From: Betaproteobacteria bacterium
GTDB taxonomy: Bacteria > Pseudomonadota > Gammaproteobacteria > Burkholderiales > SG8-39
NCBI GenBank assembly: GCA_947478805.1
Contig: CANJXQ010000003.1
Coordinates: forward strand, 6,994 to 70,993
DNA length: 64,000 nucleotides
Reading direction: 5' to 3'
Shown one piece after another: positions 1 through 64,000 of the stretch. The position numbers and the translations under genes were made by a program. The stretch's first letter is position 1. Every line of letters starts with the position of its first letter. Under the pieces are notes generated by a model that was given only the letters and a program-made list of their open reading frames with translations, was not told the DNA's origin and searched no databases.

Positions 1-260
1 ACGTGCGTGCCAATCACCGCGAGGATGTCGTCGAAATCATAGAGATGCGGACTGCGGTTGATGCGCACCCAGACCCTCTGCTTTTGCGAGGCCAGCCACT
101 CCAACTTGGACTTGACGATTTCGCGCGCTTCGACTTTCTGGGCGACAGGCACGCTGTCCTCCAGGTCGAGAATGAGGGCGTCGGCCTTGCTGCTAACGGA
201 TTTCTCGATCCAGCTGGCCTTGTTTCCCGGAACGAAGAGGAAAGAGCGTATGGGTTTCAT
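1..260 (-). CDS. CitE-like CoA-ester lyase (HpcH/HpaI aldolase/citrate lyase beta family), 3' part outside the window
   Basis: Not in the ORF track. Manual translation from the ATG at 260 gives MKPIRSFLFVPGNKASWIEKSVSSKADALILDLEDSVP...VWVRIN, with the RSxLFVPG, DLEDS and VRIN motifs of CitE. Confidence 0.88.
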   Translation of the reverse strand, partial: MKPIRSFLFVPGNKASWIEKSVSSKADALILDLEDSVPVAQKVEAREIVKSKLEWLASQKQRVWVRINRSPHLYDFDDILAVIGTH

Positions 261-286
261 GCGAGCCCTTGAGGTAAAGTAAATGA

Positions 287-1213
287 ATGGCCAGCGCGTT
301 CAACAAAATCCACCTGATCCGTTCGGTCGATCTTTTCACACTCAAGCTCTTCCTCACGGTGGTGGAGGAAGGCCAGGTGGGCCGCGCGGCGGCGCGCGAG
401 AACATCGCCGCGTCCGCAGCGACCAAACGCATCCAGGACCTCGAGGAGATCGTGGGTGGCCAGTTGTTCGAGAGAAACCCGCGCGGCGTGGTTCCCACTG
501 CGGCGGGGCTGGTGCTGGCACGTTATGTGACACAGATCTTCGGCACCCTGGAGGACATTCGGCGCGACTTCGGCGAGTTCACGGAAGGTGTACGCGGCAC
601 CATCCGCGTGTGCTCCACGGGCGGCATCATTAGCCTCTACATCGCCCGCGAGATTGCGGAGTTCGCGCGCAGCTTCCCTCTGGTGGACATCGACCTGCGG
701 GAAAGCCTCAACCTTGAGGTGATCAGCACGCTCTGCGTGGGCGAGACAGACGTCGCGATCTTCGTGGCCACGCCCGGGAGTCCCGGAAAGGATCTCGATA
801 CGGTCGACTACCGGACCGACCGCCTGATGGCCGTCGTGTCGCGCGGCCATCCCCTGGAAGACCGCGAGCATGTCAAGGTCACCGAACTGCTGGAGCACAA
901 CCTGATAGCCATCATGCCGTCCACGAACCTGATGGGCCATGTCCGGCAGGCCGCGCAGCGCGCCGGCGTTGAATTCAATCCCAAGTACAACGTCAACAGC
1001 GTGTATGCCGCGACGGCGTTGGTGCGCGTGAATCAGGGCGTGACGATCCAGCCGGAGAACATGCTCTCGGCCGCCGACCTCGATTACGTGCGCACCGTTC
1101 CCCTTGACGAGCCCTGGGCCAAGCGGCACCTGGTCGTGGGAACGCGCAAGGGCCGCGCGCTGTCGGTTGCCGCGCGCAATTTCGTGGCGCAGCTGACCTC
1201 GCGGCCGGGCTGA
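287..1213 (+). CDS. LysR-family transcriptional regulator
   Basis: N-terminal HTH (LFLTVVEEG...AAARENIAASAATKRIQDLE...LFERNPRGV), substrate-binding domain, 308 aa. Confidence 0.96.
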   Translation: MASAFNKIHLIRSVDLFTLKLFLTVVEEGQVGRAAARENIAASAATKRIQDLEEIVGGQLFERNPRGVVPTAAGLVLARYVTQIFGTLEDIRRDFGEFTEGVRGTIRVCSTGGIISLYIAREIAEFARSFPLVDIDLRESLNLEVISTLCVGETDVAIFVATPGSPGKDLDTVDYRTDRLMAVVSRGHPLEDREHVKVTELLEHNLIAIMPSTNLMGHVRQAAQRAGVEFNPKYNVNSVYAATALVRVNQGVTIQPENMLSAADLDYVRTVPLDEPWAKRHLVVGTRKGRALSVAARNFVAQLTSRPG

Positions 1214-1230
1214 GTGGCGCGCGCTGGATC

Positions 1231-2457
1231 TCATGCCACCGTACGCCGCGTGAGTGCCGCGACGTCCGACGCCGCATAACCGAGCCAGCGTCCCAGAACG
1301 TCCTCATTGTGCTCGCCCAGGCGGGGCGGCGGTTCGGACGGCGCGCCGCGCGCGCCCGTCATCTTGATCGGGTTGCCGGGCACCTGCACCTCGCCCCACA
1401 CCGGGTCCTGCAAGGTCAGCAGCATCTCTCGCGCCTCGATATGCGGGCAATCGAAGATGTCTTCCACCTGATTGACGACCGAAGCCGGCACGCCGCCCGC
1501 GTTGAACGCATCGACCGCCTGTTTGCGCGTGTGCGCGGCCAGCCAGGGCGCGATCCGCTCGTTGAGGACCGGCAAGTTGGCGTTACGCTTGACGCCGTCG
1601 GCGAAGCGCTCGTCGTCCAGCAATGAGGGCAGGCCGACCACCTCCACAAAGCGCCGCCACACGTGCTCACCCAGGACGGCGATAACGATGTAGCCATCGG
1701 CAGTTTTGTAAGCGCCGAAGGGCGCTGTGACCGCGTGGACGCCTGGCTTCGCCTTCTGGCCGGTGGCCGAATAGAGGGTGACCGGCAGCTCGTTCATGAC
1801 CAGGGACGCGTCGTACAGCGACACGTCCACCTTCTGGCCCGCTCCGGTGCGGCCGCGCTGTATCAGCGCAAGCAGCACGCCCTGCGAAGCAACCATGCCG
1901 GCCTGGATGTCGGCCAGCGAAAAGCCGAGGTACACCGGCGCGTCGTCCGAACGCTGCGGGCGGTACATGAGGCCTGTCATCGCCTGGGCCACGATGTCAA
2001 ATGCGGGATGGTCCGTGTACGGGCTGGGCAGGATGTCTCGGTGGCCGAAGCCGGAAATGGCCACGTAAATCAGGCGCGGATTGATCGCCTGCAATTGCTG
2101 CCAGCCAAGGCCCAGGCCGTCCATCACGCCCGGGCGCAGGTTCTCGATAAAGATGTCGGCCTTGGCCGCGAGTTCGCGGAACACGCGCTTGCCCTCTACG
2201 CTCTTCAAATCCAGCGTGACACTGCGCTTGTTGCGGTTGGTGCGCACGAAAGATAGTCCCTGCGGCTTGCCGTCGGCGTCGGGGCGCAGCGGCGCCATGG
2301 CGCGGGACTGGTCGCCCTTGCCAGGCTCTTCGATCTTCACTACCTCGGCACCCGCATCAGCGAGCCACATCGACGCTATCGGGGCGGCGACAAAGTTCTC
2401 CACAGCCAACACGCGGATGCCGTCGAGCGGACGGCCCTGTTCCTGAGCCCCGCTCAT
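1231..2457 (-). CDS. CoA-transferase family III (CaiB/BaiF)
   Basis: PLDGIRVL, LADAGAEVVKIE, NRNKRSVTLDLK, ENLRPG motifs. Start reassigned to ATG 2457, which overlaps the upstream stop (ATGA). Confidence 0.93.
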   Translation of the reverse strand: MSGAQEQGRPLDGIRVLAVENFVAAPIASMWLADAGAEVVKIEEPGKGDQSRAMAPLRPDADGKPQGLSFVRTNRNKRSVTLDLKSVEGKRVFRELAAKADIFIENLRPGVMDGLGLGWQQLQAINPRLIYVAISGFGHRDILPSPYTDHPAFDIVAQAMTGLMYRPQRSDDAPVYLGFSLADIQAGMVASQGVLLALIQRGRTGAGQKVDVSLYDASLVMNELPVTLYSATGQKAKPGVHAVTAPFGAYKTADGYIVIAVLGEHVWRRFVEVVGLPSLLDDERFADGVKRNANLPVLNERIAPWLAAHTRKQAVDAFNAGGVPASVVNQVEDIFDCPHIEAREMLLTLQDPVWGEVQVPGNPIKMTGARGAPSEPPPRLGEHNEDVLGRWLGYAASDVAALTRRTVA

Positions 2458-3614
2458 CGGATTGCTCTGGCGCTGCGTAGCGCCTCGCGTTGGTCGTCGG
2501 TGAAGCCCCAGTCGGCCAGAGCCTCGTCCGTGTGTTGGCCCACGCGTGCCGCAGGGCCCTGGATGGCGCCGGGCGTGCGGCCAAAGCGCGGTGCGGGCGC
2601 GGGTTGGACCACGCCATCGACTTCGACGAAGGTGGCGCGCGCCTTCAGGTGCGGGTGATCTGGCGCCTCTCCCATGGAAAGAATCGGGGCAAAGCAAACC
2701 TCCTTGCCGGCCATGAGCGCGCACCAGTCGTCGCGTGCCTTGGTCTTGAAAATCCCGGCGAATAGTTCCTTCATGCGCGGCCAGCTTTCCTGGTCGTGCT
2801 GCTTGGGAAGGTCGCGGTCCGCCAGGCCCATCAGTTCGAGCGTGACCTGGTAGAAGCGCGGCTCGTTGGACGCGAGCGCGACGAACTTGCCGTCCTTGCA
2901 CTCGTACACGCTGTACCAGGGCGCTCCCGAATCTAGGCGGTTGGTGCCGCGTTCATCGGTCCACTTGCCTGCAGCGCGCATGCCGTAGATCAGCGTCATG
3001 AGCGACGCGCTGCCATCGACCATCGCGGCGTCCACCACCTGGCCCATGCTACTGGTCTTGCACTCGAGAATGGCGCTGACGATGCCCAGCGCCAGGTAAA
3101 GCGAGCCGCCGCCAAAGTCTCCGGCGAGGTTCAGCGGTGGCACGGGCCTGCCGCCGCGCTCGCCGATGGAGTGCAGCGCACCGGTGAGCGCTATGTAGTT
3201 CATGTCGTGGCCGGGCGCCTGCGCGAGCGGGCCATCCTGTCCCCAGCCTGTCATGCGGCCGTACACCAACCGGGGGTTGACGGCCAGGCAATCGTCGGGG
3301 CCCAGGCCCATGCGCTCGGTCACGCCGGGACGAAAGCCTTCAATAAGCGCGTCGGCATTGACCACCAGTTTCAGCACGGCGGCCACCGCTTCGGGCCGCT
3401 TCAAGTCCATCGCCACCGAGCGGCGGCTGCGCTGCAGCAGGTTGAATTTCTCGTCCATGTTGACGCCGCTATCGGACGGCACGATGCGGTCGATGCGCAG
3501 CACCTCCGCGCCCATGTCAGCCAGCAACATCGCCGCGAATGGCCCCGGTCCGATGCCGCCAAGTTCCAGGATGCGAATGCCGGTCAGCGGGCCCTTGGCT
3601 TTTGAATTGGTCAT
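2454..3614 (-). CDS. CaiB/BaiF protein, alpha-methylacyl-CoA racemase (Mcr/AMACR)-like
   Basis: GIGPGPFAAMLLADMGA, GRMTGWGQDGP, GHDMNY and NLAGDFGGG motifs of the AMACR subgroup. Confidence 0.9.
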   Translation of the reverse strand: MTNSKAKGPLTGIRILELGGIGPGPFAAMLLADMGAEVLRIDRIVPSDSGVNMDEKFNLLQRSRRSVAMDLKRPEAVAAVLKLVVNADALIEGFRPGVTERMGLGPDDCLAVNPRLVYGRMTGWGQDGPLAQAPGHDMNYIALTGALHSIGERGGRPVPPLNLAGDFGGGSLYLALGIVSAILECKTSSMGQVVDAAMVDGSASLMTLIYGMRAAGKWTDERGTNRLDSGAPWYSVYECKDGKFVALASNEPRFYQVTLELMGLADRDLPKQHDQESWPRMKELFAGIFKTKARDDWCALMAGKEVCFAPILSMGEAPDHPHLKARATFVEVDGVVQPAPAPRFGRTPGAIQGPAARVGQHTDEALADWGFTDDQREALRSARAIR

Positions 3615-3654
3615 GTGAGGCGCTCCTTCGTTAAGGCTAATGCAACTGAGGGAG

Positions 3655-3720
3655 AAGTTAAGTCAAGCACCGCGTCAAGCCAACTTGCCAATTCCGAACC
3701 GGCGCTTCTCGTATCGCGAA
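3655..3720 (-). promoter_or_regulatory. Putative LysR-activated sigma70 promoter cassette 1, upstream of the AMACR-like gene
   Basis: Minus strand: TTCGCGATACGAGAA (T-N11-A dyad)-N7-TTCGGAATTGGCAAG-TTGGCT-N17-TAACTT. Same spacing as three other cassettes. Confidence 0.7.
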
Positions 3721-4998
3721 TCAGACACGCCGCGGCGAGCCGGAGGAATCGCGCTCCAGCGCTTCCCGGAAATCCGGATGCGCCAGCGGCAGCATCGCCT
3801 GCACACGCTGGCGCAGACTCTTTCCGCGCAGGTCGGCGACGCCGAACTCGCTGACAACGAACTGCACGTCGCTGCGCGGCGTCGTCACCACCGCATCCGC
3901 CAACCGGGACACGATTCGGCTGACCTTGCCACCGCGCGCGGTGGACGAAAACATCATGATCGACGCGCCGCCGGGCGAGAGGTTCGCGCCGCGCACGAAG
4001 TCGGCCTGCCCGCCCACGGCGCCTATATAGCGGCCATTTGCAACTTCCGCATTCACCTGGCCGGTCAGGTCGACCTCAACGCCGGAGCTCACCGCGAAAA
4101 AGCGCGGGATGGCGCGCATGTTCGCGATGTCGTGCGTGAAACTCGTGTGTTCCAGCCGCACGCGCGGGTTGCGGTCGATGTAGTCCATTAGGCGCTGGCT
4201 TCCCATCAGCAGGTTGGCGACGGACACACCCTGGTGCACCGGCTTGCTCTCATTGGTGATGACGCCCGCCTCCATCAGGTCCACCACCGCCTCACCGATA
4301 GCGCCGGAGTGGATGCCGAGGCCTCGGTGCCCGCGCATCGCTTTGAGCACCAGGTTGGGCATGGAGCCGATGCCCAGCGCCAGCGTGGCGAAGTCGGGCA
4401 CGATGCCCGCGACTCCCTTGGCAATCGCCCGTTCCTGCTCGCTGCCCTGGCCGGTCTCCGGCATGGCGACCGGCTGCGCGCCCGCGCGTAAAAGAACATG
4501 AGGCCGGATGTCGTCTGGCAACTCGGCGCCGCAGGTCCACGGCAGCCCCTCCATCACTTCGGCGATCACCACGCGCGCACGCCGCGCGGCCTGCACCACA
4601 TAGTCGTTGCACACGCCCATGTTGAAGCGTCCGCGATGATCGGGCGCGGACACCGCGATCAGCACCACGTCACAGCGCATCGCACCGCGCTCGAACAGGC
4701 GCGGGTACTCCGAGTAATGGCTGGGCACCGGGTCGAGCACGCCTGCATCGGCCAGCAGTGCATTGCGCGCCGTTCCGCAATAGCTGTGGAAGGTGATGAA
4801 ATCGCCGTGCGCCGGCCCGAAAGTGTCGGCGATGACAGGACCCACGAAGATGCTGATGGGTCCCACCTGCGCGCGCTGCTCGATGAGGCGGCGGATGAGC
4901 GTGACCGGCTCGGCGTGGATTTGGGAGGCGACCAGCGCGTCGCCGGAACGGATCCAGCGGGTGAAGTCGAGTTTGTTCGGGTCGTGAATTTCGATCAT
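3721..4998 (-). CDS. Acetyl-CoA hydrolase/transferase family (4-hydroxybutyrate CoA-transferase-like)
   Basis: LGIGSMP, LGIHS, EVDLTGQVNAE, GGQADFVRGA and VVSEFGVADLRGK motifs. Start set at MIEIHD (4998). Confidence 0.9.
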   Translation of the reverse strand: MIEIHDPNKLDFTRWIRSGDALVASQIHAEPVTLIRRLIEQRAQVGPISIFVGPVIADTFGPAHGDFITFHSYCGTARNALLADAGVLDPVPSHYSEYPRLFERGAMRCDVVLIAVSAPDHRGRFNMGVCNDYVVQAARRARVVIAEVMEGLPWTCGAELPDDIRPHVLLRAGAQPVAMPETGQGSEQERAIAKGVAGIVPDFATLALGIGSMPNLVLKAMRGHRGLGIHSGAIGEAVVDLMEAGVITNESKPVHQGVSVANLLMGSQRLMDYIDRNPRVRLEHTSFTHDIANMRAIPRFFAVSSGVEVDLTGQVNAEVANGRYIGAVGGQADFVRGANLSPGGASIMMFSSTARGGKVSRIVSRLADAVVTTPRSDVQFVVSEFGVADLRGKSLRQRVQAMLPLAHPDFREALERDSSGSPRRV

Positions 4999-5034
4999 GT
5001 GGGGACATCCTAGGGCACGCAAACGGCGTTGCGG

Positions 5035-5100
5035 TTCGCAAAGCGTGAAGCCTGAATTCGAAAACGAATGCTTGGCCTGGGGCGCTAGCGCGCATAAGGT
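5035..5100 (+). promoter_or_regulatory. Putative LysR-activated promoter cassette 2, upstream of the SDR at 5136
   Basis: TTCGCAAAGCGTGAA-N7-TTCGAAAACGAATGC-TTGGCC-N17-TAAGGT. Confidence 0.7.
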
Positions 5101-5135
5101 CTCGTTAGGATAATGACCAATCAGGAGCTGGTGTA

Positions 5136-5933
5136 ATGACGATGACGTTCACGGATTTCAAGGGCAAGGTAGCGCTGATCACCGGCGCGTCGGGCGGGGT
5201 TGGCCTGCGCATCGCCGAGAAGATGGCAGCCGGCGGCGCGCACGTCGTGCTCAACGGCCGCAGCGCCGGGAACGGCGCCAAAGCACTGGAGCAGTTGGCC
5301 GCCTTCACCGACCAGGCGGCGAGCATGCGCTTTGCCGTCGGCGATTGCTCCAACTACGACGATGCCGTGCGCGTCTGCGCCGAGGCGGCCAAGGTCACCG
5401 GCACCCTCGACATCGTGGTGAGTTCCGGCGCGCAGGGCGCGGTGCGCCCGATGCCGTTCTCACAGATGACGGGACCGGAGCTGGTGATCGCGCACAATTC
5501 GCGCTTTTTTGCGCGCATCAACCCTTTGCACGCCGCCCTGCCCTACATGCAGGAAAATGGTGGCTCGATGATCATGGTCGGCACGGACGCCGGACGCCAC
5601 GCCACGCCCGGCGAATCGGTGGTGGGCGCCTTTGGAGCGGGCGTAATTCTGATGACCAAGACGCTCGCCAAGGAACTGGCCCGCCACAAGATCCGGGTCA
5701 ACAGCGTCTCGCTCACGCTCACCTCGGACACGCCGTCCTGGGACCGCATCTTTAACGAGAAGACTTTCCAGACCGGCCTGTTCAGCAAGGCGAAGGACCG
5801 CTTTCCTTTCGGCCGCGCGCCAAATGCCGAAGAAGTTGCTCGCGTCGCCACCTTTCTGGCGTCTGAAGAGTCCTGCCAGGTGACAGGCCAGACCGTCAGC
5901 GTGAACGGCGGCCTGTCTTTCGGCGGCTGGTGA
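5136..5933 (+). CDS. SDR-family oxidoreductase, atypical (no YxxxK)
   Basis: TGASGGVG Rossmann motif and C-terminal VTGQTVSVNGG. The catalytic segment reads GESVVGAFGAG. Confidence 0.88.
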   Translation: MTMTFTDFKGKVALITGASGGVGLRIAEKMAAGGAHVVLNGRSAGNGAKALEQLAAFTDQAASMRFAVGDCSNYDDAVRVCAEAAKVTGTLDIVVSSGAQGAVRPMPFSQMTGPELVIAHNSRFFARINPLHAALPYMQENGGSMIMVGTDAGRHATPGESVVGAFGAGVILMTKTLAKELARHKIRVNSVSLTLTSDTPSWDRIFNEKTFQTGLFSKAKDRFPFGRAPNAEEVARVATFLASEESCQVTGQTVSVNGGLSFGGW

Positions 5934-5951
5934 TTCGCCGGGCGAGCAGCT

Positions 5952-7034
5952 TCAGGAGAACTGCACGCTCTGTTGCGCCGCACGCAGCGCGGCGATGGTT
6001 TCGCTCACGAGGCGCGCCAGCACCTCACCCGCAGGCAGGATGTCGCGGATGATGCTGGAGCCCTGGCCGGCCGGAAGAGGCTGGTGGTCCTTCATGTCGG
6101 CAGCGGCGGCGGCGAAGCGCACCGGGCCCATGGCCAGGCGCTGCAGCGGATAGGGAAGCATCTCGTCATCGTGCCCTTCCCACACCTCGGTGAAGCGGTT
6201 TTTTATCTGCCGGACGTAGAGGCCATCGAACAGCAGCGAGCGGATGGTGCGGTCGTAACCCGCCTCGAGGATCGACTGCTTGTAGTTGTTGCCGACGCTG
6301 GACTCCAGCGTGTTGATGAAGCGCGTGCCCACCCAGACGCCTTGCGCGCCCTGCGTGAGCACCCCGGCGATCTGCGCACCCTTGACGATGCCGCCGGCCG
6401 CCACCACGGGAACCGTCGCGAACTCCAGCACTTCGGCCAAAAGCGTGATGAGGCCGACATCGCCGGTATGTCCGCCGCCCTCGGTGCCCTGCACCACGAT
6501 AACGTCGGCGCCGTTGCGCATCGCCGATTGTGCGTGCCTGGCGCTGCCGACGATGCCGATCACCTTGACGCCGTGAGCGTGGCACTCATCGACAGCCCAC
6601 TTGGGCGTTCCGAGCGCGCAGGCAACCACTTCCACCTTGTGCCGAAAGCAGATTTCCAGCTTGGCCTTCGCGTCGTCGATGCTCATGGCCTGGTCGTCGA
6701 CCGCCCGGACCTTGATGCCCATCGCCTCGACTTCGAGCTGCAACTGCCTGATGGGTCCAGGCAACTCGTCGAGCTTGACCTCGGCCACCTCTTTGGGCGC
6801 GCGCGCCGGAAATCCGATGTCCACGCAGATCGGCTTCTTGGTCAGGCTGCGAGCCAACACGATTTCCTGCTCCACGCGCTGAGGCGTCGGCGAGATCGCG
6901 GCGATGGTGCCCATGCCGCCGGCCTGGGAGACCGCGGCGGCCAGTGGGCCGAAGGCGACGCCGCCCATGCCGGCTTGAAGGATGGGGTATTGGATGCCGA
7001 GCAGTTCGCACAGCGGGGTCTTTAAGGTGCTCAT
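5952..7034 (-). CDS. Nitronate monooxygenase / FabK-like FMN oxidoreductase
   Basis: LGIQYPILQAGMGG, LAAAVSQAGGMG, QGTEGGGHTG, VVAAGGI and GVWVGTRF motifs. Confidence 0.92.
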   Translation of the reverse strand: MSTLKTPLCELLGIQYPILQAGMGGVAFGPLAAAVSQAGGMGTIAAISPTPQRVEQEIVLARSLTKKPICVDIGFPARAPKEVAEVKLDELPGPIRQLQLEVEAMGIKVRAVDDQAMSIDDAKAKLEICFRHKVEVVACALGTPKWAVDECHAHGVKVIGIVGSARHAQSAMRNGADVIVVQGTEGGGHTGDVGLITLLAEVLEFATVPVVAAGGIVKGAQIAGVLTQGAQGVWVGTRFINTLESSVGNNYKQSILEAGYDRTIRSLLFDGLYVRQIKNRFTEVWEGHDDEMLPYPLQRLAMGPVRFAAAAADMKDHQPLPAGQGSSIIRDILPAGEVLARLVSETIAALRAAQQSVQFS

Positions 7035-7069
7035 GCCTGTGGTCTTTCGTGTCGTTCAGGAAGGAACCA

Positions 7070-7135
7070 AGGTTAGAAGCGCGCGTCGACTGGAACAACT
7101 CACATGTTGCGAGCACGCGATTCGCGGATGGCGAA
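7070..7135 (-). promoter_or_regulatory. Putative LysR-activated promoter cassette 3, upstream of the nitronate monooxygenase gene
   Basis: Minus strand: TTCGCCATCCGCGAA-N7-CTCGCAACATGTGAG-TTGTTC-N17-TAACCT. Confidence 0.65.
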
Positions 7136-7150
7136 CCGCACGCTCGCAAC
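7106..7150 (-). terminator. 20-bp RNA hairpin immediately after the dctM stop (terminator or mRNA stabiliser; no U-tract)
   Basis: Minus strand GTTGCGAGCGTGCGGTTCGC-CATCC-GCGAATCGCGTGCTCGCAAC pairs fully with three G:U wobbles. Confidence 0.55.
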
Positions 7151-8434
7151 TTACATGCGATTGGGCAGGAACAGCGAAAGCTGCGGGAAGATCACCAGCA
7201 GCGCGATGGCGATCAGGTGCGTGATCACGTGCGGCGTCACGCCCTTAAACACCTCGCCCACGGGCGTTCCGGAATAGCGCGCGACGACGAAACTGTTGAG
7301 ACCCATCGGGGGCGTCACCATACCCACCTCGGCCGTCACGATTTTGATCACGCCGAACCAGATCACGCTGAAACCCAGGGACTCGATCAGCGGCGCAACC
7401 ACCGGTGTCGTAAGCACCAGGATAGCCATCTGGTCCATGAAGCAGCCGAGCACCAGGTACATCAGCACGAGCAGGGCGATGATGGTCCACCGGTCCACAT
7501 GCAGCGCGCCGACCCAGGCGATGAGGCCCTGGGTGGTCTGCGTGAGCGCGAAGAAGGTGGAAAACAGGTGCGCGCCCAGCAAAATGACCACGAGCATGCA
7601 CGATGTGCGCGTTGCATTGGCGATAACGCCGTAGACCTCGGCACGCGTGCGCCGCGCGCGCAGGAAATACAGAATCGCCGCGCAAAACGCGCCCACGGCA
7701 GATGCCTCGGTGGGCGTGACCACGCCGGAGTAGATTGAGCCGCTCACCGCCAGCAGCAACACCAGCATCGGTCCGACCAGGCGCAGCAGCATGAACTTCT
7801 CGCGCCAAGGAACGACCTCGCCTAGCGGTGCGCGTTTGGGGTCCTGCTTTGCGAGGAAGTACGTGGTGAGCATGATCGTGACCGTCACCAGGATGCCCGG
7901 CACGATGCCCGCCACCAGCAGCTTGGCGATATTCACATTGGCCAACAGTCCGAACACGACCATAGCGATGCTGGGCGGGATCAGCATCGCCAGCGTGCCC
8001 GAGATCGCGACCACGCCGGCGGCCATTCGAGGCTCATAGCCGTGCTTGAGCATGGCGGGCAGCGAGGTCGAGGAAAGCGTGGCGGCCGATGCGGTGGACG
8101 ACCCGCAGATCGCGCCGAAGCCCGCGCCGGCCAGCGCTGTGGCCATACCCAAGCCGCCCGGCACGCGTCCGCACCACGCGGCGGCGGCGCGAAACAGGTC
8201 GTCCGCGATACCCGAGCGCAGCACGAACTCCGCCATCAATAGGAACATCGGGATCGTCATGAACTCGAACACCGCCGCCGATTCGCGCGGCGTGGTGGAG
8301 AGGGCTCCCATGAGCGCATCGAACCCGCCCACCCACCACAGGCCCAGCGCGCCGGAGATGGCTAGGGAAAAGCCCACGGGCGAACCCAGCGCCAGCAGCG
8401 CGAACAGCACCAGCACGATCACGGTGGCGCTCAT
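7151..8434 (-). CDS. dctM: TRAP transporter large permease
   Basis: IPMFLLM, AICGSSTASAA, GTLAMLIPPS, TPTEAS and GMVTPPMG motifs. Start MSATVIV at 8434 overlaps the dctQ stop. Confidence 0.95.
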   Translation of the reverse strand: MSATVIVLVLFALLALGSPVGFSLAISGALGLWWVGGFDALMGALSTTPRESAAVFEFMTIPMFLLMAEFVLRSGIADDLFRAAAAWCGRVPGGLGMATALAGAGFGAICGSSTASAATLSSTSLPAMLKHGYEPRMAAGVVAISGTLAMLIPPSIAMVVFGLLANVNIAKLLVAGIVPGILVTVTIMLTTYFLAKQDPKRAPLGEVVPWREKFMLLRLVGPMLVLLLAVSGSIYSGVVTPTEASAVGAFCAAILYFLRARRTRAEVYGVIANATRTSCMLVVILLGAHLFSTFFALTQTTQGLIAWVGALHVDRWTIIALLVLMYLVLGCFMDQMAILVLTTPVVAPLIESLGFSVIWFGVIKIVTAEVGMVTPPMGLNSFVVARYSGTPVGEVFKGVTPHVITHLIAIALLVIFPQLSLFLPNRM

Positions 8435-8961
8435 TCGCAGACTCCTTCGGAATGTGTCTTGACGTACGGGTCGTCGCCCGTGCGTGCCAGCACCGCCACG
8501 TGGTGGGCCAGGCGCAGGATCAACAGGCCCGCACCCAAGGGGATGGGTGCATAGGACAGCCACACCGGCCACATAACGGCGCCGGGATAAAACTCTTTGG
8601 CGCTCCACGCCTCGCGTGCGTGCTCCGCCGCGCCGTACGTAATGCCGCCGAACACGAGGATCGCCAGCAGCGCGCTCAGGATGTCCGCGGCCACCCTGAG
8701 CCCTCGCGGAAGCCGCGCGCGCAGCAGGTCGATACTGATGTGGTCGCCGCTGGTGAATGTCGCCGAAACAGCCAGCCAGCCAGCCGCCACGAGCAGGTAG
8801 TTCGTAACCAGGTCGAAAGCCCAGCGCAGGGGCTGGCCAGCGAGGTAGCGGCCCGCCGCGTCATAGCAGACGATCAGCATGATCGCCGTCACGCACAAGG
8901 CGGCAGCCACCAGCGTCGCCTGCTCTAGGCGGCGTAGGAAAGCTGCGACGGGATCGCTCAT
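8431..8961 (-). CDS. dctQ: TRAP transporter small permease
   Basis: 176 aa with four hydrophobic segments, a HISIDLL motif, located between dctP and dctM. Confidence 0.9.
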   Translation of the reverse strand: MSDPVAAFLRRLEQATLVAAALCVTAIMLIVCYDAAGRYLAGQPLRWAFDLVTNYLLVAAGWLAVSATFTSGDHISIDLLRARLPRGLRVAADILSALLAILVFGGITYGAAEHAREAWSAKEFYPGAVMWPVWLSYAPIPLGAGLLILRLAHHVAVLARTGDDPYVKTHSEGVCE

Positions 8962-9986
8962 CTACTGGGTGCGTCGCGGAAAGCCTTGAGCAGTGCGCTT
9001 CCGGGTCGGCCGCTCGCGTCCATGTCCTTGGCCCAGTCGGCCGCGATCGGCGCGAAGCGCTCATGCATGCGCGCGATGTCCTCCTTGGGCAGCGCCGTGA
9101 CCACCAGCTTGTGGTCATTGACCAGGCTGGCTTCGACCTCCTCGTCGGCCTTGTCCAGATAGGTGCACAGGCTCTTTTGCGCCAAGGCGCCGGCCTGCAT
9201 GAACACAGCCTGGTCCTGCGGCGAGAGCACGTTCCACTGCTTCATGCTCATGCCCACCAACGTGCTGCCTCCACCGAGCTGCGGTCCCTTGGCCAGGTAA
9301 TGCAGCACCTTCTCCAGGCCGGTGGTCTTGGTGCTGCCGATCGGCCAGTAGGCGCCGTCAACCGTGCCGCGGGTGAGCGCGTCGTAGAGTTCAGGCGAAG
9401 GCACGCGCACGGGGATGGCGCCCACCGCCTGCACGGTCTTGTCCATCGCTGCGCCATTGGCGCGGATCTTCAGGCCCGACAGGTCCTTGACGGTCACGAT
9501 CTTCTTGCTGGTGGTCATTACCTGGTAGGGCGGCAGCACGGCCACGTACAGCACCTTGATGCCCTTGGGCTTGTACTCCGCCTCATTCAAGGGGCCGCCG
9601 TCCTTGACGATGCTCCACAGCATGGCCGTTGCCTCGCAGGACGACCCGTACATGCCCGGCAGCTCGGACACCGAGGTCAGCGGGAGCTTGGCTGCCTCGT
9701 AGGAGGGAACGAGGATGGCCACGTCGGCGATGCTCGACGCGAGCATGCCCGCGCCTTCCTTGCCCAACTGGCCAGCGTGGTAAGAGTCGAAGGTGATGCG
9801 GCCATTGGTTGCCTTGGTCACGCTGTCCTGGAACACCTTCCCGCCGTCGGCAAAGAGGTAGTGGGTGGCGGGAAAGGTGTGCGCGAACTTCAGCTTCTTG
9901 TCCTGCGCCCGCGCGGGTTGCGCGGTGACGAGCGCGGCGGCGGCAAGCACTCCCGCCGCGATCATGGTTGCGTGTCTGACTATCAT
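8958..9986 (-). CDS. dctP: TRAP transporter substrate-binding protein
   Basis: Signal peptide, DLSGLKIR, ELYDALTRGTVDG. RBS AAGGAG precedes the ATG at 9986. Confidence 0.92.
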   Translation of the reverse strand: MIVRHATMIAAGVLAAAALVTAQPARAQDKKLKFAHTFPATHYLFADGGKVFQDSVTKATNGRITFDSYHAGQLGKEGAGMLASSIADVAILVPSYEAAKLPLTSVSELPGMYGSSCEATAMLWSIVKDGGPLNEAEYKPKGIKVLYVAVLPPYQVMTTSKKIVTVKDLSGLKIRANGAAMDKTVQAVGAIPVRVPSPELYDALTRGTVDGAYWPIGSTKTTGLEKVLHYLAKGPQLGGGSTLVGMSMKQWNVLSPQDQAVFMQAGALAQKSLCTYLDKADEEVEASLVNDHKLVVTALPKEDIARMHERFAPIAADWAKDMDASGRPGSALLKAFRDAPSR

Positions 9987-10079
9987 TGTCTGTCTCCTTA
10001 TTTCTGGATGGGCGACCGGTGGCCGGCAGCTTTTATCATGAGCCACAATCACGCCCGGCGGCCCGGCCATGGCGCCCAT

Positions 10080-10096
10080 GTTCCGTGCTTTGGACG
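10080..10096. promoter_or_regulatory. IclR-type operator upstream of dctP
   Basis: GTTCCG-TGCTT-TGGACG; the first 14 bp are identical to the site at 47688. Confidence 0.55.
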
Positions 10097-10122
10097 CTTT
10101 CTGGCCGAGCGCCGTGGTGGGG

Positions 10123-10671
10123 TCAACCGGGCTTTGGTCGGTGGTGATTCGGCCAGTATTTCAGCACCAGTTCGCTCGAGGCCCCATAAGCATAGCAGCT
10201 GTCGATCTTGCTCGGCCTGCCATCCGCGTTGACGTCATGGCGGTTCAAGGTGCTCACCGAGTACATGGTCTGCACGGCCGCGCTCGCCAGCGACACCAGC
10301 ATGTCCTTGAGGTGCGTGCACGTGTCTCCGGACGGCAGGCGCTTGCGGATTTCGCTGTTCCAGCCCCGGCCGATCCGCACGCCCACCATGGCCTGCAGGA
10401 TGTCCGCACCATGCGGGCACTCAGGATAGGGCCACACGCGCATATAGGCCTCGACCTCGACGATCACCATGTCCGCGCCGAAGGCGACCCGCACCACGTG
10501 GTCGTGAATCAGGTCGCCGGCCCGGATAGGCCGATCGCGGCTTGGTGGCTGAAAGTCGATCGCCTTGCGGTCCGTGAGGTTCGCTTCGACCTCGTACAAA
10601 CCGTCGCTGCGCCTAAAGCCCCGTAGCTCGATGCGGCGCAAATGCAGTTCCTCGCGTGTCGGTCCGTTCAT
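10123..10671 (-). CDS. DUF2889-like protein
   Basis: REELHLRRIELRGFRRSDGLYEVEA, PYPECP, CTHL and IDSCYAY match the pattern I recall for DUF2889. Confidence 0.8.
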   Translation of the reverse strand: MNGPTREELHLRRIELRGFRRSDGLYEVEANLTDRKAIDFQPPSRDRPIRAGDLIHDHVVRVAFGADMVIVEVEAYMRVWPYPECPHGADILQAMVGVRIGRGWNSEIRKRLPSGDTCTHLKDMLVSLASAAVQTMYSVSTLNRHDVNADGRPSKIDSCYAYGASSELVLKYWPNHHRPKPG

Positions 10672-10705
10672 GTGCCTGTCCTTGGGTTGCGGGCGTTGGC
10701 CTGCA

Positions 10706-10771
10706 AGCGTAGGTCAATCGAGTCCGGCCGCCAACTTGCGATTCGTGAAGCGGAGATTCGCGAACACTGAA
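10706..10771 (-). promoter_or_regulatory. Putative LysR-activated promoter cassette 4, upstream of the DUF2889 gene
   Basis: Minus strand: TTCAGTGTTCGCGAA-N7-TTCACGAATCGCAAG-TTGGCG-N17-TACGCT. Confidence 0.7.
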
Positions 10772-10777
10772 GTGCAG

Positions 10778-10794
10778 AGCCCGAAGTACGGAAC
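10778..10794. promoter_or_regulatory. IclR-type operator in the DUF2889/caiB divergent region
   Basis: Reverse complement reads GTTCCG-TACTT-CGGGCT. Confidence 0.6.
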
Positions 10795-10888
10795 GTGACC
10801 TCGGCGACGACGGCGGCCGCGGCCCCTAGCCCCTAGCATCGGATCAGAGCCGCAATAAACCCCAGAGAAAGGCGAGGCCCCATTCATC

Positions 10889-12070
10889 ATGCGTGTACTG
10901 GAAGGAATCCGGGTCCTGGACCTTGGGCGTTTCATCGCCGGCCCGTTCTGCGGCGCTCTGCTGGCCGACTACGGCGCCGATGTCATCCGCGTGGATAAAG
11001 TGGGGGGCAGCGAGGACCGGCACATCGTACCGGTGTCCGAACAGGGCGATGGCGCGCTGTTCCTTCAGGTCAACCGCAACAAGCGATCTATCGCGCTGGA
11101 CATCGAATGCAAAGACGGCCGTGCGGTGCTCAACGAGCTCGTGGCGCGGGCCGACATCGTCATTGCCAACATGCCTGCCAGCACTCTGAAGACGCTCGCG
11201 CTCGACTACGACAGCCTGCGCGCGATCCGTCCCGACGTGATTCTGGTTGCCTCCTCAGCGTTCGGCTCGTCGAAAGCGATGCGCGACCGCATCGCCTTCG
11301 ACGGCGTGGGCCAGGCGATCAGCGGGGCGGTGCACATCACCGGCCATCCCGGCCAGCCGATGAAGATGATGGTGCCTGTGGTGGATTTCGCTACGGGCAT
11401 GGCGTGCGCGCTCGGCGCGATGATGGCGCTCTACGAGCGCAAGACAAGCGGCATGGGGCAGGAGGTGAGCGCATCGCTGCTGCAGACCGCGCTGAATTTC
11501 TCCAGCGGCGCATTGATCGAGGAGGCGGTGTTGCGCATGGATCGTGGTGCCACGGGCAACCGCGCCGCGCAGTACGCGCCCTCGGACATTTTCCGCGTCA
11601 AGGAAGGCTGGATCATCATTCAAGTGATCGGACCGGCCATGTTCAAGCGCTGGGCGCGCCTGGTCGGCCAGCCCGAACTGTTGTCCGACCCCCGCTTTGC
11701 CAACGACGTGGCGCGCGGCGAAAACGGCGAAGTGCTGAGCGGCATCATGTCTCGCTGGTGCGCGCAGTTCACGCGCGAGGAAGCGCTGGCAAGACTGGAA
11801 GAAGCGAAGATTCCATCGGGACCGGTTAGCTCGCCGCGCGAGGTCATCGACGATCCGATCATCCGCGACGCGGGCGCCTTTCACCCCATCGCCTATCCCG
11901 GGGTCGATACGCCCGTGCCGCTGGTGTCGCCTCCTTCCACGCTTTCGCGCACGCCGCCGCAAATCACGCGCCGCCCGCCTTTGTCCGGCGAGCACACGGA
12001 CGAGATCCTCGCCGAACTGGGCTACGCCGCGCAGGCGATTTCGAGCTTGCGGGGGCGCGGCATCATCTAG
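10889..12070 (+). CDS. CoA-transferase family III (CaiB/BaiF)
   Basis: LEGIRVLDLGRFIAGP, NRNKRSIALD, AFDGVGQ and VVDFATG motifs. Confidence 0.94.
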   Translation: MRVLEGIRVLDLGRFIAGPFCGALLADYGADVIRVDKVGGSEDRHIVPVSEQGDGALFLQVNRNKRSIALDIECKDGRAVLNELVARADIVIANMPASTLKTLALDYDSLRAIRPDVILVASSAFGSSKAMRDRIAFDGVGQAISGAVHITGHPGQPMKMMVPVVDFATGMACALGAMMALYERKTSGMGQEVSASLLQTALNFSSGALIEEAVLRMDRGATGNRAAQYAPSDIFRVKEGWIIIQVIGPAMFKRWARLVGQPELLSDPRFANDVARGENGEVLSGIMSRWCAQFTREEALARLEEAKIPSGPVSSPREVIDDPIIRDAGAFHPIAYPGVDTPVPLVSPPSTLSRTPPQITRRPPLSGEHTDEILAELGYAAQAISSLRGRGII

Positions 12071-12088
12071 GGTTCTTGCACCCAGTGT

Positions 12089-12140
12089 CACTCGCGTTCG
12101 CTGCCCCAAAAGGGGGCGCAACACATTTGAGGCGGCTCGT
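12089..12140. repeat. REP-like / hairpin element between convergent genes
   Basis: GCCCC-AAAAG-GGGGC hairpin at 12103-12117 within CACTCGCGTTCGCTGCCCC...GGGGGCGCA...TTTGAGGCGGCTCG. Resembles, from memory, an intergenic repeat of Comamonadaceae; single copy in this window. Confidence 0.4.
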
Positions 12141-12148
12141 CACCGCAG

Positions 12149-12943
12149 TCAGGGCTGCCCTTCGAAGCCGGCCAGCAGTTTTTCCAGGCTGGCTGCCGCG
12201 CCCTTGAGCACGGGAGCAATGCGCTTGCGCTCGGCAACCAGGTCCGGCTGAAGGTCGGCCTTACCGCAGCTCAGGCCCATCACGGTGCGGCTGCGTCCCA
12301 CGCGGACCGGCACCGCCACCCCGTACGAGTCGCGCTGGAACCCACCCAGCACGCCACAGGCACCCGACGACTCGAGTTCCGAAAAGCTCTCGTGCATGCC
12401 GTGCAGCATCATGGTTTCAAGCGCGCCTGCCGACCGCTTGAGCCGCTCGATGAGCCGATCGCGCTGAGCTTCGGGCTGCGCCCACAGGTAGGCATGGCCG
12501 ATCGAGGTGGTCCCCATCGGCAGCACCGAACCCACGCCCAGGCGCAGGGTCGCCACCTTCGGGCTTGCCCGGTAGGCCACATAGAGCATGTCCCGGCCAT
12601 CGGCGATAGCCAGCGCAACGGACACGCCGAGTTGGTCGGCGAGGTCCTGCATGCAAGGTTCCGCCGCCTGAAGCAGTTCGCTGGACGCCAGGAACGCGTG
12701 GCCGATGCCCAGCGGCCCCGCGGCCAACTCGAACTCGCGGCTGCCGCGCACATGCAGCAGAAAGCCCAGTTGCAGCAGCGTGCTCGTGAGCCGGGACACC
12801 GTTGCCTTTGGCAGGCCAGTGACGCGCACAAGATCGGCGTTCGCCATCGGCGTGCGCGCGGAACGAAAAGCCCGAAGCACATGCATGCCACGGGACACGG
12901 TCAGGATGGCTTCCGCGCGCATTGGCGTTGGCGTTGCGCTCAT
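12149..12943 (-). CDS. IclR-family transcriptional regulator (second of tandem pair)
   Basis: HTH (TVSRGMHVLRAF...TGLPKATVSRLTSTL) and VGSVLPMGTTSIGHA. Start set at MSATPTP (12943). Confidence 0.93.
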   Translation of the reverse strand: MSATPTPMRAEAILTVSRGMHVLRAFRSARTPMANADLVRVTGLPKATVSRLTSTLLQLGFLLHVRGSREFELAAGPLGIGHAFLASSELLQAAEPCMQDLADQLGVSVALAIADGRDMLYVAYRASPKVATLRLGVGSVLPMGTTSIGHAYLWAQPEAQRDRLIERLKRSAGALETMMLHGMHESFSELESSGACGVLGGFQRDSYGVAVPVRVGRSRTVMGLSCGKADLQPDLVAERKRIAPVLKGAAASLEKLLAGFEGQP

Positions 12944-12953
12944 TCGAAGCGAC

Positions 12954-13808
12954 TCATGCACGCGTTCCCACCTGCTGGATGCTACGCGCGACTGACAGCA
13001 GCTTTGGCCCCAGTTCGCGCTGGATGCGCGCTCGGGTGATCTGCGCGCTGGAGCCCACGCAGGCAACAACGAACGGCGCATTGCCTTCGACAACGACGGG
13101 CGCGGCGATCATGCCCAGCTCGCGCCCCCATTCGCCCAGCGACGTGCAGTATCCGACTTCGTAGACCTCGCCCAAAGCCTTGCCGAGCCGGCGCCGCAGG
13201 CGCGGCCACTCGCCGGTCACGCGCCGCTCGACGTTTTCCATCAGGTAGTAGCGTTCGAGCTCAGGCAAGGCCGCCAACAGCGCCCAGCCCATCGGCGAGG
13301 AGGCGATGCCCACGCGCGCGCCCACATGCAGATTGAGCGCGAGCGGCACCTGCGCACCGCTGCAGCTTTCGAGCACGATCAGATCCAGCCTGTCACGCGA
13401 ACTCAGGTTGACGTGCACGCGCTGGGTGTCAGCCAGCGTCTGGAGGTGGCCACGGGCGGCACGCTGCAGCTCGGAGTTGGCAATGGCCGCGTAGCCGAGC
13501 GCGAGCACGGGCGCGCCGAGCCGGTACTTGCGTTCGTCCGCGTTGTAATGAAGATAGCCCAGGACCACAAGCGACTGCGCGATGCGCGAGACCGTCGATG
13601 CGGGCAGTTGCGTGCGCGCGACCAGGTCGCGGTTGCGAAGCCATCGGTCTGCGGGCGTGAAGACGCCAAGCAATGCAAGGGCGCGGGCGAACGGTGTCAC
13701 CATGGTGCCCCGCGTCGATCCGGCATGCGCTATGTCTGGCCGCGCGGGTGCGGCGAGGGCCACCCTCCTGGCTGCCGCCGAACCCGATGCCATGCCGGCG
13801 GCGGGCAT
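12954..13808 (-). CDS. IclR-family transcriptional regulator (first of tandem pair)
   Basis: HTH (PFARALALL...TQLPASTVSRIAQSL), LHVGARVGIASSPMGWA. Start uncertain (13808 or 13703). Confidence 0.9.
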   Translation of the reverse strand: MPAAGMASGSAAARRVALAAPARPDIAHAGSTRGTMVTPFARALALLGVFTPADRWLRNRDLVARTQLPASTVSRIAQSLVVLGYLHYNADERKYRLGAPVLALGYAAIANSELQRAARGHLQTLADTQRVHVNLSSRDRLDLIVLESCSGAQVPLALNLHVGARVGIASSPMGWALLAALPELERYYLMENVERRVTGEWPRLRRRLGKALGEVYEVGYCTSLGEWGRELGMIAAPVVVEGNAPFVVACVGSSAQITRARIQRELGPKLLSVARSIQQVGTRA

Positions 13809-13815
13809 GGCTCGG

Positions 13816-15771
13816 CTAGACCTTGCCACTGGCGGCCACGCTCCGGATATCGTCCAGAGCGGCCGGATTGTCCAGCGATGACAGGTCACCTGGGGGCGTG
13901 CCGCAGTAGACGCTGCGAATCAGGCGCCGCATGATCTTCGAGCTGCGCGTCTTGGGCAGCTGTCCCACTTGGTGCACGGCACTCGGCCGGAACGGCCGCC
14001 CGAGGCGCTTGTCCACGTGGGCCATGACACTTTGCGCGATCCCATCGGCCGCGCCGGCAACTTCGGGTTTAAGCACCACGAAGACGACGAGTTTCTGCCC
14101 TTTGTCCGCGTCGTCCACGCCGATGGCGGCAGCTTCGGCGACCTGCGGCAGTTCAACCACGATTTCCTCCACTTCCGCCGGCCCGAGGCGTTTACCCGCG
14201 ACCTTGAGCGTGTCGTCGGAGCGGCCCATCATGAAGTAACAGCCGTCGGCCCGGCGCATGGCAAGGTCGCCATGGACCCAGATTCCGGGAATGGTGCGCC
14301 AGTACGTGTCGAGATAGCGCTCGTCGTCATGCCAGAACGACTGCGTCATGCCAACGAAGGGTCCGCGGATCGCGAGTTCGCCTACGGCGCCGGTGAGGGA
14401 GTTGCCGCTGGCGTCCACCACGTCAACGGCAACTCCCGGCGACGCGGTGTTGAACCCGCTGGGTGGAATGGGGCGAACCAGCACGCTGGACAACAGCGCG
14501 CCGGACACTTCGGTGCCGCCCGTGTAGTTGACCAGAGGCTGCGTGCCACGCCCAAAGTGACGCTGGAACCAGATGAAATGCTCCGGCGCGATGCCCTCGC
14601 CAGCCGTGATCAGCAGGCGCACACTGGACGTGTCGCCCTGCGTCGCAATGGCCTCGTTGCCGGCCATGCCGCGGATGAGGGTGGGCGCGGAGCCGAACTG
14701 TGTCACCTTGTGCCGCTCCACGATGCGCGACATGCGCGACCAGTCCGGGAAGTCGGGCGCGCCGTCATAGCACACCAGCGTCGCTCCGCGCAGGAGCGCG
14801 CAGCACAGGACGAGCGAACCCGCGATCCAGCCCATGTCGGCCGGCCAACAGAACACGTCGCCCGGTTGAACGTCGAAGTGAACGAGCGCGTCGTGGGCGA
14901 TTTTGAGAGGGAAGCTCCCGTGCGAATGCACCACACCCTTGGGCCTACCCGTGGTGCCGGAGGTATAGATCACCATGAAGGCGTCGTCGGGCGACATGAC
15001 CTCGGGTTCCATCAGCTTGCCCGCGCCAAGCTCCACGACTTCGTCCCAAGCGATGTCGCGCGCGGGGTCCGGAGCACCCGCGACTTCACCTTTCCATACG
15101 ATGCGTTTCACCGTGGGCAGTTTCGCGCATGCATCGCGCACCGCGCCCTGCACATCGACCCGCCTAGCCCGGCGCGAGAAGCCCGTGCTCGCGATCACCA
15201 CCCTGGTTTCGCCTGCGGACAGGCGAGCGACGATCGCGTCCACGCCGAAGCCGCTGAACAGGGGAACCACGATGGCGCCCATGCACGCAATCGCCATCAG
15301 CGACACAGTTGCCTCCACGCCGTTTTCCATCAGCAGGCCCACACGGTCGCCGCGCGCGACGCCGATCGCCGCCAAGCCACCAGCGAACTCGCGTACCGCG
15401 CGTTCGAGTTGCGCGTAGGTGAGCGAACTAACAGACCCGTCTTCCCTTTCGCCGACCACTGCCAGCCGCGCGGTAGAGGCAGGGTTGCGCGAGTAAGCGA
15501 ACACCGTCTCCACCCAGTTCAACTTCCCGCCGGGGAACCACGACGGAAACTCCGGACCGCGGGTCAGGTCCATGTACCCGGTTGGCGGCGTGCGCCACGC
15601 GATGTCGCAAAAGCGCATGACCACGTCCCAGTAACGGGCAGGATCGGCCGTGGAAAGCGCGAGCAAGTCCTCATAGCGGGTCACACCGAGAGCGCGCATG
15701 AGTTGCACGATGCCCGACGATTCGAGTTCGCGCGTGCCTGGACTCCAGGTGGTGGAAGATGTGTCGGTCAT
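13816..15771 (-). CDS. Acetyl-CoA synthetase-like acyl-CoA ligase (AMP-binding)
   Basis: YTSGTTGRPKG, ADMGWI, GGTE, HGD, GRSDDTLKVAGKRLGPAEVE and PKTRSSKIMRR motifs. Start at MTDTSS (15771). Confidence 0.94.
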   Translation of the reverse strand: MTDTSSTTWSPGTRELESSGIVQLMRALGVTRYEDLLALSTADPARYWDVVMRFCDIAWRTPPTGYMDLTRGPEFPSWFPGGKLNWVETVFAYSRNPASTARLAVVGEREDGSVSSLTYAQLERAVREFAGGLAAIGVARGDRVGLLMENGVEATVSLMAIACMGAIVVPLFSGFGVDAIVARLSAGETRVVIASTGFSRRARRVDVQGAVRDACAKLPTVKRIVWKGEVAGAPDPARDIAWDEVVELGAGKLMEPEVMSPDDAFMVIYTSGTTGRPKGVVHSHGSFPLKIAHDALVHFDVQPGDVFCWPADMGWIAGSLVLCCALLRGATLVCYDGAPDFPDWSRMSRIVERHKVTQFGSAPTLIRGMAGNEAIATQGDTSSVRLLITAGEGIAPEHFIWFQRHFGRGTQPLVNYTGGTEVSGALLSSVLVRPIPPSGFNTASPGVAVDVVDASGNSLTGAVGELAIRGPFVGMTQSFWHDDERYLDTYWRTIPGIWVHGDLAMRRADGCYFMMGRSDDTLKVAGKRLGPAEVEEIVVELPQVAEAAAIGVDDADKGQKLVVFVVLKPEVAGAADGIAQSVMAHVDKRLGRPFRPSAVHQVGQLPKTRSSKIMRRLIRSVYCGTPPGDLSSLDNPAALDDIRSVAASGKV

Positions 15772-15782
15772 ATCGGGGGCCT

Positions 15783-16478
15783 TCAGGCAATCGCCGTTTG
15801 CGGCGCTGGCGCGCAAGGCCTATGGGCGAGCGAGGCAATCATGCCTTTGTCAATTGAAAACCAGCTATCGCAGACGAGGTCTGTGAACTTGATGTTCTGC
15901 TCGGCAACCAGCATGGCCACGCCTTGCGCGCGCAGCGCCTTGATGGCCTGCACGAGCCGCAGCACGACAATGGGCGCCAGGCCCTCGCTCGGCTCGTCAA
16001 GCAGCAGCAGACGCGGCCGGAGCATGAGCGCGCGGCCGATCGCCACCATCTGCCGCTCGCCGCCGGACAGCTTGCCGGCGTAGCGCAGGCGCAGCTTCTC
16101 AAGCTCGGGAAAGAGTTTCAGCACCGGCGCCAAGTCAGCTTCAGAGTATTGCGGCGTGCCGATGGTAAGGTTCTCCTCCACCGTCAGCGACTTGAAGAGG
16201 CGTCCGCCGCTCGGCACGATCCCCATGCCCGATTCCACGCGCTTGTGCGACGGCAGGTTCACGAGTTCGCGGCCCTGCATCGTGATCTGGCCCGACACGT
16301 CGGGAATAAGCCCGCAGAGCGCGGCCAGAAAGGTGGTCTTGCCCGCGCCGTTGCGGCCCACCAGGCCCACAATCTCGCCGGCGGACACGTCGATCGCGCC
16401 GCCGCGAATCACCTTCACGTGGCCGTAGCCCGCGTCGAGCCCCGCAACGTGCAGGACCGTTTCAGATGTCTTCGCCAA
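15783..16478 (-). CDS. livF: Liv-type ABC transporter ATP-binding protein
   Basis: GRNGAGKTT, LSGGERQ, LLLDEPSEGLAP. TTG start preceded by AAGGAGG. Confidence 0.92.
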   Translation of the reverse strand: MAKTSETVLHVAGLDAGYGHVKVIRGGAIDVSAGEIVGLVGRNGAGKTTFLAALCGLIPDVSGQITMQGRELVNLPSHKRVESGMGIVPSGGRLFKSLTVEENLTIGTPQYSEADLAPVLKLFPELEKLRLRYAGKLSGGERQMVAIGRALMLRPRLLLLDEPSEGLAPIVVLRLVQAIKALRAQGVAMLVAEQNIKFTDLVCDSWFSIDKGMIASLAHRPCAPAPQTAIA

Positions 16479-17208
16479 AATAGGCCTCCTTCACGCGTTG
16501 GTCCTTGCGCACGACTTCGGGTTCACCGTCGATCAGCACCTGCCCCGCCACCAGCACCATCACGCGCGTTGCAAACGAGAACACGACGTTCATGTCGTGC
16601 TCCACGAAAACGATCGGCATGCTCTCGCTAGCGGCGATGTTGCGGATCAAGGTCAGGCATTCGCGCGATTCTTCACGTCCCATGCCAGCCGTGGGCTCGT
16701 CCAGCAGCAGCAGCTTCGGTCGTGTCGAGAGCGCCACGGCGAGTTCGAGCGTGCGCTGGTCGCCGTGGGAAAGATCGCTCGCGGCCACGTCTTTCTTGTC
16801 CGCCAGACCCACTTTCGCGAGCAGCGCCGCGGCTTCGTCCTTCTGCGTCTCGGTGGCGCGCGCAAATGCGTTCCACGTGCGGCCGCTTGCCAGCATCAGG
16901 CCGATCTGCACGTTTTCCTCGGCAGTGAACGTCGGGAACACGCTGCTCACCTGGAACGAGCGCCCGAGCCCGCGCTTCACGCGCTTCCAGGGCTTGAGGT
17001 GCCCGACGGATTCACCGAAGAGCTGCACCTCGCCCCTGTCGGGCGTCTTGCGCCCGGTGAGCAGATCGAAGAGTGTGCTTTTTCCCGCGCCGTTGGGCCC
17101 GATGATCGCGAGCGCTTCACCGTCGTTCACCGTGAACGAGACGTCGTTGACTGCCGTGAAGGCACCAAAAGACTTGACGAGCCCCGTGGCTTTCAAAACG
17201 GCGCTCAT
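16462..17208 (-). CDS. livG: Liv-type ABC transporter ATP-binding protein
   Basis: GPNGAGKST, GLGRSFQ, LSHGDQR, LLLDEPTAG, VEHDM. Confidence 0.93.
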   Translation of the reverse strand: MSAVLKATGLVKSFGAFTAVNDVSFTVNDGEALAIIGPNGAGKSTLFDLLTGRKTPDRGEVQLFGESVGHLKPWKRVKRGLGRSFQVSSVFPTFTAEENVQIGLMLASGRTWNAFARATETQKDEAAALLAKVGLADKKDVAASDLSHGDQRTLELAVALSTRPKLLLLDEPTAGMGREESRECLTLIRNIAASESMPIVFVEHDMNVVFSFATRVMVLVAGQVLIDGEPEVVRKDQRVKEAYFGEDI

Positions 17209-18194
17209 GCCCGTCCTCCCATTTCAGTTGTTTTCGCTGCAGGTGTCTGCGCAGGCGTGCGCCGCAACTTCAGCCCCGCAAACAACTGCTGCAATCGCGG
17301 CCCCACGCCCTCGGGAAAGAACACCGCGCAGGTAATGACGACGATGCCAACAACGAGATCCGCGTTCGTCGACTTCGACTGCAGGATTGCACGCGTCACC
17401 TCCAGGATCACCGCGCCGATCAGCGGCCCGAGGAACATCGAGCGGCCGCCCAGCGCCACCATCATCAGCAGCATTGCGCTCGTCACCCACGACAAGAGGC
17501 CCGGTTCCACGCTGCCTTCGGTACCGGACCAGACGATGCCGAACACCGTGCCGAGCAGCCCGCCGCCGACCATCGCGGCGATCTCGTAGAGCTTGGGGTT
17601 GCCGCCGAGCGATGCCACGCGGTCGGGGTTGTCGCGAACCGCACCCAGCGTGGCGCCGAAAGGAGAAGCGAGCAGGCGCAGCAGCACTAGGCCCGCCAGC
17701 ACCAGCACGATGATCGCGAAGTAGTGCTGCGCGAGATCGTTGTCCAGCCACTTGGGCAAGACTACGCCGACCAACCCGTCGTCACCACCTGTGAGCTTGT
17801 AGTTGCGCGACACGAACACAAAGGCCACTTGGCCGATCGCCATCGTGAGCAGGCCGAAGAAGAGGTGCTTGGCGCGCAGCGAGATCAGCGCCACGATGAT
17901 CGACAGCGGCAGGCAGATCGCGAGCGCGAGCGCCGCGGCAGCCCCGTAGCCCATGCCGAATCGGATCGTGCCGAGCGCGACGACATACGCGCCCAGCCCG
18001 AAGAACAGGCCCTGCCCCATCGAGATGAGGCCCGTCGCGCCAACCAGCAGGTTCAGGCTCATGGCGCAGCCGGCAAGGACGACGATGCGCGTGGCTTCCG
18101 GCAGCATGGACTTCGAAATCACGAGCGGCAGCAAGCAGAAAACGAGCGCCACCAGCAGAAGGGGCGCGGCGCGCCTCAAGTCAAACTGTCCCAT
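17205..18194 (-). CDS. livM: Liv-type ABC transporter permease
   Basis: LNLLVGATGLISMGQ, TGGDDG, SPFG..L.AVRDN, LGG..FLGPLIGA. Confidence 0.92.
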   Translation of the reverse strand: MGQFDLRRAAPLLLVALVFCLLPLVISKSMLPEATRIVVLAGCAMSLNLLVGATGLISMGQGLFFGLGAYVVALGTIRFGMGYGAAAALALAICLPLSIIVALISLRAKHLFFGLLTMAIGQVAFVFVSRNYKLTGGDDGLVGVVLPKWLDNDLAQHYFAIIVLVLAGLVLLRLLASPFGATLGAVRDNPDRVASLGGNPKLYEIAAMVGGGLLGTVFGIVWSGTEGSVEPGLLSWVTSAMLLMMVALGGRSMFLGPLIGAVILEVTRAILQSKSTNADLVVGIVVITCAVFFPEGVGPRLQQLFAGLKLRRTPAQTPAAKTTEMGGRA

Positions 18195-18197
18195 ACG

Positions 18198-19079
18198 CTA
18201 GTCCCTCCCTGCGATGGTCCGGAATCCCGTAGGCCGGAAGAGAAGCACGATCACCATCACGGCGAAGATCACCACTTCGCCGCCCTGGTCCAGGAACATG
18301 GTGGAGACGGCCTCGGCGATGCCGATCACCAGGGCGGCCGCCAGGCTGCCCCACACCGCCCCCAGGCCGCCAATCACGATCACGGCAAAGGCGATCACGA
18401 TGATCTGCACGTCAAGTCCCAGGTTGATCGCGCCGCGCGGCACCGCGATGACACCCGCGATGCCCGCGAGCAGCGCGGCGATGCCCATGACCATGGTCCG
18501 AAGACGCTGCACATCGACACCGACCGCCCCGAGCATCTGCGGGTCATCGACCGCGGCGCGGATCAGGCGGCCCGTGCGGCTGCGCGTCAGCAGGCGCCAG
18601 AGGAACAGGGCCACCAAAGCAGTGACCACGAGCACGCCCAGCTGGTACGACGCAAGCCGCAGGCCGCCGAATTCGACGAAGCCCGACAGCATCTTGGGCG
18701 GCGCGACCGAGATCGCCTGCGTGCCGAAGACGAGCCGCGCGATGTTGTTGAGCGCAAGCACGAGCCCGAAGGAGACAAGCAGCTGCCCCCACATGGCCGA
18801 CTTGTAGACCGGGCGAAACAGGGTCATCTCGAGCGTGCAGGCAAAAAGTGCCGCGGCGAGCGGCACGATCACGAGCGCCACGATGAGCCCTATCTCCGGG
18901 CCCCAGGTCTGGATGCACAGCGCACCCGCGAACGCCGAGAGCATGAAGAACGAGCCGTGCGCGAGATTCACCACGCCAAGTGCGCCCCACAGTAGCGTGA
19001 GGCCCGATGCAACAAGGAAATACAGCGCCCCGTTCGCTGTGCCGGCCAGCACCTGCGCGGAAAAGAGTTGCCAGTTCAT
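18198..19079 (-). CDS. livH: Liv-type ABC transporter permease
   Basis: GLTLLWGALGVVNLAHG, TGRLIRAA, AFAVIVIGGLG, FRPTG. Confidence 0.93.
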   Translation of the reverse strand: MNWQLFSAQVLAGTANGALYFLVASGLTLLWGALGVVNLAHGSFFMLSAFAGALCIQTWGPEIGLIVALVIVPLAAALFACTLEMTLFRPVYKSAMWGQLLVSFGLVLALNNIARLVFGTQAISVAPPKMLSGFVEFGGLRLASYQLGVLVVTALVALFLWRLLTRSRTGRLIRAAVDDPQMLGAVGVDVQRLRTMVMGIAALLAGIAGVIAVPRGAINLGLDVQIIVIAFAVIVIGGLGAVWGSLAAALVIGIAEAVSTMFLDQGGEVVIFAVMVIVLLFRPTGFRTIAGRD

Positions 19080-19127
19080 TCGGACGTCCTGTTCATGTCT
19101 GTCTCCCGCTGTTGTTCTTCCAACCGG

Positions 19128-20333
19128 TCACGCACGCTCGAAGATGGCGGCAATGCCCTGCCCGCCTCCGATGCACATCGTCTCGAGCCCATAGCGCGAC
19201 TTGCGCCGCCGCATCTCGTGCAAAAGGGTGGTCATGATGCGCGCGCCCGTTGCGCCCACCGGGTGGCCCAGCGAGATGCCCGATCCGTTCACGTTGATTC
19301 TGTCTTCGAGCTGCTCGAGCGAGCTGCCCCAGCCCTTCACGCACGCAAGCGCCTGGCAGGCGAATGCCTCGTTCAACTCCACCAGGTCCATCTGCGAGAA
19401 GGCCAGGCCCGCGCGCTGAAGCACCTTATGCACTGCGGGAACTGGCCCGATGCCCATGCGCGACGGATCGCATCCCGCGGCGGCCCAGCCGACCAGCCAG
19501 CCGATAGGCTCCAGGCCCAGCTCTTCCAGCTTGTCCTCCGCCACGACGAGGCAGGCCGCGGCCGCGTCGTTTTGCTGGCAGGCATTTCCGGCGGTGACCG
19601 TGCCGTCCTTCATCACCGGTTTGAGCTTGCCCAGGCTCTCGAGCGTCGTGTCGGTGCGGATGCCCTCGTCCCTGGTCACCATCAACGCATCGCCCTTGCG
19701 CTGCGGCACCGCCACCGGTACCACCTCGTGCGTGAACTTGCCCTGTTCCCAGGCTGCCGCGGCGCGCTGCTGGCTGCGCAACGCGAACGCGTCGGCATCG
19801 TCCCGGGTGATGGCGTAGTCACGCGCGAGGTTCTCCGCCGTCTCGATCATTCCGCTGATGCGTCCGAACCGACTTTCCGGCTGCGAGCGTTCGCGGCCAC
19901 GCTCCAGCCGGTCGTGCATCGTCACCGAGCCCGCGCGGCTGCCCCAGCGCATGGATTTCGTGTAGTACTCGACATTGCTCATGCTCTCGACGCCGCCCGC
20001 CATGACAACGTCGGCCGCGCCGGTCTGCACCATCATCGCGGCCATCGCCACGGCCTGCAGGCCGCCGCCGCAGCGCCGGTCCAGTTGCATACCGGCCACC
20101 TCGATAGGAAATCCCGCCTGCAACGCGATCCATCGGCCGGTGCACGGCGTCTCGCCGTTCATGTAGCTTTGCGCAAAGACCACATCGTCCAGGCGCGCGG
20201 GATCCAGGCGCGTGCGTTCCATGATGGCGCGCGCGACGACTGCGCCGAGCTCTTCGACGGGCAGGCCTTTCAGCGCGCCCCCGAAAGCGCCGATGGGCGT
20301 GCGCAGGGGGGAAACAATGGCGGCTCTTTTCAT
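19128..20333 (-). CDS. Acetyl-CoA C-acyltransferase (thiolase)
   Basis: DRRCGGG (nucleophile Cys), NEAF, GHPVGATG and CIGGGQG are all intact. Confidence 0.96.
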   Translation of the reverse strand: MKRAAIVSPLRTPIGAFGGALKGLPVEELGAVVARAIMERTRLDPARLDDVVFAQSYMNGETPCTGRWIALQAGFPIEVAGMQLDRRCGGGLQAVAMAAMMVQTGAADVVMAGGVESMSNVEYYTKSMRWGSRAGSVTMHDRLERGRERSQPESRFGRISGMIETAENLARDYAITRDDADAFALRSQQRAAAAWEQGKFTHEVVPVAVPQRKGDALMVTRDEGIRTDTTLESLGKLKPVMKDGTVTAGNACQQNDAAAACLVVAEDKLEELGLEPIGWLVGWAAAGCDPSRMGIGPVPAVHKVLQRAGLAFSQMDLVELNEAFACQALACVKGWGSSLEQLEDRINVNGSGISLGHPVGATGARIMTTLLHEMRRRKSRYGLETMCIGGGQGIAAIFERA

Positions 20334-20354
20334 GATGTCGATTCCTTACTGTCT

Positions 20355-21104
20355 TCAGCCGTAACGTCCGCCCGTGACGTGTAGCACTTCGCCGCTTATG
20401 AAGCCCGCGCACTCGCTCGCAAGAAAAGCGACCGCGTCGGCGACATCCGCCGGCTGCCCCGCGCGCTTGATTGGCTGCGCCTGGATGGCGCGTTCCTTGA
20501 TAGTTTCATAGGTGGGCAACGCCTGCACCATCTCTGTGTCCATGAAGCCCGGCGCGATGCAGTTGACAGTGATGCCATAACGGCCCTCCTCGGCCGCCAG
20601 TGCCTTGGCCATGCCGATCAGGCCCGCCTTCGCCGCCGAATAGTTCGCCTGCGTCGGGTTGCCGAGGTGGGCGCGTGAGCTGATATTGATGACACGGCCC
20701 CACCCCTGCTCAATCATCTTCGGCATGACGGCACGGGTCGCCAGGAATGCGCCCTTTAGCATGACGTTCATCACGATGTCCCAGTCTTCCTCGCTCATCT
20801 TCACCAGATACTTGTCGCGCGGCATGCCGGCGTTGTTCACAAGCACGTGCACCCCGCCAAAAGTGGCAATGGTCTCATCGACCAGTCGCTGCACGTCGGC
20901 AGCTTTCGTGATGTCGCCCACCACGCAATGGACTGCGTGGCCCTGCGCGCGAAGCGCCGCCGCAGTGGCCTCGGCCTGCTCACGCTGGATGTCGGTCACG
21001 ACAACCCTGGCACCCTCGGCTGCCAGGCGCGCCACCATGGCCGCGCCCAGTCCGCGCGCCGAGCCGGTGACGATGGCCACCTTGTCTTTTAGACCCAAAT
21101 CCAT
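20355..21104 (-). CDS. fabG: 3-oxoacyl-ACP/CoA reductase (classical SDR)
   Basis: TGSARGLG, NNAG, NYSAAKAG (YxxxK); adjacent to the thiolase. Confidence 0.9.
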   Translation of the reverse strand: MDLGLKDKVAIVTGSARGLGAAMVARLAAEGARVVVTDIQREQAEATAAALRAQGHAVHCVVGDITKAADVQRLVDETIATFGGVHVLVNNAGMPRDKYLVKMSEEDWDIVMNVMLKGAFLATRAVMPKMIEQGWGRVINISSRAHLGNPTQANYSAAKAGLIGMAKALAAEEGRYGITVNCIAPGFMDTEMVQALPTYETIKERAIQAQPIKRAGQPADVADAVAFLASECAGFISGEVLHVTGGRYG

Positions 21105-21233
21105 CTATTTTTCTTCCAGAAAGTTGCGCGCAACGAGAACCCAACGTTGCAGCAGGTTGCCGCGCCGGGTCAACACAACGCGGCCGCATGCTCCGCACTT
21201 TAACGGATACTTCCGCGCTTACACCGGCGTGCG

Positions 21234-21250
21234 CTTCCGGTGTACGGAAC
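21234..21250. promoter_or_regulatory. IclR-type operator in the fabG/acyl-CoA dehydrogenase divergent region
   Basis: CTTCCG-GTGTA-CGGAAC, a near-perfect dyad. Confidence 0.7.
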
Positions 21251-21302
21251 AGGAGCGGACCGCCCCTTGGACCGGTGGCGGGGAGACCCTAGCATTGCGT
21301 GC

Positions 21303-22454
21303 ATGATCCGCGATCAAGCAACCCTCAACATCCTCCTCGACAGCGTGGCCCGCTTCGTACGCGAACGGCTGGTGCCCAACGAGGAACTCGTAGCCGAAAC
21401 CGACGAAATCCCGGCGGACATCGTCGCGGAGATGAAGGCGCTAGGTCTGTTCGGCCTGACCATCCCCGAGGCCTACGGCGGCTCCGAATTGACGATGGAA
21501 GAAGAAGTACTGACCATGCTCGAGCTTGGCCGGGCATCGCCTGCATTCCGCTCGCTCATCGGCACCACGGTGGGTATTGGCTCGCAGGGCATCTTGTTCG
21601 ACGGCACCGAGGAACAAAAGCAGAAGTACCTGCCGCGCCTTGCGACGGGTGAACTCATTGCATCGTTCGCGCTGACCGAGCCGGGGTCCGGCTCGGACGC
21701 CGCATCGCTCACCACCCAAGCCATCCGCGACGGCGACCACTACATCGTCAACGGCACCAAACGCTACATCACCAATGCGCCGCAGGCGGGCATCTTCACA
21801 CTGATGGCGCGCACCAACCCCGCCGAGAAGGGCGCGGGCGGCATCTCCGCCTTCATTCTCGAGGCCGGCACGACTGGCCTCAGTTTCGGCAAGCGCGACA
21901 GAAAGATGGGGCAAAAAGGTGCACACACCTGCGACGTGGTCTTCGACAACTGCCGCGTGCCCGCCGCCAACCTGATCGGCGGCGTGGAAGGCCGCGGCTT
22001 CAAGACCGCGATGAAGGTGCTGGACAAGGGCCGCATCCACATCGCTTCGATCTGCGTTGCGGTGGCCGAGCGCATGCTCGCCGATGCGCTGAGGTACGCG
22101 GTCGAGCGCAAGCAGTTCGGCCAGCCCATCGCCGGGTTCCAGTTGGTGCAGGCGATGCTCGCCGACAGCAAGGCCGAGATCTATGCGGCGCGTTGCATGG
22201 TCATCGATGCGGCCCAGCGCCGTGACGCCGGCTTGCCCGTGAGCACCGAGGCATCCTGCGCCAAGATGTTCGCATCCGAGATGTGCGGCCGTGTCGCGGA
22301 CCGCGCCGTACAGATCTTTGGCGGTGCGGGCTACATGAGCGACTACGGGATCGAGCGCTTCTACCGCGACGTGCGGCTGTTCCGCATCTACGAAGGCACA
22401 ACCCAGATTCAGCAGGTGGTTATCGCGCGCAACATGGTGCGCGAGCTTCGCTAG
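21303..22454 (+). CDS. Acyl-CoA dehydrogenase
   Basis: FALTEPGSGSDA, GTKRYITNA, RKQFGQPI, QIFGGAGY and RIYEGT (catalytic Glu). Start MIRDQ at 21303. Confidence 0.96.
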   Translation: MIRDQATLNILLDSVARFVRERLVPNEELVAETDEIPADIVAEMKALGLFGLTIPEAYGGSELTMEEEVLTMLELGRASPAFRSLIGTTVGIGSQGILFDGTEEQKQKYLPRLATGELIASFALTEPGSGSDAASLTTQAIRDGDHYIVNGTKRYITNAPQAGIFTLMARTNPAEKGAGGISAFILEAGTTGLSFGKRDRKMGQKGAHTCDVVFDNCRVPAANLIGGVEGRGFKTAMKVLDKGRIHIASICVAVAERMLADALRYAVERKQFGQPIAGFQLVQAMLADSKAEIYAARCMVIDAAQRRDAGLPVSTEASCAKMFASEMCGRVADRAVQIFGGAGYMSDYGIERFYRDVRLFRIYEGTTQIQQVVIARNMVRELR

Positions 22455-22471
22455 GACCCGGCCTCGCCGCT

Positions 22472-23446
22472 TCAGCCCTTTTGCCTGGCAAGCGTTCCAA
22501 GACGTTTGAACTGCTCTTCGAACTTCGGAAAATCGGCCACCAGCTGCTTGTGGTCCGCGCCCTCGACGAACATCTGCTGCGCAGTGCAGAAGTCCTTGAA
22601 CTCCTGCGACCGAACGATGCGCATGAACTCATCGGACAGGCGCTGCACCACCGGCTGCGGCGTGCGCGCCGGCGCGACGACACCGATCCAGCCCGAGACA
22701 AAATCCAGGCCCGCAATGCCGACTTCCTGCGCGGCCGGCACGTTGGGCAGCACATCCCAGCGCGTGCGGTTGGTCACGAGCAGCGCGCGCAGCTTGCCCG
22801 CCCCGACGAGGCCCATGATGCCCGCTGGCCCCTGGAAGGTGAAGTCCACCACGCCTGAGGCAACGTCCGTCGTCGCCGGTCCGTTGCCCTTGTAGGGGAT
22901 GTGCTTCACTGTGGTCTGCGTCGCTTCGCAGAATGTGACCATGTGCAGGTGCGAAGTTCCCCCCGCGCCGCCCGACGAGAAGGTGATCTCCCCCGGCTTC
23001 GCCTTCATCGCGCGGACCAGGTCCGCGACGGTCTTGTAAGGCGAGTCCGCACCGACGACCAGTCCGCTTGGCGAGCTGCAGAGCATTGCGATGGGCGTGT
23101 AGTCGGTCAGTGGCTCATAGCCCACGGGCTGGTCGGAAGTCCACTTCGTAAGGAATAGCGGAATGCCGGTGACGAGCAGCGTGTAGCCGTCGGCCGGCGA
23201 CTTCGCGACCACGGCCGTTCCGATCGCGCCGCCCGCGCCCGCGCGGTCGTCGACCAGGACCGGGGTGTTCAGCCGCTTGGACAGGGCTTCGCCGACCACC
23301 CGCGCAACGGTGTCGATCTGCGTGCCGGTCGATGCGGGAACGATGAGCCGGACCGGCTTGGCCGGGTACTGCTGGGCAAGAACGCTTCGCGGCCCGGCAA
23401 GCGCACCGAGCGCAGCCGCGCCTAGCAATGGTCGTCGAGAGATCAT
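22472..23446 (-). CDS. Bug/TctC tripartite tricarboxylate transporter receptor
   Basis: YPAKPVRLIVP, DRAGAGGAIG, SPADGYTLL, HIPYKG. RR-containing signal peptide MISRRPLL at 23446. Confidence 0.94.
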   Translation of the reverse strand: MISRRPLLGAAALGALAGPRSVLAQQYPAKPVRLIVPASTGTQIDTVARVVGEALSKRLNTPVLVDDRAGAGGAIGTAVVAKSPADGYTLLVTGIPLFLTKWTSDQPVGYEPLTDYTPIAMLCSSPSGLVVGADSPYKTVADLVRAMKAKPGEITFSSGGAGGTSHLHMVTFCEATQTTVKHIPYKGNGPATTDVASGVVDFTFQGPAGIMGLVGAGKLRALLVTNRTRWDVLPNVPAAQEVGIAGLDFVSGWIGVVAPARTPQPVVQRLSDEFMRIVRSQEFKDFCTAQQMFVEGADHKQLVADFPKFEEQFKRLGTLARQKG

Positions 23447-23542
23447 GGAGTTGTCCTTTCGGTGATGGTCCGCGCGCGGCGTCCATGTCGAGCTGCGACC
23501 TTGCCGCGCTCCCCGCGCCGGCTCAAGCACGCCCCATGACGC

Positions 23543-23559
23543 GTTCCGTACAGTGATCC
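23543..23559. promoter_or_regulatory. IclR-type operator (strong half-site) in the Bug/prpD divergent region
   Basis: GTTCCG-TACAG-TGATCC; shares GTTCCGTACA with the sites at 21234, 33298 and 56932. Confidence 0.55.
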
Positions 23560-23654
23560 AGCAGAAGAGATTCTCAAAAGACGAATGGACATCGGCGGCC
23601 ATGGCTCCTACGATCATTGGCGAACACACCCAATCAACCCCAAAGGAGTGCCGC

Positions 23655-25076
23655 ATGCTGACCGTTGTTGAATCGTTGGCGCAGTTCACCGCGCAGACGC
23701 GTTACGAGGATCTGCCGCAGGAGGTAGTGCGCGAAGCCAAGCGCCTGCTCGTGGACTCGATCGGCTGCGCGCTCGGCGGCCTCAGCCACCCCAAGGGGGC
23801 AATCGGCGTGCAGTACGCCAACACGCTGGGTCCGGGCGCGCCCGGACAGCAGGCGACCATCATCGGAACCGGCGAGCGCGTAAGCGCAGTCGGTGCGGCC
23901 TTCGCGAACGGCGAATTGATCAACGCCCTGGACTTCGACGCCGTGCTGCCGCCGGGGCATGTCAGTCCCTATGTCATCCCATGTGCCCTGGCTGCCGGCG
24001 AATCGGCACAGGCGTCGGGCAGGAACCTCATCCGCGCGGTCGCGATCTCCCACGAGATGACTAACCGCATCGGCCGCGCGCTCGATTCGCTGCGCGACAC
24101 CAAGGACGGCAAGGCATCGCCACCGGCGGTCATGGGCTTTTCCAGCACGGTGTTCGGCGCGGCCGCGGCGGTGGGAGTGATGAAGGGCCATTCGCGTGAG
24201 GTGGTGGCCAACGCACTTGGTATCGCAGGCAGCATTTCGCCCGTGAATTCGCAATGGTCGTGGTCGGTCCACATGCCCACCGCCACGGTGAAATACGGTC
24301 TCGCGGGCGCGGTGACGCAAGCAGCCATGGCGGCAGCCTCGCTCGCGGAGCTCGGCCATACCGGCGACATCCAGATGCTGGACGACGGCGAACACGGCTA
24401 CCGGCGCATGATCGGCAGTACGCGCTGGTCGCCCGAGCGCATCACGCCCGGCCTGGGCACCGAGTGGCTCTTTATTGCCGAGCAGGTGTACAAGATGTAC
24501 CCACACTGCCGCATCCTGGCCGGCCCGCTCGATGTGCTGCGCGACATCGTCGAGTCCAACGACATCAAACCCTCGGAGATCGAGGGCATCAAGGCCTGGG
24601 TCGAGGGTTTCGTGATGGAGCCGCTGTGGCTCAATCGTAAGATCGAAAACCCGACGCAGGCGCAGTTCAGTATGTCGCACGGGCTTTCGGTCGGGGCGCA
24701 CCTCATCCCGCCCGGCAAGGCCTGGCAGTCGCCGGAAGTCGTGTTCGACCCTTCGATTCTCGCGCTCATGGAAAAGATCGAGTTCGAGGTGCATCCCGAC
24801 TACGCGAAGCTCCTGGCGGGGCATTCGGCCAGCAGGCCGACGCGTATTGAGGTTCGAGCCCGCGGCCATAGCTTCGTTGGCGAGAAACGGTTCCCGAAGG
24901 GCGGTCCTTCTCCCGACCCGGCCACGACCGTGACGAACGATGAGCTTGGCGCCAAATTCGAGCGCAATGCCGCCGGTGTGCTGTCCGCCCGGACAACCGC
25001 TTCGGTGCTCGATCAGCTCTGGAATCTCGAGAAGATCGAGGATATCGGACGATTCATGGCGACGCTCGCGAAATGA
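23655..25076 (+). CDS. MmgE/PrpD family protein
   Basis: AKRLLVDSIGCALGG, AAFANGELINALDFD, KMYPHC, AQFS. RBS AAGGAG precedes the ATG at 23655. Confidence 0.92.
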   Translation: MLTVVESLAQFTAQTRYEDLPQEVVREAKRLLVDSIGCALGGLSHPKGAIGVQYANTLGPGAPGQQATIIGTGERVSAVGAAFANGELINALDFDAVLPPGHVSPYVIPCALAAGESAQASGRNLIRAVAISHEMTNRIGRALDSLRDTKDGKASPPAVMGFSSTVFGAAAAVGVMKGHSREVVANALGIAGSISPVNSQWSWSVHMPTATVKYGLAGAVTQAAMAAASLAELGHTGDIQMLDDGEHGYRRMIGSTRWSPERITPGLGTEWLFIAEQVYKMYPHCRILAGPLDVLRDIVESNDIKPSEIEGIKAWVEGFVMEPLWLNRKIENPTQAQFSMSHGLSVGAHLIPPGKAWQSPEVVFDPSILALMEKIEFEVHPDYAKLLAGHSASRPTRIEVRARGHSFVGEKRFPKGGPSPDPATTVTNDELGAKFERNAAGVLSARTTASVLDQLWNLEKIEDIGRFMATLAK

Positions 25077-25138
25077 AGGCGTGATCTGACGATTTTTCGG
25101 GCAACCGTTCACACCCCCCCATTGGAGACAAACAGTCC

Positions 25139-26188
25139 ATGCCAGGTCTTTATTACGAAGAGTTTCAACCCGGTCAGATCTTCGACCATGCGACACGCAG
25201 GACCATGACCGAGATGGACAACGTTCTCATGTGCGCCCTGACGGCCAATCCGCAGCCGCTTTGCATCGACGCCGAGTATGCGAAGGGCACGGTCTTCGGG
25301 CAGCGGCTCGTCAATGGCCTGTTCGTGTTCGGCTTCGTCGCCGGCGTTCCGGTGCCCGACATGACGCTGGGGACCACGCTCGGCAACCTCGGCTTCGAGG
25401 ACGTGAAGTTCACCAAGCCCGTGTTCATCGGCGACACGGTCAGGGCGCGCACCGAAATCACCGCGAAGCGGGAATCGAAAAAGCGCAGCGATTCGGGCAT
25501 CGTGTTTTTTCGCCACTACGGGATCAACCAGCGCGACGAGATCGTCCTCCAAGCCGACCGCGCGGGGCTGATGCTTAAGGTTCCTGCTGGCCTGGACCGC
25601 AGTGGCGTTAACCCGCCCGCTCCGAGCGTAGGCTATCAGTCCCCGGCGCGAAGCGTAAGCGGTACGGGGACGGCCAAGGTCGAGTCAGCCAAGTCACAAG
25701 CAGCAGGGCCGCTGAACCAAGAGAAGAACGCGACGGGGGGCCTTCATTTCGAAGATTGCCGCGAAGGGCTGGTGATCGAGCACGCGATCCACCGGACCGT
25801 GACGGAGACGGACAACCTCATGTTTTCCGCAATGACCTACAACTGCGCGCCGCTGCACATCGACGCCGAGTACAGCAAGGGCAGCATTTTCGGGCAGCGA
25901 CTCGTCAACAGCATGTACCTGATCGGGTTGGTGTCGGGGATCACGGTGATCGAGACTACACTCGGCACCACGCTTGCGAATGTGGGATATGAAGACATCC
26001 AGTTCCCCAAGCCGGTGTTCCATGGCGACACCATCCGCGTTCGCACCGAAATCGTGAAAGCACGGCCGTCGAAAAGCCGCAGCGACTGCGGTGTCGTCAC
26101 CTTCCGCCACGTCGGCATCAATCAGCGTGGCGAAGAAGTCTGCATTGCGCTGCGCACCGGCCTGATGCTACTGCGGCCGAAGCATTGA
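25139..26188 (+). CDS. Tandem double MaoC (hot-dog fold) dehydratase
   Basis: Two similar ~150-aa units (GL.(Y/F)E...FGQRLVN...TLGTTL.N.G...F.KPVF.GDT) joined by a ~50-aa linker. Confidence 0.93.
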   Translation: MPGLYYEEFQPGQIFDHATRRTMTEMDNVLMCALTANPQPLCIDAEYAKGTVFGQRLVNGLFVFGFVAGVPVPDMTLGTTLGNLGFEDVKFTKPVFIGDTVRARTEITAKRESKKRSDSGIVFFRHYGINQRDEIVLQADRAGLMLKVPAGLDRSGVNPPAPSVGYQSPARSVSGTGTAKVESAKSQAAGPLNQEKNATGGLHFEDCREGLVIEHAIHRTVTETDNLMFSAMTYNCAPLHIDAEYSKGSIFGQRLVNSMYLIGLVSGITVIETTLGTTLANVGYEDIQFPKPVFHGDTIRVRTEIVKARPSKSRSDCGVVTFRHVGINQRGEEVCIALRTGLMLLRPKH

Positions 26189-26222
26189 GGATGCCGCGTC
26201 AAGCCCGGCACGGCAACTCTTC

Positions 26223-27452
26223 CTAGTTCGCGGCGCGCATCGCCTTCACTGCGGATTCGCTCGGGCGCACGTCCTTGCCGGGCACGATGGAGGAGATGTC
26301 CAGCACCGCCTGGCCGAACTCCTTGCTTTGCGTCACCTTGCCGAAGTAGACCGGCACCTCCGCCTGGTGGTCGAACTTCCCGATGCGAAACAGGCCGCGC
26401 GGGGAGTCGAACTCCGTCGCCTCGATCGCGGCCATCACCGCGTCCGGCTCCACCGACTTCGCGGCATTGGCCGCGCGAGCCCAGGTGACGACGCAGTCGT
26501 GCGCGAGCGTCGACCAGTCGGACGGATACTTGCCCGTCTTGGCCTTGTACTGCGCGACATACGAGCGCGCATTGGCCGTCCCCGCGGCCATGTAGTTCGC
26601 CGGGGCACGCTGCCATCCGTCGGTGCCTACCGCCGCAAATTCACCCAGGGCCTTGAGCGTGTTGCCGTCGTACAGGGCGATGAACTTGTTGTCGATTTGC
26701 TTGAAAAACCCTACGGCGGTCGCCTGCTTTGAGAAGGCGAGCAGGTCAGCCCCGAACAGCATGGTGAAGACGTAGTCGGGCTTGGCGGCAATCACCTTGT
26801 TGATGGTGGCCGTGTAGTCGGACGCTCCGAACTTCGGATACTCCTCCACGACGATCTCGGTCTGCGGATTGAGCTCCTTGATGAATTCCTTGAACCGGAT
26901 GGCGCCCGAGCGGCCTCCGGCGTAATCGGCGGTGATCACGGCATAGCGCTTGTGCGGTTGCGCGGCTAGGCGCTTGGCCAGCGCGCGCATTTCCATGTAC
27001 GAGTTGGCGCCGATTTGAAAAATGTAGGGCTGGTATTCCTTGATGGTGATGTCGTCAGAGTTCGCGGAGTTGGCGCAAGTGGGCATCTTCAACTTGCCGG
27101 AGACGGCCTTGCTGACGGCGATGGCGCTGGCGGACGATTGCGGCGACAGCATGAATTTCGCGCCGCCCTGTATCAGTGCGGTCGCCTGGTTGACGGCTCG
27201 CTGCGGATTCGTCCCGTTGTCCTGGTAGGTGAGCGCGAGCGGACGACCGAGCACGCCACCGTTCTTGTTGACGGACTCCACCGCGTATTCCACACCGTCC
27301 AGCACGTCCTTGCCTACGTCGGCGGCGGCGCCGCTCAAATCGAAGGTTCCCGCGATCGGGATGGGCTCGCCGGTGGCCGGCGCGGCCGGCGAAGGCAGGC
27401 TCGTCGCAGCGAGCGACGCGGCCAGGAGAGAACAGAAGGCGATATTTTTCAT
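26223..27452 (-). CDS. Liv-type (periplasmic type I) ABC substrate-binding protein, paralog A
   Basis: Signal peptide, DLSGAAA, NKNGGVLGRPL, DNGTNP. Confidence 0.92.
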   Translation of the reverse strand: MKNIAFCSLLAASLAATSLPSPAAPATGEPIPIAGTFDLSGAAADVGKDVLDGVEYAVESVNKNGGVLGRPLALTYQDNGTNPQRAVNQATALIQGGAKFMLSPQSSASAIAVSKAVSGKLKMPTCANSANSDDITIKEYQPYIFQIGANSYMEMRALAKRLAAQPHKRYAVITADYAGGRSGAIRFKEFIKELNPQTEIVVEEYPKFGASDYTATINKVIAAKPDYVFTMLFGADLLAFSKQATAVGFFKQIDNKFIALYDGNTLKALGEFAAVGTDGWQRAPANYMAAGTANARSYVAQYKAKTGKYPSDWSTLAHDCVVTWARAANAAKSVEPDAVMAAIEATEFDSPRGLFRIGKFDHQAEVPVYFGKVTQSKEFGQAVLDISSIVPGKDVRPSESAVKAMRAAN

Positions 27453-27463
27453 TGGAGTTTTCC

Positions 27464-28246
27464 TCAGGTGATGGATCGTTTCGAAGTCATGCCGCCATCC
27501 ACGGTGACGATCACGCCACTCGTGTAATGCGACCTGTCGGATGCGAGATAGACGAATAGGTCTGCCACTTCGGGCACCGTCGCGGGACGGCCAAGTGGCA
27601 GCGTGGTCATGAGCTCACTGGTGCGCCCAGCATCGCCAAGCTCGCGCTCCGCACGGGTCTTGAGCACCTTCTCGATGCGAGCGGTGCTCACCAGTCCGGC
27701 GTTTACGCCTATAACCCGAATGCCGTGTTCGAGGCTGCGTCCGCCCAGCGCACGCGTGAACGCCATCAACGCCGCATTGCCCGTCGTGCCGCAGATGTAG
27801 TTGAAGTCGAAATTCTCGCCGCCGCTGCCGATGTTGTTCAGGATCACGCCGCCGCCACGCTCGCGCATTCGCGCGTACACCAGGCGCGTAAGGTTGACGT
27901 ACCCGAAGACCTTCAGCTCCCAGCCTGCCCTCCAGGCCACCTCATTCACGTCCCAGAGGTTGCCGCCGGGAATGCTGCCCGCGTTGTTCACAAGAACGTC
28001 CACGCCATCCACGAACTTGGCCACCGCATCGACAGCGCCGGGCGATGTCATGTCGATGGCGAGCGTCTTGACGTCGACCCTGTGCGCGTCCTTCATTTCG
28101 GCAGCGAGGGCGGCGAGTTTGTCGCCCGAGCGCGCCACCAGCCACAGCGGACAGCCTTCTTCCGCGAACGAACGAGCAAGGCCCTCGCCGATGCCCTGCG
28201 AAGCGCCCGTAATGGCGACTTTTCGGCCCTTCAGTTTCAGATCCAT
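27464..28246 (-). CDS. SDR-family oxidoreductase (non-canonical active site)
   Basis: TGASQGIG and NNAG present. The catalytic region reads YICGTTGNAAL without YxxxK. Confidence 0.9.
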   Translation of the reverse strand: MDLKLKGRKVAITGASQGIGEGLARSFAEEGCPLWLVARSGDKLAALAAEMKDAHRVDVKTLAIDMTSPGAVDAVAKFVDGVDVLVNNAGSIPGGNLWDVNEVAWRAGWELKVFGYVNLTRLVYARMRERGGGVILNNIGSGGENFDFNYICGTTGNAALMAFTRALGGRSLEHGIRVIGVNAGLVSTARIEKVLKTRAERELGDAGRTSELMTTLPLGRPATVPEVADLFVYLASDRSHYTSGVIVTVDGGMTSKRSIT

Positions 28247-28249
28247 GTC

Positions 28250-29605
28250 TCAAGTCCTTCCAGCCACGCAGGCATCGACGATCTCACGGGCGGAGTGCTT
28301 CTCCGCATTCAGCACAGTGTCCACGAAAACAGCGAACTGCTGTTCGCCAAGTGGCAGTTCGTCCGCGATGCGGCGCAGATTCGCGACCGTCTCGTCACGG
28401 TTCCAGTTGAATGGCTCGCCCACTGTCTTTTCCAGGTGGCGAAGCGTTGTGCCATCGGTTCGATCGACTTCCAGCACGAAGGAACGCGTGCCGAGCGACG
28501 GGTCCGCAATGACGCTGCTGCGGGCAATGATGCCTTCGAGTATCGGATCGCTGTAGCGCTTCAGGTCCGTGCCCTGCACGCCACGCTTTGACAGGGCGAC
28601 CGCCACGCAGAAGTGCGCGCTCATCAGCGTCGCACCGGTGTCGGAGAACGGCCCCTTGACGTCGGTCCCGGGAATGGCCGCCTCGATCGGATTGAGGTGA
28701 ATGCGCACCGCCGCGATCGATTCCGGCTTCAGATCATTCTGTATCGCAAGCTCGATGGCACGCGTCACGGGCGCCTGGAGGATCGCGCACACCGGGAAGG
28801 GCTTGTAGGTGACATCCATGATCCGCCAGGTGGTCCCCAGGTCCCAGGCGACCTTGTCACTGCCTTCAGAACTGCCGGTGAACGCCCGGTAGAACCCTGC
28901 GATGCCTTCGAAGGCATCAGGCGCTCCTGTCACCCCGGCGGCGGCAAGGCGTGCCGCGAGGATGCCATTGCGCGCGCCCATGCCCACGTGGAACTGCCAC
29001 TCCTGGCTGCTTGATACCCAGGACTGCGCGACGCCTGCGGACGCATTGGACGCGATGCCGATCGCGTTTACAGTGCGCTGCGCATCCAACTTCATCAGGC
29101 GCGCCACAGCCACCGTCGAGGCGAAAACGCCAAAGAGCCCAGTCGGCCGGAAGCCGCGTTGCGCGCTCGTCACGCCCCATCCCTGGCACAAGGCAGCAGC
29201 GGCCTCAACGCCTGCGACAAGCGCCGTGAGAACGTCGACGCCCTTCGCATTGGTGGATTCCGCAACTGCAAGCACCGCGGGCGTCATCACGGCACCGGCA
29301 TGCGTGAGGCCTGGAAAGTACACGTCGTCCTGTGCACGGGCGTGCATCAGTGCGCCGTTCACCAGCGCAGCGGTATCAGGCGTTGCCGCGGCGCCGTTCG
29401 CCAGCAGCCGCGCCGACGCTGTCGTGCCGCTCTCTTCCAGCGCGCGTGCATAGCGCAGCGGTGCCTCGCACAGCGGCGCACCCGCCAGCGCCACGCCCAG
29501 GTTGTGCAGCAGCGTGACTTTGGACTTCTCGCGTACCGCCGCGGGTAGCACGTCCCAGGTCAGCGCGGAAGCGAAATCCGCAATGCGTTGCGAGACGGTC
29601 GTCAT
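28250..29605 (-). CDS. MmgE/PrpD family protein
   Basis: AALVNGALMHARAQDD, THAG, FHVGMGARNG..AARLA, FEG..GF, YKPFPVC. Confidence 0.92.
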   Translation of the reverse strand: MTTVSQRIADFASALTWDVLPAAVREKSKVTLLHNLGVALAGAPLCEAPLRYARALEESGTTASARLLANGAAATPDTAALVNGALMHARAQDDVYFPGLTHAGAVMTPAVLAVAESTNAKGVDVLTALVAGVEAAAALCQGWGVTSAQRGFRPTGLFGVFASTVAVARLMKLDAQRTVNAIGIASNASAGVAQSWVSSSQEWQFHVGMGARNGILAARLAAAGVTGAPDAFEGIAGFYRAFTGSSEGSDKVAWDLGTTWRIMDVTYKPFPVCAILQAPVTRAIELAIQNDLKPESIAAVRIHLNPIEAAIPGTDVKGPFSDTGATLMSAHFCVAVALSKRGVQGTDLKRYSDPILEGIIARSSVIADPSLGTRSFVLEVDRTDGTTLRHLEKTVGEPFNWNRDETVANLRRIADELPLGEQQFAVFVDTVLNAEKHSAREIVDACVAGRT

Positions 29606-29607
29606 GC

Positions 29608-30816
29608 TCAGTTCGCGCTGCGAACCTTCAGCACAACGGCCTCGGACGGACGCCCCGCGCTCGCAGGCACGATGTCGGTGATGTTCAGGATCGGCTGTGC
29701 GAATTCCGAGCTCATCTCAACCTTACCAACGTACGTGGGCACGTCCGCCTGGTGGTCATACTTCTGGAAGCGGAAAGCGCCACGGGGCGACTTGAACTCG
29801 ATCGACTCGATTTGCTTCATTACCGCGTCCGACTGGATCGACTTCGCTGCGTTGGCGGCCTGCGCCCAAGTTGTCACACAGTCGTATGCCATGGCGGCCC
29901 AGTCCGACGGGTAGCCGCCGTTCTTTGCCTTGAACTGGTCGACAAACACGCGTCCCTCGGCGCTCTTCACGAACTGGCTTGCTGGTGCACGCTGCCAGCC
30001 GTCGGTGCCGACGGGCGCGTTGTCGCCCAGGGCCTTGAGGGTATTGAAGTCGTAGAGCGCAATGAAATGGTTGTTGATCTGCTTGAAGAAATCGACGGCC
30101 TTCGCCTGCTTGGAGAAGGTAAGAAGGTCCGAGCCGAAGAGGCTGCTGAAGACGTAGTCAGGCTTGGCGGCCAGCAACTTGTTGATTGACGCCGTGTAGT
30201 CGGTCGCGCCGAACTTCGGATACTCCTCGACAACGATTTCCACGCCTGGGTTGAGTTCCTTCAGACGGTCGCGGAAGCGGCTCACCCCAAGCCGGCCACC
30301 CGCGTAATCCGCGCTCACGATGGCGTAGCGCTTGTAGGGCAGCTTCGCGAACCGCGCCGCCATCGCATGGCCTTCCATCCACGAGTTGGGCGTGACTTGG
30401 AAGACGTAGGGATTGAAATCCTTCATCGTCATGTCGTCGGCCACGGATGTGCTGACGCAGGTCGGCGTCTTGTTCTTCGCTGTGACAGCCTTGTTCACGG
30501 CAATCGCGCTTGCGGAAGACATGGGACCAATCAGCAATGGCGCGTCGCTGCCGATAAGCGCGCCGGCCTGGCCCACGGCCCGCTGCGGATTGCTGCCGTT
30601 GTCCTGGTGTTCGAGGACCAGGGGACGACCTAATACGCCGCCGGTCCTATTGACCGTGTCGATGGCGAAATTGACGCCGGCGAGCGCGTCCTTTCCGACA
30701 TCGGCGGCCGGCCCGCTCAGGTCGAAGGTGCCGACGATCTTGATGGGGTTACCGCCCTGCGCCTGGGCGAAGAAGCCACTACCTGCCAGCGCCAGCGCGA
30801 CAAAAATTCGGTTCAT
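29608..30816 (-). CDS. Liv-type ABC substrate-binding protein, paralog B
   Basis: Close paralog of 26223..27452. Start MNRIF (30816) follows AAGGAG. Confidence 0.92.
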   Translation of the reverse strand: MNRIFVALALAGSGFFAQAQGGNPIKIVGTFDLSGPAADVGKDALAGVNFAIDTVNRTGGVLGRPLVLEHQDNGSNPQRAVGQAGALIGSDAPLLIGPMSSASAIAVNKAVTAKNKTPTCVSTSVADDMTMKDFNPYVFQVTPNSWMEGHAMAARFAKLPYKRYAIVSADYAGGRLGVSRFRDRLKELNPGVEIVVEEYPKFGATDYTASINKLLAAKPDYVFSSLFGSDLLTFSKQAKAVDFFKQINNHFIALYDFNTLKALGDNAPVGTDGWQRAPASQFVKSAEGRVFVDQFKAKNGGYPSDWAAMAYDCVTTWAQAANAAKSIQSDAVMKQIESIEFKSPRGAFRFQKYDHQADVPTYVGKVEMSSEFAQPILNITDIVPASAGRPSEAVVLKVRSAN

Positions 30817-30829
30817 ATTTTCAGTCTCC

Positions 30830-31591
30830 TTAGTTGATGGACATGCCGCCATCGATGGCGATCACCTGTCCCGTTATCGTGCGCGAATCGTCACACGCAA
30901 GATAGAGCGCAGTGCGCGCCACATCGATCGGCTCGACGAGTCCGAGCATCTGGCGCTCGGCAGTCTTACGGATCACGTCAGGTTGGCTTTGCATGAGACC
31001 ACGCACGCGTTCCGTGACGGTCACCGCAGGCGCGACCGCATTCACGCGGATCTTGTGTTCAGCGAACTCGACCGCCATCGAGCGCGTGATTGCTGCAACA
31101 GCGCCCTTGGCCGGCGTGTAGGCGTCCTTGTTCCGCGTGCCGACGAGCGCGAACACCGAAGAGCTGTTGACGACGGTTCCGCCGCCAGTCTTGATCATTT
31201 CGGCGATGCCATACTTGCAGGTAATCCACGTGCCGAACAGGTCGACCTTGATCGCGCGCCAGAACTCGTCGGTCGGGCAGGTGGTGACCGGGCCGTCCAC
31301 GCTGGTGGATCCTCCGGCGTTGTTGTATAGGACGTCGATGCGGCCAGCGACCTGCACCGCTTTGGCGACGGCGCTCTTCACGCTTTCCTCGCTTGTCACG
31401 TCGGTCTGGATGAAATGCGCCTTGCCGCCGGCAGCGCGAATCGCCTTCTCCGTATCCCGGCCATTGGCCTCATTGAACTCCGCAATCACGACCGTTGCGC
31501 CCTCGCTTGCGAAGAGCTCGGCAGCTGCCCGACCGATGCCGGCCCCCGCGCCGGTGATGAATGCAACCTTGTCCGTGAGTTTCGCCATCAT
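30830..31591 (-). CDS. Classical SDR dehydrogenase
   Basis: TGAGAGIG, YNNAG, AYTPAKG (YxxxK); overlaps the BVMO stop. Confidence 0.93.
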   Translation of the reverse strand: MMAKLTDKVAFITGAGAGIGRAAAELFASEGATVVIAEFNEANGRDTEKAIRAAGGKAHFIQTDVTSEESVKSAVAKAVQVAGRIDVLYNNAGGSTSVDGPVTTCPTDEFWRAIKVDLFGTWITCKYGIAEMIKTGGGTVVNSSSVFALVGTRNKDAYTPAKGAVAAITRSMAVEFAEHKIRVNAVAPAVTVTERVRGLMQSQPDVIRKTAERQMLGLVEPIDVARTALYLACDDSRTITGQVIAIDGGMSIN

Positions 31592-33225
31592 GTCGCTCCC
31601 GCTGTTTTGGCCTGCTTCGTTTTCGACAACGTGAAGCCTTCATAGCCCGCCGCCGCCACTTCATCGCACTTCTTCCTGTAGTTGCCGTGCCCGCCGAGGT
31701 AAGGCAGAAACACCTTAGGCTTGCCCGGCACGTTCGCCCCCAGATACCAGGAGTCCGCCTTCAGGTAGAGCGTGCGCTTTACGATGTCCTGCACGCCCTG
31801 CATCCACTTGTCTTCCTGGTCGCTGCTCGTGTCTATTCGCGTCCAACCGTTCTTGCGCATGTCTTCCATGCAGCGCGTGATCCAGTCGATGTGCTGCTCG
31901 ATGCTCATCGACATGTTGGCAAGCGGCCCCGGACTGCCCGGGCCCGTGACCGTGAAAAGGTTGGGGAAGCTCGCCACCATCAGGCCCAGGTAGGTCCTGG
32001 CGCCGTCGGCCCACTTGTCTGTGAGCCTAGCGCCGCCGACACCGCGCACGTCGATGCGCGTGAGCGCTCCCGACAGTGCGTCGTAGCCTGTCGCATAAAT
32101 GAGCATATCGAGCTCGATCAGGCCTTCCGCGGTGACGATCCCTTCCGGCACCACGCGCTCGATCGGCGCCGTCTTCAGGTCCACCAGCGTCACATCGTCG
32201 CGGTTGTAAACGCTGTAGTACGTGTCGCCCAGGCAGGGCCGCTTGGTGCCGAAAGGAAAGCCGGTGGGCAGCAGCTTCTGCGCCACGTGCGGCTTGTGCA
32301 CGATCTTACGGATCTTGCCGCGAATGAATTCCGCCACAGTGGCATTCGCATCGTCATTGGAGAGAATGTCCGCGTAGCACTGGCGAAAGCCGAGCAACTG
32401 GCTGTTGGTCCAGGCGTTCTCGTACTTCATCTGCATCTCTTCCGGCGTCGCGTCGAGAGCCGACTCGCTCGGCATGGCCGCGGCGATGCCGAAACGCGTG
32501 ATCTTGCTGATCTCGCGCCGCTCTGCATAGGTTGCGCGGACGCGTTCACGCATCGCAGGCGTGAGCGCATGGTTCTTGGCGGGCACCACGAACACAGCGG
32601 TGCGCTGGAACACCGTCAGGTGCTTGCACTTTCCTGCCAACGCCTGGATGGTCTGCACGCCCGAGGAGCCAGTGCCGATCACCCCGATGCGCTTGCCCTC
32701 GAACTTCACGTCATGCTTCGGCCAACGGCCGGTGTGATAAGCCTCGCCCTTGAATGTCTCGATGCCGGCAATCTCTGGTGGCTTGGGCACGGACAGTACT
32801 CCGCTCGCTGGCACGAAGAAGCGCGCCGCCACGGTCTTGCCGTCGGAGGTGCGGATGCGCCACATATCCGCGTTCTCGTCGAACTCAGCAGAATCGACGC
32901 GGGTGTTGAACCGGATATGTTCGCGCAGCTTGAAGCGGTCGGCTACATGCTCCAGGTAGTGCATCAACTCCCGCGCGGTCGGATAGCGCTCGGTCCAGTC
33001 CCACTCGTCTTGCAGTTCGCGCGAGAACGAATACGAATAGTCCCAGCATTCCAGGTCCACGCGTGCGCCGGGATACTGGTTCCAGTACCAGGTGCCGCCG
33101 ATGCCGTCACCGGCTTCGAAAGCCTGGATCTTGAAACCCGCGTCGCGCAGGCGCTTGATCGCGTACAGCCCGGCGAAACCGGCGCCGACGATCACTGCAT
33201 CACAGGTTTCTGTCGTTGTCCCCAT
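31588..33225 (-). CDS. Type I Baeyer-Villiger monooxygenase (cyclohexanone monooxygenase family)
   Basis: GAGFAG, GGTWYWNQYPGARVD, the FKGEAYHTGRWP fingerprint (FxGxxxHxxxWP), GTGSSG, GTKRP, ATGYD and SWYLGANVPGK. Start MGTTT at 33225. Confidence 0.95.
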   Translation of the reverse strand: MGTTTETCDAVIVGAGFAGLYAIKRLRDAGFKIQAFEAGDGIGGTWYWNQYPGARVDLECWDYSYSFSRELQDEWDWTERYPTARELMHYLEHVADRFKLREHIRFNTRVDSAEFDENADMWRIRTSDGKTVAARFFVPASGVLSVPKPPEIAGIETFKGEAYHTGRWPKHDVKFEGKRIGVIGTGSSGVQTIQALAGKCKHLTVFQRTAVFVVPAKNHALTPAMRERVRATYAERREISKITRFGIAAAMPSESALDATPEEMQMKYENAWTNSQLLGFRQCYADILSNDDANATVAEFIRGKIRKIVHKPHVAQKLLPTGFPFGTKRPCLGDTYYSVYNRDDVTLVDLKTAPIERVVPEGIVTAEGLIELDMLIYATGYDALSGALTRIDVRGVGGARLTDKWADGARTYLGLMVASFPNLFTVTGPGSPGPLANMSMSIEQHIDWITRCMEDMRKNGWTRIDTSSDQEDKWMQGVQDIVKRTLYLKADSWYLGANVPGKPKVFLPYLGGHGNYRKKCDEVAAAGYEGFTLSKTKQAKTAGAT

Positions 33226-33297
33226 AGCGTGTCCTTGGTCTCTATAACGCGAATTGGACTGCATGCAGGCGCAAAGGGCCAACGCTCTTCGCTGTGT

Positions 33298-33314
33298 GTT
33301 CCGTACATCGGGAT
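33298..33314. promoter_or_regulatory. IclR-type operator upstream of the BVMO gene
   Basis: GTTCCG-TACAT-CGGGAT; the 19 bp at 33296-33314 are identical to 56930-56948. Confidence 0.72.
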
Positions 33315-33319
33315 ATCAC

Positions 33320-34366
33320 TCAGACGGTCGCCACCGGTGACGACGGCGAACCCACGGCTCCCGGCAGGCGCAAGGGCGGCGCAGTGAGCAGGAAGGCGCT
33401 GCGGCGCTTCTCGCGCAGGTAGCGTGCGAGGTCACCCAGGTTCCACATTTCCCCGAGCGGAATGCCGAGCTTGAACAGGCAGTGTTCATGCAACGGCAGG
33501 TATGATCCCGGCTGATGAAGCGGCGGCGCCGGCGACGGTCGATACTCAACCGCATAGCAGTCGGAGATCAGTGCGCAAATGCCTGTGTCGGTGATCCAGC
33601 GTAGCACCTCGGGGTCGCGTCCGTCGATGGCCGGAGTCTGTTCGAGCAGTTGCGCATCCGGGCGCGGATGCGTCTCCAGAAGCACGTCGCCGAAGCCTGT
33701 GTACAGCAAGACCATATCGCCCCGCCCAATCTTCACGCCGTCCTTGGCGATGATGTCCATCAGTTCCCTGTAGCTCACTGCATGGTTGGTTCGGCCGCAG
33801 TGCTTTTCGAGGTCGATCATCACGGCACGGCCTTGCATGCAGGCCACGGCCATGTTTTCCACGCCGAGATGGCGGGCGCCGATGTGCGGCGGCTCTTTAC
33901 CCGAGGCCGCGCCCCAGCCCGGAGAACAGCACACGTCGATCTGCGCACGAAAACCGTTGTAGTACACAGGACGCGGCAAGCCGTCGCCCTGCGTGTCGAA
34001 GAGCTGGCCCACATGCGCAAGCGAGTCCCACTGCGTCGAGTACTGCAGTGTGAGTACCACTTCGTCATCCGACACCACGTCCGTGGCGCCGGGCTTCTCG
34101 GTGCCCATCTCGAAGTTGAACAAGGGCGCGCCGTTGCGCATCGCCGGTCGCAGGCGTGGCGGCAGGCGGTGGGAACCCCAACCTCCGGTGCCGGGAACAT
34201 CGAGCGGCAGGCTCAGGCAGAAGGTCCTGCCTTCCGTGACCTCGCGCAGACCTTCCAGTACTTTCGCGGGAGTCAACCAGTTGAGCCGCCCGAGTTCGTC
34301 ATCAGGTCCGAAGTCGCCCCAGTTGGAACCTGGGGGACGCATTTTCCAGCGTGGGTTGTCCAGCAT
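33320..34366 (-). CDS. Cyclase / kynurenine-formamidase-like family protein
   Basis: WGDFGPDDELGRLN, QYSTQWDSLAH, GRAVMID, GIPLGEMWNL, GAVGSPSSPVA. Confidence 0.9.
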   Translation of the reverse strand: MLDNPRWKMRPPGSNWGDFGPDDELGRLNWLTPAKVLEGLREVTEGRTFCLSLPLDVPGTGGWGSHRLPPRLRPAMRNGAPLFNFEMGTEKPGATDVVSDDEVVLTLQYSTQWDSLAHVGQLFDTQGDGLPRPVYYNGFRAQIDVCCSPGWGAASGKEPPHIGARHLGVENMAVACMQGRAVMIDLEKHCGRTNHAVSYRELMDIIAKDGVKIGRGDMVLLYTGFGDVLLETHPRPDAQLLEQTPAIDGRDPEVLRWITDTGICALISDCYAVEYRPSPAPPLHQPGSYLPLHEHCLFKLGIPLGEMWNLGDLARYLREKRRSAFLLTAPPLRLPGAVGSPSSPVATV

Positions 34367-34441
34367 GTTCGCTCCTTTTTTCCTGAGGGTGGCGGGAGTA
34401 TGGACGCGGCAGGGCGGCAGTCAACACAATCGGCCGCCATT

Positions 34442-34481
34442 GTTCCGCAATGTGAACTACACCCGTTCCAATTTGCGGAAC
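34442..34481. promoter_or_regulatory. Pair of IclR-type operators in the cyclase/ferredoxin divergent region
   Basis: GTTCCG-CAATG-TGAACT (34442-34458) and GTTCCA-ATTTG-CGGAAC (34465-34481). Confidence 0.68.
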
Positions 34482-34563
34482 GCAGCCGGCAACCCTTACA
34501 CCGGCAGATGTCCGCTGCACTACAACCAGTCGCATGGATGAACGCCACGAAAGGAAGGCAAGG

Positions 34564-34770
34564 ATGAAGATCACCATCGACAGAACGCGGTGCATGGCAT
34601 CTGGCAATTGCGTGCTCGCACTACCGGCGCTGTTCGAGCAGGACGAGGAAGGATTCGTCCGACTGCGCGACGTCGATCCCGCGAGCTTTTCGCAAGAGGC
34701 ACTTGAGGAGGCTGTGAAGTCGTGCCCCACCGCGGCCATTTCTTTCACGCCCGAGAGCGGTCCGGCCTGA
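34564..34770 (+). CDS. [3Fe-4S]-type ferredoxin (P450-associated class)
   Basis: 68 aa: MKITIDRTRCMASGNC...CPTAAI (CxxSxxC...CP). Confidence 0.88.
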   Translation: MKITIDRTRCMASGNCVLALPALFEQDEEGFVRLRDVDPASFSQEALEEAVKSCPTAAISFTPESGPA

Positions 34771-34771
34771 C

Positions 34772-35971
34772 ATGCCCGATTTCGCACGCTTCACGCTCGG
34801 CTCGCGCGTCGCCCCAATCAGCGTCGAAGGCTACCGGCGCCAGGCGCGAAAGCGCCTGCCCGACATGGTGTGGAGCTATGTGGACGGGGCGGCGGACGGC
34901 CAGGTGACGCTCAATGACAACCGCACGGGCTTTCTGAAGTGGCGCCTGCGCCAGCGGTCGCTGACCGGCATTTCAAAGCCCGTCCTGGCGACACGCATCG
35001 CCGGCCAGGACGTTTCGCTGCCGATCGCATTCGCGCCGACGGGCCTGTCCGGCCTCACGCGCTGGAATGGCGATGTGGCGGCAGCACGCGCTGCTGAGTC
35101 TGCCGGCACGCGCCTGTGCCTGAGCACCGGCTCGTCATGGACGCTGGAAGAAGTGGCTGGCGCCACGCAGCAGGACCACTGGTTCCAGCTCTACCCGTTC
35201 GGAAACCGCAAGAAGGTAGGTGAACTCATCACGCGTGCCGAGGACGCCGGGTACAAGGCGCTCTTCGTGACCGTGGACGTTCCGGTACGCGGCAACCGAG
35301 AGGGCGAGCGCGAGACGGGCATGGGCCTGCCGCTGACCTTCACGCCTTCCAACATCTTCGACGCGGCACGCCGCCCACGCTGGGTGTGGGAGTTGCTGCG
35401 CCACCAGCGCGCCGTCGCGATTCAATATGCACAGGCAGGCGCGGCCGGCGTGCGCGCCGCCGTGATCGCCGCCAATGAGCAGGATCGCTACATGCAGGGC
35501 GACCTGCACTGGGACGATCTTGCATGGATGCGCCAGCGCTGGAAGGGACCGCTCTACGTGAAGGGTGTCCTGGACGCCGACGACGCAGCACGCTGCATCG
35601 ATGAGATCGGCGCTGAAGGCGTTGTGGTGTCCAACCACGGCGCGCGCCAGCTCGACCACGCGCTGGGCACCATCGATGCGCTGCCCGCCATCGTGGACCG
35701 CATCGCGGGCCGTGGCGAGGTCTACCTCGACGGCGGCATCCGCCGCGGCACCGACGTGATCATCGCACTGGCGCTCGGCGCCAAGGGCGTCTTCGTCGGC
35801 CGGCCCTACCTTTACGGCCTGGCCGTCGACGGCGAGCAAGGCGCGCGCAATATCCTGAACATCCTGCGCGAGGACATGGTCCGCGCGCTTATCCTGATGG
35901 GATGCCCGGATGTGATGGCCCTGGACAGAAGCTGGCTGATCCCCGCCGGCACGCCCGCAGCAGCCCGATAG
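34772..35971 (+). CDS. FMN-dependent alpha-hydroxy acid dehydrogenase/oxidase
   Basis: YVDGAADG, APTG, WFQLY, TVDVP..GNRE, VKG, SNHGARQLD, DGGIRRGTD. Confidence 0.94.
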   Translation: MPDFARFTLGSRVAPISVEGYRRQARKRLPDMVWSYVDGAADGQVTLNDNRTGFLKWRLRQRSLTGISKPVLATRIAGQDVSLPIAFAPTGLSGLTRWNGDVAAARAAESAGTRLCLSTGSSWTLEEVAGATQQDHWFQLYPFGNRKKVGELITRAEDAGYKALFVTVDVPVRGNREGERETGMGLPLTFTPSNIFDAARRPRWVWELLRHQRAVAIQYAQAGAAGVRAAVIAANEQDRYMQGDLHWDDLAWMRQRWKGPLYVKGVLDADDAARCIDEIGAEGVVVSNHGARQLDHALGTIDALPAIVDRIAGRGEVYLDGGIRRGTDVIIALALGAKGVFVGRPYLYGLAVDGEQGARNILNILREDMVRALILMGCPDVMALDRSWLIPAGTPAAAR

Positions 35972-35981
35972 AGGAGAGCCC

Positions 35982-36731
35982 ATGCCAAGAGACGTTTTCA
36001 GATTCAAGGGTGGTCAGGGCGCGCCCGTGCTCGGCGCGTTCGTCACCTTCGACTCGATGCCGATGGTCGAGATCCTCGCGGGCATCGGCTTCGACTACCT
36101 GGCTATCGACACCCAGCATGCGCTGATGGATGCGGTGACCGTGGGCAAGCTCATGTACGCGATCCCGCCGGAAGTGCCGGTGCTGGTGCGCGTGCAGAGC
36201 GCCCAGGACCCCTCAATCGGCAAGGTGATGGACGCCGGCGCGGACGGTGTGATCGTGCCGATGGTCGAGACGGCCGAACAGGCGGCCACGGCTGTCGCGG
36301 CCTGCCGTTATAACCCCGCGGGCAACCGCAGCTTCGGCCCGATCCGTAAACACCTCGGGTTCGACGCGAAGGAAATCGAGGGAAGGGCAGCCTGCTTCGT
36401 GATGATCGAGACGGCCAAAGCGGTCGAGAACATCGATGCGATCGTTGCGACCGCGGGCTTGACCGGTGTGTACCTGGGCTCCGGTGACCTGGCTGTGAAT
36501 CTTGGCCTGAAGCCGCTCGAACCGGCGCATCCGCAGATTCGCGCCGCGGCCCAGCGCGTGGCCAAGGAGTGCCACAAGGCAGGCGTCGTCGCAGGGGTAC
36601 ACGGCCAGTCGATCGTCCATCTGCGCGATCTCGTGTCGCTTGGCTACACGATGATCACGCTCTCGGGCGACCGCACATATATCGCAAGCGGCGCCGGCGA
36701 CATGCTCAAGGCGGGGCGGGAGGTCAAGTGA
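35982..36731 (+). CDS. HpcH/HpaI aldolase family protein
   Basis: GFDYLAIDTQH, LVRV, DAGADGVIVPMV, G.RSFG, MIET, GSGDL. Confidence 0.92.
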   Translation: MPRDVFRFKGGQGAPVLGAFVTFDSMPMVEILAGIGFDYLAIDTQHALMDAVTVGKLMYAIPPEVPVLVRVQSAQDPSIGKVMDAGADGVIVPMVETAEQAATAVAACRYNPAGNRSFGPIRKHLGFDAKEIEGRAACFVMIETAKAVENIDAIVATAGLTGVYLGSGDLAVNLGLKPLEPAHPQIRAAAQRVAKECHKAGVVAGVHGQSIVHLRDLVSLGYTMITLSGDRTYIASGAGDMLKAGREVK

Positions 36732-37702
36732 TCCAGCAACCGTGGATGGACGTGATCGTGCGCAGCAAGCGGATGGAGGCGACGGACATCGTCGTCCTGG
36801 AGCTCGCCCATCCCGGCGGCCAGGCCATGCCGCCGTTCAGCGCAGGCTCACACATCGACGTTGAAATCCAACCGGGACTCGCCCGACAGTATTCCTTGTG
36901 CAACGACCCGGCCAATAACGAGCACTATGTGATCGCCGTCCTGAAGGAAGCGGACTCTCGGGGCGGGTCCACTTTCATTCACGACACGCTCAAAGAAGGC
37001 GACCTGCTACGCATCAGCGGCCCGAAGAATCACTTTGCGCTGCACGGCGAGGGCACACGGCACCTGCTGTTCGCGGGCGGCATCGGTATCACTCCCCTGG
37101 TGTGTATGGCCGAGCGCCTGACCCGCACACACACGCCGTTCGAGCTGCATTACTGCGTGCGCTCGCTCGACCGCGCGGCGTTTCAGAATCTCCTGCGCGA
37201 CCCGACGCGCGGCTGGACAGCGCAGTTGCACCTGGATAGTGGGCCGCCGGCCCAGAAGCTCGACGTGGCGCGCTCCATCGGCGCGTACACAGAAGGGGCG
37301 CACGCGTATGTCTGCGGACCCGCCGGTTTTATCGGCTGGGTGCTGCAGTCGGCGCGCGATGCCGGGTGGCCCGAGCACGCGCTGCACCGGGAATATTTCA
37401 CCCCGCCTCCCGCCGAAGGCAGGGCCGCGCCGTCGTCCACGTTCATGGTTCGCCTTGCCAGCAGCACGATGGTGCTGGAAATACCGCCCGACCGCAGCGT
37501 GATGCAGGTCCTTGCCGACGCCGGCATCGAGCTGCCCTCGTCGTGCGAGCAAGGCACATGCGGCAGCTGCCTGACCCGCGTTCTCGAAGGCATTCCCGAC
37601 CACCGGGACTTCTATCTCACCGACGAGGAACGCGCGGCAAACGACCAGTTCACACCGTGCGTCTCGCGCGCCAAGACGCCGCTCCTTGTGCTGGACGTCT
37701 AA
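36728..37702 (+). CDS. PDR/VanB-type FMN-[2Fe-2S] reductase
   Basis: AGSHID, RQYSLC, SRGGS, AGGIGITP, YVCGP and C-terminal CEQGTCGSC...CVSRA. GTG start overlaps the upstream stop. Confidence 0.95.
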   Translation: MIQQPWMDVIVRSKRMEATDIVVLELAHPGGQAMPPFSAGSHIDVEIQPGLARQYSLCNDPANNEHYVIAVLKEADSRGGSTFIHDTLKEGDLLRISGPKNHFALHGEGTRHLLFAGGIGITPLVCMAERLTRTHTPFELHYCVRSLDRAAFQNLLRDPTRGWTAQLHLDSGPPAQKLDVARSIGAYTEGAHAYVCGPAGFIGWVLQSARDAGWPEHALHREYFTPPPAEGRAAPSSTFMVRLASSTMVLEIPPDRSVMQVLADAGIELPSSCEQGTCGSCLTRVLEGIPDHRDFYLTDEERAANDQFTPCVSRAKTPLLVLDV

Positions 37703-37726
37703 GTCGAACACCAACAGGAGCACATC

Positions 37727-38917
37727 ATGGACTTCGACTTCGATCTTTACTCGCGCGACACCGCGCAGGACCCGTGGCCCGCCATCAAGGCGATGCAGGA
37801 CGCGGGACCGGTGCTGCACAACGTGCGCACCGGCGCCTACATGGTGACTACCGACAAGCTGGCGCGCGCCGTCCTCACCGACACCAAGCGCTTCACCATC
37901 GAGGGCACCGCGGTCACTATCCGCTTCGGGCGCGAAGCGTTCTTCGGCATCGATGACAAGGCTAGCCACGACAAGCTGCGGGCCATCTGGATGGGTGCAT
38001 TCACGCGCAACGCCGTCGAAGCGCTGCGCCCGATGATCACCCAACTTGCCGACGAGATGATCGACCCCGTGCAAGAGCGCCTGCGCGCCGGCGAGGTTGT
38101 CGATCTTGAGGCGGAACTTTGCCGCAGTCTACCTGCCTACGTGATTGCGCACATGATGGGCGTGCCCATGAGCTATCGCGACGACGTGGTGCGCTGGAGC
38201 GACGCGCTCGGCGCGGCCTCGGTGCTTCCGGCCAACGCGGACAAGCAAACCCACCCGGCCTGGCTTGCCGCGTACAAGGCGCGCGACGAGATCGGCGAGT
38301 ACCTGGGCGAGGCCATCGCACACCGTCGCAAGAACCCCGGCGGAACCGACCTCATCAGCCAGATCGTGCACTCGCAGCACAACCTGCCGGACAACGTGAT
38401 CATCTCCAACAGCCGCCAGATGCTGTATGCGGGCAACGAGACAACCGCCAAGTGGCTTGGCCACATCGTAGTGGCGTTGTCGGAGCGTCCCGACGTGCGC
38501 GCCGAAGTGATCGCCGACCCCAAGCTCATGCCGCAGGCGCTGGAAGAAGTGATGCGCTGGCGGCCGGTCGTGATGGCTTCGGTGCGATTGGCGCAGCCCG
38601 GCGGCGTCGAGATCGAAGGCGTCCACATTCCGGAGGGAAAGACCATCATGCCGCTGGTCGGCTGCGCCAACCGAGACCCGACGCGCTACGAAGACCCGGA
38701 CACGCTGAACATCCATCGCAAGTTCCAGACGAACCTAGGCTTTGGCTTCGGCATGCACAGCTGTCTGGGCGTGACGCTTGCGCGCCTGGAGGCACAAATC
38801 GTCATCGAACGCCTGCTCGCGCGCATTCCCGACTACGATGTGGCGGGCGAAGTCATCTACAACGCCTTCGCCCTTCGCGGCCCGAAGGTACTTCCCATTG
38901 CACTTCAAAAACACTAA
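37727..38917 (+). CDS. Cytochrome P450
   Basis: I-helix AGNETT, ExxR (EVMR), ANRDP, heme motif FGFGMHSCLG. Confidence 0.96.
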   Translation: MDFDFDLYSRDTAQDPWPAIKAMQDAGPVLHNVRTGAYMVTTDKLARAVLTDTKRFTIEGTAVTIRFGREAFFGIDDKASHDKLRAIWMGAFTRNAVEALRPMITQLADEMIDPVQERLRAGEVVDLEAELCRSLPAYVIAHMMGVPMSYRDDVVRWSDALGAASVLPANADKQTHPAWLAAYKARDEIGEYLGEAIAHRRKNPGGTDLISQIVHSQHNLPDNVIISNSRQMLYAGNETTAKWLGHIVVALSERPDVRAEVIADPKLMPQALEEVMRWRPVVMASVRLAQPGGVEIEGVHIPEGKTIMPLVGCANRDPTRYEDPDTLNIHRKFQTNLGFGFGMHSCLGVTLARLEAQIVIERLLARIPDYDVAGEVIYNAFALRGPKVLPIALQKH

Positions 38918-38931
38918 CGATAGACACCACC

Positions 38932-39900
38932 ATGACCAATCGCAGAAACATCATCGGCGCGGGCCTTGCAGTCAGCGCGCTGATGGCCACGGGCACCGCA
39001 TGGGCCGCCTACCCGGACAGGCCGATTCGGCTCGTGGTGCCATACGCCGCCGGCGGTTCAGCCGACGGAATGGCGCGTCTCGTTGCGCAGCACCTGGGCG
39101 ATCACCTCGGCCAGAGCGTGATCGTCGACAACAAGGCCGGCGGCGGCACGCTCATCGGCGCGGAATTCGTGAAGGCGGCCAGGCCCGACGGCTATACGCT
39201 GTTCCTGGGCACGTCGTCGACCAGCATGCTCATGCTTCGCAAAGGAGGCTCGCCGGTGGACTTTCGCAAGGACTTCGAGCCGATCATGGCATTCGCGGAA
39301 TCGACCTTCGTCATTCTCGCGGGTCCGGCCGCGCCATTCAAGACACTGCCGGAGATGATCGCCTATGCCCGGGCCAACCCCGGCAAGGTGACCTACAGCG
39401 TACCGGGGCCGGGCACCACCTCGCACCTGCTGGGCGAATACCTCAGCAGCGCAGCCGGCATCAAGATGATGGCGGTACCTTACAAGGGCGGAGGCCCGGC
39501 GTCTGTCGGCCTGCTGGGTGGCGAAGTGATGGCGTCATTCGACGGCATTGGTCCCACCAACCCCTTTATCAAGGAAGGCAGGGTCACCCTACTGGCCACA
39601 TCGGGCGGCCAGCGCAGCCTCGTCTTCCCGAACAGCCCCATGATCGCCGAGACGCTGCCGGGCCTGGAGGCCGGGGGTTGGATCGGCCTGGCGGCCACGC
39701 CGGGAACGCCCAGGGAAGTGATCGACAGGCTGCATGCCGCGATGACGGCCGTCGTCGCAAAGCCAGACGTGCGCGAACGCACCTTGTCGCTGTCGCTCAA
39801 GCCAATGAGTTCCACGGCGGCCGAATACACACGGCTGATCGCCGGCGAGATAGACAAGTGGGGCAAGGTGGTGCGCGAGTCCAACCTCGTCATCGAATAG
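38932..39900 (+). CDS. Bug/TctC receptor
   Basis: MTNRRNII signal, YPDRPIRLVVPYAAGG, PDGYTL, VPYKGG. Confidence 0.94.
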   Translation: MTNRRNIIGAGLAVSALMATGTAWAAYPDRPIRLVVPYAAGGSADGMARLVAQHLGDHLGQSVIVDNKAGGGTLIGAEFVKAARPDGYTLFLGTSSTSMLMLRKGGSPVDFRKDFEPIMAFAESTFVILAGPAAPFKTLPEMIAYARANPGKVTYSVPGPGTTSHLLGEYLSSAAGIKMMAVPYKGGGPASVGLLGGEVMASFDGIGPTNPFIKEGRVTLLATSGGQRSLVFPNSPMIAETLPGLEAGGWIGLAATPGTPREVIDRLHAAMTAVVAKPDVRERTLSLSLKPMSSTAAEYTRLIAGEIDKWGKVVRESNLVIE

Positions 39901-39912
39901 CGCCGCGGCAAC

Positions 39913-40845
39913 ATGAGAACGGCATTCAAGGTCATCACCGACGGGCTGCGCTTTCCCGAGGGCCCGATCGCCATGCGCGACGGCAGCTTCCTGGTTGTCG
40001 AGATCGAGCGCGGCACGCTCACGCGCGTGCAGGCGTCCGGCAGCAAGGAAGTCGTCGCGCACCTCGGCGGCGGACCCAACGGGGCGGCCATCGGCCCGGA
40101 CGGCCACTGCTACATCTGCAACAACGGCGGCTTCAAGTGGCACGAGGACGAGAACGGGCTGCGCCCCAGCGGGCAGCCGGCCGACTACGCCGGCGGGCGC
40201 ATCGAGCGGGTCAACCTGAAGACCGGCCAGGTCGAGGTGCTGTACCAGCACGGTCCGAGCGGCCGCCTGCGCGGCCCCAACGACATCGTTTTCGACGGCC
40301 ACGGCGGCTTCTGGTTCACCGACCTCGGCAAGACGCGCGAGCGCGACCTCGACCGCGGCAGCGTGTACTACGCGAAGTGCGACGGCAGCAGCATCGAGGA
40401 GGCCATCTTTCCCATGCTGTTTCCCAACGGCTGCGCGCTGTCGCCGGACGGCACGCGGCTCTACGTGGCCGAGACCGACGCGGGGCGCATCTGGGCGTTT
40501 GACCTGGACGGCCCGGGCAAGGTCGCGAAAAAACCCTGGCCGTCCCCCAACGGCGGGCAGTTGCTGATCGGGCTGCCGGGCTTCCAGCGGCTGGACTCCA
40601 TGGCGGTGGAAGCCGCGGGCAACGTATGCGTCGCGACGATCATGGAAAAAGCGGGCATCACCGTGGTTTCCCCGGACGGCGAGGTGGTGCAGCGCGTGGG
40701 CATGCCGGACCGCGCGACCACCAACATCTGCTTCGGCGGCAGCGACCTGCGCACCGCCTACATTACCCTGTCGTTCAGTGGCCGTCTGGTCGCCGTCGAT
40801 TGGCCGCGGCCCGGATTAGACCTGCATCACATGGATGCGGCCTGA
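39913..40845 (+). CDS. SMP-30/gluconolactonase family protein
   Basis: FPEGP, GPNG, PNDIVFD..GGFWFTD, FPNG.ALSPD, DSMAV, TNICFGG. Confidence 0.93.
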   Translation: MRTAFKVITDGLRFPEGPIAMRDGSFLVVEIERGTLTRVQASGSKEVVAHLGGGPNGAAIGPDGHCYICNNGGFKWHEDENGLRPSGQPADYAGGRIERVNLKTGQVEVLYQHGPSGRLRGPNDIVFDGHGGFWFTDLGKTRERDLDRGSVYYAKCDGSSIEEAIFPMLFPNGCALSPDGTRLYVAETDAGRIWAFDLDGPGKVAKKPWPSPNGGQLLIGLPGFQRLDSMAVEAAGNVCVATIMEKAGITVVSPDGEVVQRVGMPDRATTNICFGGSDLRTAYITLSFSGRLVAVDWPRPGLDLHHMDAA

Positions 40846-40878
40846 CCGCCTATTTTTTCCCACTATAAGGAGACTCAC

Positions 40879-42087
40879 ATGGATTGCCTCAAGAGAAAGA
40901 CAGCGCTTGCCGGCGCGGTGCTGGCCGTAGCCCTGGCCGCCCTGCCGGCCACCGCCCAGCAGGGCCCCAAGCGCTACGGTCCGGGCGCAAGCGACACCGA
41001 ACTGAAGATCGGCCAGACCATGTCGTACAGCGGTGCCGCCGCCTCTTACGGCACGTTCGGCCGGGTGATGACGGCGTACTTCAAAATGATCAATGAGCAG
41101 GGCGGCATCAATGGCCGCAAGATCAGCCTGATGAGCGTCGATGACGGCTTCAGCCCGCCCAAGACCGTGGAGATGACACGGCAGTTGGTGGAGTCGGACA
41201 ACGTCCTCTTTATCTGCTGCTCGATGGGCACCGGACCGAACGCGTCGGTGCAGAAGTACCTCAACGACCGCAAGGTCCCGCAGATGTTCGTGCTGTCGGG
41301 CGCAACGCGCTTTACCGACGCCAAGACCGCACCCTGGTCCATGAGTTTCTCGCCGACCTACATGGACGAAGGCCGCGAAGCTGCTCGCTACATCATCCGC
41401 ACCAATCCCAATGCGAAGATCGCGCTGCTCTACCAGAACGACGACTCGGGCAAGGATACGGCCATCGGCTTCAAGGAAGGACTAGGGCCTGATCGCGTCA
41501 AGCAGATCGTGTCCGAGCAGACCTATGAGGCGACCGACGCCACCATCGACTCGCAGATCCGCCAGGCCAAGGCCGCGGGCGCGGACGCCTTCTTCGACAA
41601 CACCGCGGCGAAATTCACTGCCCAGTCGATCCGCATTGCGCACGACATCGGCTGGAAAGCCCTGCACGTGACGACCACCAACTCGTCGTCGATCGCGCAG
41701 GTGCTCGAGCCTGCGGGCTTCGACAAGTCACAGGGCCTGGTGGCCGGCAAGTACATCAAGGAGCCGACCGATTCGCAATGGGACAACGACCCGCGCATGA
41801 AGCAGTGGCGCGACTGGATGACCAGGTACTACCCAGAAGGCCAGAAGACCGACTGGTGGAATGTGTATGGCTATATGGTCGCCGAAACGCTGGCACACGT
41901 AATCCGTGCGGCCGGCAACGACCTCACGCGCGAGAACATCATGAAGCTGGCGCTCAGCCTGGACGTGGAATCGCCGTACCTGCTGCCCGGCCTGAAGATT
42001 CAGACCAGCCCGACCGTCCGCTCGGCCGTGAACAAGCTGCGCTACTACCGGTTCGAAGGCAAGCAATGGGTGTTGCTCAAGGAGTGA
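40879..42087 (+). CDS. Liv-type ABC substrate-binding protein
   Basis: PGASDTELKIGQTMSYSG, GGINGRKI, DDGFSPPKT, YQNDDSG. Confidence 0.93.
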   Translation: MDCLKRKTALAGAVLAVALAALPATAQQGPKRYGPGASDTELKIGQTMSYSGAAASYGTFGRVMTAYFKMINEQGGINGRKISLMSVDDGFSPPKTVEMTRQLVESDNVLFICCSMGTGPNASVQKYLNDRKVPQMFVLSGATRFTDAKTAPWSMSFSPTYMDEGREAARYIIRTNPNAKIALLYQNDDSGKDTAIGFKEGLGPDRVKQIVSEQTYEATDATIDSQIRQAKAAGADAFFDNTAAKFTAQSIRIAHDIGWKALHVTTTNSSSIAQVLEPAGFDKSQGLVAGKYIKEPTDSQWDNDPRMKQWRDWMTRYYPEGQKTDWWNVYGYMVAETLAHVIRAAGNDLTRENIMKLALSLDVESPYLLPGLKIQTSPTVRSAVNKLRYYRFEGKQWVLLKE

Positions 42088-42860
42088 GCGCCCCCGCCCC
42101 ACTAGTAAGCGTACGCGGCGTCACGGTCCGCTTCGGCGGCATCCTGGCGCTGGACGGCATCACGTTCGACGCGAGCGAAGGCGACATCGTCGGCCTGATC
42201 GGTCCCAATGGGGCCGGCAAGACGACGCTGTTTAACTGCCTGTCGCGCCTGTACGTCCCGACCTCGGGCGACATCCAATTCCGGGGCCGATCTATCATGA
42301 ACATGCCTCGGCACTCCATCGCGGGCCTGGGCATTGGGCGCACGTTCCAGAACGCGGCACTGTTCGACACCCTGAGCGTGCTGGACAACGTGCTCGTTGG
42401 CAGCCATCACGTGACGCGCAGCGACTTTCTCTCCAACGCGCTCGCGCTGCCGTGGGTCGCTCGCGAGGAAAAGGACATCGAAGCGCGGGCCATCGAGAAG
42501 CTGCGTTTCATGGGCCTGGAGTCTTACGCCGACCAGCCCGCCGGTGGCCTGCCCTTTCCCGTGAAAAAGCGCGTCGAACTCGCACGCGCCCTGATGTCCC
42601 AGCCGACCCTGCTGCTGCTAGACGAACCGGCCGCGGGCCTGAGCCACGGCGAGATCGAGACCCTGAGCGAACAGATCCTGCGCATCCGGGAAACCGAAAA
42701 AGTGACCATCCTGCTGGTGGAGCATCACATGAACCTCGTGATGTCGATCTCCGACCAGGTGGTCGCCATCGACTTCGGCAAGAAGATCGCCGACGGCAAG
42801 CCGTCCGACGTGCAGAGCGATCCCGCGGTGATCCGCGCCTACCTGGGCGAGAAAATCTGA
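42084..42860 (+). CDS. livG: Liv-type ABC ATP-binding protein
   Basis: GPNGAGKTT, GRTFQN, LLLDEPAAG, VEHHM. GTGA overlap start. Confidence 0.93.
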   Translation: MSAPAPLVSVRGVTVRFGGILALDGITFDASEGDIVGLIGPNGAGKTTLFNCLSRLYVPTSGDIQFRGRSIMNMPRHSIAGLGIGRTFQNAALFDTLSVLDNVLVGSHHVTRSDFLSNALALPWVAREEKDIEARAIEKLRFMGLESYADQPAGGLPFPVKKRVELARALMSQPTLLLLDEPAAGLSHGEIETLSEQILRIRETEKVTILLVEHHMNLVMSISDQVVAIDFGKKIADGKPSDVQSDPAVIRAYLGEKI

Positions 42861-43573
42861 TGGCGGCCATTCTTGAACTCAAGGACGTCGACGCCCACTA
42901 CGGCGGCACGCAGGCCCTCTTCGGAGTCAATTGCGCCGTCGAGGCAGGTGCGGTGACCACGCTGTTGGGCGCCAACGGCGCGGGCAAGACCAGCACCCTG
43001 CGCGCGATCTGCGGCATGGTGCGCCGCACCGGCGAGATCCGCTTTGACGGCCACCGCATCGACGGCAAGTCCACCGAAGACATTGTCCGCATGGGCATCG
43101 CACACGTGCCGGAGGGCCGCGGAACCTTCACCAACCTGACCGTGCAGGAAAACCTCGACCTGGCGGCCCATGCCAGGCGCGACCGCGCGCTGGTGGGCGA
43201 GGACGCGCAGCGCGTGTTCGGCTATTTCCCGCGCCTCAAGGAGCGCCTTCGCCAGCAGGCTGGTACGCTGTCTGGCGGCGAGCAGCAGATGCTGGCGATT
43301 GCCCGCAGCCTGATGATGCGGCCGCGGCTCATGCTGCTGGACGAACCTTCCTTTGGCCTAGCGCCGCTGGTGGTGCTCGAAATCTTCCAGATCATGCAGC
43401 GCATCAACAGGGAAGATGGCGTGAGCATCTTCCTGATCGAGCAGAACGCCGCAATGGCGCTGGACCTTGCGCACGACGCCTATCTGGTGGAGACCGGGCG
43501 CATCGTGATGTCCGGCAAGGCAGCCGACCTGCGGGATGATGACGCCATCCGGCGAACCTACCTGGGCCATTGA
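42860..43573 (+). CDS. livF: Liv-type ABC ATP-binding protein
   Basis: GANGAGKT, HVPEGRG, LSGGEQQ, LDEPSFGLAP. TGATG overlap start. Confidence 0.94.
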   Translation: MAAILELKDVDAHYGGTQALFGVNCAVEAGAVTTLLGANGAGKTSTLRAICGMVRRTGEIRFDGHRIDGKSTEDIVRMGIAHVPEGRGTFTNLTVQENLDLAAHARRDRALVGEDAQRVFGYFPRLKERLRQQAGTLSGGEQQMLAIARSLMMRPRLMLLDEPSFGLAPLVVLEIFQIMQRINREDGVSIFLIEQNAAMALDLAHDAYLVETGRIVMSGKAADLRDDDAIRRTYLGH

Positions 43574-43585
43574 GCCCGCAGATCT

Positions 43586-44455
43586 ATGGACCTCTTTGTC
43601 TCGCAAGTTCTCTCCGGCGTCGCCAGTGGCGCCATCTATGGCTGCGTGGGCCTGGCCATGGTGATGATCTTCACCTCGACCGAGAAGATCAATTTCGCGC
43701 AGGGCGAGATGGCCACCTTCAGCACCTACGTCGCCTGGACCCTGATGACCGTGGGCCTGCCCTACTGGGCGGCGTTCGCCGCCACGGTGGCGATCTCGTT
43801 TGCGGCCGGCGTTCTCATCCAGCGCACCCTTCTCGCGCCGCTGCGCGATGCGCCCGAGATGTCGCAGGTCATTGTCTTTTTCGGCCTCTTCCTGGTCTTC
43901 AACTCGGCTTCGGGGGCAATCTGGGGCTATCTGCCTTTCGATTTCCCCAGTCCGGTGAAAGCGTTCAGTACCGGCACCACACTGATAGGCGCGCACCAGT
44001 TGTTCATCATCCTGGTCGCGGTGCTCATGCTGACGCTGCTGTTCCTGTTCTTTCGCTACACCTCGCTGGGCCTGTGCATGCGCGCGGCGGCGCAAAACCC
44101 TGTGTCGGCGAGCCTCATGGGCGTGCGCGTGGGATGGATGCTGGCGCTGGGCTGGGGCCTGTCGGCCGCCGTCGGCGCCGTCGCCGGCATCATGGTCGCG
44201 CCGGTCGTCTTCCTGGAGCCGCAGATGATGGTGGGCGTGCTGCTGTACGCATTCGCTGCGGCGCTGGTCGGCGGCATCGACAGTCCGCCGGGCGCTTTTG
44301 TCGGCGGCATCATCGTCGGCGTCCTGGAGAACCTGGTGGGCACCTACCTGGTTGGAACCGACCTGAAACTCACGGTGGCCCTGGTGCTGATCATCGCGGT
44401 GCTGATCTTCAAGCCCACCGGCCTCTTTGGCAGCCGGCGCGTGGCGCGCGTCTAG
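43586..44455 (+). CDS. livH: Liv-type ABC permease
   Basis: INFAQG, GLCMRAAAQN, FAAALVGG, KPTGLFG. Confidence 0.93.
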   Translation: MDLFVSQVLSGVASGAIYGCVGLAMVMIFTSTEKINFAQGEMATFSTYVAWTLMTVGLPYWAAFAATVAISFAAGVLIQRTLLAPLRDAPEMSQVIVFFGLFLVFNSASGAIWGYLPFDFPSPVKAFSTGTTLIGAHQLFIILVAVLMLTLLFLFFRYTSLGLCMRAAAQNPVSASLMGVRVGWMLALGWGLSAAVGAVAGIMVAPVVFLEPQMMVGVLLYAFAAALVGGIDSPPGAFVGGIIVGVLENLVGTYLVGTDLKLTVALVLIIAVLIFKPTGLFGSRRVARV

Positions 44456-44466
44456 AGCAGGGCACC

Positions 44467-45459
44467 ATGAAAAAACTCTCCGCGAATCAGAAAATCCTGG
44501 CTGGCGTTGCCATCGCGGCCGCCGTGGCCCTGCCCCTCGTCACACCAGACTTTCGCCTGTTCCAGGCCAGCCAGGTGCTGATCTACGCCATCGCCATCCT
44601 GGGTCTGAACCTGCTCACCGGCTACAACGGCCAGCTTTCCGTGGGGCACGGCGCGTTCTTCGCGGTAGGCGCGTACAGCGCGGCCCTGCTGATGAACTTT
44701 GCCGGATTTCCTTACTGGACGACCATCCCGGCAGCGGCACTGATCTGCCTGGTGGTCGGCTTACTGTTTGGTTTACCTGCCCTCAAACTGGATGGGCACT
44801 ACCTGGCGCTGGCCACCTTCGCACTCGCGCTGGCCGTGCCGCAATTGCTGAAATACAAGGCTTTTTCCAAATGGACAGGCGGCGCGCCCGGCATCTCCAT
44901 CGACAAGCCCCCTGCGCCCTTCGAGTTCGATATCTTCGGCCGCGCGTTCAATGCCGATGTGTGGCTCTACTTGTTCACGCTGGGCATCACGGTGCTCCTC
45001 TTTTTCTGCGCATGGAACCTGGTGCGCGGGCGTATCGGCCGCACGCTGGTGGCGATCCGCGACCAGCCCATGGCGGCGCAGGCGATGGGTGTGAACACCG
45101 CCATCTATAAGTCGCTGATCTTTGGCGTCAGCGCGCTCTTTACCGGCGTCGCCGGCGCGCTCAATGCGCTCACGGTGCAATACCTCGCCCCCGATTCATT
45201 CCATATGTTCCTGTCGGTGTTCCTGCTGGTGGGCATGGTGGTGGGCGGCATGGGCGCGGTGCCAAGCGCGCTTTTCGGTGCGGTGGTGATCGTGTTCCTG
45301 CCCAACATCGCGGGCAGCATCTCCAAGTCCTTGCCCGGCGCGATCTACGGCGTGCTTTTGATCCTGCTGGTTTACTTCATGCCCAAGGGCATCTGGGGCG
45401 CGCTGGACCGGTTGCGCCAGTTCCGCCTGCCGCGACACAGGGACACGGGCTCTTCCTGA
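44467..45459 (+). CDS. livM: Liv-type ABC permease
   Basis: GLNLLTGYNGQLSVGHGAFFAVGAY, GHYLALAT, GRTLVAIRD. Start MKKL at 44467. Confidence 0.93.
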   Translation: MKKLSANQKILAGVAIAAAVALPLVTPDFRLFQASQVLIYAIAILGLNLLTGYNGQLSVGHGAFFAVGAYSAALLMNFAGFPYWTTIPAAALICLVVGLLFGLPALKLDGHYLALATFALALAVPQLLKYKAFSKWTGGAPGISIDKPPAPFEFDIFGRAFNADVWLYLFTLGITVLLFFCAWNLVRGRIGRTLVAIRDQPMAAQAMGVNTAIYKSLIFGVSALFTGVAGALNALTVQYLAPDSFHMFLSVFLLVGMVVGGMGAVPSALFGAVVIVFLPNIAGSISKSLPGAIYGVLLILLVYFMPKGIWGALDRLRQFRLPRHRDTGSS

Positions 45460-45478
45460 TGGCCGCAGGCCCGACCTG

Positions 45479-46657
45479 ATGCCACCAGCGCGAAGTCTCA
45501 GGTCCCTGGCCATCCTCTATGGCGGCAGTTCCGCGATGCTTCGCGTCTGCGACCCGATGCTGCCCGCCCTGGGCCTCGAGTTCGGCGTAACGACCGGGCG
45601 CGCTGCGTTCACCGTGTCGGCATTCGCCGTCGCCTACGGCCTCTTGCAACTGTTCTTCGGTCCTGTGGGAGACCGCTTCGGGAAGCGCCGGGTGATCGGC
45701 TATTGCGGCATTGGCTGTGTGGTGGGCAATGCGCTGGCGCTCTTCGCCTGGAGCCTCGATGCGCTGATCGTCGCGCGAATTGTCGCTGGCATTACCGCCG
45801 CGGGCATGGGCCCGCTCATGCTCGCGTGGATCGGCGACACGGTGCCCTACGAGCAGCGCCAGACGGTGCTGGCCAAGTTCATGGTGTCCTCCCTGACCGG
45901 CCTGATCGCGGGCCAGTGGCTATCAGGCGTCGTGACGGACCTGTTTGGCTGGCGCACGGTGTTCGCGGTGCTGGCCGTGTTGTTTTGCATAGGCGGCCTG
46001 GTCGTCGCCTGCGACCCGGACGTGCAGCGCGACAAGGGCTCGCAGGCCCGGGGCGGCTACCTCGATGGCCTGGCGCAAGTGCTGGCGATTCCGTGGGCGC
46101 GCTGGATTCTTTTGCTGACCGTGTGCGAAGGCGGTTTCACCTTTGCCGCGATGGCCTTCATGCCGTCATTCCTGGTGCGCGATTACGGCCTGCGCCTTTC
46201 CGTCGCCGCCGGACTGGCGGCTGTGTACGGCGTGGGCGGTATCGGCTATGCGTTCCTGGCCAGGCAGTTGGTGCCCCGGCTGGGCGAAGCCGGCATCGCG
46301 CGCTGGGCGGGCCTGGCGATGGCCATCAGCTGGCTGGCGGTGGCCGTGGTCCACCACTGGGCGGTGATCATCCCGGCGATGCTGGTAGCGGGCCTGGGCT
46401 TTTACTCACTGCACGGTGTGCTGCAGACCAACGCCACCCAGATGGCGCCGCAAGCGCGCGGCACGGCGCTGGGCCTGTTCGCATCGGCCATGTTCGCCGG
46501 CATTGCGCTGGGCGTCTGGAGCGCGTCGCACGTTGTGGACGCGGGCGGCTACCGGCCGCTGTTCGTGGTTTGCGCGGTGGCGCTGGGCCTGCTTGGGCAG
46601 GCCGTTTCCTGGAGACTGATCCGGCAGCGGTACGCGTTCGCGGCGCCGAAGGACTGA
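45479..46657 (+). CDS. MFS transporter
   Basis: About 12 hydrophobic segments and motif A (GPVGDRFGKRRV). Confidence 0.92.
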   Translation: MPPARSLRSLAILYGGSSAMLRVCDPMLPALGLEFGVTTGRAAFTVSAFAVAYGLLQLFFGPVGDRFGKRRVIGYCGIGCVVGNALALFAWSLDALIVARIVAGITAAGMGPLMLAWIGDTVPYEQRQTVLAKFMVSSLTGLIAGQWLSGVVTDLFGWRTVFAVLAVLFCIGGLVVACDPDVQRDKGSQARGGYLDGLAQVLAIPWARWILLLTVCEGGFTFAAMAFMPSFLVRDYGLRLSVAAGLAAVYGVGGIGYAFLARQLVPRLGEAGIARWAGLAMAISWLAVAVVHHWAVIIPAMLVAGLGFYSLHGVLQTNATQMAPQARGTALGLFASAMFAGIALGVWSASHVVDAGGYRPLFVVCAVALGLLGQAVSWRLIRQRYAFAAPKD

Positions 46658-46666
46658 GCTACGCGC

Positions 46667-47635
46667 TCACTCGATAACGACGCCCGCTTCCTTGACGACG
46701 CGCGACCAGGTCGCGACCTCGTCGATCGTCAGCTGGCGGTACTGCGCCGGCGTGGTCGTGATCGGGTTGAGCGAAATCTTCTCGAAGCGCTCGCGCACCT
46801 CGGGCATGGCCATCACGGCCAGCATGGCCGCATTGATCTGGCCGATGATTTCCTTCGGTGTTCCGGGGGAGGTCAGGATGCCGGACAGGCCGCGCACGAC
46901 GAAATTGGGCACTGCCTCGTTGGCGGCGGGGACGGCCGGGAACACCTTGCTGCGCCCCGTTCCCGTGGTGGCCAGCAGCCGGATCCGGCCCTCGCGAATC
47001 AGCGGGTTCGTGGACCCCATCGCGTCGCATCCCATCATGATCTCGCCGCCCATCAGGCCCACGGCCATCGGTGCGCCGCCCTTGTACGGCACCGAAGTGG
47101 TCTTGATTCCCGCCGCGATGTTGAGATATTCGACGATGAGGTGCGGCGTGGTCCCGGTGCCCGTGTTGCCGACCGTGACCTTGTCCGGGTTCGCTTTCGC
47201 GTACTCGATCATTTCAGGCAGCGTCTTGAATGGCGCGGCCGGGTTGGCGAAGAAGCCATATTCAGATTCGGCGTAGGCGATCACCTGGTCCAAGTCCTTG
47301 CGCGAATCGACCGTGGTGCCCTGCTTGCGCAGCACCAGCATATTCATCGACGAGGTGCCCAGCATCAACGTGTAGCCGTCCGGCTTGGCCGCCTTGACGA
47401 ACTCCGCGCCAATCAGCGTGCTGGCACCCGGCCTGTTGTCCACGACCACGGTCACTCCCAGCTTTTCGCCGAGTTGGGTCGAGATGGACCGCACGATGCC
47501 GTCGGCCACGCCGCCCGCGGGAAACGGACAGATGAACCGGATCGGGCGGTCTGGGTAGGCGGCCCATACGGCAGGGGCTGCCAGGGTGGCTGCCGCAGCA
47601 ACGCCGCCTGTGAGGATGATTCTGCGTTTTATCAT
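46667..47635 (-). CDS. Bug/TctC receptor (paralog of 38932..39900)
   Basis: MIKRRIIL signal, YPDRPIRFICPFPAGG, PDGYTL, VPYKGG. True start 47635 lies inside the long ORF call. Confidence 0.94.
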   Translation of the reverse strand: MIKRRIILTGGVAAAATLAAPAVWAAYPDRPIRFICPFPAGGVADGIVRSISTQLGEKLGVTVVVDNRPGASTLIGAEFVKAAKPDGYTLMLGTSSMNMLVLRKQGTTVDSRKDLDQVIAYAESEYGFFANPAAPFKTLPEMIEYAKANPDKVTVGNTGTGTTPHLIVEYLNIAAGIKTTSVPYKGGAPMAVGLMGGEIMMGCDAMGSTNPLIREGRIRLLATTGTGRSKVFPAVPAANEAVPNFVVRGLSGILTSPGTPKEIIGQINAAMLAVMAMPEVRERFEKISLNPITTTPAQYRQLTIDEVATWSRVVKEAGVVIE

Positions 47636-47687
47636 GTGGCAGATCCTAGGCGCCGCCTCGCGGATGGGCTTTGGCGGCGCCGATTGT

Positions 47688-47721
47688 GTTCCGTGCTTTG
47701 GTCCGTTCCGGCACACGGAAC
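47688..47721. promoter_or_regulatory. Two abutting IclR-type operators in the Bug/2-hydroxyacid dehydrogenase divergent region
   Basis: GTTCCG-TGCTT-TGGTCC (47688-47704) followed directly by the perfect dyad GTTCCG-GCACA-CGGAAC (47705-47721). Confidence 0.75.
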
Positions 47722-47800
47722 ACCGACAGGCAGGCTGGCCGCAGCCCGCACGCCGCACAGAACAATGCGCCTTGCAATTACCACAGCGAGGCAGCGACAA

Positions 47801-48862
47801 GTGAGCAGCGGCAAGGTTTTCATCCCGGCATTCACGGCGAACCCGGACGTCGACCAGGCGTTCGCCGACGCCGGTTTCGAGCTCGACTTCGCGCTCTCCG
47901 CGCAGGAACGTGCCCATGGCCGCTGGGCGTTCGAGCGCGCGGACATGCGCAGCGCGCAGATGGAAGCGGCGCTGGCCGAGCGGCTGCCGATGGCGCGCAT
48001 CCTGTGCGCCATCGGCGTAAAGGGTCATCTTCCGGTGACAGCTCAGATGATGGACGCGGCCAAAAAACTCGAGGTGATCTATGTCGGAGCCGCGGGCTAC
48101 GACAGGATCGACGTCGCGGCGGCGACCCAGCGCGGCATTCCCGTGTTCAACGCGCCGGGCGGCAACGCCATCGGCGTGTCGGAGCACGCGCTCGGTCTCA
48201 TGCTTTCGCTCACCCGCCGGATCGACGCCACGTCGCGCTTTGGCCGCGAGACAGGCACATGGGCCCGGCAATTCACGATGACCTCCACGCCCAGCCTGAG
48301 CGTGCTGCGCGGCAAAACGCTCGGCCTGGTCGGCTATGGCTTCATTGGACGGCAGCTGGCGCATAGCGCGCGCCTGGGTTTCGGCATGCAGGTCGTTGCG
48401 TACGACCCGTTTTTCGACCGGCTGGAAGCCGGGCGGCAGGGCGTGCGCCTCGTGCACGAGCTGGGCGACCTGCTCGCCACCAGCGACTTCGTGTCGATCC
48501 ACGTCCCATGGAACGACACGACACAGGGCCTGATCGGCGCGAAGCAACTCGCGTGCATGAAGCCGACGGCCTACCTCATCAACACGGCGCGCGGTCCGAT
48601 CGTGGACACCCAGGCGCTCATCGCCGCGCTCGAAGCCCACACGATCGCAGGCGCCGGGCTGGATTGCGTCGATCCGGAACCGCTGCCGGATGGCCATCCG
48701 CTCTACCGAATGCACAACGTGATCATCACGCCGCACATCGGCGGCGCCAGCCAGGAGGACATCGCGCGCGCCGACATCGTCGCAGCCGGCCTGGTCCTCG
48801 ATTTCATACGCGGCCACGGAGCGAGAAACGCGGTGAACCCCGATGCGGTGAAGGTCCGCTGA
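47801..48862 (+). CDS. D-isomer-specific 2-hydroxyacid dehydrogenase
   Basis: AGYDRID, GLVGYGFIG, INTARG, DCVDPEP, TPHIGG. Start GTG 47801 (ATG 47765 also possible). Confidence 0.92.
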   Translation: MSSGKVFIPAFTANPDVDQAFADAGFELDFALSAQERAHGRWAFERADMRSAQMEAALAERLPMARILCAIGVKGHLPVTAQMMDAAKKLEVIYVGAAGYDRIDVAAATQRGIPVFNAPGGNAIGVSEHALGLMLSLTRRIDATSRFGRETGTWARQFTMTSTPSLSVLRGKTLGLVGYGFIGRQLAHSARLGFGMQVVAYDPFFDRLEAGRQGVRLVHELGDLLATSDFVSIHVPWNDTTQGLIGAKQLACMKPTAYLINTARGPIVDTQALIAALEAHTIAGAGLDCVDPEPLPDGHPLYRMHNVIITPHIGGASQEDIARADIVAAGLVLDFIRGHGARNAVNPDAVKVR

Positions 48863-49743
48863 TGGCACTGTTCCTGTCTGCGGTAATCAGCGGCATCGCC
48901 AGCGGCGTGCTCCTGGCGCTGCTTGGATTTGGCGTCGTGCTGCTCTACAAGGCCACGGGCGTGGCCAATTTCGCGCAGGGCGCGCTCGGTACGCTGGGCG
49001 CGTTCATCGCCTTCAAGACGAGCGTGCGCTTCGACCTGCCGCTGCTTGCTGGCATCGCCTTCGCCATCGTCGCGATGCTGGTGCTGGGCGGCCTGTTTTA
49101 CTGGCTGATCCTGCGCCCACAGGACGATTCGGGCCGCCTGAACCTTGTTATCCGCACGCTGGGCCTGGAGATGCTGATTCTTGCCGTGGTCGAGCACCTG
49201 TGGTCGGCCGGCCAGCCGTTTTCCTTTCCCTCGATCTTTGGCAGGGCCATCGCGTTTTCCATGGGTAGCGCCACCGTGACCTGGGCCACTGTCGGCATCA
49301 TCGGCATCGCCATCCTCATGGCGACGCTCGCCTGGTTGGTGTTCCGCTTCACCGATATCGGGCTGATGTTCATCGGCATGTCGGAAAAGGCAGAGATCGT
49401 GCAGATGCTGGGCATCCCCACGCGGCGCCTGACGCTCATGGCCTGGATGGTGACTGCGGCGGTCGCGACTGTCGTCGGCGTCCTGCTGGCGCCGCAGGCG
49501 CTGCTGTCGTCCGACATGATGGAGCCCTACCTTTTGCTCGCCTTCACCGCCGTGGTGCTGGGTGGTCTGACCAGCCTGCCGGGCGTCTGGATCGGCGGCA
49601 TCGTGGTCGGCATCGTGAACAACGTCGTCTCGCTCTACGGAAACGGCGACATGGCCGTGTTCGTGATTTTTGCGCTCCTGCTGTCCGTGCTCAGCTTCCG
49701 GCCCCAGGGCCTGTTCGGGCAGCCAGAGATCGAACGCCTTTGA
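48862..49743 (+). CDS. livH: Liv-type ABC permease
   Basis: LLYKATGVANFAQG, FTAVVLGGL, RPQGLFG. TGATG overlap start. Confidence 0.91.
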   Translation: MALFLSAVISGIASGVLLALLGFGVVLLYKATGVANFAQGALGTLGAFIAFKTSVRFDLPLLAGIAFAIVAMLVLGGLFYWLILRPQDDSGRLNLVIRTLGLEMLILAVVEHLWSAGQPFSFPSIFGRAIAFSMGSATVTWATVGIIGIAILMATLAWLVFRFTDIGLMFIGMSEKAEIVQMLGIPTRRLTLMAWMVTAAVATVVGVLLAPQALLSSDMMEPYLLLAFTAVVLGGLTSLPGVWIGGIVVGIVNNVVSLYGNGDMAVFVIFALLLSVLSFRPQGLFGQPEIERL

Positions 49744-49768
49744 CCCACCCACCACAAAAGGAGACTCA

Positions 49769-50962
49769 GTGACTCATCTTGGAAATTGCCTTCGGCAGGC
49801 CCTGGCCGCCACGCTCACCACCACGGTTTTGGCCGGCGCGTCCGCGCCGGCCTACGCTCAGGATATCAACATGGAAGGCGTTGGCAAGGACCGCGTCCTG
49901 CTGGGCACCTCGACGCCGCTCACGGGCCCCGTCGGGCCGCCGTGCAAGCCGGTGAGCGACGGATCGCTGGCCTGGTTCCAGCACATCAACGACCAGGGCG
50001 GCATCAAGGGCCGCAAGGTCGACAACACCGTGCTGGACGACGCCTACAAAGCGCCCGAGGCGCTGGCCAATGGCAGGCAGTTGGCAGCCAAGCCGGTGTT
50101 CGCGTTCTTCGCCGGCTGCGGCACGCTTCAGCCGCCGGTGCTGATGCCTATCGCCAAGCAAAACAATATGCTGTACCTCTTCCCCTCGGCCGGCAATCCG
50201 GAACTGATGACGACGCCCTTCGTCTACAGCCTCTGGCCCCTGTACAGCGACCAGTTCGGCGGCCTGGTCTCCACCACGCTGGGCAAGTACGGCGCGGGCA
50301 CCGTCTTCAGCATCCTGCCGGACGTGCCCGGCATCGAGGAGACCATCACCCGGATCAAGGAAGGCATCACCGCGGGCAAGGGCAAGTACCTGGGCGAGGA
50401 ACGGATCACGCAGCGTGAAGCGGACTACACGCCACTCGTGCTCAAGATCAAGGCGCTCAAGCCCGATTACCTGATCGTCCACACGACTGCCCCCGCCACC
50501 GCGAAGATCGTCAACGCGCTGCAGGCGCAGGACGCGATGCCGCCCAAATACCTGCTGGGCGCGGCAACGATGGCGTCTCCCGCCTTCCTCACCGCCGGCG
50601 GCACGCTCATCAACAACAAGGCGCTGGTCGTCATTCCCGTTGTTCCCGCCGACGACGCGCGCGCCAAGACGTGCCTGGACGTGATGAAGAAGTACACGCC
50701 CGACACACCCGTCGACTCGTTCAGCCTCTATGGCTGCGCGATCGCCCAGGTGTTCACCGCGATCCTGGCCGACACGCCGGAGCCGCTCACGCGCGCTTCG
50801 TTCGAAAAGACCATGATGTCCTGGAAGGGCAAGAAGGCGACCGAACTGATGCAGCCCATCACCTTCAACAACCCGCAACACCTGGGCGCCGGCGAGATGA
50901 CGCTTGGCAAGATCGTGAACGGCAAGGTGGTGGCCGACGGAACGGTGGTCCTGCCGAAATGA
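49769..50962 (+). CDS. Liv-type ABC substrate-binding protein
   Basis: PLTGP, INDQGGIKGRKV, LDDAY. GTG start after AAGGAG. Confidence 0.9.
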   Translation: MTHLGNCLRQALAATLTTTVLAGASAPAYAQDINMEGVGKDRVLLGTSTPLTGPVGPPCKPVSDGSLAWFQHINDQGGIKGRKVDNTVLDDAYKAPEALANGRQLAAKPVFAFFAGCGTLQPPVLMPIAKQNNMLYLFPSAGNPELMTTPFVYSLWPLYSDQFGGLVSTTLGKYGAGTVFSILPDVPGIEETITRIKEGITAGKGKYLGEERITQREADYTPLVLKIKALKPDYLIVHTTAPATAKIVNALQAQDAMPPKYLLGAATMASPAFLTAGGTLINNKALVVIPVVPADDARAKTCLDVMKKYTPDTPVDSFSLYGCAIAQVFTAILADTPEPLTRASFEKTMMSWKGKKATELMQPITFNNPQHLGAGEMTLGKIVNGKVVADGTVVLPK

Positions 50963-52794
50963 AAGTTTCCACGGAGGCCCGCAGCGGCACGGCGCTCGCC
51001 ACAGCGGCGACGCTGGCTGTTCTGGCCGCCGCCCCGTTCCTGCCGCTCGGGGACCGTTTCCACCTCATCCTGACGATCGGCCTGATCTATGCGATCGCGG
51101 CCGTCGGCATCGACATCTTCTCCGGTTATTGCGGGCAACTCACTTTCGGCAATTTCGCGTTTATGGCGATAGGCGCCTATGCGTCGGCCATCCTGTCGGC
51201 CGACTACGGCTGGAACCCCTGGGCAACCCTCATCGGCAGCATGGCGGCAGCGGGACTGATCGGCCTGCTGCTGGGCGCCGCCGCCGTGCGGCTGCCCCAC
51301 CTGGGCACGGCCATGGGGACATTTTTCTTTGCGACGACCGTGGCCGTGGCGCTGCGCGGCGCCACGCTGTCGCCGCTGACGCGCGGGCCCACCGGCCTGC
51401 CTGTGAACAAGGTCAGCCTGTTCGGCGGGCCGATCACGCCCGCCGCCATTTACTGGCTGGCGTGGGTGCTGCTGGCCATCGTGACACTGATCTCCTACCG
51501 CTACGCCAACTCGCGCGCGGGCATGGCGCTGCGGCTGATTAAACGCAGCGAAGTGGTGGCGGAATCGATGGGCGTGCACGTGTTGTCGCACAAGCTGTGG
51601 GCCTTCGTGTGGTCCACCATCGCGGCCGGTATCGCGGGTTTCGTCTATGCGCAGGCGCTGGAATACATCATCCCGGAAGCCTTCCCCGGCTTTGAGTCCG
51701 TCATCCTTCTCACCATGGCCATCATCGGCGGCCTGGGCAGCATCGCCGGGCCGATCATCGGCGCGGTCGGCTTTTCCATCCTGGGCGAGCTCACGCGTTC
51801 GGCAGGCGATGTTCGGCAAATCTTATTCGCGCTACTGCTGCTGGCGAACCTCGTCTTCATCCCCGGCGGGCTCTACAGCGTGATTGAATGGGTGGGCGCG
51901 CTCGGCCGCAAGAATGACAAACAGGGCGGCAGCGGGCAGCCCGCGCCCGAGGCGCCCGTAGTAACAGGCGCATCACGCACTGCCACAGTCACTAGGCGCG
52001 AGCCCCTTGCGCGCGATGCAACGGTGCCACCCGTCCTCACCTTGAGGGACCTGACGGTGCGCTTCGGCGGCGTGACCGCCATCGACACGGTGAGCATTGA
52101 AGTGACGCGCGGCACGATCCACGCCATCATCGGCCCCAACGGCGCGGGCAAGACCACCCTGCTCAATTGCATCAGCGGCCTGCAACCGCACGAGGGGGAG
52201 ATCCGCTTTGGCGACAGGCGCATCGTGGGCCTGACGGCGCGCGCGGTGCGGCGCAGCGGCCTTTCACGCACTTTCCAGAACCCATCGCTCGTGGCCGACC
52301 TGACGGTCCTGGAAAATGTGCGAATGGGCACCTGCGGCACCACGCCCAGCTCGCCGCTGCGCGACATCCTGCCTTTGCCCTCCACCATCGCGCGCGACGC
52401 CGAGGCGGCGCGCCTAGCGCACGCCGCGCTCGACACCGTCGGCTTCGCAGCGCAGCGCCGCCACCTGCGTGCAGGCGACCTGTCGCTGGCCGACCAGAAG
52501 ATCGCGGACATCGCGCGGGCCATCGTGGGCGCGCCGCAACTGCTGCTGCTCGACGAGCCGACCGCGGGCCTGTCGGAAAGCGAAATCGAGCTGATCGCCG
52601 GTGTCTTGCAGAAGGTCAATCGCGACCACGGGATGACCATCGTCGTGATCGCGCACCACATCGGCTTTGTGCGCGCGGTGGCCGACTGGGCCACGGTGCT
52701 CGATTTCGGCAAGTGCATTGCGGAGGGCCTGCCCGACGACGTGACCAGCCGCAAGGACGTCATGGACGTGTTCCTGGGAGCGGAAGATGAGTGA
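50959..52794 (+). CDS. Fused LivM permease / LivG ATPase
   Basis: N-terminal GYCGQLTFG..F.AIGAY permease, a P/A/T-rich linker, then C-terminal GPNGAGKTT, SRTFQN and LLLDEPTAG. Confidence 0.92.
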   Translation: MKVSTEARSGTALATAATLAVLAAAPFLPLGDRFHLILTIGLIYAIAAVGIDIFSGYCGQLTFGNFAFMAIGAYASAILSADYGWNPWATLIGSMAAAGLIGLLLGAAAVRLPHLGTAMGTFFFATTVAVALRGATLSPLTRGPTGLPVNKVSLFGGPITPAAIYWLAWVLLAIVTLISYRYANSRAGMALRLIKRSEVVAESMGVHVLSHKLWAFVWSTIAAGIAGFVYAQALEYIIPEAFPGFESVILLTMAIIGGLGSIAGPIIGAVGFSILGELTRSAGDVRQILFALLLLANLVFIPGGLYSVIEWVGALGRKNDKQGGSGQPAPEAPVVTGASRTATVTRREPLARDATVPPVLTLRDLTVRFGGVTAIDTVSIEVTRGTIHAIIGPNGAGKTTLLNCISGLQPHEGEIRFGDRRIVGLTARAVRRSGLSRTFQNPSLVADLTVLENVRMGTCGTTPSSPLRDILPLPSTIARDAEAARLAHAALDTVGFAAQRRHLRAGDLSLADQKIADIARAIVGAPQLLLLDEPTAGLSESEIELIAGVLQKVNRDHGMTIVVIAHHIGFVRAVADWATVLDFGKCIAEGLPDDVTSRKDVMDVFLGAEDE

Positions 52795-53509
52795 CAGCGC
52801 AACGCCCACGCTCCAGGTGCGCGAGCTTGCCGTCAGCTACGGCGCGGCGCGCGTGATCGGCAATGTGAACATCGACGTGGCGGCCGGAGAAATCGTGGGC
52901 ATGGTGGGCCCCAACGGCGCGGGCAAGACCACGACGCTGCGCGCGATCTCCGCCCTGGTTGCGCGCCAGCGCGGACAGGTGATGCTGGAGGGGGTGGTGC
53001 TCGGCGAGCGGCCCGAAATCATGGCGCGCGCCGGGATCGCCCACGTGCCCGAGGGACGCGGCCTCATACCCAGCCTGACCGTCCACCAGAACCTGCGGCT
53101 GGCCGCGATCGGTGCGGGCAGGAAGCTGTCGCAGGAGGACGTCGCGTATGCCACGGCGGTCTTTCCGCTGATCGAGCGCCTGATGGACCGGCGCGCCGGG
53201 TTCCTCAGCGGCGGTGAGCAGCAGATGGTCGCGATTTCGCGTGGCCTGGTCGCGCGGCCGAAGATTTTGATGATCGATGAGCTGAGCCTGGGACTGGCGC
53301 CGCGGATCGTGAAGGACATGTCGCGGGTATTGCGGCGGGTCGCGAACGAACGGCAGATCGGCATCTTCCTGGTGGACCAGAATGTGCGCGGTCTTTCGCA
53401 TGTCTGCGACCGCATCTATGTGCTGCAGGACGGCCTGAGCTCGGTCGCAAACAAGGATGACACGGACCTGATGCGGGCGGTCTATTTCGGCCGAGCCACG
53501 GCTGCCTAG
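52787..53509 (+). CDS. livF: Liv-type ABC ATP-binding protein
   Basis: GPNGAGKTT, HVPEGRG, LSGGEQQ, IDELSLGLAP. Confidence 0.93.
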   Translation: MSDSATPTLQVRELAVSYGAARVIGNVNIDVAAGEIVGMVGPNGAGKTTTLRAISALVARQRGQVMLEGVVLGERPEIMARAGIAHVPEGRGLIPSLTVHQNLRLAAIGAGRKLSQEDVAYATAVFPLIERLMDRRAGFLSGGEQQMVAISRGLVARPKILMIDELSLGLAPRIVKDMSRVLRRVANERQIGIFLVDQNVRGLSHVCDRIYVLQDGLSSVANKDDTDLMRAVYFGRATAA

Positions 53510-53534
53510 TGGCTTTTGGCCGGCCGGCCCGCGG

Positions 53535-54497
53535 CTATTTCAACTCGCCAGCTTCGCGCTTGAGCCGGGCCCAGCGGTTGTAATCCTTCTCGAGCACATC
53601 GCGGAATGTGCGAGCGTCCGAGAAGACCGCCTTGTTGCCTCCTTGCGCCGACATGGCCACGAAGCCTTCGCCCTCCACTGCCTTCTTCAGCGCGGCAGCC
53701 AGCTTCTGGATGACGGGCGCAGGCGTTCCGGGCGGTGCCACCAGGCCGTTCGTGCCTTCGTACTCGAAGTCCTCGATGCCTTGCTCCCCCGTCGTGGGGA
53801 CGTTGGGAAACATCGTCGAGCGCACGCTGCCGCCGGACGCTATCACCCGAAGCGTGCCCGCCTTCACGTGCGCACCGGCCTGCGAGGCGTCTGTGATGAG
53901 AACGCCAATGCGGCCCGCAATGACGTCGAGCAGGGCGGGCTGGATGCCCTTGTGCGAAATGTGCGTGACGTTCAGTCCGCGGCGCTTGGCAAAGACGGTC
54001 ACCACCATGTGGCTGGGGCTGCCATGGCCGGACGACGTGTACGGCGCGCCGGGGTTGGCCCGGAAATATGCCTCCAGCTCCGCCATGTTTTTCACGTCCG
54101 CGACCTTGGGGTTCACGACGACGACGGTCGGCTGCACGATGGTGCTGCCGATCGCCGAGAAGCGCTTGTCGATGTCCAGCGGCTTGTCCTGCGCGAGCAG
54201 CGCCACCGTCGTCACATTCGGCAGCAGCAGCACGGTATAGCCGTCGGGTTTGCTGGCTGCAAGCGCCTCGAGGCCAATGAGGCCGGTGACGCCCGGCTTG
54301 TTGTCGACAATGACGTTCTGTCCGAGGCTCGTCGACATCTCCTTGGCCAGGAAGCGGCCAATGGCATCGGTGGGGCCGCCGGCTGCGAAGCCGATGATCA
54401 TCTTGATCGGCTGCTCCGGGTAGCCCTGTGCCCACGCGGTGCTGAGTGGTGCCGCAAGCAGAAGGGATGTGGCTAGCAGCCGGCGCAAGAGCTTCAT
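53535..54497 (-). CDS. Bug/TctC receptor
   Basis: YPEQPIKMIIGFAAGGPTD, DNKPG, PDGYT, HISHKG. Confidence 0.93.
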   Translation of the reverse strand: MKLLRRLLATSLLLAAPLSTAWAQGYPEQPIKMIIGFAAGGPTDAIGRFLAKEMSTSLGQNVIVDNKPGVTGLIGLEALAASKPDGYTVLLLPNVTTVALLAQDKPLDIDKRFSAIGSTIVQPTVVVVNPKVADVKNMAELEAYFRANPGAPYTSSGHGSPSHMVVTVFAKRRGLNVTHISHKGIQPALLDVIAGRIGVLITDASQAGAHVKAGTLRVIASGGSVRSTMFPNVPTTGEQGIEDFEYEGTNGLVAPPGTPAPVIQKLAAALKKAVEGEGFVAMSAQGGNKAVFSDARTFRDVLEKDYNRWARLKREAGELK

Positions 54498-54536
54498 GGA
54501 TCGATTCTCCGGAGTGTGTCAAAAAAATCTGATGTG

Positions 54537-55589
54537 CTAGCAGGCCAGGCTGTACACCTTGTTGGCCGTCCCGAAAAACAGGCTGTCCAGTTCGGCCTGC
54601 GAACAGCCCGAGGCGATCCGCTTGTACGCATTCCAGACGGTGGCGTAACTCGCGCTTTGCTTGTCCGGCGGAAAGTTGCTCTCGAACATACAGCGGTCCA
54701 CGCCGAAGAGATCGATCGCCGTCTTATAGAAAGGTGCCCATGCCGCTGCCAGCGCTTCAGAGCCAGCAGGCACCTCGCGGTTGTTAAAGCCCAGCCCGCT
54801 GAAAGGCATGCCCAGGCCACCCAGCTTCACCCGCACGTTCGGGCAAGCAGCGAGAGCCAGCATCGATTTCTTCCAGTCGGCAAAGACCTCGTCCTTGCGC
54901 GACGCATAAGGCCCCACGCCCAGCGGACTGCCCACGTGGTCCAGCACCATCGTCGCCTGCGGCACCGCGCGCGCCAGGTCGGCGAAGTCGGGGTTTTGCA
55001 CATGGTAGTGGCAGCTGTCATAGACCAGGCCTCTGGCCGCCACGCGCGCCAGGCCCTTGCGGAACTCGACCCCGCGCATCAGGTCCTTCGCGGGCGCGAG
55101 CGACCCGAACTCCCCCACCAGCGGTTCATAGAAAGCGCGGTTGCGGATACCGCGCAGCCGCCCATTGCCGGCGGCGATGTGCGCGTCCAGCACCCTGTCG
55201 ACCTTGTCGCCCAGGCGCAGGTCCGCATAGGACACGATGCCCGCATTCACCAGCGCGCCGCCATAGTGGCCACTCGCGCCCATGGCCGCGATGCCGTTGG
55301 CGAATTCGGTTTCGCCCACGGGCCGCAGGTCCTCGTCACCGTCCTTGCGCCACATGGCCGAACACTCCACGAACATGGTGGCAACGATGTTGTGCCCGGT
55401 CGCGATGTCGGCGGCAAAGTCCTCGATCAGGTAGCTGTCATGCGGCCTGCCAACCAGGTGATGATGCGGGTCGATGATGGGCAGCGCCGGCAACAGGATT
55501 TCTTCGGGTTCCTGCGCGGCGTAGCGCTGATCCAGAACGGCGAGCGTCTGGCGGACGTCCCACTCCTTACCCTTGGGCGGCGTGTGCAT
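54537..55589 (-). CDS. Amidohydrolase_2 family protein (COG3618 lactonase-like), paralog A
   Basis: IIDPHHHL, RGIR, LDHVG, KLGGLGM, FGVDRCMFESNFPPDK. Confidence 0.92.
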   Translation of the reverse strand: MHTPPKGKEWDVRQTLAVLDQRYAAQEPEEILLPALPIIDPHHHLVGRPHDSYLIEDFAADIATGHNIVATMFVECSAMWRKDGDEDLRPVGETEFANGIAAMGASGHYGGALVNAGIVSYADLRLGDKVDRVLDAHIAAGNGRLRGIRNRAFYEPLVGEFGSLAPAKDLMRGVEFRKGLARVAARGLVYDSCHYHVQNPDFADLARAVPQATMVLDHVGSPLGVGPYASRKDEVFADWKKSMLALAACPNVRVKLGGLGMPFSGLGFNNREVPAGSEALAAAWAPFYKTAIDLFGVDRCMFESNFPPDKQSASYATVWNAYKRIASGCSQAELDSLFFGTANKVYSLAC

Positions 55590-55604
55590 GGAGTGCCCGC
55601 TGCC

Positions 55605-56837
55605 TCAGGCAATGGACAGCGCCATGCTCGAATAGCCCCACTGGAACGACGAAGGCGTGCGCACGGCCTCTTCGATCGTGTACTCGGGGACGCGCCGCAG
55701 GAACTCCTGCAGGAGGATCTTGCCCTCCAGCCGGGCCAGGTGCGAACCGATGCAAAAGTGCAGTCCGTTGCCAAAGCCCAGGTGCCGTGTGTTCGGCCGG
55801 TTCCACTGGAACTGGTCCGGGTTGGGATACTCACGCTCGTCGCGGTTGCCAGACTGGATCAACGCGACCACGCGCTCACCCACTTCGAGCTTGTGACCGG
55901 CGATGGTGACGGGCGTCAGCACCGTGCGCATGAACCACTGGGCGGGGCCGCAGTAGCGCAGCATTTCCTCGAAAGCAGGCCGGGCGTTGTTCTCCAGGTC
56001 GCTCATCACCTCGGCCTTCTGGGAGGGATTGCGGTTGAGTTCTAGCAGGCCATGCGCAAAGACCTTGGGAAGCGTCTCCGACCCGCCCAGCAAGATGCTG
56101 GAGATCAGGATGGCGATGTCGTTGACGGTGAGCTTGCGCCCTTCCACCTCCAGCTCGCGCAGCTTCTCGATCACGGGCAGGGGGCGATCGCTCTGGCCTG
56201 CGATCTGCCTGCGCACCGCCTTGCGGCAGATCTCCAGCAAGGTGTCGCGGTTCTTGATCCAGTCGGGCGGAAAGCCGCCTGTCACAGGGTCCTGCTTGGT
56301 CGCGAGATTGGCCGCGGCCAGCACCTCGGCCGCATCTTCGACGGGAACGCCGGCCATGCCGCAAACCGATCCCGCGGCCACGATGCCGGCAAAGTCGAGC
56401 GTTACGTTGAAACGCTTCTGGGGGATCAGCTTGTCCAGCAAGGCGTTGGTGCGCTTGCGGATGTCGTCGGCCAGCGCCGTGACGGACTTGGGCTTGAGTT
56501 CCGCCATCATGGCCTGGCGCAGCTTGCCGTAGGTTTCGGTCTCGTTGAAACCGAGCAGCGGCGTCGGGTCCTTCTGCCACTTGGGCCCCGCGCCCTTTTC
56601 AAACTTGGACAGCCCCTCCTTGTTGCTGAGAGTTCCCTCGGCACTGTGGAAATGGGCGTCGTTTTCGAAAATGCTCAGCACGTCCTCAAAGCGCGAGAAC
56701 GCCCAGGCGTTGTACTGCGGCATGTGGTGGACCGGAAAGTGGTCGCGCAGCTCCTTGTAATACGGAAGGGGGTCGCGCATGACGGCGATGGAGAACGGGT
56801 CGTATTTGGATGTCCTGGCGATTTCGGCTGTGGTCAT
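55605..56837 (-). CDS. Cytochrome P450
   Basis: YDPF..DP...Y..LR, GGSET I-helix, EMLR, GNRDE, heme motif FGNGLHFCIG. Start MTTAEI at 56837. Confidence 0.95.
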   Translation of the reverse strand: MTTAEIARTSKYDPFSIAVMRDPLPYYKELRDHFPVHHMPQYNAWAFSRFEDVLSIFENDAHFHSAEGTLSNKEGLSKFEKGAGPKWQKDPTPLLGFNETETYGKLRQAMMAELKPKSVTALADDIRKRTNALLDKLIPQKRFNVTLDFAGIVAAGSVCGMAGVPVEDAAEVLAAANLATKQDPVTGGFPPDWIKNRDTLLEICRKAVRRQIAGQSDRPLPVIEKLRELEVEGRKLTVNDIAILISSILLGGSETLPKVFAHGLLELNRNPSQKAEVMSDLENNARPAFEEMLRYCGPAQWFMRTVLTPVTIAGHKLEVGERVVALIQSGNRDEREYPNPDQFQWNRPNTRHLGFGNGLHFCIGSHLARLEGKILLQEFLRRVPEYTIEEAVRTPSSFQWGYSSMALSIA

Positions 56838-56931
56838 GGTGTTTTGGGCTGTGAGGCGCAGGTAAATGGAAAAGCCTGTAACAGCAATTACGCTGACTGG
56901 CACTTGCGGACGCAATGGCGGCGGGTAAAGT

Positions 56932-56981
56932 GTTCCGTACATCGGGATGGCGGGCCTGCCGCCGATGTCAAAGTACGGAAC
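56932..56981. promoter_or_regulatory. Pair of IclR-type operators in the P450/ferredoxin divergent region
   Basis: GTTCCG-TACAT-CGGGAT (56932-56948) and ATGTCA-AAGTA-CGGAAC (56965-56981). Confidence 0.72.
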
Positions 56982-57071
56982 TGTCTGGCCCATGCGTTTG
57001 ACGCGCACCGCCTGCCGCGGCACGATGGCCGTCAGACAGCAGCAGTGCGCTGCCGGCATGGAAACCAAATT

Positions 57072-57263
57072 ATGAAAATCGTCATTGACTGGGTTCGCTG
57101 CGAAGGCAATGGCGCCTGCGTCGTCGCCGCCCCCGAGCTCTTCGATATCGACAACGAGGACATGCTCATCGTTCTGGATGAGACGCCCTCCGAAGACAAG
57201 CGCGCCGCGCTGGAGCGGGCCGTTGCCAGCTGCCCGCGCCGCGCCATCGTCATAGAAGGCTGA
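57072..57263 (+). CDS. [3Fe-4S]-type ferredoxin
   Basis: 63 aa: MKIVIDWVRCEGNGACVVAAPELF...CPRRAI (CxxNxxC...CP). Hidden at the end of a long ORF call. Confidence 0.9.
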   Translation: MKIVIDWVRCEGNGACVVAAPELFDIDNEDMLIVLDETPSEDKRAALERAVASCPRRAIVIEG

Positions 57264-57269
57264 GTCCCG

Positions 57270-58505
57270 GTGGCCGGGCAGGCGCCGCCGCGAACCATTG
57301 CCATCGCGGGGGGCTCGCTGGCGGGCCTGAGCGCCGCCGAAGAACTCCGCGCGCAGGGCTTTGGCGAAAGCATCATCGTGGTCGGCCGCGAGCCGGAAAT
57401 GCCTTACGACCGGCCTCCCCTGTCCAAGCAGATGCTCAAGGGCGAGATGGCGGCCGATGCGCTGGCGCTGGCTTGCAAGCCCGATATGGACATCACCTGG
57501 CGGCTTGGAAAATCTGCAACCGGGCTGGACGTCGGGGCGCGGACGCTGACCCTGGACGATGGCGAAAGCCTGGCGTTCGACGGCCTCGTGATTGCAACGG
57601 GCGCGTCGCCACGCAGGCTGCCCTTCGGCGGGCTGGCGGGCATGCACGTGCTGCGCACCCGCCAGGACGCCGAGCAGCTCAAGGCGGACCTGGACCGTCA
57701 GCCAGCCCGTGTGGTGGTGATTGGCGGCGGCTTCATCGGCGCGGAGATCGCGGCGACCTGCCGCGCATTGAACATCGCGGTCACCATCGTCGAGCCGCTG
57801 CCTGGCCTGCTGATCCGTGCGCTGGGGCCAATGGTGTCCGAACTGGTGGGCAATATCCACCGCGACCAGGGTGTCGAACTGAGGACAGGCACGCAGGCAT
57901 TCGATGCGCTGGCCGACGGGGCCGGCCGGGTGCGCGCCATCCGCCTGTCGGATGGGACCGAGATTGAAACGGACGTGGTCGTGGTCGCGGTGGGCGTTGT
58001 CCCGGAGACGCATTGGCTTGAAGGCTCCGGCCTGGACATCAGCGACGGCGTGCTGTGCGACGCCACCTGCCTGGCGGCGCCGGGCATTGCGGCCGCCGGC
58101 GACATCGCCCGCTGGCCGAACACAAGGTTCGATGAGTGCAGGCGCGTGGAGCATTGGGACAACGCGATCCAGCAGGGACGCTACGCGGCACGCCGGCTTC
58201 TCGCAGATGAATCTGCGACGACAGAGCCTTACACGCCGGTTCCATGGGTCTGGTCCGACCAGTTCGGCCTGAAGCTACAGGTCTATGGTTCGACGGTGCT
58301 GCACGACGAATTGCGCTTCGTCGATGGCCCGACAGATGACCACAAGTTCGTGGCGCTCTACAGGCGCGGCGGCCGTCTCGCCGGCGTGGCAGGAATCGGC
58401 AAGGTGCGCAGCCTGCTTGGCTATCGCCGCATGCTCGAAGCAGGGACCTCTTGGGACGATGCCACCAGCGCAACCAGCGCGAGCGCACAAGGCACAGCGC
58501 AATGA
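57270..58505 (+). CDS. FAD-dependent ferredoxin reductase (putidaredoxin-reductase-like)
   Basis: GGSLAG, PYDRPPLSK, ATG, GGGFIGAE, AAGD, VEHWDNA, WSDQ. Confidence 0.95.
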   Translation: MAGQAPPRTIAIAGGSLAGLSAAEELRAQGFGESIIVVGREPEMPYDRPPLSKQMLKGEMAADALALACKPDMDITWRLGKSATGLDVGARTLTLDDGESLAFDGLVIATGASPRRLPFGGLAGMHVLRTRQDAEQLKADLDRQPARVVVIGGGFIGAEIAATCRALNIAVTIVEPLPGLLIRALGPMVSELVGNIHRDQGVELRTGTQAFDALADGAGRVRAIRLSDGTEIETDVVVVAVGVVPETHWLEGSGLDISDGVLCDATCLAAPGIAAAGDIARWPNTRFDECRRVEHWDNAIQQGRYAARRLLADESATTEPYTPVPWVWSDQFGLKLQVYGSTVLHDELRFVDGPTDDHKFVALYRRGGRLAGVAGIGKVRSLLGYRRMLEAGTSWDDATSATSASAQGTAQ

Positions 58506-59593
58506 GCGCAACAGATAAACCGGCAAGCGAGGCCTGGAACTTCTGGCAGACGCTGGAGGTCCTGAACCAACGCTACAGCCAGCAGCCGCCCGAAGAAATC
58601 CTGTTCCCCAGCCTCGCGATCATCGACGCGCACCACCACCTCTACGACCGCGCCGACCTTCCGGGCCAGCGCTACCTCTTCGACGATTTCCTTGCCGACC
58701 TCGATTGCGGCCACAACATCATCGCGACCGTCTTTGCCGAGTGCTCCACGATGTGGCGCGCCGGCGGCGATGAGGCAATGCGGCCGATCGGCGAGATCGA
58801 ATTCGCCAACGGCGTTGCCGCGATGAGCGAGAGCGGCCGCTACGGACCGGTGCGCGTGATCGCCGGCATCGTCGGTTTCGCGGATTTGCGCCTGGGCGAT
58901 GGCGTCGACCGTGTGCTGGACGCCTATGAGGCGCGCGCGGGCGGCAGGGTCCGGGGCATCCGCAACCGCGCCCAGTACGAGCCGCGTATCGGCGACACCG
59001 GCACACTGGTGCCGTCCAGAGACCTCATGAAGAACCCTGCATTCCGCCAGGGCTTGAAGCGCCTGGCGGCGCGCGGGATGAGCTATGACTCGTGGCACTT
59101 CCATCCGCAGATCCTGGACTTTCGCGACCTCGCGCGCGCCGTGCCAGAAGCAACCATGGTGGCCTGCCACTTCAGCGCGCCACTGGGCGTGGGGCCCTTT
59201 ACCGGCTGCCGGGATGACGTGTTCGCCGACTGGAAGCGGGACATGGCGCAGCTCGCGCAGTGCCCCAATGTGCATGTGAAGCTCGGCGGCCTGGGCATGC
59301 CGCTGTCGGGCCTGGGATTCAACGACCGTGCGGTGCCGGCAACTTCGCAGGAACTGGCCGCAGCCTGGGCACCGTACGTCGAAACGACGATCGAATTGTT
59401 CGGCGTGGACCGCTGCATGTTCGAAAGCAATTTCCCGCCGGACAAGCAATCGTGCAGCTACCAGGTGCTCTGGAACACCTTCAAGCGGATCACCAGCGGG
59501 TGCGGCGCTGCCGAGCGCGAGCGTCTTTTCTCTGGTACGGCAAATTCCGTCTACCGGCTGGCCATTTCAAAATCAACCGGAGACATTGCATGA
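58502..59593 (+). CDS. Amidohydrolase_2 family protein (COG3618 lactonase-like), paralog B
   Basis: IIDAHHHL, RGIR, KLGGLGM, FGVDRCMFESNFPPDK. ATGA overlap start at 58502. Confidence 0.92.
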   Translation: MSATDKPASEAWNFWQTLEVLNQRYSQQPPEEILFPSLAIIDAHHHLYDRADLPGQRYLFDDFLADLDCGHNIIATVFAECSTMWRAGGDEAMRPIGEIEFANGVAAMSESGRYGPVRVIAGIVGFADLRLGDGVDRVLDAYEARAGGRVRGIRNRAQYEPRIGDTGTLVPSRDLMKNPAFRQGLKRLAARGMSYDSWHFHPQILDFRDLARAVPEATMVACHFSAPLGVGPFTGCRDDVFADWKRDMAQLAQCPNVHVKLGGLGMPLSGLGFNDRAVPATSQELAAAWAPYVETTIELFGVDRCMFESNFPPDKQSCSYQVLWNTFKRITSGCGAAERERLFSGTANSVYRLAISKSTGDIA

Positions 59594-60576
59594 AACGAAC
59601 CATCAATCGCATGGGCACACTGCTGCTGGCCACAGCCGCAGCGGCGGCCCTGCTGCCGACAGCGGCTGTGGCGCAGGACTATCCCTCGCGCGCCATCAAG
59701 ATCATCGTGCCGGCGCCGCCTGGTGGATCGACCGACGTGATGACGCGCGTGCTGGCAAAGGTGATGGGCGAGCAGAACAACGTCCCCGTCGTCGTGGAAA
59801 ACCGCGCGGGCGCGGCCGGCTCCATTGGCGTGCAGTCCGTGATCGCCGCGCCGCCCGACGGCTATACGCTGGTGATGTCCGCCGCCGATGCGACCACCAT
59901 CTTTCCGATGATGAAAAAGGTGCCGCCCTACCGCGTGGACCAGAACCTCACTGCGCTCGCGCAGATTGCCTACACCGACTTCCTCTTCGCGGTGCCCGCG
60001 AATTCGCCCTACACAACGCTGCGGGATCTGCTGGAAGCGTCGAAGACGAAAAAGATGGCTTACAGTTCCAACGGCCATGGGAGCGGCAACCACCTGTGGA
60101 TGGAGCTGTTCCTGGCCAAGACCGGCTACAACAAGGTCCTGCATGTCCCGTACAAGGGAGCGGCGCCCGCGGTGCAGGGCCTGCTGGCAGGTGAAACCGA
60201 CCTGATGATCACCTCGCCGGCCAGCGGCAGGGCCATGTTCGAGGCCGGGCGGATGAAACCGCTCGTGACCTCCAGCCCGACCCGGCTGGCCTCCTATCCC
60301 AACGTCCCCACATTTGCGCAGGCCGGCTTTCCTGCCCTGGTCATGGGCGCCTGGTTCGGCGTGTTCGGTCCGGCCGGCATGAGCCCGGCCCTAGCCGACA
60401 AGCTGCACACGATGCTCGTCAATGCCACGACGTCTGCGGAGTACCAGAAGCAGGCCGGCGTGTTTTCCTTCAATACCCAGCCCGTGTCGCGCGCCGCATT
60501 CGCCAAGTTGGTGCTCGACGATGCAGTCCTGCTCAAGGCGGCAATCGATGCGGCGCAGATTCCGCTGGAAGACTGA
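59590..60576 (+). CDS. Bug/TctC receptor
   Basis: YPSRAIKIIVPAPPGGSTD, ENRAGAAG, PDGYTL, HVPYKG. ATGA overlap start. Confidence 0.94.
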   Translation: MKRTINRMGTLLLATAAAAALLPTAAVAQDYPSRAIKIIVPAPPGGSTDVMTRVLAKVMGEQNNVPVVVENRAGAAGSIGVQSVIAAPPDGYTLVMSAADATTIFPMMKKVPPYRVDQNLTALAQIAYTDFLFAVPANSPYTTLRDLLEASKTKKMAYSSNGHGSGNHLWMELFLAKTGYNKVLHVPYKGAAPAVQGLLAGETDLMITSPASGRAMFEAGRMKPLVTSSPTRLASYPNVPTFAQAGFPALVMGAWFGVFGPAGMSPALADKLHTMLVNATTSAEYQKQAGVFSFNTQPVSRAAFAKLVLDDAVLLKAAIDAAQIPLED

Positions 60577-60594
60577 CGATCGGCCTACGCGAGA

Positions 60595-61818
60595 TCAGTT
60601 GGAGGCCGCGCGCAGTTTCTTCACCACCTCTTCCGACGGCCGGCTGCGCGCCCCCGGAATCACTTCCGACAGTTCCAGCACAGGCTGCCCGAATTCCTGG
60701 CTCTGAACGACCTTTCCGATGAACGTGGGCGCCTCGGCCTGGTGATCGAACTTGCCAAGGCGCAGCGCCCCCCTGGGTGACTTGAACGTCTGCGATTCGA
60801 TCGCGGCCATGACCTTGTCCGCTTCAATCGACTTTGCCGCATTGGCCGCCTGCGCCCACACCGAAATGCAGTCATACGCGAGCGTGGACCAGTCGGACGG
60901 GTACTCGCCATTCTTGGCCTTGAAGGTGTCCACGAAGGTCTTGCCATCCGCACTCTTGGCCAGCACATTCACCGCCGCAACCTGAAAGCCGTCGGTGCCC
61001 ACCGGTGCGCCCGCGCCCATCGCCTTCAGTGTGTTGCCATCGTAGAGGCCGCTGATCCTGTTGTTGATCTGCTGGAAGAAGCCGACCGCCTGCGCCTGCT
61101 TGGAGAACGTAAGCAGGTCGATGCCGAACAGCATGGTGAACACATAATCGGGCTTTGCGGCCAGTACCTTGTTGATCGTCGGCGTGAAATCAGTGGCGCC
61201 AAACTTCGGATATTCCTCGACGACAATTTCAGCCTGCGGGTTGTACTCCTTGATGAATTCCTTGAAGCGATTGGCACCGCTGCGGCCGCCCAGGAAGTCA
61301 GCTGCCACGACGCCATAGCGCTTGTAGGGCTGCTTGGCCAGGTGTGCAGCCACCGAGCGATAGACCATGTAGCTGTTTGGGCCGATGCCGAAAACGTAAG
61401 GGTTGTATTCCTTGATCGTGAGGTCGTCGCTCGATGAAGTACTTGCGCACATGGGAATCTTTTCCTTGGCTGCGACGACCTTGCTCACGGCGATGGAGCC
61501 CGCCGATGACGCGGTCATGAGGAACTTCACGCCGTCCTTGGCCATGGCGCTGGCCTGTAGTACCGCCTTCTGCGGGTTGGTGCCATTGTCCTGGTGCGTG
61601 AGCACGATCGGACGCCCGAGGACCCCGCCATTGCGATTGACGAACTCGACGGCGAATTGCGCACCCGCGAGCGCGTCGCGCGAGACGTCGGCAGCAGCGC
61701 CGCTCAGTTCGAGCGTCGCGCCAATCGAAATTGGCTCGCCGCGCGCAGCCTGCGCGCCCACCCACCCGGTGGAAAATGCCGCAAGCGCGCCGATGAACAA
61801 AGGGATATAGCGTTGCAT
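60595..61818 (-). CDS. Liv-type ABC substrate-binding protein, paralog C
   Basis: Paralog of the 26223 and 29608 genes (IVVEEYPKFGATDF, YPSDW, DHQAE). Start MQRYIP at 61818 after GAAGGAG. Confidence 0.92.
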   Translation of the reverse strand: MQRYIPLFIGALAAFSTGWVGAQAARGEPISIGATLELSGAAADVSRDALAGAQFAVEFVNRNGGVLGRPIVLTHQDNGTNPQKAVLQASAMAKDGVKFLMTASSAGSIAVSKVVAAKEKIPMCASTSSSDDLTIKEYNPYVFGIGPNSYMVYRSVAAHLAKQPYKRYGVVAADFLGGRSGANRFKEFIKEYNPQAEIVVEEYPKFGATDFTPTINKVLAAKPDYVFTMLFGIDLLTFSKQAQAVGFFQQINNRISGLYDGNTLKAMGAGAPVGTDGFQVAAVNVLAKSADGKTFVDTFKAKNGEYPSDWSTLAYDCISVWAQAANAAKSIEADKVMAAIESQTFKSPRGALRLGKFDHQAEAPTFIGKVVQSQEFGQPVLELSEVIPGARSRPSEEVVKKLRAASN

Positions 61819-61847
61819 AAAGTCTCCTTCTTTAAAGATTGAAATAA

Positions 61848-62834
61848 TCAGTTGACCACCACCATTTTTCCCAAAACCCGCCGCGTTGCAAGCAGCGCAT
61901 AGGCCGCCTTCAAGTCGCTCATCGGCAAGACCCGGTCGATCACCGGCCTGAGCTTTCCCTGCGCGTACCACTGCGCGAGTTCCTCTACCACCGCCGCGCT
62001 GCCCTGTGGGTCTTTGCGCACATGCCCGCCCCACACCACACCGACGATGGACGCGCCCTTGAGCAAGGGCAGGTTCAGCGGAATCTTCGGGATCGCCCCC
62101 GCCGCGAACCCCACGACGAGATAGCGGCCGCGCCAGGCGATGGAGCGGAATGCCGGCTCCGCCAGGGCGCCGCCCATGGGGTCGTAGATGACATCGAGGT
62201 CCGTGCCTGCCAGCGCTTCGCGCAGCGCTGCGCGAAACGCCTCAGGATCTGTCGCGTCACCATAGTTGATGGTGGCATCCGCGCCAAGCGATTTGCACAT
62301 CTCGCACTTTTCGTCGCTGGACGCGGCAGCGATGACCTTGGCCCCTGCCACCTTGGCGATCTCGACCGCCGCGCTGCCCACGCCCCCGGCCGCGCCCAGG
62401 ACGAGCACTGTTTCCCCGGGCTTCAATTCCCCCCGGTCCATCAGCGCGTGATGACTGGTGCCATAGGTGACGAAAAACGCCGCGGCATGGACATGCGTGA
62501 ATGCATCGGGCATGGCAACGCACAGGGACGCCGAGGTCACCGCGTGCGTGCCAAAGCCGCCCGAGCCGGAGCGTGCGGCCACGCTCTGCCCCACCTTGAA
62601 CTGCGTCACGCCCTCGCCCACCGCGGTGATGACGCCAGCGTACTCGATACCCGGTGTGAAGGGCAGCGGCGGCTTGAACTGGTACTTGTTCTCGACCATC
62701 AGAATGTCGGGGAAGTTCAGGCTGGCCGCCTTCACTTCGAGCAGCACCTCGCCCACGCCCGGCTTGGGTGTCGGGAGTTCGCGCCATTGCAGCGCGTCCA
62801 CACCAATGGGGTTGTCGCATACCCAGGCATGCAT
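61848..62834 (-). CDS. NADPH:quinone oxidoreductase (zeta-crystallin/MDR family)
   Basis: AASLNFPD, PPLPFTPG.E, GAAGGVG, GRYLVVGFAAG. Confidence 0.94.
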   Translation of the reverse strand: MHAWVCDNPIGVDALQWRELPTPKPGVGEVLLEVKAASLNFPDILMVENKYQFKPPLPFTPGIEYAGVITAVGEGVTQFKVGQSVAARSGSGGFGTHAVTSASLCVAMPDAFTHVHAAAFFVTYGTSHHALMDRGELKPGETVLVLGAAGGVGSAAVEIAKVAGAKVIAAASSDEKCEMCKSLGADATINYGDATDPEAFRAALREALAGTDLDVIYDPMGGALAEPAFRSIAWRGRYLVVGFAAGAIPKIPLNLPLLKGASIVGVVWGGHVRKDPQGSAAVVEELAQWYAQGKLRPVIDRVLPMSDLKAAYALLATRRVLGKMVVVN

Positions 62835-62851
62835 GCTCTATCTCCTTTCTT

Positions 62852-64000
62852 TCAGGCGCCCGGCTGCTTGCCGAACGCGCCCAAGTCGCGCAGCCGCGCC
62901 ACGTCGGCCTGCGAAAATCCAAGGTCGGCGAGCCACGCCTGCGTGTCCGCGCCCAGCATGGGCGAAGGGCCCGGCACACGCGCCGGACTGCGCTCCAGTG
63001 TGAAGGGCACGTTGGCTGTCGTGTAGCGACCCAATGTCGGATGATCCAGTTCCACCACCATGTCGTTCTCGCGCACCTGTGGATCGTCCAGCACTTCATG
63101 CGGCAGCTTGTGCCGCATGCAGGGCACTTTGGCATCGCCGAGCAAGGTCTGCCATTCCTGAGTGGTCCGCTGCGCGAAGAGATGCTCGGCCCGGTTGACG
63201 AGGGCCTGCCATCCCGCGCTTGCATGGCGTGGACACTGGTCCAAGGGAGGCAGGCCGAGCGCCAAATGCAAGCGCTGGCGCAGGCCCGGGCTGAGCGCTC
63301 CGACCGCGATCGTACCGTCGGCAGTCGTGAAGTGGCGAAAGTACATGTCGAAGATGCCGCCTCCGCGCTTCCAGTAGGCTTCCCAAGCGCGCCTCTGTTC
63401 GCGCGGACTGGCGCCCCGCTCCCGTAGCCCGGCGAGTTGCTCGCCGAATTCCTTCTCGCGCGCGGGATCGACCTCTTCGAATCGCGATGCGAACGACAGC
63501 TCCAATGAAAGAGCCGTTGCAAGCAACGAGGTCAATACCCGCTGACCTTCCCCGGTCTGGTCCCGGTGGCGCAGCGCGCACAGCAGCGCGACTGTGGAAC
63601 TGAGCCCTGTGGCGGCGTCCGTATAGGCGGGGATGACGGGTTCTGGCGCCGACCCATCGTCGCGCGCCGTGAGAAACGTCAACCCAGACAAGGCGGAGGC
63701 AAGGATGTCGTATCCCCCCAGGTGTGCGTCCGGCCCCCTGGCGCCAAAGGCGGAAGTCTCCAGATAGATCAGGCGCGGGTTCAGCGCCGAAAGTCGCTCG
63801 TAATCGATGCCGTAGCGCGCCAGGTCCGGCTGCTTCATGCCGGTCAGCACGAAGTCCGCCCAGAGCGCGAGCGCATCGATCACCGGCCGCGCATGCGGCG
63901 AGCCGATGTCCAGTTCGACGCTGCGCTTGCCCGGGTTGATCGTGGCGAATGGACGGGACTCCAGCGGGGCATGCAGATTGTCCATGTGGCGCTGCGACTC
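62852..64000 (-). CDS. CoA-transferase family III (CaiB/BaiF), 5' part outside the window
   Basis: NPGKRSVELD, NPRLIY, GYDILASA, YTDAATG, P.LGADT. The frame stays open to the window edge (ESQRH before the M at 63985). Confidence 0.9.
   Translation of the reverse strand, partial: ESQRHMDNLHAPLESRPFATINPGKRSVELDIGSPHARPVIDALALWADFVLTGMKQPDLARYGIDYERLSALNPRLIYLETSAFGARGPDAHLGGYDILASALSGLTFLTARDDGSAPEPVIPAYTDAATGLSSTVALLCALRHRDQTGEGQRVLTSLLATALSLELSFASRFEEVDPAREKEFGEQLAGLRERGASPREQRRAWEAYWKRGGGIFDMYFRHFTTADGTIAVGALSPGLRQRLHLALGLPPLDQCPRHASAGWQALVNRAEHLFAQRTTQEWQTLLGDAKVPCMRHKLPHEVLDDPQVRENDMVVELDHPTLGRYTTANVPFTLERSPARVPGPSPMLGADTQAWLADLGFSQADVARLRDLGAFGKQPGA

Follow-up and report, generated by a model that had tools for sequence, protein, structure and literature searches.

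A mixed IclR activator, assembled from two different proteins called here IclR-A and IclR-B and bound to polar boxes ahead of most of the island's gene runs, is on balance the reading that best accounts for the sequence evidence as a whole. The island lies in the window (the whole stretch of 64,000 nucleotides that was analysed), which comes from a genome that is 90% complete.

The original prediction listed eleven 17-bp boxes sharing the fixed half GTTCCG. All eleven are present letter for letter, and all lie between genes on a gene map made with our own hexamer gene caller, in which four starts were corrected and a ferredoxin of 68 aa (34564-34770) was added by hand. Every box matches the GTT-11-AAC layout (GTTYCR and YGRAAC halves around a 5-nt centre), with one half exact. 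The expected intergenic enrichment was also borne out. GTTCCG occurs 44 times on the two strands of the window. Intergenic DNA makes up 2,733 bases (4.3%) of the window and holds 12 of these copies, two of them from the palindromic site at 47705 (binomial p 2e-7). Dinucleotide shuffling of the intergenic DNA (1,000 rounds) gave a mean of 1.6 and a maximum of 6, and GTTCCG is the top-ranked hexamer when the intergenic DNA of the window is compared with that of the remaining genome. The hexamer by itself is not specific, because 32 of the 44 copies are inside genes. Ten of the boxes have leave-one-out matrix scores of 13-25 bits; box 47705 scores 1.2 bits in the orientation first proposed. A matrix scan of the genome at a cut-off of at least 18 bits gave 16 matches, 15 of them intergenic and 10 within the window. 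Of the six held-out matches, one lies just beyond the window on the same contig, C3 (window-equivalent 64210). Contig C140 has three and C196 one, and the sixth is inside a gene on C57. The boxes are almost certainly real regulator sites.

The boxes are polar, their fixed half (GTACGGAAC) being the one nearer the promoter. The labels -10, -35 and about -60 used here were assigned from sequence. The end of the box lies 16 nt before a TTG (+17) and 39 nt before a -10-like hexamer (+40). Of the 11 window boxes, 8 have the hexamer nAnnnT at +40, where the background is 3.6% and looking in the reverse direction yields a single case (1 of 11); T stands at +45 in 10 of the 11. In other genomes TTG stands exactly at +17 in 34 of 45 intergenic boxes; in the window it stands at +16 to +18 in only 6 of 11, the other five promoters being without a TTG -35. 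Across genera the spacing from box to promoter is exact to 1-2 nt, and the boxes never overlap the -35 or the -10. In an orientation-blind test, where the TTG alone set the direction (n=28), the perfect half was on the promoter side in 20 cases and on the distal side in 1. The inner positions are not mirror images (24 of 28 have A at position 11, 2 have the corresponding T at position 7), and the distal half has a preference of its own, for A at position 7 (18 of 28). The box as a two-fold symmetric palindrome is therefore rejected. Around more distant IclRs, a control group in which three loci (L020, L062 and L067) carry other tandem IclRs, the corresponding counts were 7 and 8 of 12, so that boxes appear lopsided near the IclR pairs and symmetric near the more distant IclRs. 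TTG at +16 to +18 likewise occurs in 13 of 33 control-group sites. A class I activator site, centred near -61, precedes the -35 by a set distance, and this is the position that the boxes occupy on the assigned labels. Because they are polar and upstream of the -35, we read them as activator sites and not as repressor-type operators; on this positional evidence they probably act in activation.

In what follows the bits for each box are scores on a matrix labelled 'other-genome', which was seeded from the window matrix and is not fully independent of the window; leftward boxes are on the minus strand and rightward boxes on the plus strand, as are the gene runs that they face. The leftward box at 10080..10096 (CATGAT at +40, 20.0 bits) faces dctP-dctQ-dctM of a TRAP transporter (7151..9986), a putative target. 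The rightward box at 10778..10794 (TAGCAT at +40, 20.9 bits) faces a family III CoA-transferase (10889..12070), part of the conserved core, with an orthologue at least 50% identical in 9 of the 19 long pair loci. The remaining core genes flank one intergenic region. There the rightward box at 21234..21250 (TTGGAC at +17, TAGCAT at +40, 22.1 bits) faces an acyl-CoA dehydrogenase (21303..22454). A degenerate twelfth box, GCTCCG CACTT TAACGG (21190..21206, TTGACC at +17), was overlooked originally and scores just 5.6 bits; relatives show a clear box at the same place. It faces leftward to the genes for an SDR, a thiolase, livHMGF and an acetate-CoA-ligase-like enzyme, the presumed acyl-CoA ligase (13816..21104), and possibly on to iclR-B and iclR-A.

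Further right, the leftward box at 23543..23559 (TTGAGC at +17, CAAGGT at +40, 14.4 bits) faces a Bug/TctC gene, and that at 33298..33314 (TCCAAT at +40, 23.5 bits) a putative target run encoding a BVMO, two SDRs, a PrpD-like protein and two LivK (26223..33225). The closest solved structure to the BVMO is phenylacetone monooxygenase (E 2e-175), and the box is kept before BVMO orthologues in other genomes. Next to each other lie a leftward box at 34442..34458 (TTGACT at +18, CATACT at +40, 10.5 bits) before a cyclase-family gene and a near-symmetric rightward box at 34465..34481 (TACAAC at +40, 16.0 bits). The latter faces a predicted run (34564..46657) with ferredoxin, FMN dehydrogenase, HpcH aldolase, reductase and P450 (37727-38917) genes, the rest of the run holding Bug, SMP-30/lactonase, liv and MFS genes; its Ramlibacter orthologue keeps GTTCCA-N5-CGGAAC and TACAA. 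A leftward box at 47688..47704 (TAGGAT at +40, 16.4 bits) before a Bug/TctC gene adjoins the palindromic rightward box at 47705..47721 (AACAAT at +40, 11.3 bits), whose likely target is a 2-hydroxyacid dehydrogenase with liv genes (47801..53509). Boxes 34442, 34465 and 47705 are without a TAC core and look like the symmetric sites near single IclRs. Finally, the leftward box at 56932..56948 (TTGCGT at +17, CGTAAT at +40, 23.5 bits) would serve the second P450 (55605-56837), an amidohydrolase and a Bug protein (53535..56837), and the rightward box at 56965..56981 (TTGACG at +17, CACGAT at +40, 26.4 bits) a ferredoxin, ferredoxin reductase, amidohydrolase and Bug run (57072..60576). The pairs 47688/47705 and 56932/56965 are both kept in Ramlibacter. 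The last run, with CoA-transferase, zinc-type oxidoreductase and LivK genes (60595..64000, minus strand), is headed by the box at window-equivalent 64210. It had been proposed that the boxes cover six divergent promoter regions; each region does hold a box, but each box is one-sided, and three of the regions have a listed box (10778, 21234 and 23543) for one direction.

IclR-A (257 aa, 12149..12922, minus strand) is BaaR/DcaR-like; its database form has 264 aa, and the start may lie 7 codons earlier. IclR-B (249 aa, 12954..13703, minus strand) is encoded directly upstream. Both have Pfam HTH_IclR (PF09339) and IclR_C (PF01614) domains over the cut-off, both find PDB 5WHM as best match (E 7e-32 for A, 1.6e-47 for B), and they are 30% identical to each other. 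In a tblastn search of this genome (E 1e-5) they are the sole matches of their kind. They form separate clades, each with support of 100. The recognition helix of A carries Lys39 in 39 of the 40 rows of its clade, B having Ala or Pro at that position, and the helix of B carries an invariant Thr and Arg (35/35); conservation over the helix-turn-helix is 0.92 for A and 0.70 for B. Among 44 A orthologues, B is directly upstream in 35, elsewhere in the locus in 3 and absent in 1, with 5 at a contig edge; the adjacent order B then A thus holds in 35 of 39 informative loci. The genome with the sole A without a B within 10 kb holds two B orthologues elsewhere. Three clusters of B-A fusion proteins (543-594 aa, one lineage, 48-61% identical) were found; their B halves group in a single clade within B and their A halves in a single clade within A, and the A and B trees match (Mantel r 0.67, 28 pairs). 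Co-inheritance and monophyletic fusions of this kind are what would be looked for in a heteromeric regulator. Adjacency, matching trees and fusion can also arise from linkage alone. In the predicted structure of a natural fusion both halves fold, with their mutual packing not fixed (pTM 0.39).

The box follows the pair across genomes. A window-trained matrix applied to 43 loci with an A orthologue gave 39 intergenic matches and 1 coding match at 15 bits or more. In ten genomes with an A orthologue the box-plus-TTG pattern occurs 109 times, against 40 for reversed-pattern controls, and is clustered in islands; in 60 relatives without a close A it shows no excess (126 against 176 controls). All six matches in the source genome are on C3. 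The polar box adjoins the pair in unrelated genera, in several loci directly upstream of iclR-B. In Ramlibacter G068 boxes precede the orthologous P450 modules (both), BVMO, acyl-CoA dehydrogenase/SDR and 2-hydroxyacid dehydrogenase/Bug genes, which are spread over four contigs. From these comparisons we consider it very likely that the A/B pair reads the boxes, and the original assignment to an IclR-type box stands, since the box fits the published GTTYCRYW3RYGRAAC (PMC8222616) and tracks an IclR pair. That another IclR or a global regulator reads them, with the pair as a passenger, is highly improbable: the genome has 13 IclR helix-turn-helix matches and three boxes are on another contig, but C140 carries paralogues of island genes, and the passenger idea fits neither the boxes beside the pair in unrelated genera nor the missing excess in relatives without it.

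The manner of reading can be weighed in the same way. Repression, as by the nearest characterised relative BaaR on a beta-oxidation operon (bioRxiv 10.1101/251942), with the spacing incidental or due to looping between divergent boxes, is very unlikely in view of boxes that stop short of the -35, a spacing kept across genera and the five window promoters without a TTG -35, as expected of activation. It is possible, though we think it unlikely, that an A homodimer binds and activates, the lopsidedness reflecting RNA polymerase contacts on the promoter side and B being a co-inherited modulator (a sensor or anti-activator) that does not read boxes. The far more conserved helix-turn-helix of A, which keeps the Lys found in single IclRs, and the locus with A and no B nearby speak for it, and homodimers can have lopsided sites, TtgV being an example noted in PMC8222616; the lower conservation in B is also compatible with A binding alone. 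Against this, the distal half has its own preference and is not merely decayed, the recognition helix of B retains its invariant residues, and the fusions persist across considerable divergence. It is less probable still that A and B are independent homodimers of overlapping specificity, reading TAC-core and near-symmetric boxes as two sub-regulons with different effectors. The lower scores of boxes 34442, 34465 and 47705 (10.5-16 bits) and the conservation of the non-TAC form at 34465 in Ramlibacter fit such a division; the +40 spacing common to all boxes, polar TAC boxes that a symmetric homodimer explains poorly, and fusions joining both proteins do not. We lean somewhat towards the mixed A-B complex as such.

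On the basis of these observations, we hypothesise that A and B bind the box as a mixed complex and activate the promoter from about -60 when an effector, likely a catabolic acid or acyl-CoA, is present. Each subunit would read one half-site. A, with the more conserved helix-turn-helix, would probably take the promoter-side half, and B the looser distal half, WTTYCRAA. A published trend linking Lys28 to G/C would place A on the G/C-ended half, but does not hold for DcaR PA1630, whose site is A-ended although it carries that lysine. RNA polymerase would be recruited in class I fashion by whichever subunit lies closest to the -35, and the pair likely stimulates its own transcription. With one box per promoter, co-induction would reach about 51 of the 54 genes in the 7.1-64 kb section, a count in which operons are taken from spacing and 9 genes depend on the weak box 21190; it would also take in runs past the window and on C140. 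IclR family members normally pair with copies of themselves, so a mixed activator, if true, would be unusual, and EMSA or DAP-seq with one IclR at a time could then give a false negative. More broadly, we see about an even chance that the Burkholderiales hold a widespread, undescribed two-gene IclR class, an obligate A-B heteromer. Each subunit would read its own half of a one-way operator whose polarity sets one subunit against RNA polymerase at -60, two ligand pockets would give an AND gate or a split of sensing from activation, and the island-scale regulon of 50 or more genes would gain and lose modules (P450s, BVMO) via box gain.

The original prediction joined about 47 kb into one regulon with one effector, and so one pathway. 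A shared regulon is likely, because orthologues of the P450 modules, BVMO and beta-oxidation core keep the box elsewhere. Its extent was underestimated, with further boxes at window-equivalent 64210, 64243 and 70051 and on C140. A single regulon for the whole island is rejected, because the MmgE/PrpD and double MaoC genes (23655..26188, plus strand) have a promoter match of their own, TGGACA-17-TACGAT, and no box oriented toward them, and because a LysR-type element heads four promoters. LysR-type promoters have a T-N11-A dyad near -65 and a second, weaker box abutting the -35. Such promoters precede a CoA-transferase (3655..3720, minus strand), an SDR (5035..5100, plus strand), a nitronate-monooxygenase-family gene (7070..7135, minus strand) and a DUF2889 gene (10706..10771, minus strand, in one intergenic region with box 10778), with leave-one-out scores of 23.0, 23.0, 22.3 and 19.9 bits. 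The spacing of their parts is the same in all four, and they are the top four matches in the genome; that at 3655 reads TTCGC-n5-GAGAA, 7 nt, the second box and TTGGCT-17-TAACTT. The element recurs before orthologues in relatives, where orthologues (50-53%) of the LysR-family regulator at 287..1213 (plus strand) adjoin it, and this regulator is the likely reader.

One effector for all members is doubtful, and one pathway does not follow, because the two ligand-binding domains of the likely regulator differ, regulon membership is variable (P450 orthologues were found in 1 of 10 pair-bearing genomes searched) and the transporters and CoA-transferases have many paralogues. The core (acyl-CoA ligase, CoA-transferase, acyl-CoA dehydrogenase, SDR and thiolase) is a module for CoA-dependent beta-oxidation, and it takes its input from front ends that vary, namely the BVMO with esterases, two P450s and many binding proteins. 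The island would thus be a funnel for a substrate class rather than one linear pathway; its enzymes have no close characterised match that names a substrate.

Among known systems, the GTT-11-AAC subgroup of IclR group 1 (Suvorova and Gelfand 2021, PMC8222616; motif as above) shares the 17-bp length, GTTCCG/CGGAAC halves, 5-nt centre, catabolic targets and some tandem boxes. In the main text, motifs are taken to be symmetric palindromes that a single protein binds, and such regulators are said to control, as a rule, one or two adjacent operons; the island box is polar and promoter-fixed, and about 13 of the window's gene runs are headed by it. The words 'heterodimer' and 'paralog' are absent from that main text; in its supplements GTTCCGTAC is limited to one Rhodobacter site, and four helix strings taken from A and B orthologues have no exact match. 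Membership of the PcaR/PcaU/PobR subfamily (TIGR02431) was rejected, A scoring 118.9 and B 95.8 bits against a cut-off of 284.75. PcaU, PobR, PcaR and MhpR act as single proteins. They activate catabolic operons from GTNCG-N5-6-CGNAC-type sites (PMC8222616); unlike at these activators, no third box is seen at the island sites. LigR1 and LigR2 of Pseudomonas putida likewise jointly control neighbouring catabolic operons, but form no tandem pair (pp_2609, pp_2601) and have ATTA-type sites; the main text of the preprint has no 'hetero-' wording (bioRxiv 10.1101/2025.08.13.670189).

The nearest solved relative of A and B is found with BaaR of Brucella, DcaR-DcaS of Acinetobacter baylyi and PA1630 (PDB 5WHM). 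These too are linked to CoA-dependent beta-oxidation genes, and A. baylyi holds two such IclRs in one region. Unlike the adjacent A and B, which are only 30% identical to each other, DcaR and DcaS (ACIAD1688, ACIAD1684) are non-adjacent by locus tag, and each shares 54-59% identity with BaaR. BaaR is described as binding alone to a TTTCGC/GCGAAA palindrome (bioRxiv 10.1101/251942); the acyl-CoA dehydrogenase/SDR region has GTTCCG-type boxes instead. PobR of S. coelicolor differs in being a single polypeptide from Actinobacteria that represses pobA; almost every A/B locus has two separate genes, and the geometry there points to activation of many promoters. In its reported structure (PMC5814911; PDB 5W1E), unlike IclR units pair their DNA-binding domains about a pseudo two-fold axis, and of the ligand pockets only one is filled. 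This architecture is shared by the B-A fusions, and PobR thus provides a precedent for the pairing of unlike IclR halves.

The window spans bases 6994-70993 of contig C3, has a flat composition of 65% G+C and belongs to a 4.4 Mb genome that is 90% complete. It encodes family III CoA-transferases, SDRs, a thiolase, an acyl-CoA dehydrogenase, an acetate-CoA-ligase-like enzyme, a BVMO, two P450s with their redox partners, parts of TRAP, Liv and Bug transport systems, one LysR, and two tandem IclR regulators, here called IclR-A (12149-12922, minus strand) and IclR-B (12954-13703, minus strand, directly upstream of A). The first P450 run starts with a gene for a 68-residue ferredoxin (Fer4_15; 34564-34770) and also encodes a 2Fe-2S/flavin reductase, giving two redox partners for one P450. 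Upstream of the window on the same contig (L003:1323-7253) lie genes for a hot-dog-fold-like hydratase, an acyl-CoA dehydrogenase, a CoA-transferase cut to 43 codons, a further CoA-transferase and a citrate-lyase-beta-like protein; this cluster recurs near the IclR pair in other genomes, and resembles clusters of the itaconate/mesaconate type. The named relatives of both IclRs come from Burkholderiales. IclR-A was not found at E 1e-30 in any of ten same-genus genomes (66-94% complete), and was matched in five of 60 relatives at just 32-37% identity. The island is therefore patchy among its kin.

The eleven 17-bp boxes of the original prediction, which share a fixed GTTCCG half, all read exactly as had been quoted. 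They lie in DNA in which this hexamer is strongly over-represented: 12 of the 44 copies in the window are intergenic, while intergenic DNA makes up 4.3% of the window, and 1,000 shuffles of that DNA gave a mean of 1.6 copies and a maximum of 6. GTTCCG is the top-ranked hexamer of the intergenic DNA. A genome-wide scan with the 11-site matrix found 16 matches of at least 18 bits, 15 of them intergenic and one within a gene. Of the intergenic matches, ten fall inside the window and one lies a short way beyond it, while contigs C140 and C196 have three and one. A 40-site matrix built from other genomes, which was seeded by the window matrix and so is not fully independent of it, found at 20 bits or more eight intergenic boxes on the window's contig and C140, and one coding match elsewhere; it adds a box at the equivalent of window position 70051. 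A palindromised matrix was tried and rejected, since it separated intergenic from coding matches less well than the oriented matrix (15/24 against 20/30 intergenic at 15 bits) and put fewer of its top matches in the island. Catabolic genes of similar kinds are also present on C140, and four of these share 57-72% identity with genes on the window's contig. C140 is an 11-kb contig (L002) with boxes at 255, 3954 and 8329, and its paralogues (57-72%) are of genes at the far end of the window's contig; it is perhaps another piece of the same island.

The boxes are polar, a feature that the first reading did not see. If the boxes are turned so that CGGAAC is their 3' half, each of them faces a gene start, and a hexamer resembling a -10 element begins at +40: CATGAT (box 10080), TAGCAT (10778), TAGCAT (21234), CAAGGT (23543), TCCAAT (33298), CATACT (34442), TACAAC (34465), TAGGAT (47688), AACAAT (47705), CGTAAT (56932) and CACGAT (56965). 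The pattern nAnnnT occurs at this offset in eight of the 11 boxes and in one of 11 in the opposite direction, against a background of 3.6% (p 4e-10, uncorrected for the 22 offsets examined), and there is a T at +45 in ten of them. TTG is present at +16 to +18 in six of the 11; of 45 boxes taken from other genomes, 34 have it at exactly +17, so that the box ends 16 nt before the -35 element. If transcription starts at the usual distance, the box centre would be near -60; a position of this kind, upstream of the -35 element, is that of a class I activator.

There is one box per promoter, and where a divergent region has two boxes they point outward (34442/34465, 47688/47705, 56932/56965 and, outside the window, 64210/64243). 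On the opposite side of the region of box 21234 there is only a degenerate box (21190, 5.6 bits, with TTGACC at +17), in a place where relatives have a clear one. In the region of box 23543 no box faces prpD-maoC, which has a promoter match of its own, TGGACA-17-TACGAT. It is worth adding that window 56860-57075 and L001:1120-1330 (equivalent to about 64120-64330) are copies of one control cassette with unrelated genes downstream; in both, the boxes are 33 bp apart and are followed by TGCGTTTGACGC. The genes that follow the second copy here are, in Ramlibacter, a continuation of the ferredoxin run, which suggests that a promoter cassette was duplicated during rearrangement.

A second promoter design occurs at 3655-3720 (minus strand, position 3706), 5035-5100 (plus, 5035), 7070-7135 (minus, 7121) and 10706-10771 (minus, 10757). 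It consists of a TTCGC-n5-GCGAA-like dyad, 7 nt, a weaker second box, a TTG -35, 17 nt and TAnnnT. The four score 20-23 bits when each is left out of the matrix in turn, and are the genome's top four matches to their own design. The design matches the two-box layout of LysR sites. In other genomes the design is found before orthologues of the SDR, the nitronate-monooxygenase-like protein, the CoA-transferase and a Bug-DUF2889 run, in two of these genomes close to a LysR orthologue of 50-53% identity, and this points to the LysR gene at 287-1213 as its probable reader. The element was also considered as an IclR site of the BaaR type. This was rejected, because its second box lies at -35, it accompanies LysR orthologues, and the DcaR site, as given in the accessible part of PMC8222616, has a centre of 3 nt between TTTCGC and GCGAAA. 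There is thus a small, separate LysR-type regulon interleaved with the IclR-type one, and because of the match at 10706-10771 the DUF2889 side of the 10.7-kb region belongs to it.

IclR-A and IclR-B are 30% identical. Both have BaaR as their closest solved structure and both score below the PcaR/PcaU cut-off. They are the only tblastn matches of their kind, at E 1e-5, in a genome with 13 IclR helix-turn-helix matches in total. For the box scan 89 related loci were fetched, from which eight near-duplicates in the pair group, 14 in the control group, and L095, L096 and L098 were omitted. With a threshold of 15 bits, the 43 loci that have an A orthologue (near-duplicates removed) gave 39 intergenic matches and one coding match, and 26 loci of more distant IclRs gave nine and one. 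For the box-plus-TTG pattern, ten genomes with an A orthologue gave 109 matches against 40 for reversed controls, higher in all ten, whereas 60 relatives without a close A showed no excess (126 against 176). Since chance alone gives the loose pattern GTACGGAAH-N15-17-TTG in 48 of 61 relatives, bare presence is uninformative, and the evidence was limited to clustering and to any excess over the controls; the matches do cluster, for example 10 of 12 within 73 kb in genome G061. In that genome a 24-bit box with TTG (L113:6094-9136) faces a gene within the island for a SelB-like selenocysteine elongation factor. In several loci a box lies directly upstream of iclR-B, which suggests that the pair may activate its own transcription.

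Relatives retain a recurring core order, namely acyl-CoA dehydrogenase, two boxes, then SDR, thiolase, (liv), acyl-CoA ligase, B, A and CoA-transferase, with core orthologues at least 50% identical in 9-12 of 19 long loci. BVMO orthologues of 76-85% identity lie within box-headed runs in four other genomes (L018, L026, L116, L127). Close P450 orthologues were found in one of ten genomes searched, a Ramlibacter, where the modules are rearranged over four contigs and the boxes nevertheless retained before their orthologues. The boxes there score 19 and 22 bits for the second P450 and its ferredoxin, 20 and 18 for the 2-hydroxyacid dehydrogenase and Bug, 21 for the BVMO, and 20 and 13 for the dehydrogenase/SDR pair. 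The first P450 run keeps its box, which lacks TAC beside the fixed half, as GTTCCA-N5-CGGAAC with TACAA at about +40, and in this comparison boxes and TTGACG stand as conserved islands amid diverged spacers. Such conservation supports the prediction that the boxes tie the island into one regulon, but the claim fails at the DUF2889 side, with its LysR-type design, and at prpD-maoC, which no box faces. The same Ramlibacter has a second, more distant A/B pair (L128:2160-3900; 36-39% identity) with the same polar boxes directly upstream, so the box alone does not define one effector. Several genomes have multiple B orthologues (six at 43-48% in G069), which raises the question of cross-pairing. 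Cultured, non-pathogenic bacteria that carry the pair include Cupriavidus numazuensis and Burkholderia sp. WSM2230. In a plasmid record (L101:3139-4344) an automatic prediction names the island's thiolase gene OXA beta-lactamase, very probably in error.

Several observations speak for a mixed A-B complex as the reader of the boxes. Among 44 A orthologues, B is directly upstream in 35, elsewhere in the locus in three and missing in one, and five of the A orthologues lie at a contig edge; three plasmid records have the same B-then-A order. A and B form separate clades (support 100), and their distances correlate (r 0.67, 28 pairs), although linkage alone could give such a correlation. Among 8,000 candidates scored for longer forms there were three B-A fusions of 543-594 residues, with N-terminal halves 38-57% identical to B, C-terminal halves 49-57% identical to A, and linkers of 47-52 residues. 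Each half forms one clade (0.92 and 0.99), nested in B and in A, which makes this one old fusion and no sequencing slip. AlphaFold gave a pLDDT of 38 for the fusion P0122 from a single sequence, and from a four-sequence alignment a pLDDT of 68 and pTM of 0.39, with both halves IclR-like but no defined packing of one against the other; these models carry no weight in the case. The sites are lopsided: using an orientation-blind matrix, with sites oriented by TTG alone, 20 of 28 have the perfect half on the promoter side and one has it on the distal side, and the inner bases are not mirror images (GTA on the promoter side in 22-24 of 28, AA on the distal side in 18). Sites near more distant IclRs are symmetric (7 versus 8 of 12). 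The recognition helices are also unlike, with Lys39 in 39 of 40 A rows and Ala or Pro in 32 of 35 B rows. In the part of PMC8222616 available, this lysine (Lys28 there, a numbering inferred from its supplement rows) trends with an outer G/C pair of the site. By that trend A would read the half nearer the promoter; DcaR does not follow it, and it is a hint only. At linker-helix residue 77 of A (gene span 12152-12922), Tyr or Phe is found in 39 of 40, the matching B position is Ala in 35 of 35, and more distant IclRs mostly have Val or Leu, a possible knob-into-hole arrangement favouring A-B.

Some points speak against a mixed complex. The helix-turn-helix of B is less conserved than that of A (0.70 against 0.92), three window boxes are without TAC (34442, 34465, 47705), a homodimer can have lopsided sites, as TtgV does according to the portion of PMC8222616 seen, and the control group includes three other tandem-IclR loci. 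These three lie at L020:10001-11631, L062:9992-11536 and L067:8747-10253. The Amorphus pair among them, in A-then-B order, has one member sister to clade A and the other sister to clade B, so IclR pairing may be old and wider than Burkholderiales. Weighing both sides, the sequence evidence argues for a real, conserved, island-scale IclR-type regulon interleaved with the LysR-type one, and we predict, with the balance tilting slightly in favour, that it is activated from about -60 by the tandem pair as a mixed complex.

To judge from gene families, the core would convert an acid to its CoA ester and pass this to beta-oxidation, and the BVMO, the P450s, the dehydrogenases and the esterases just past the window might supply acids from ketones, esters or alcohols. 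Among solved structures the BVMO is closest to phenylacetone monooxygenase. None of the enzymes is so near to a characterised protein that the substrate could be named from it, and no close solved or plasmid relative of the P450s was found. The original prediction of one effector and one pathway is called into question by the five LivK and five Bug proteins encoded in the window, the variable membership and the two unlike ligand domains. More probably, the island is a funnel for a class of substrates. The box with its fixed -35/-10 spacing is a sharp tag, by which orphan P450s, a BVMO, esterases and dozens of binding proteins can be assigned to one inducible set, and the identity of the inducer would point to substrates for all of it.

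IclR regulators have been described as homodimers or tetramers that bind symmetric sites and control one or two operons. If true, a heteromer encoded by two genes and bound to a polar site would add a new mode of action to the family. It would explain the retention of tandem iclR genes in Ramlibacter, Bordetella, Burkholderia, Paraburkholderia and Cupriavidus, and also how EMSA or DAP-seq with one protein alone could overlook targets. Neither a two-gene heteromeric IclR nor the present locus was found in the literature covered, most subscription journals and bioRxiv supplements being outside its scope. The 'heterotetramer' of bioRxiv 10.1101/2025.02.21.639450 is, in the text available, an acyl-CoA dehydrogenase and no IclR precedent. 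The box motif type itself is published, in the sections of PMC8222616 at hand, for symmetric sites of single proteins. BaaR and DcaR are related to A and B, and BaaR is described in the accessible part of bioRxiv 10.1101/251942 as a repressor with another palindrome; LigR1 and LigR2, in that of bioRxiv 10.1101/2025.08.13.670189, are not a tandem pair, unlike A and B. A precedent for such pairing is PobR of S. coelicolor, in which, according to the portion available of PMC5814911, two unlike IclR units pair their DNA-binding domains with one pocket occupied. An A/B heteromer, if it exists, would be the split counterpart of this Streptomyces protein.
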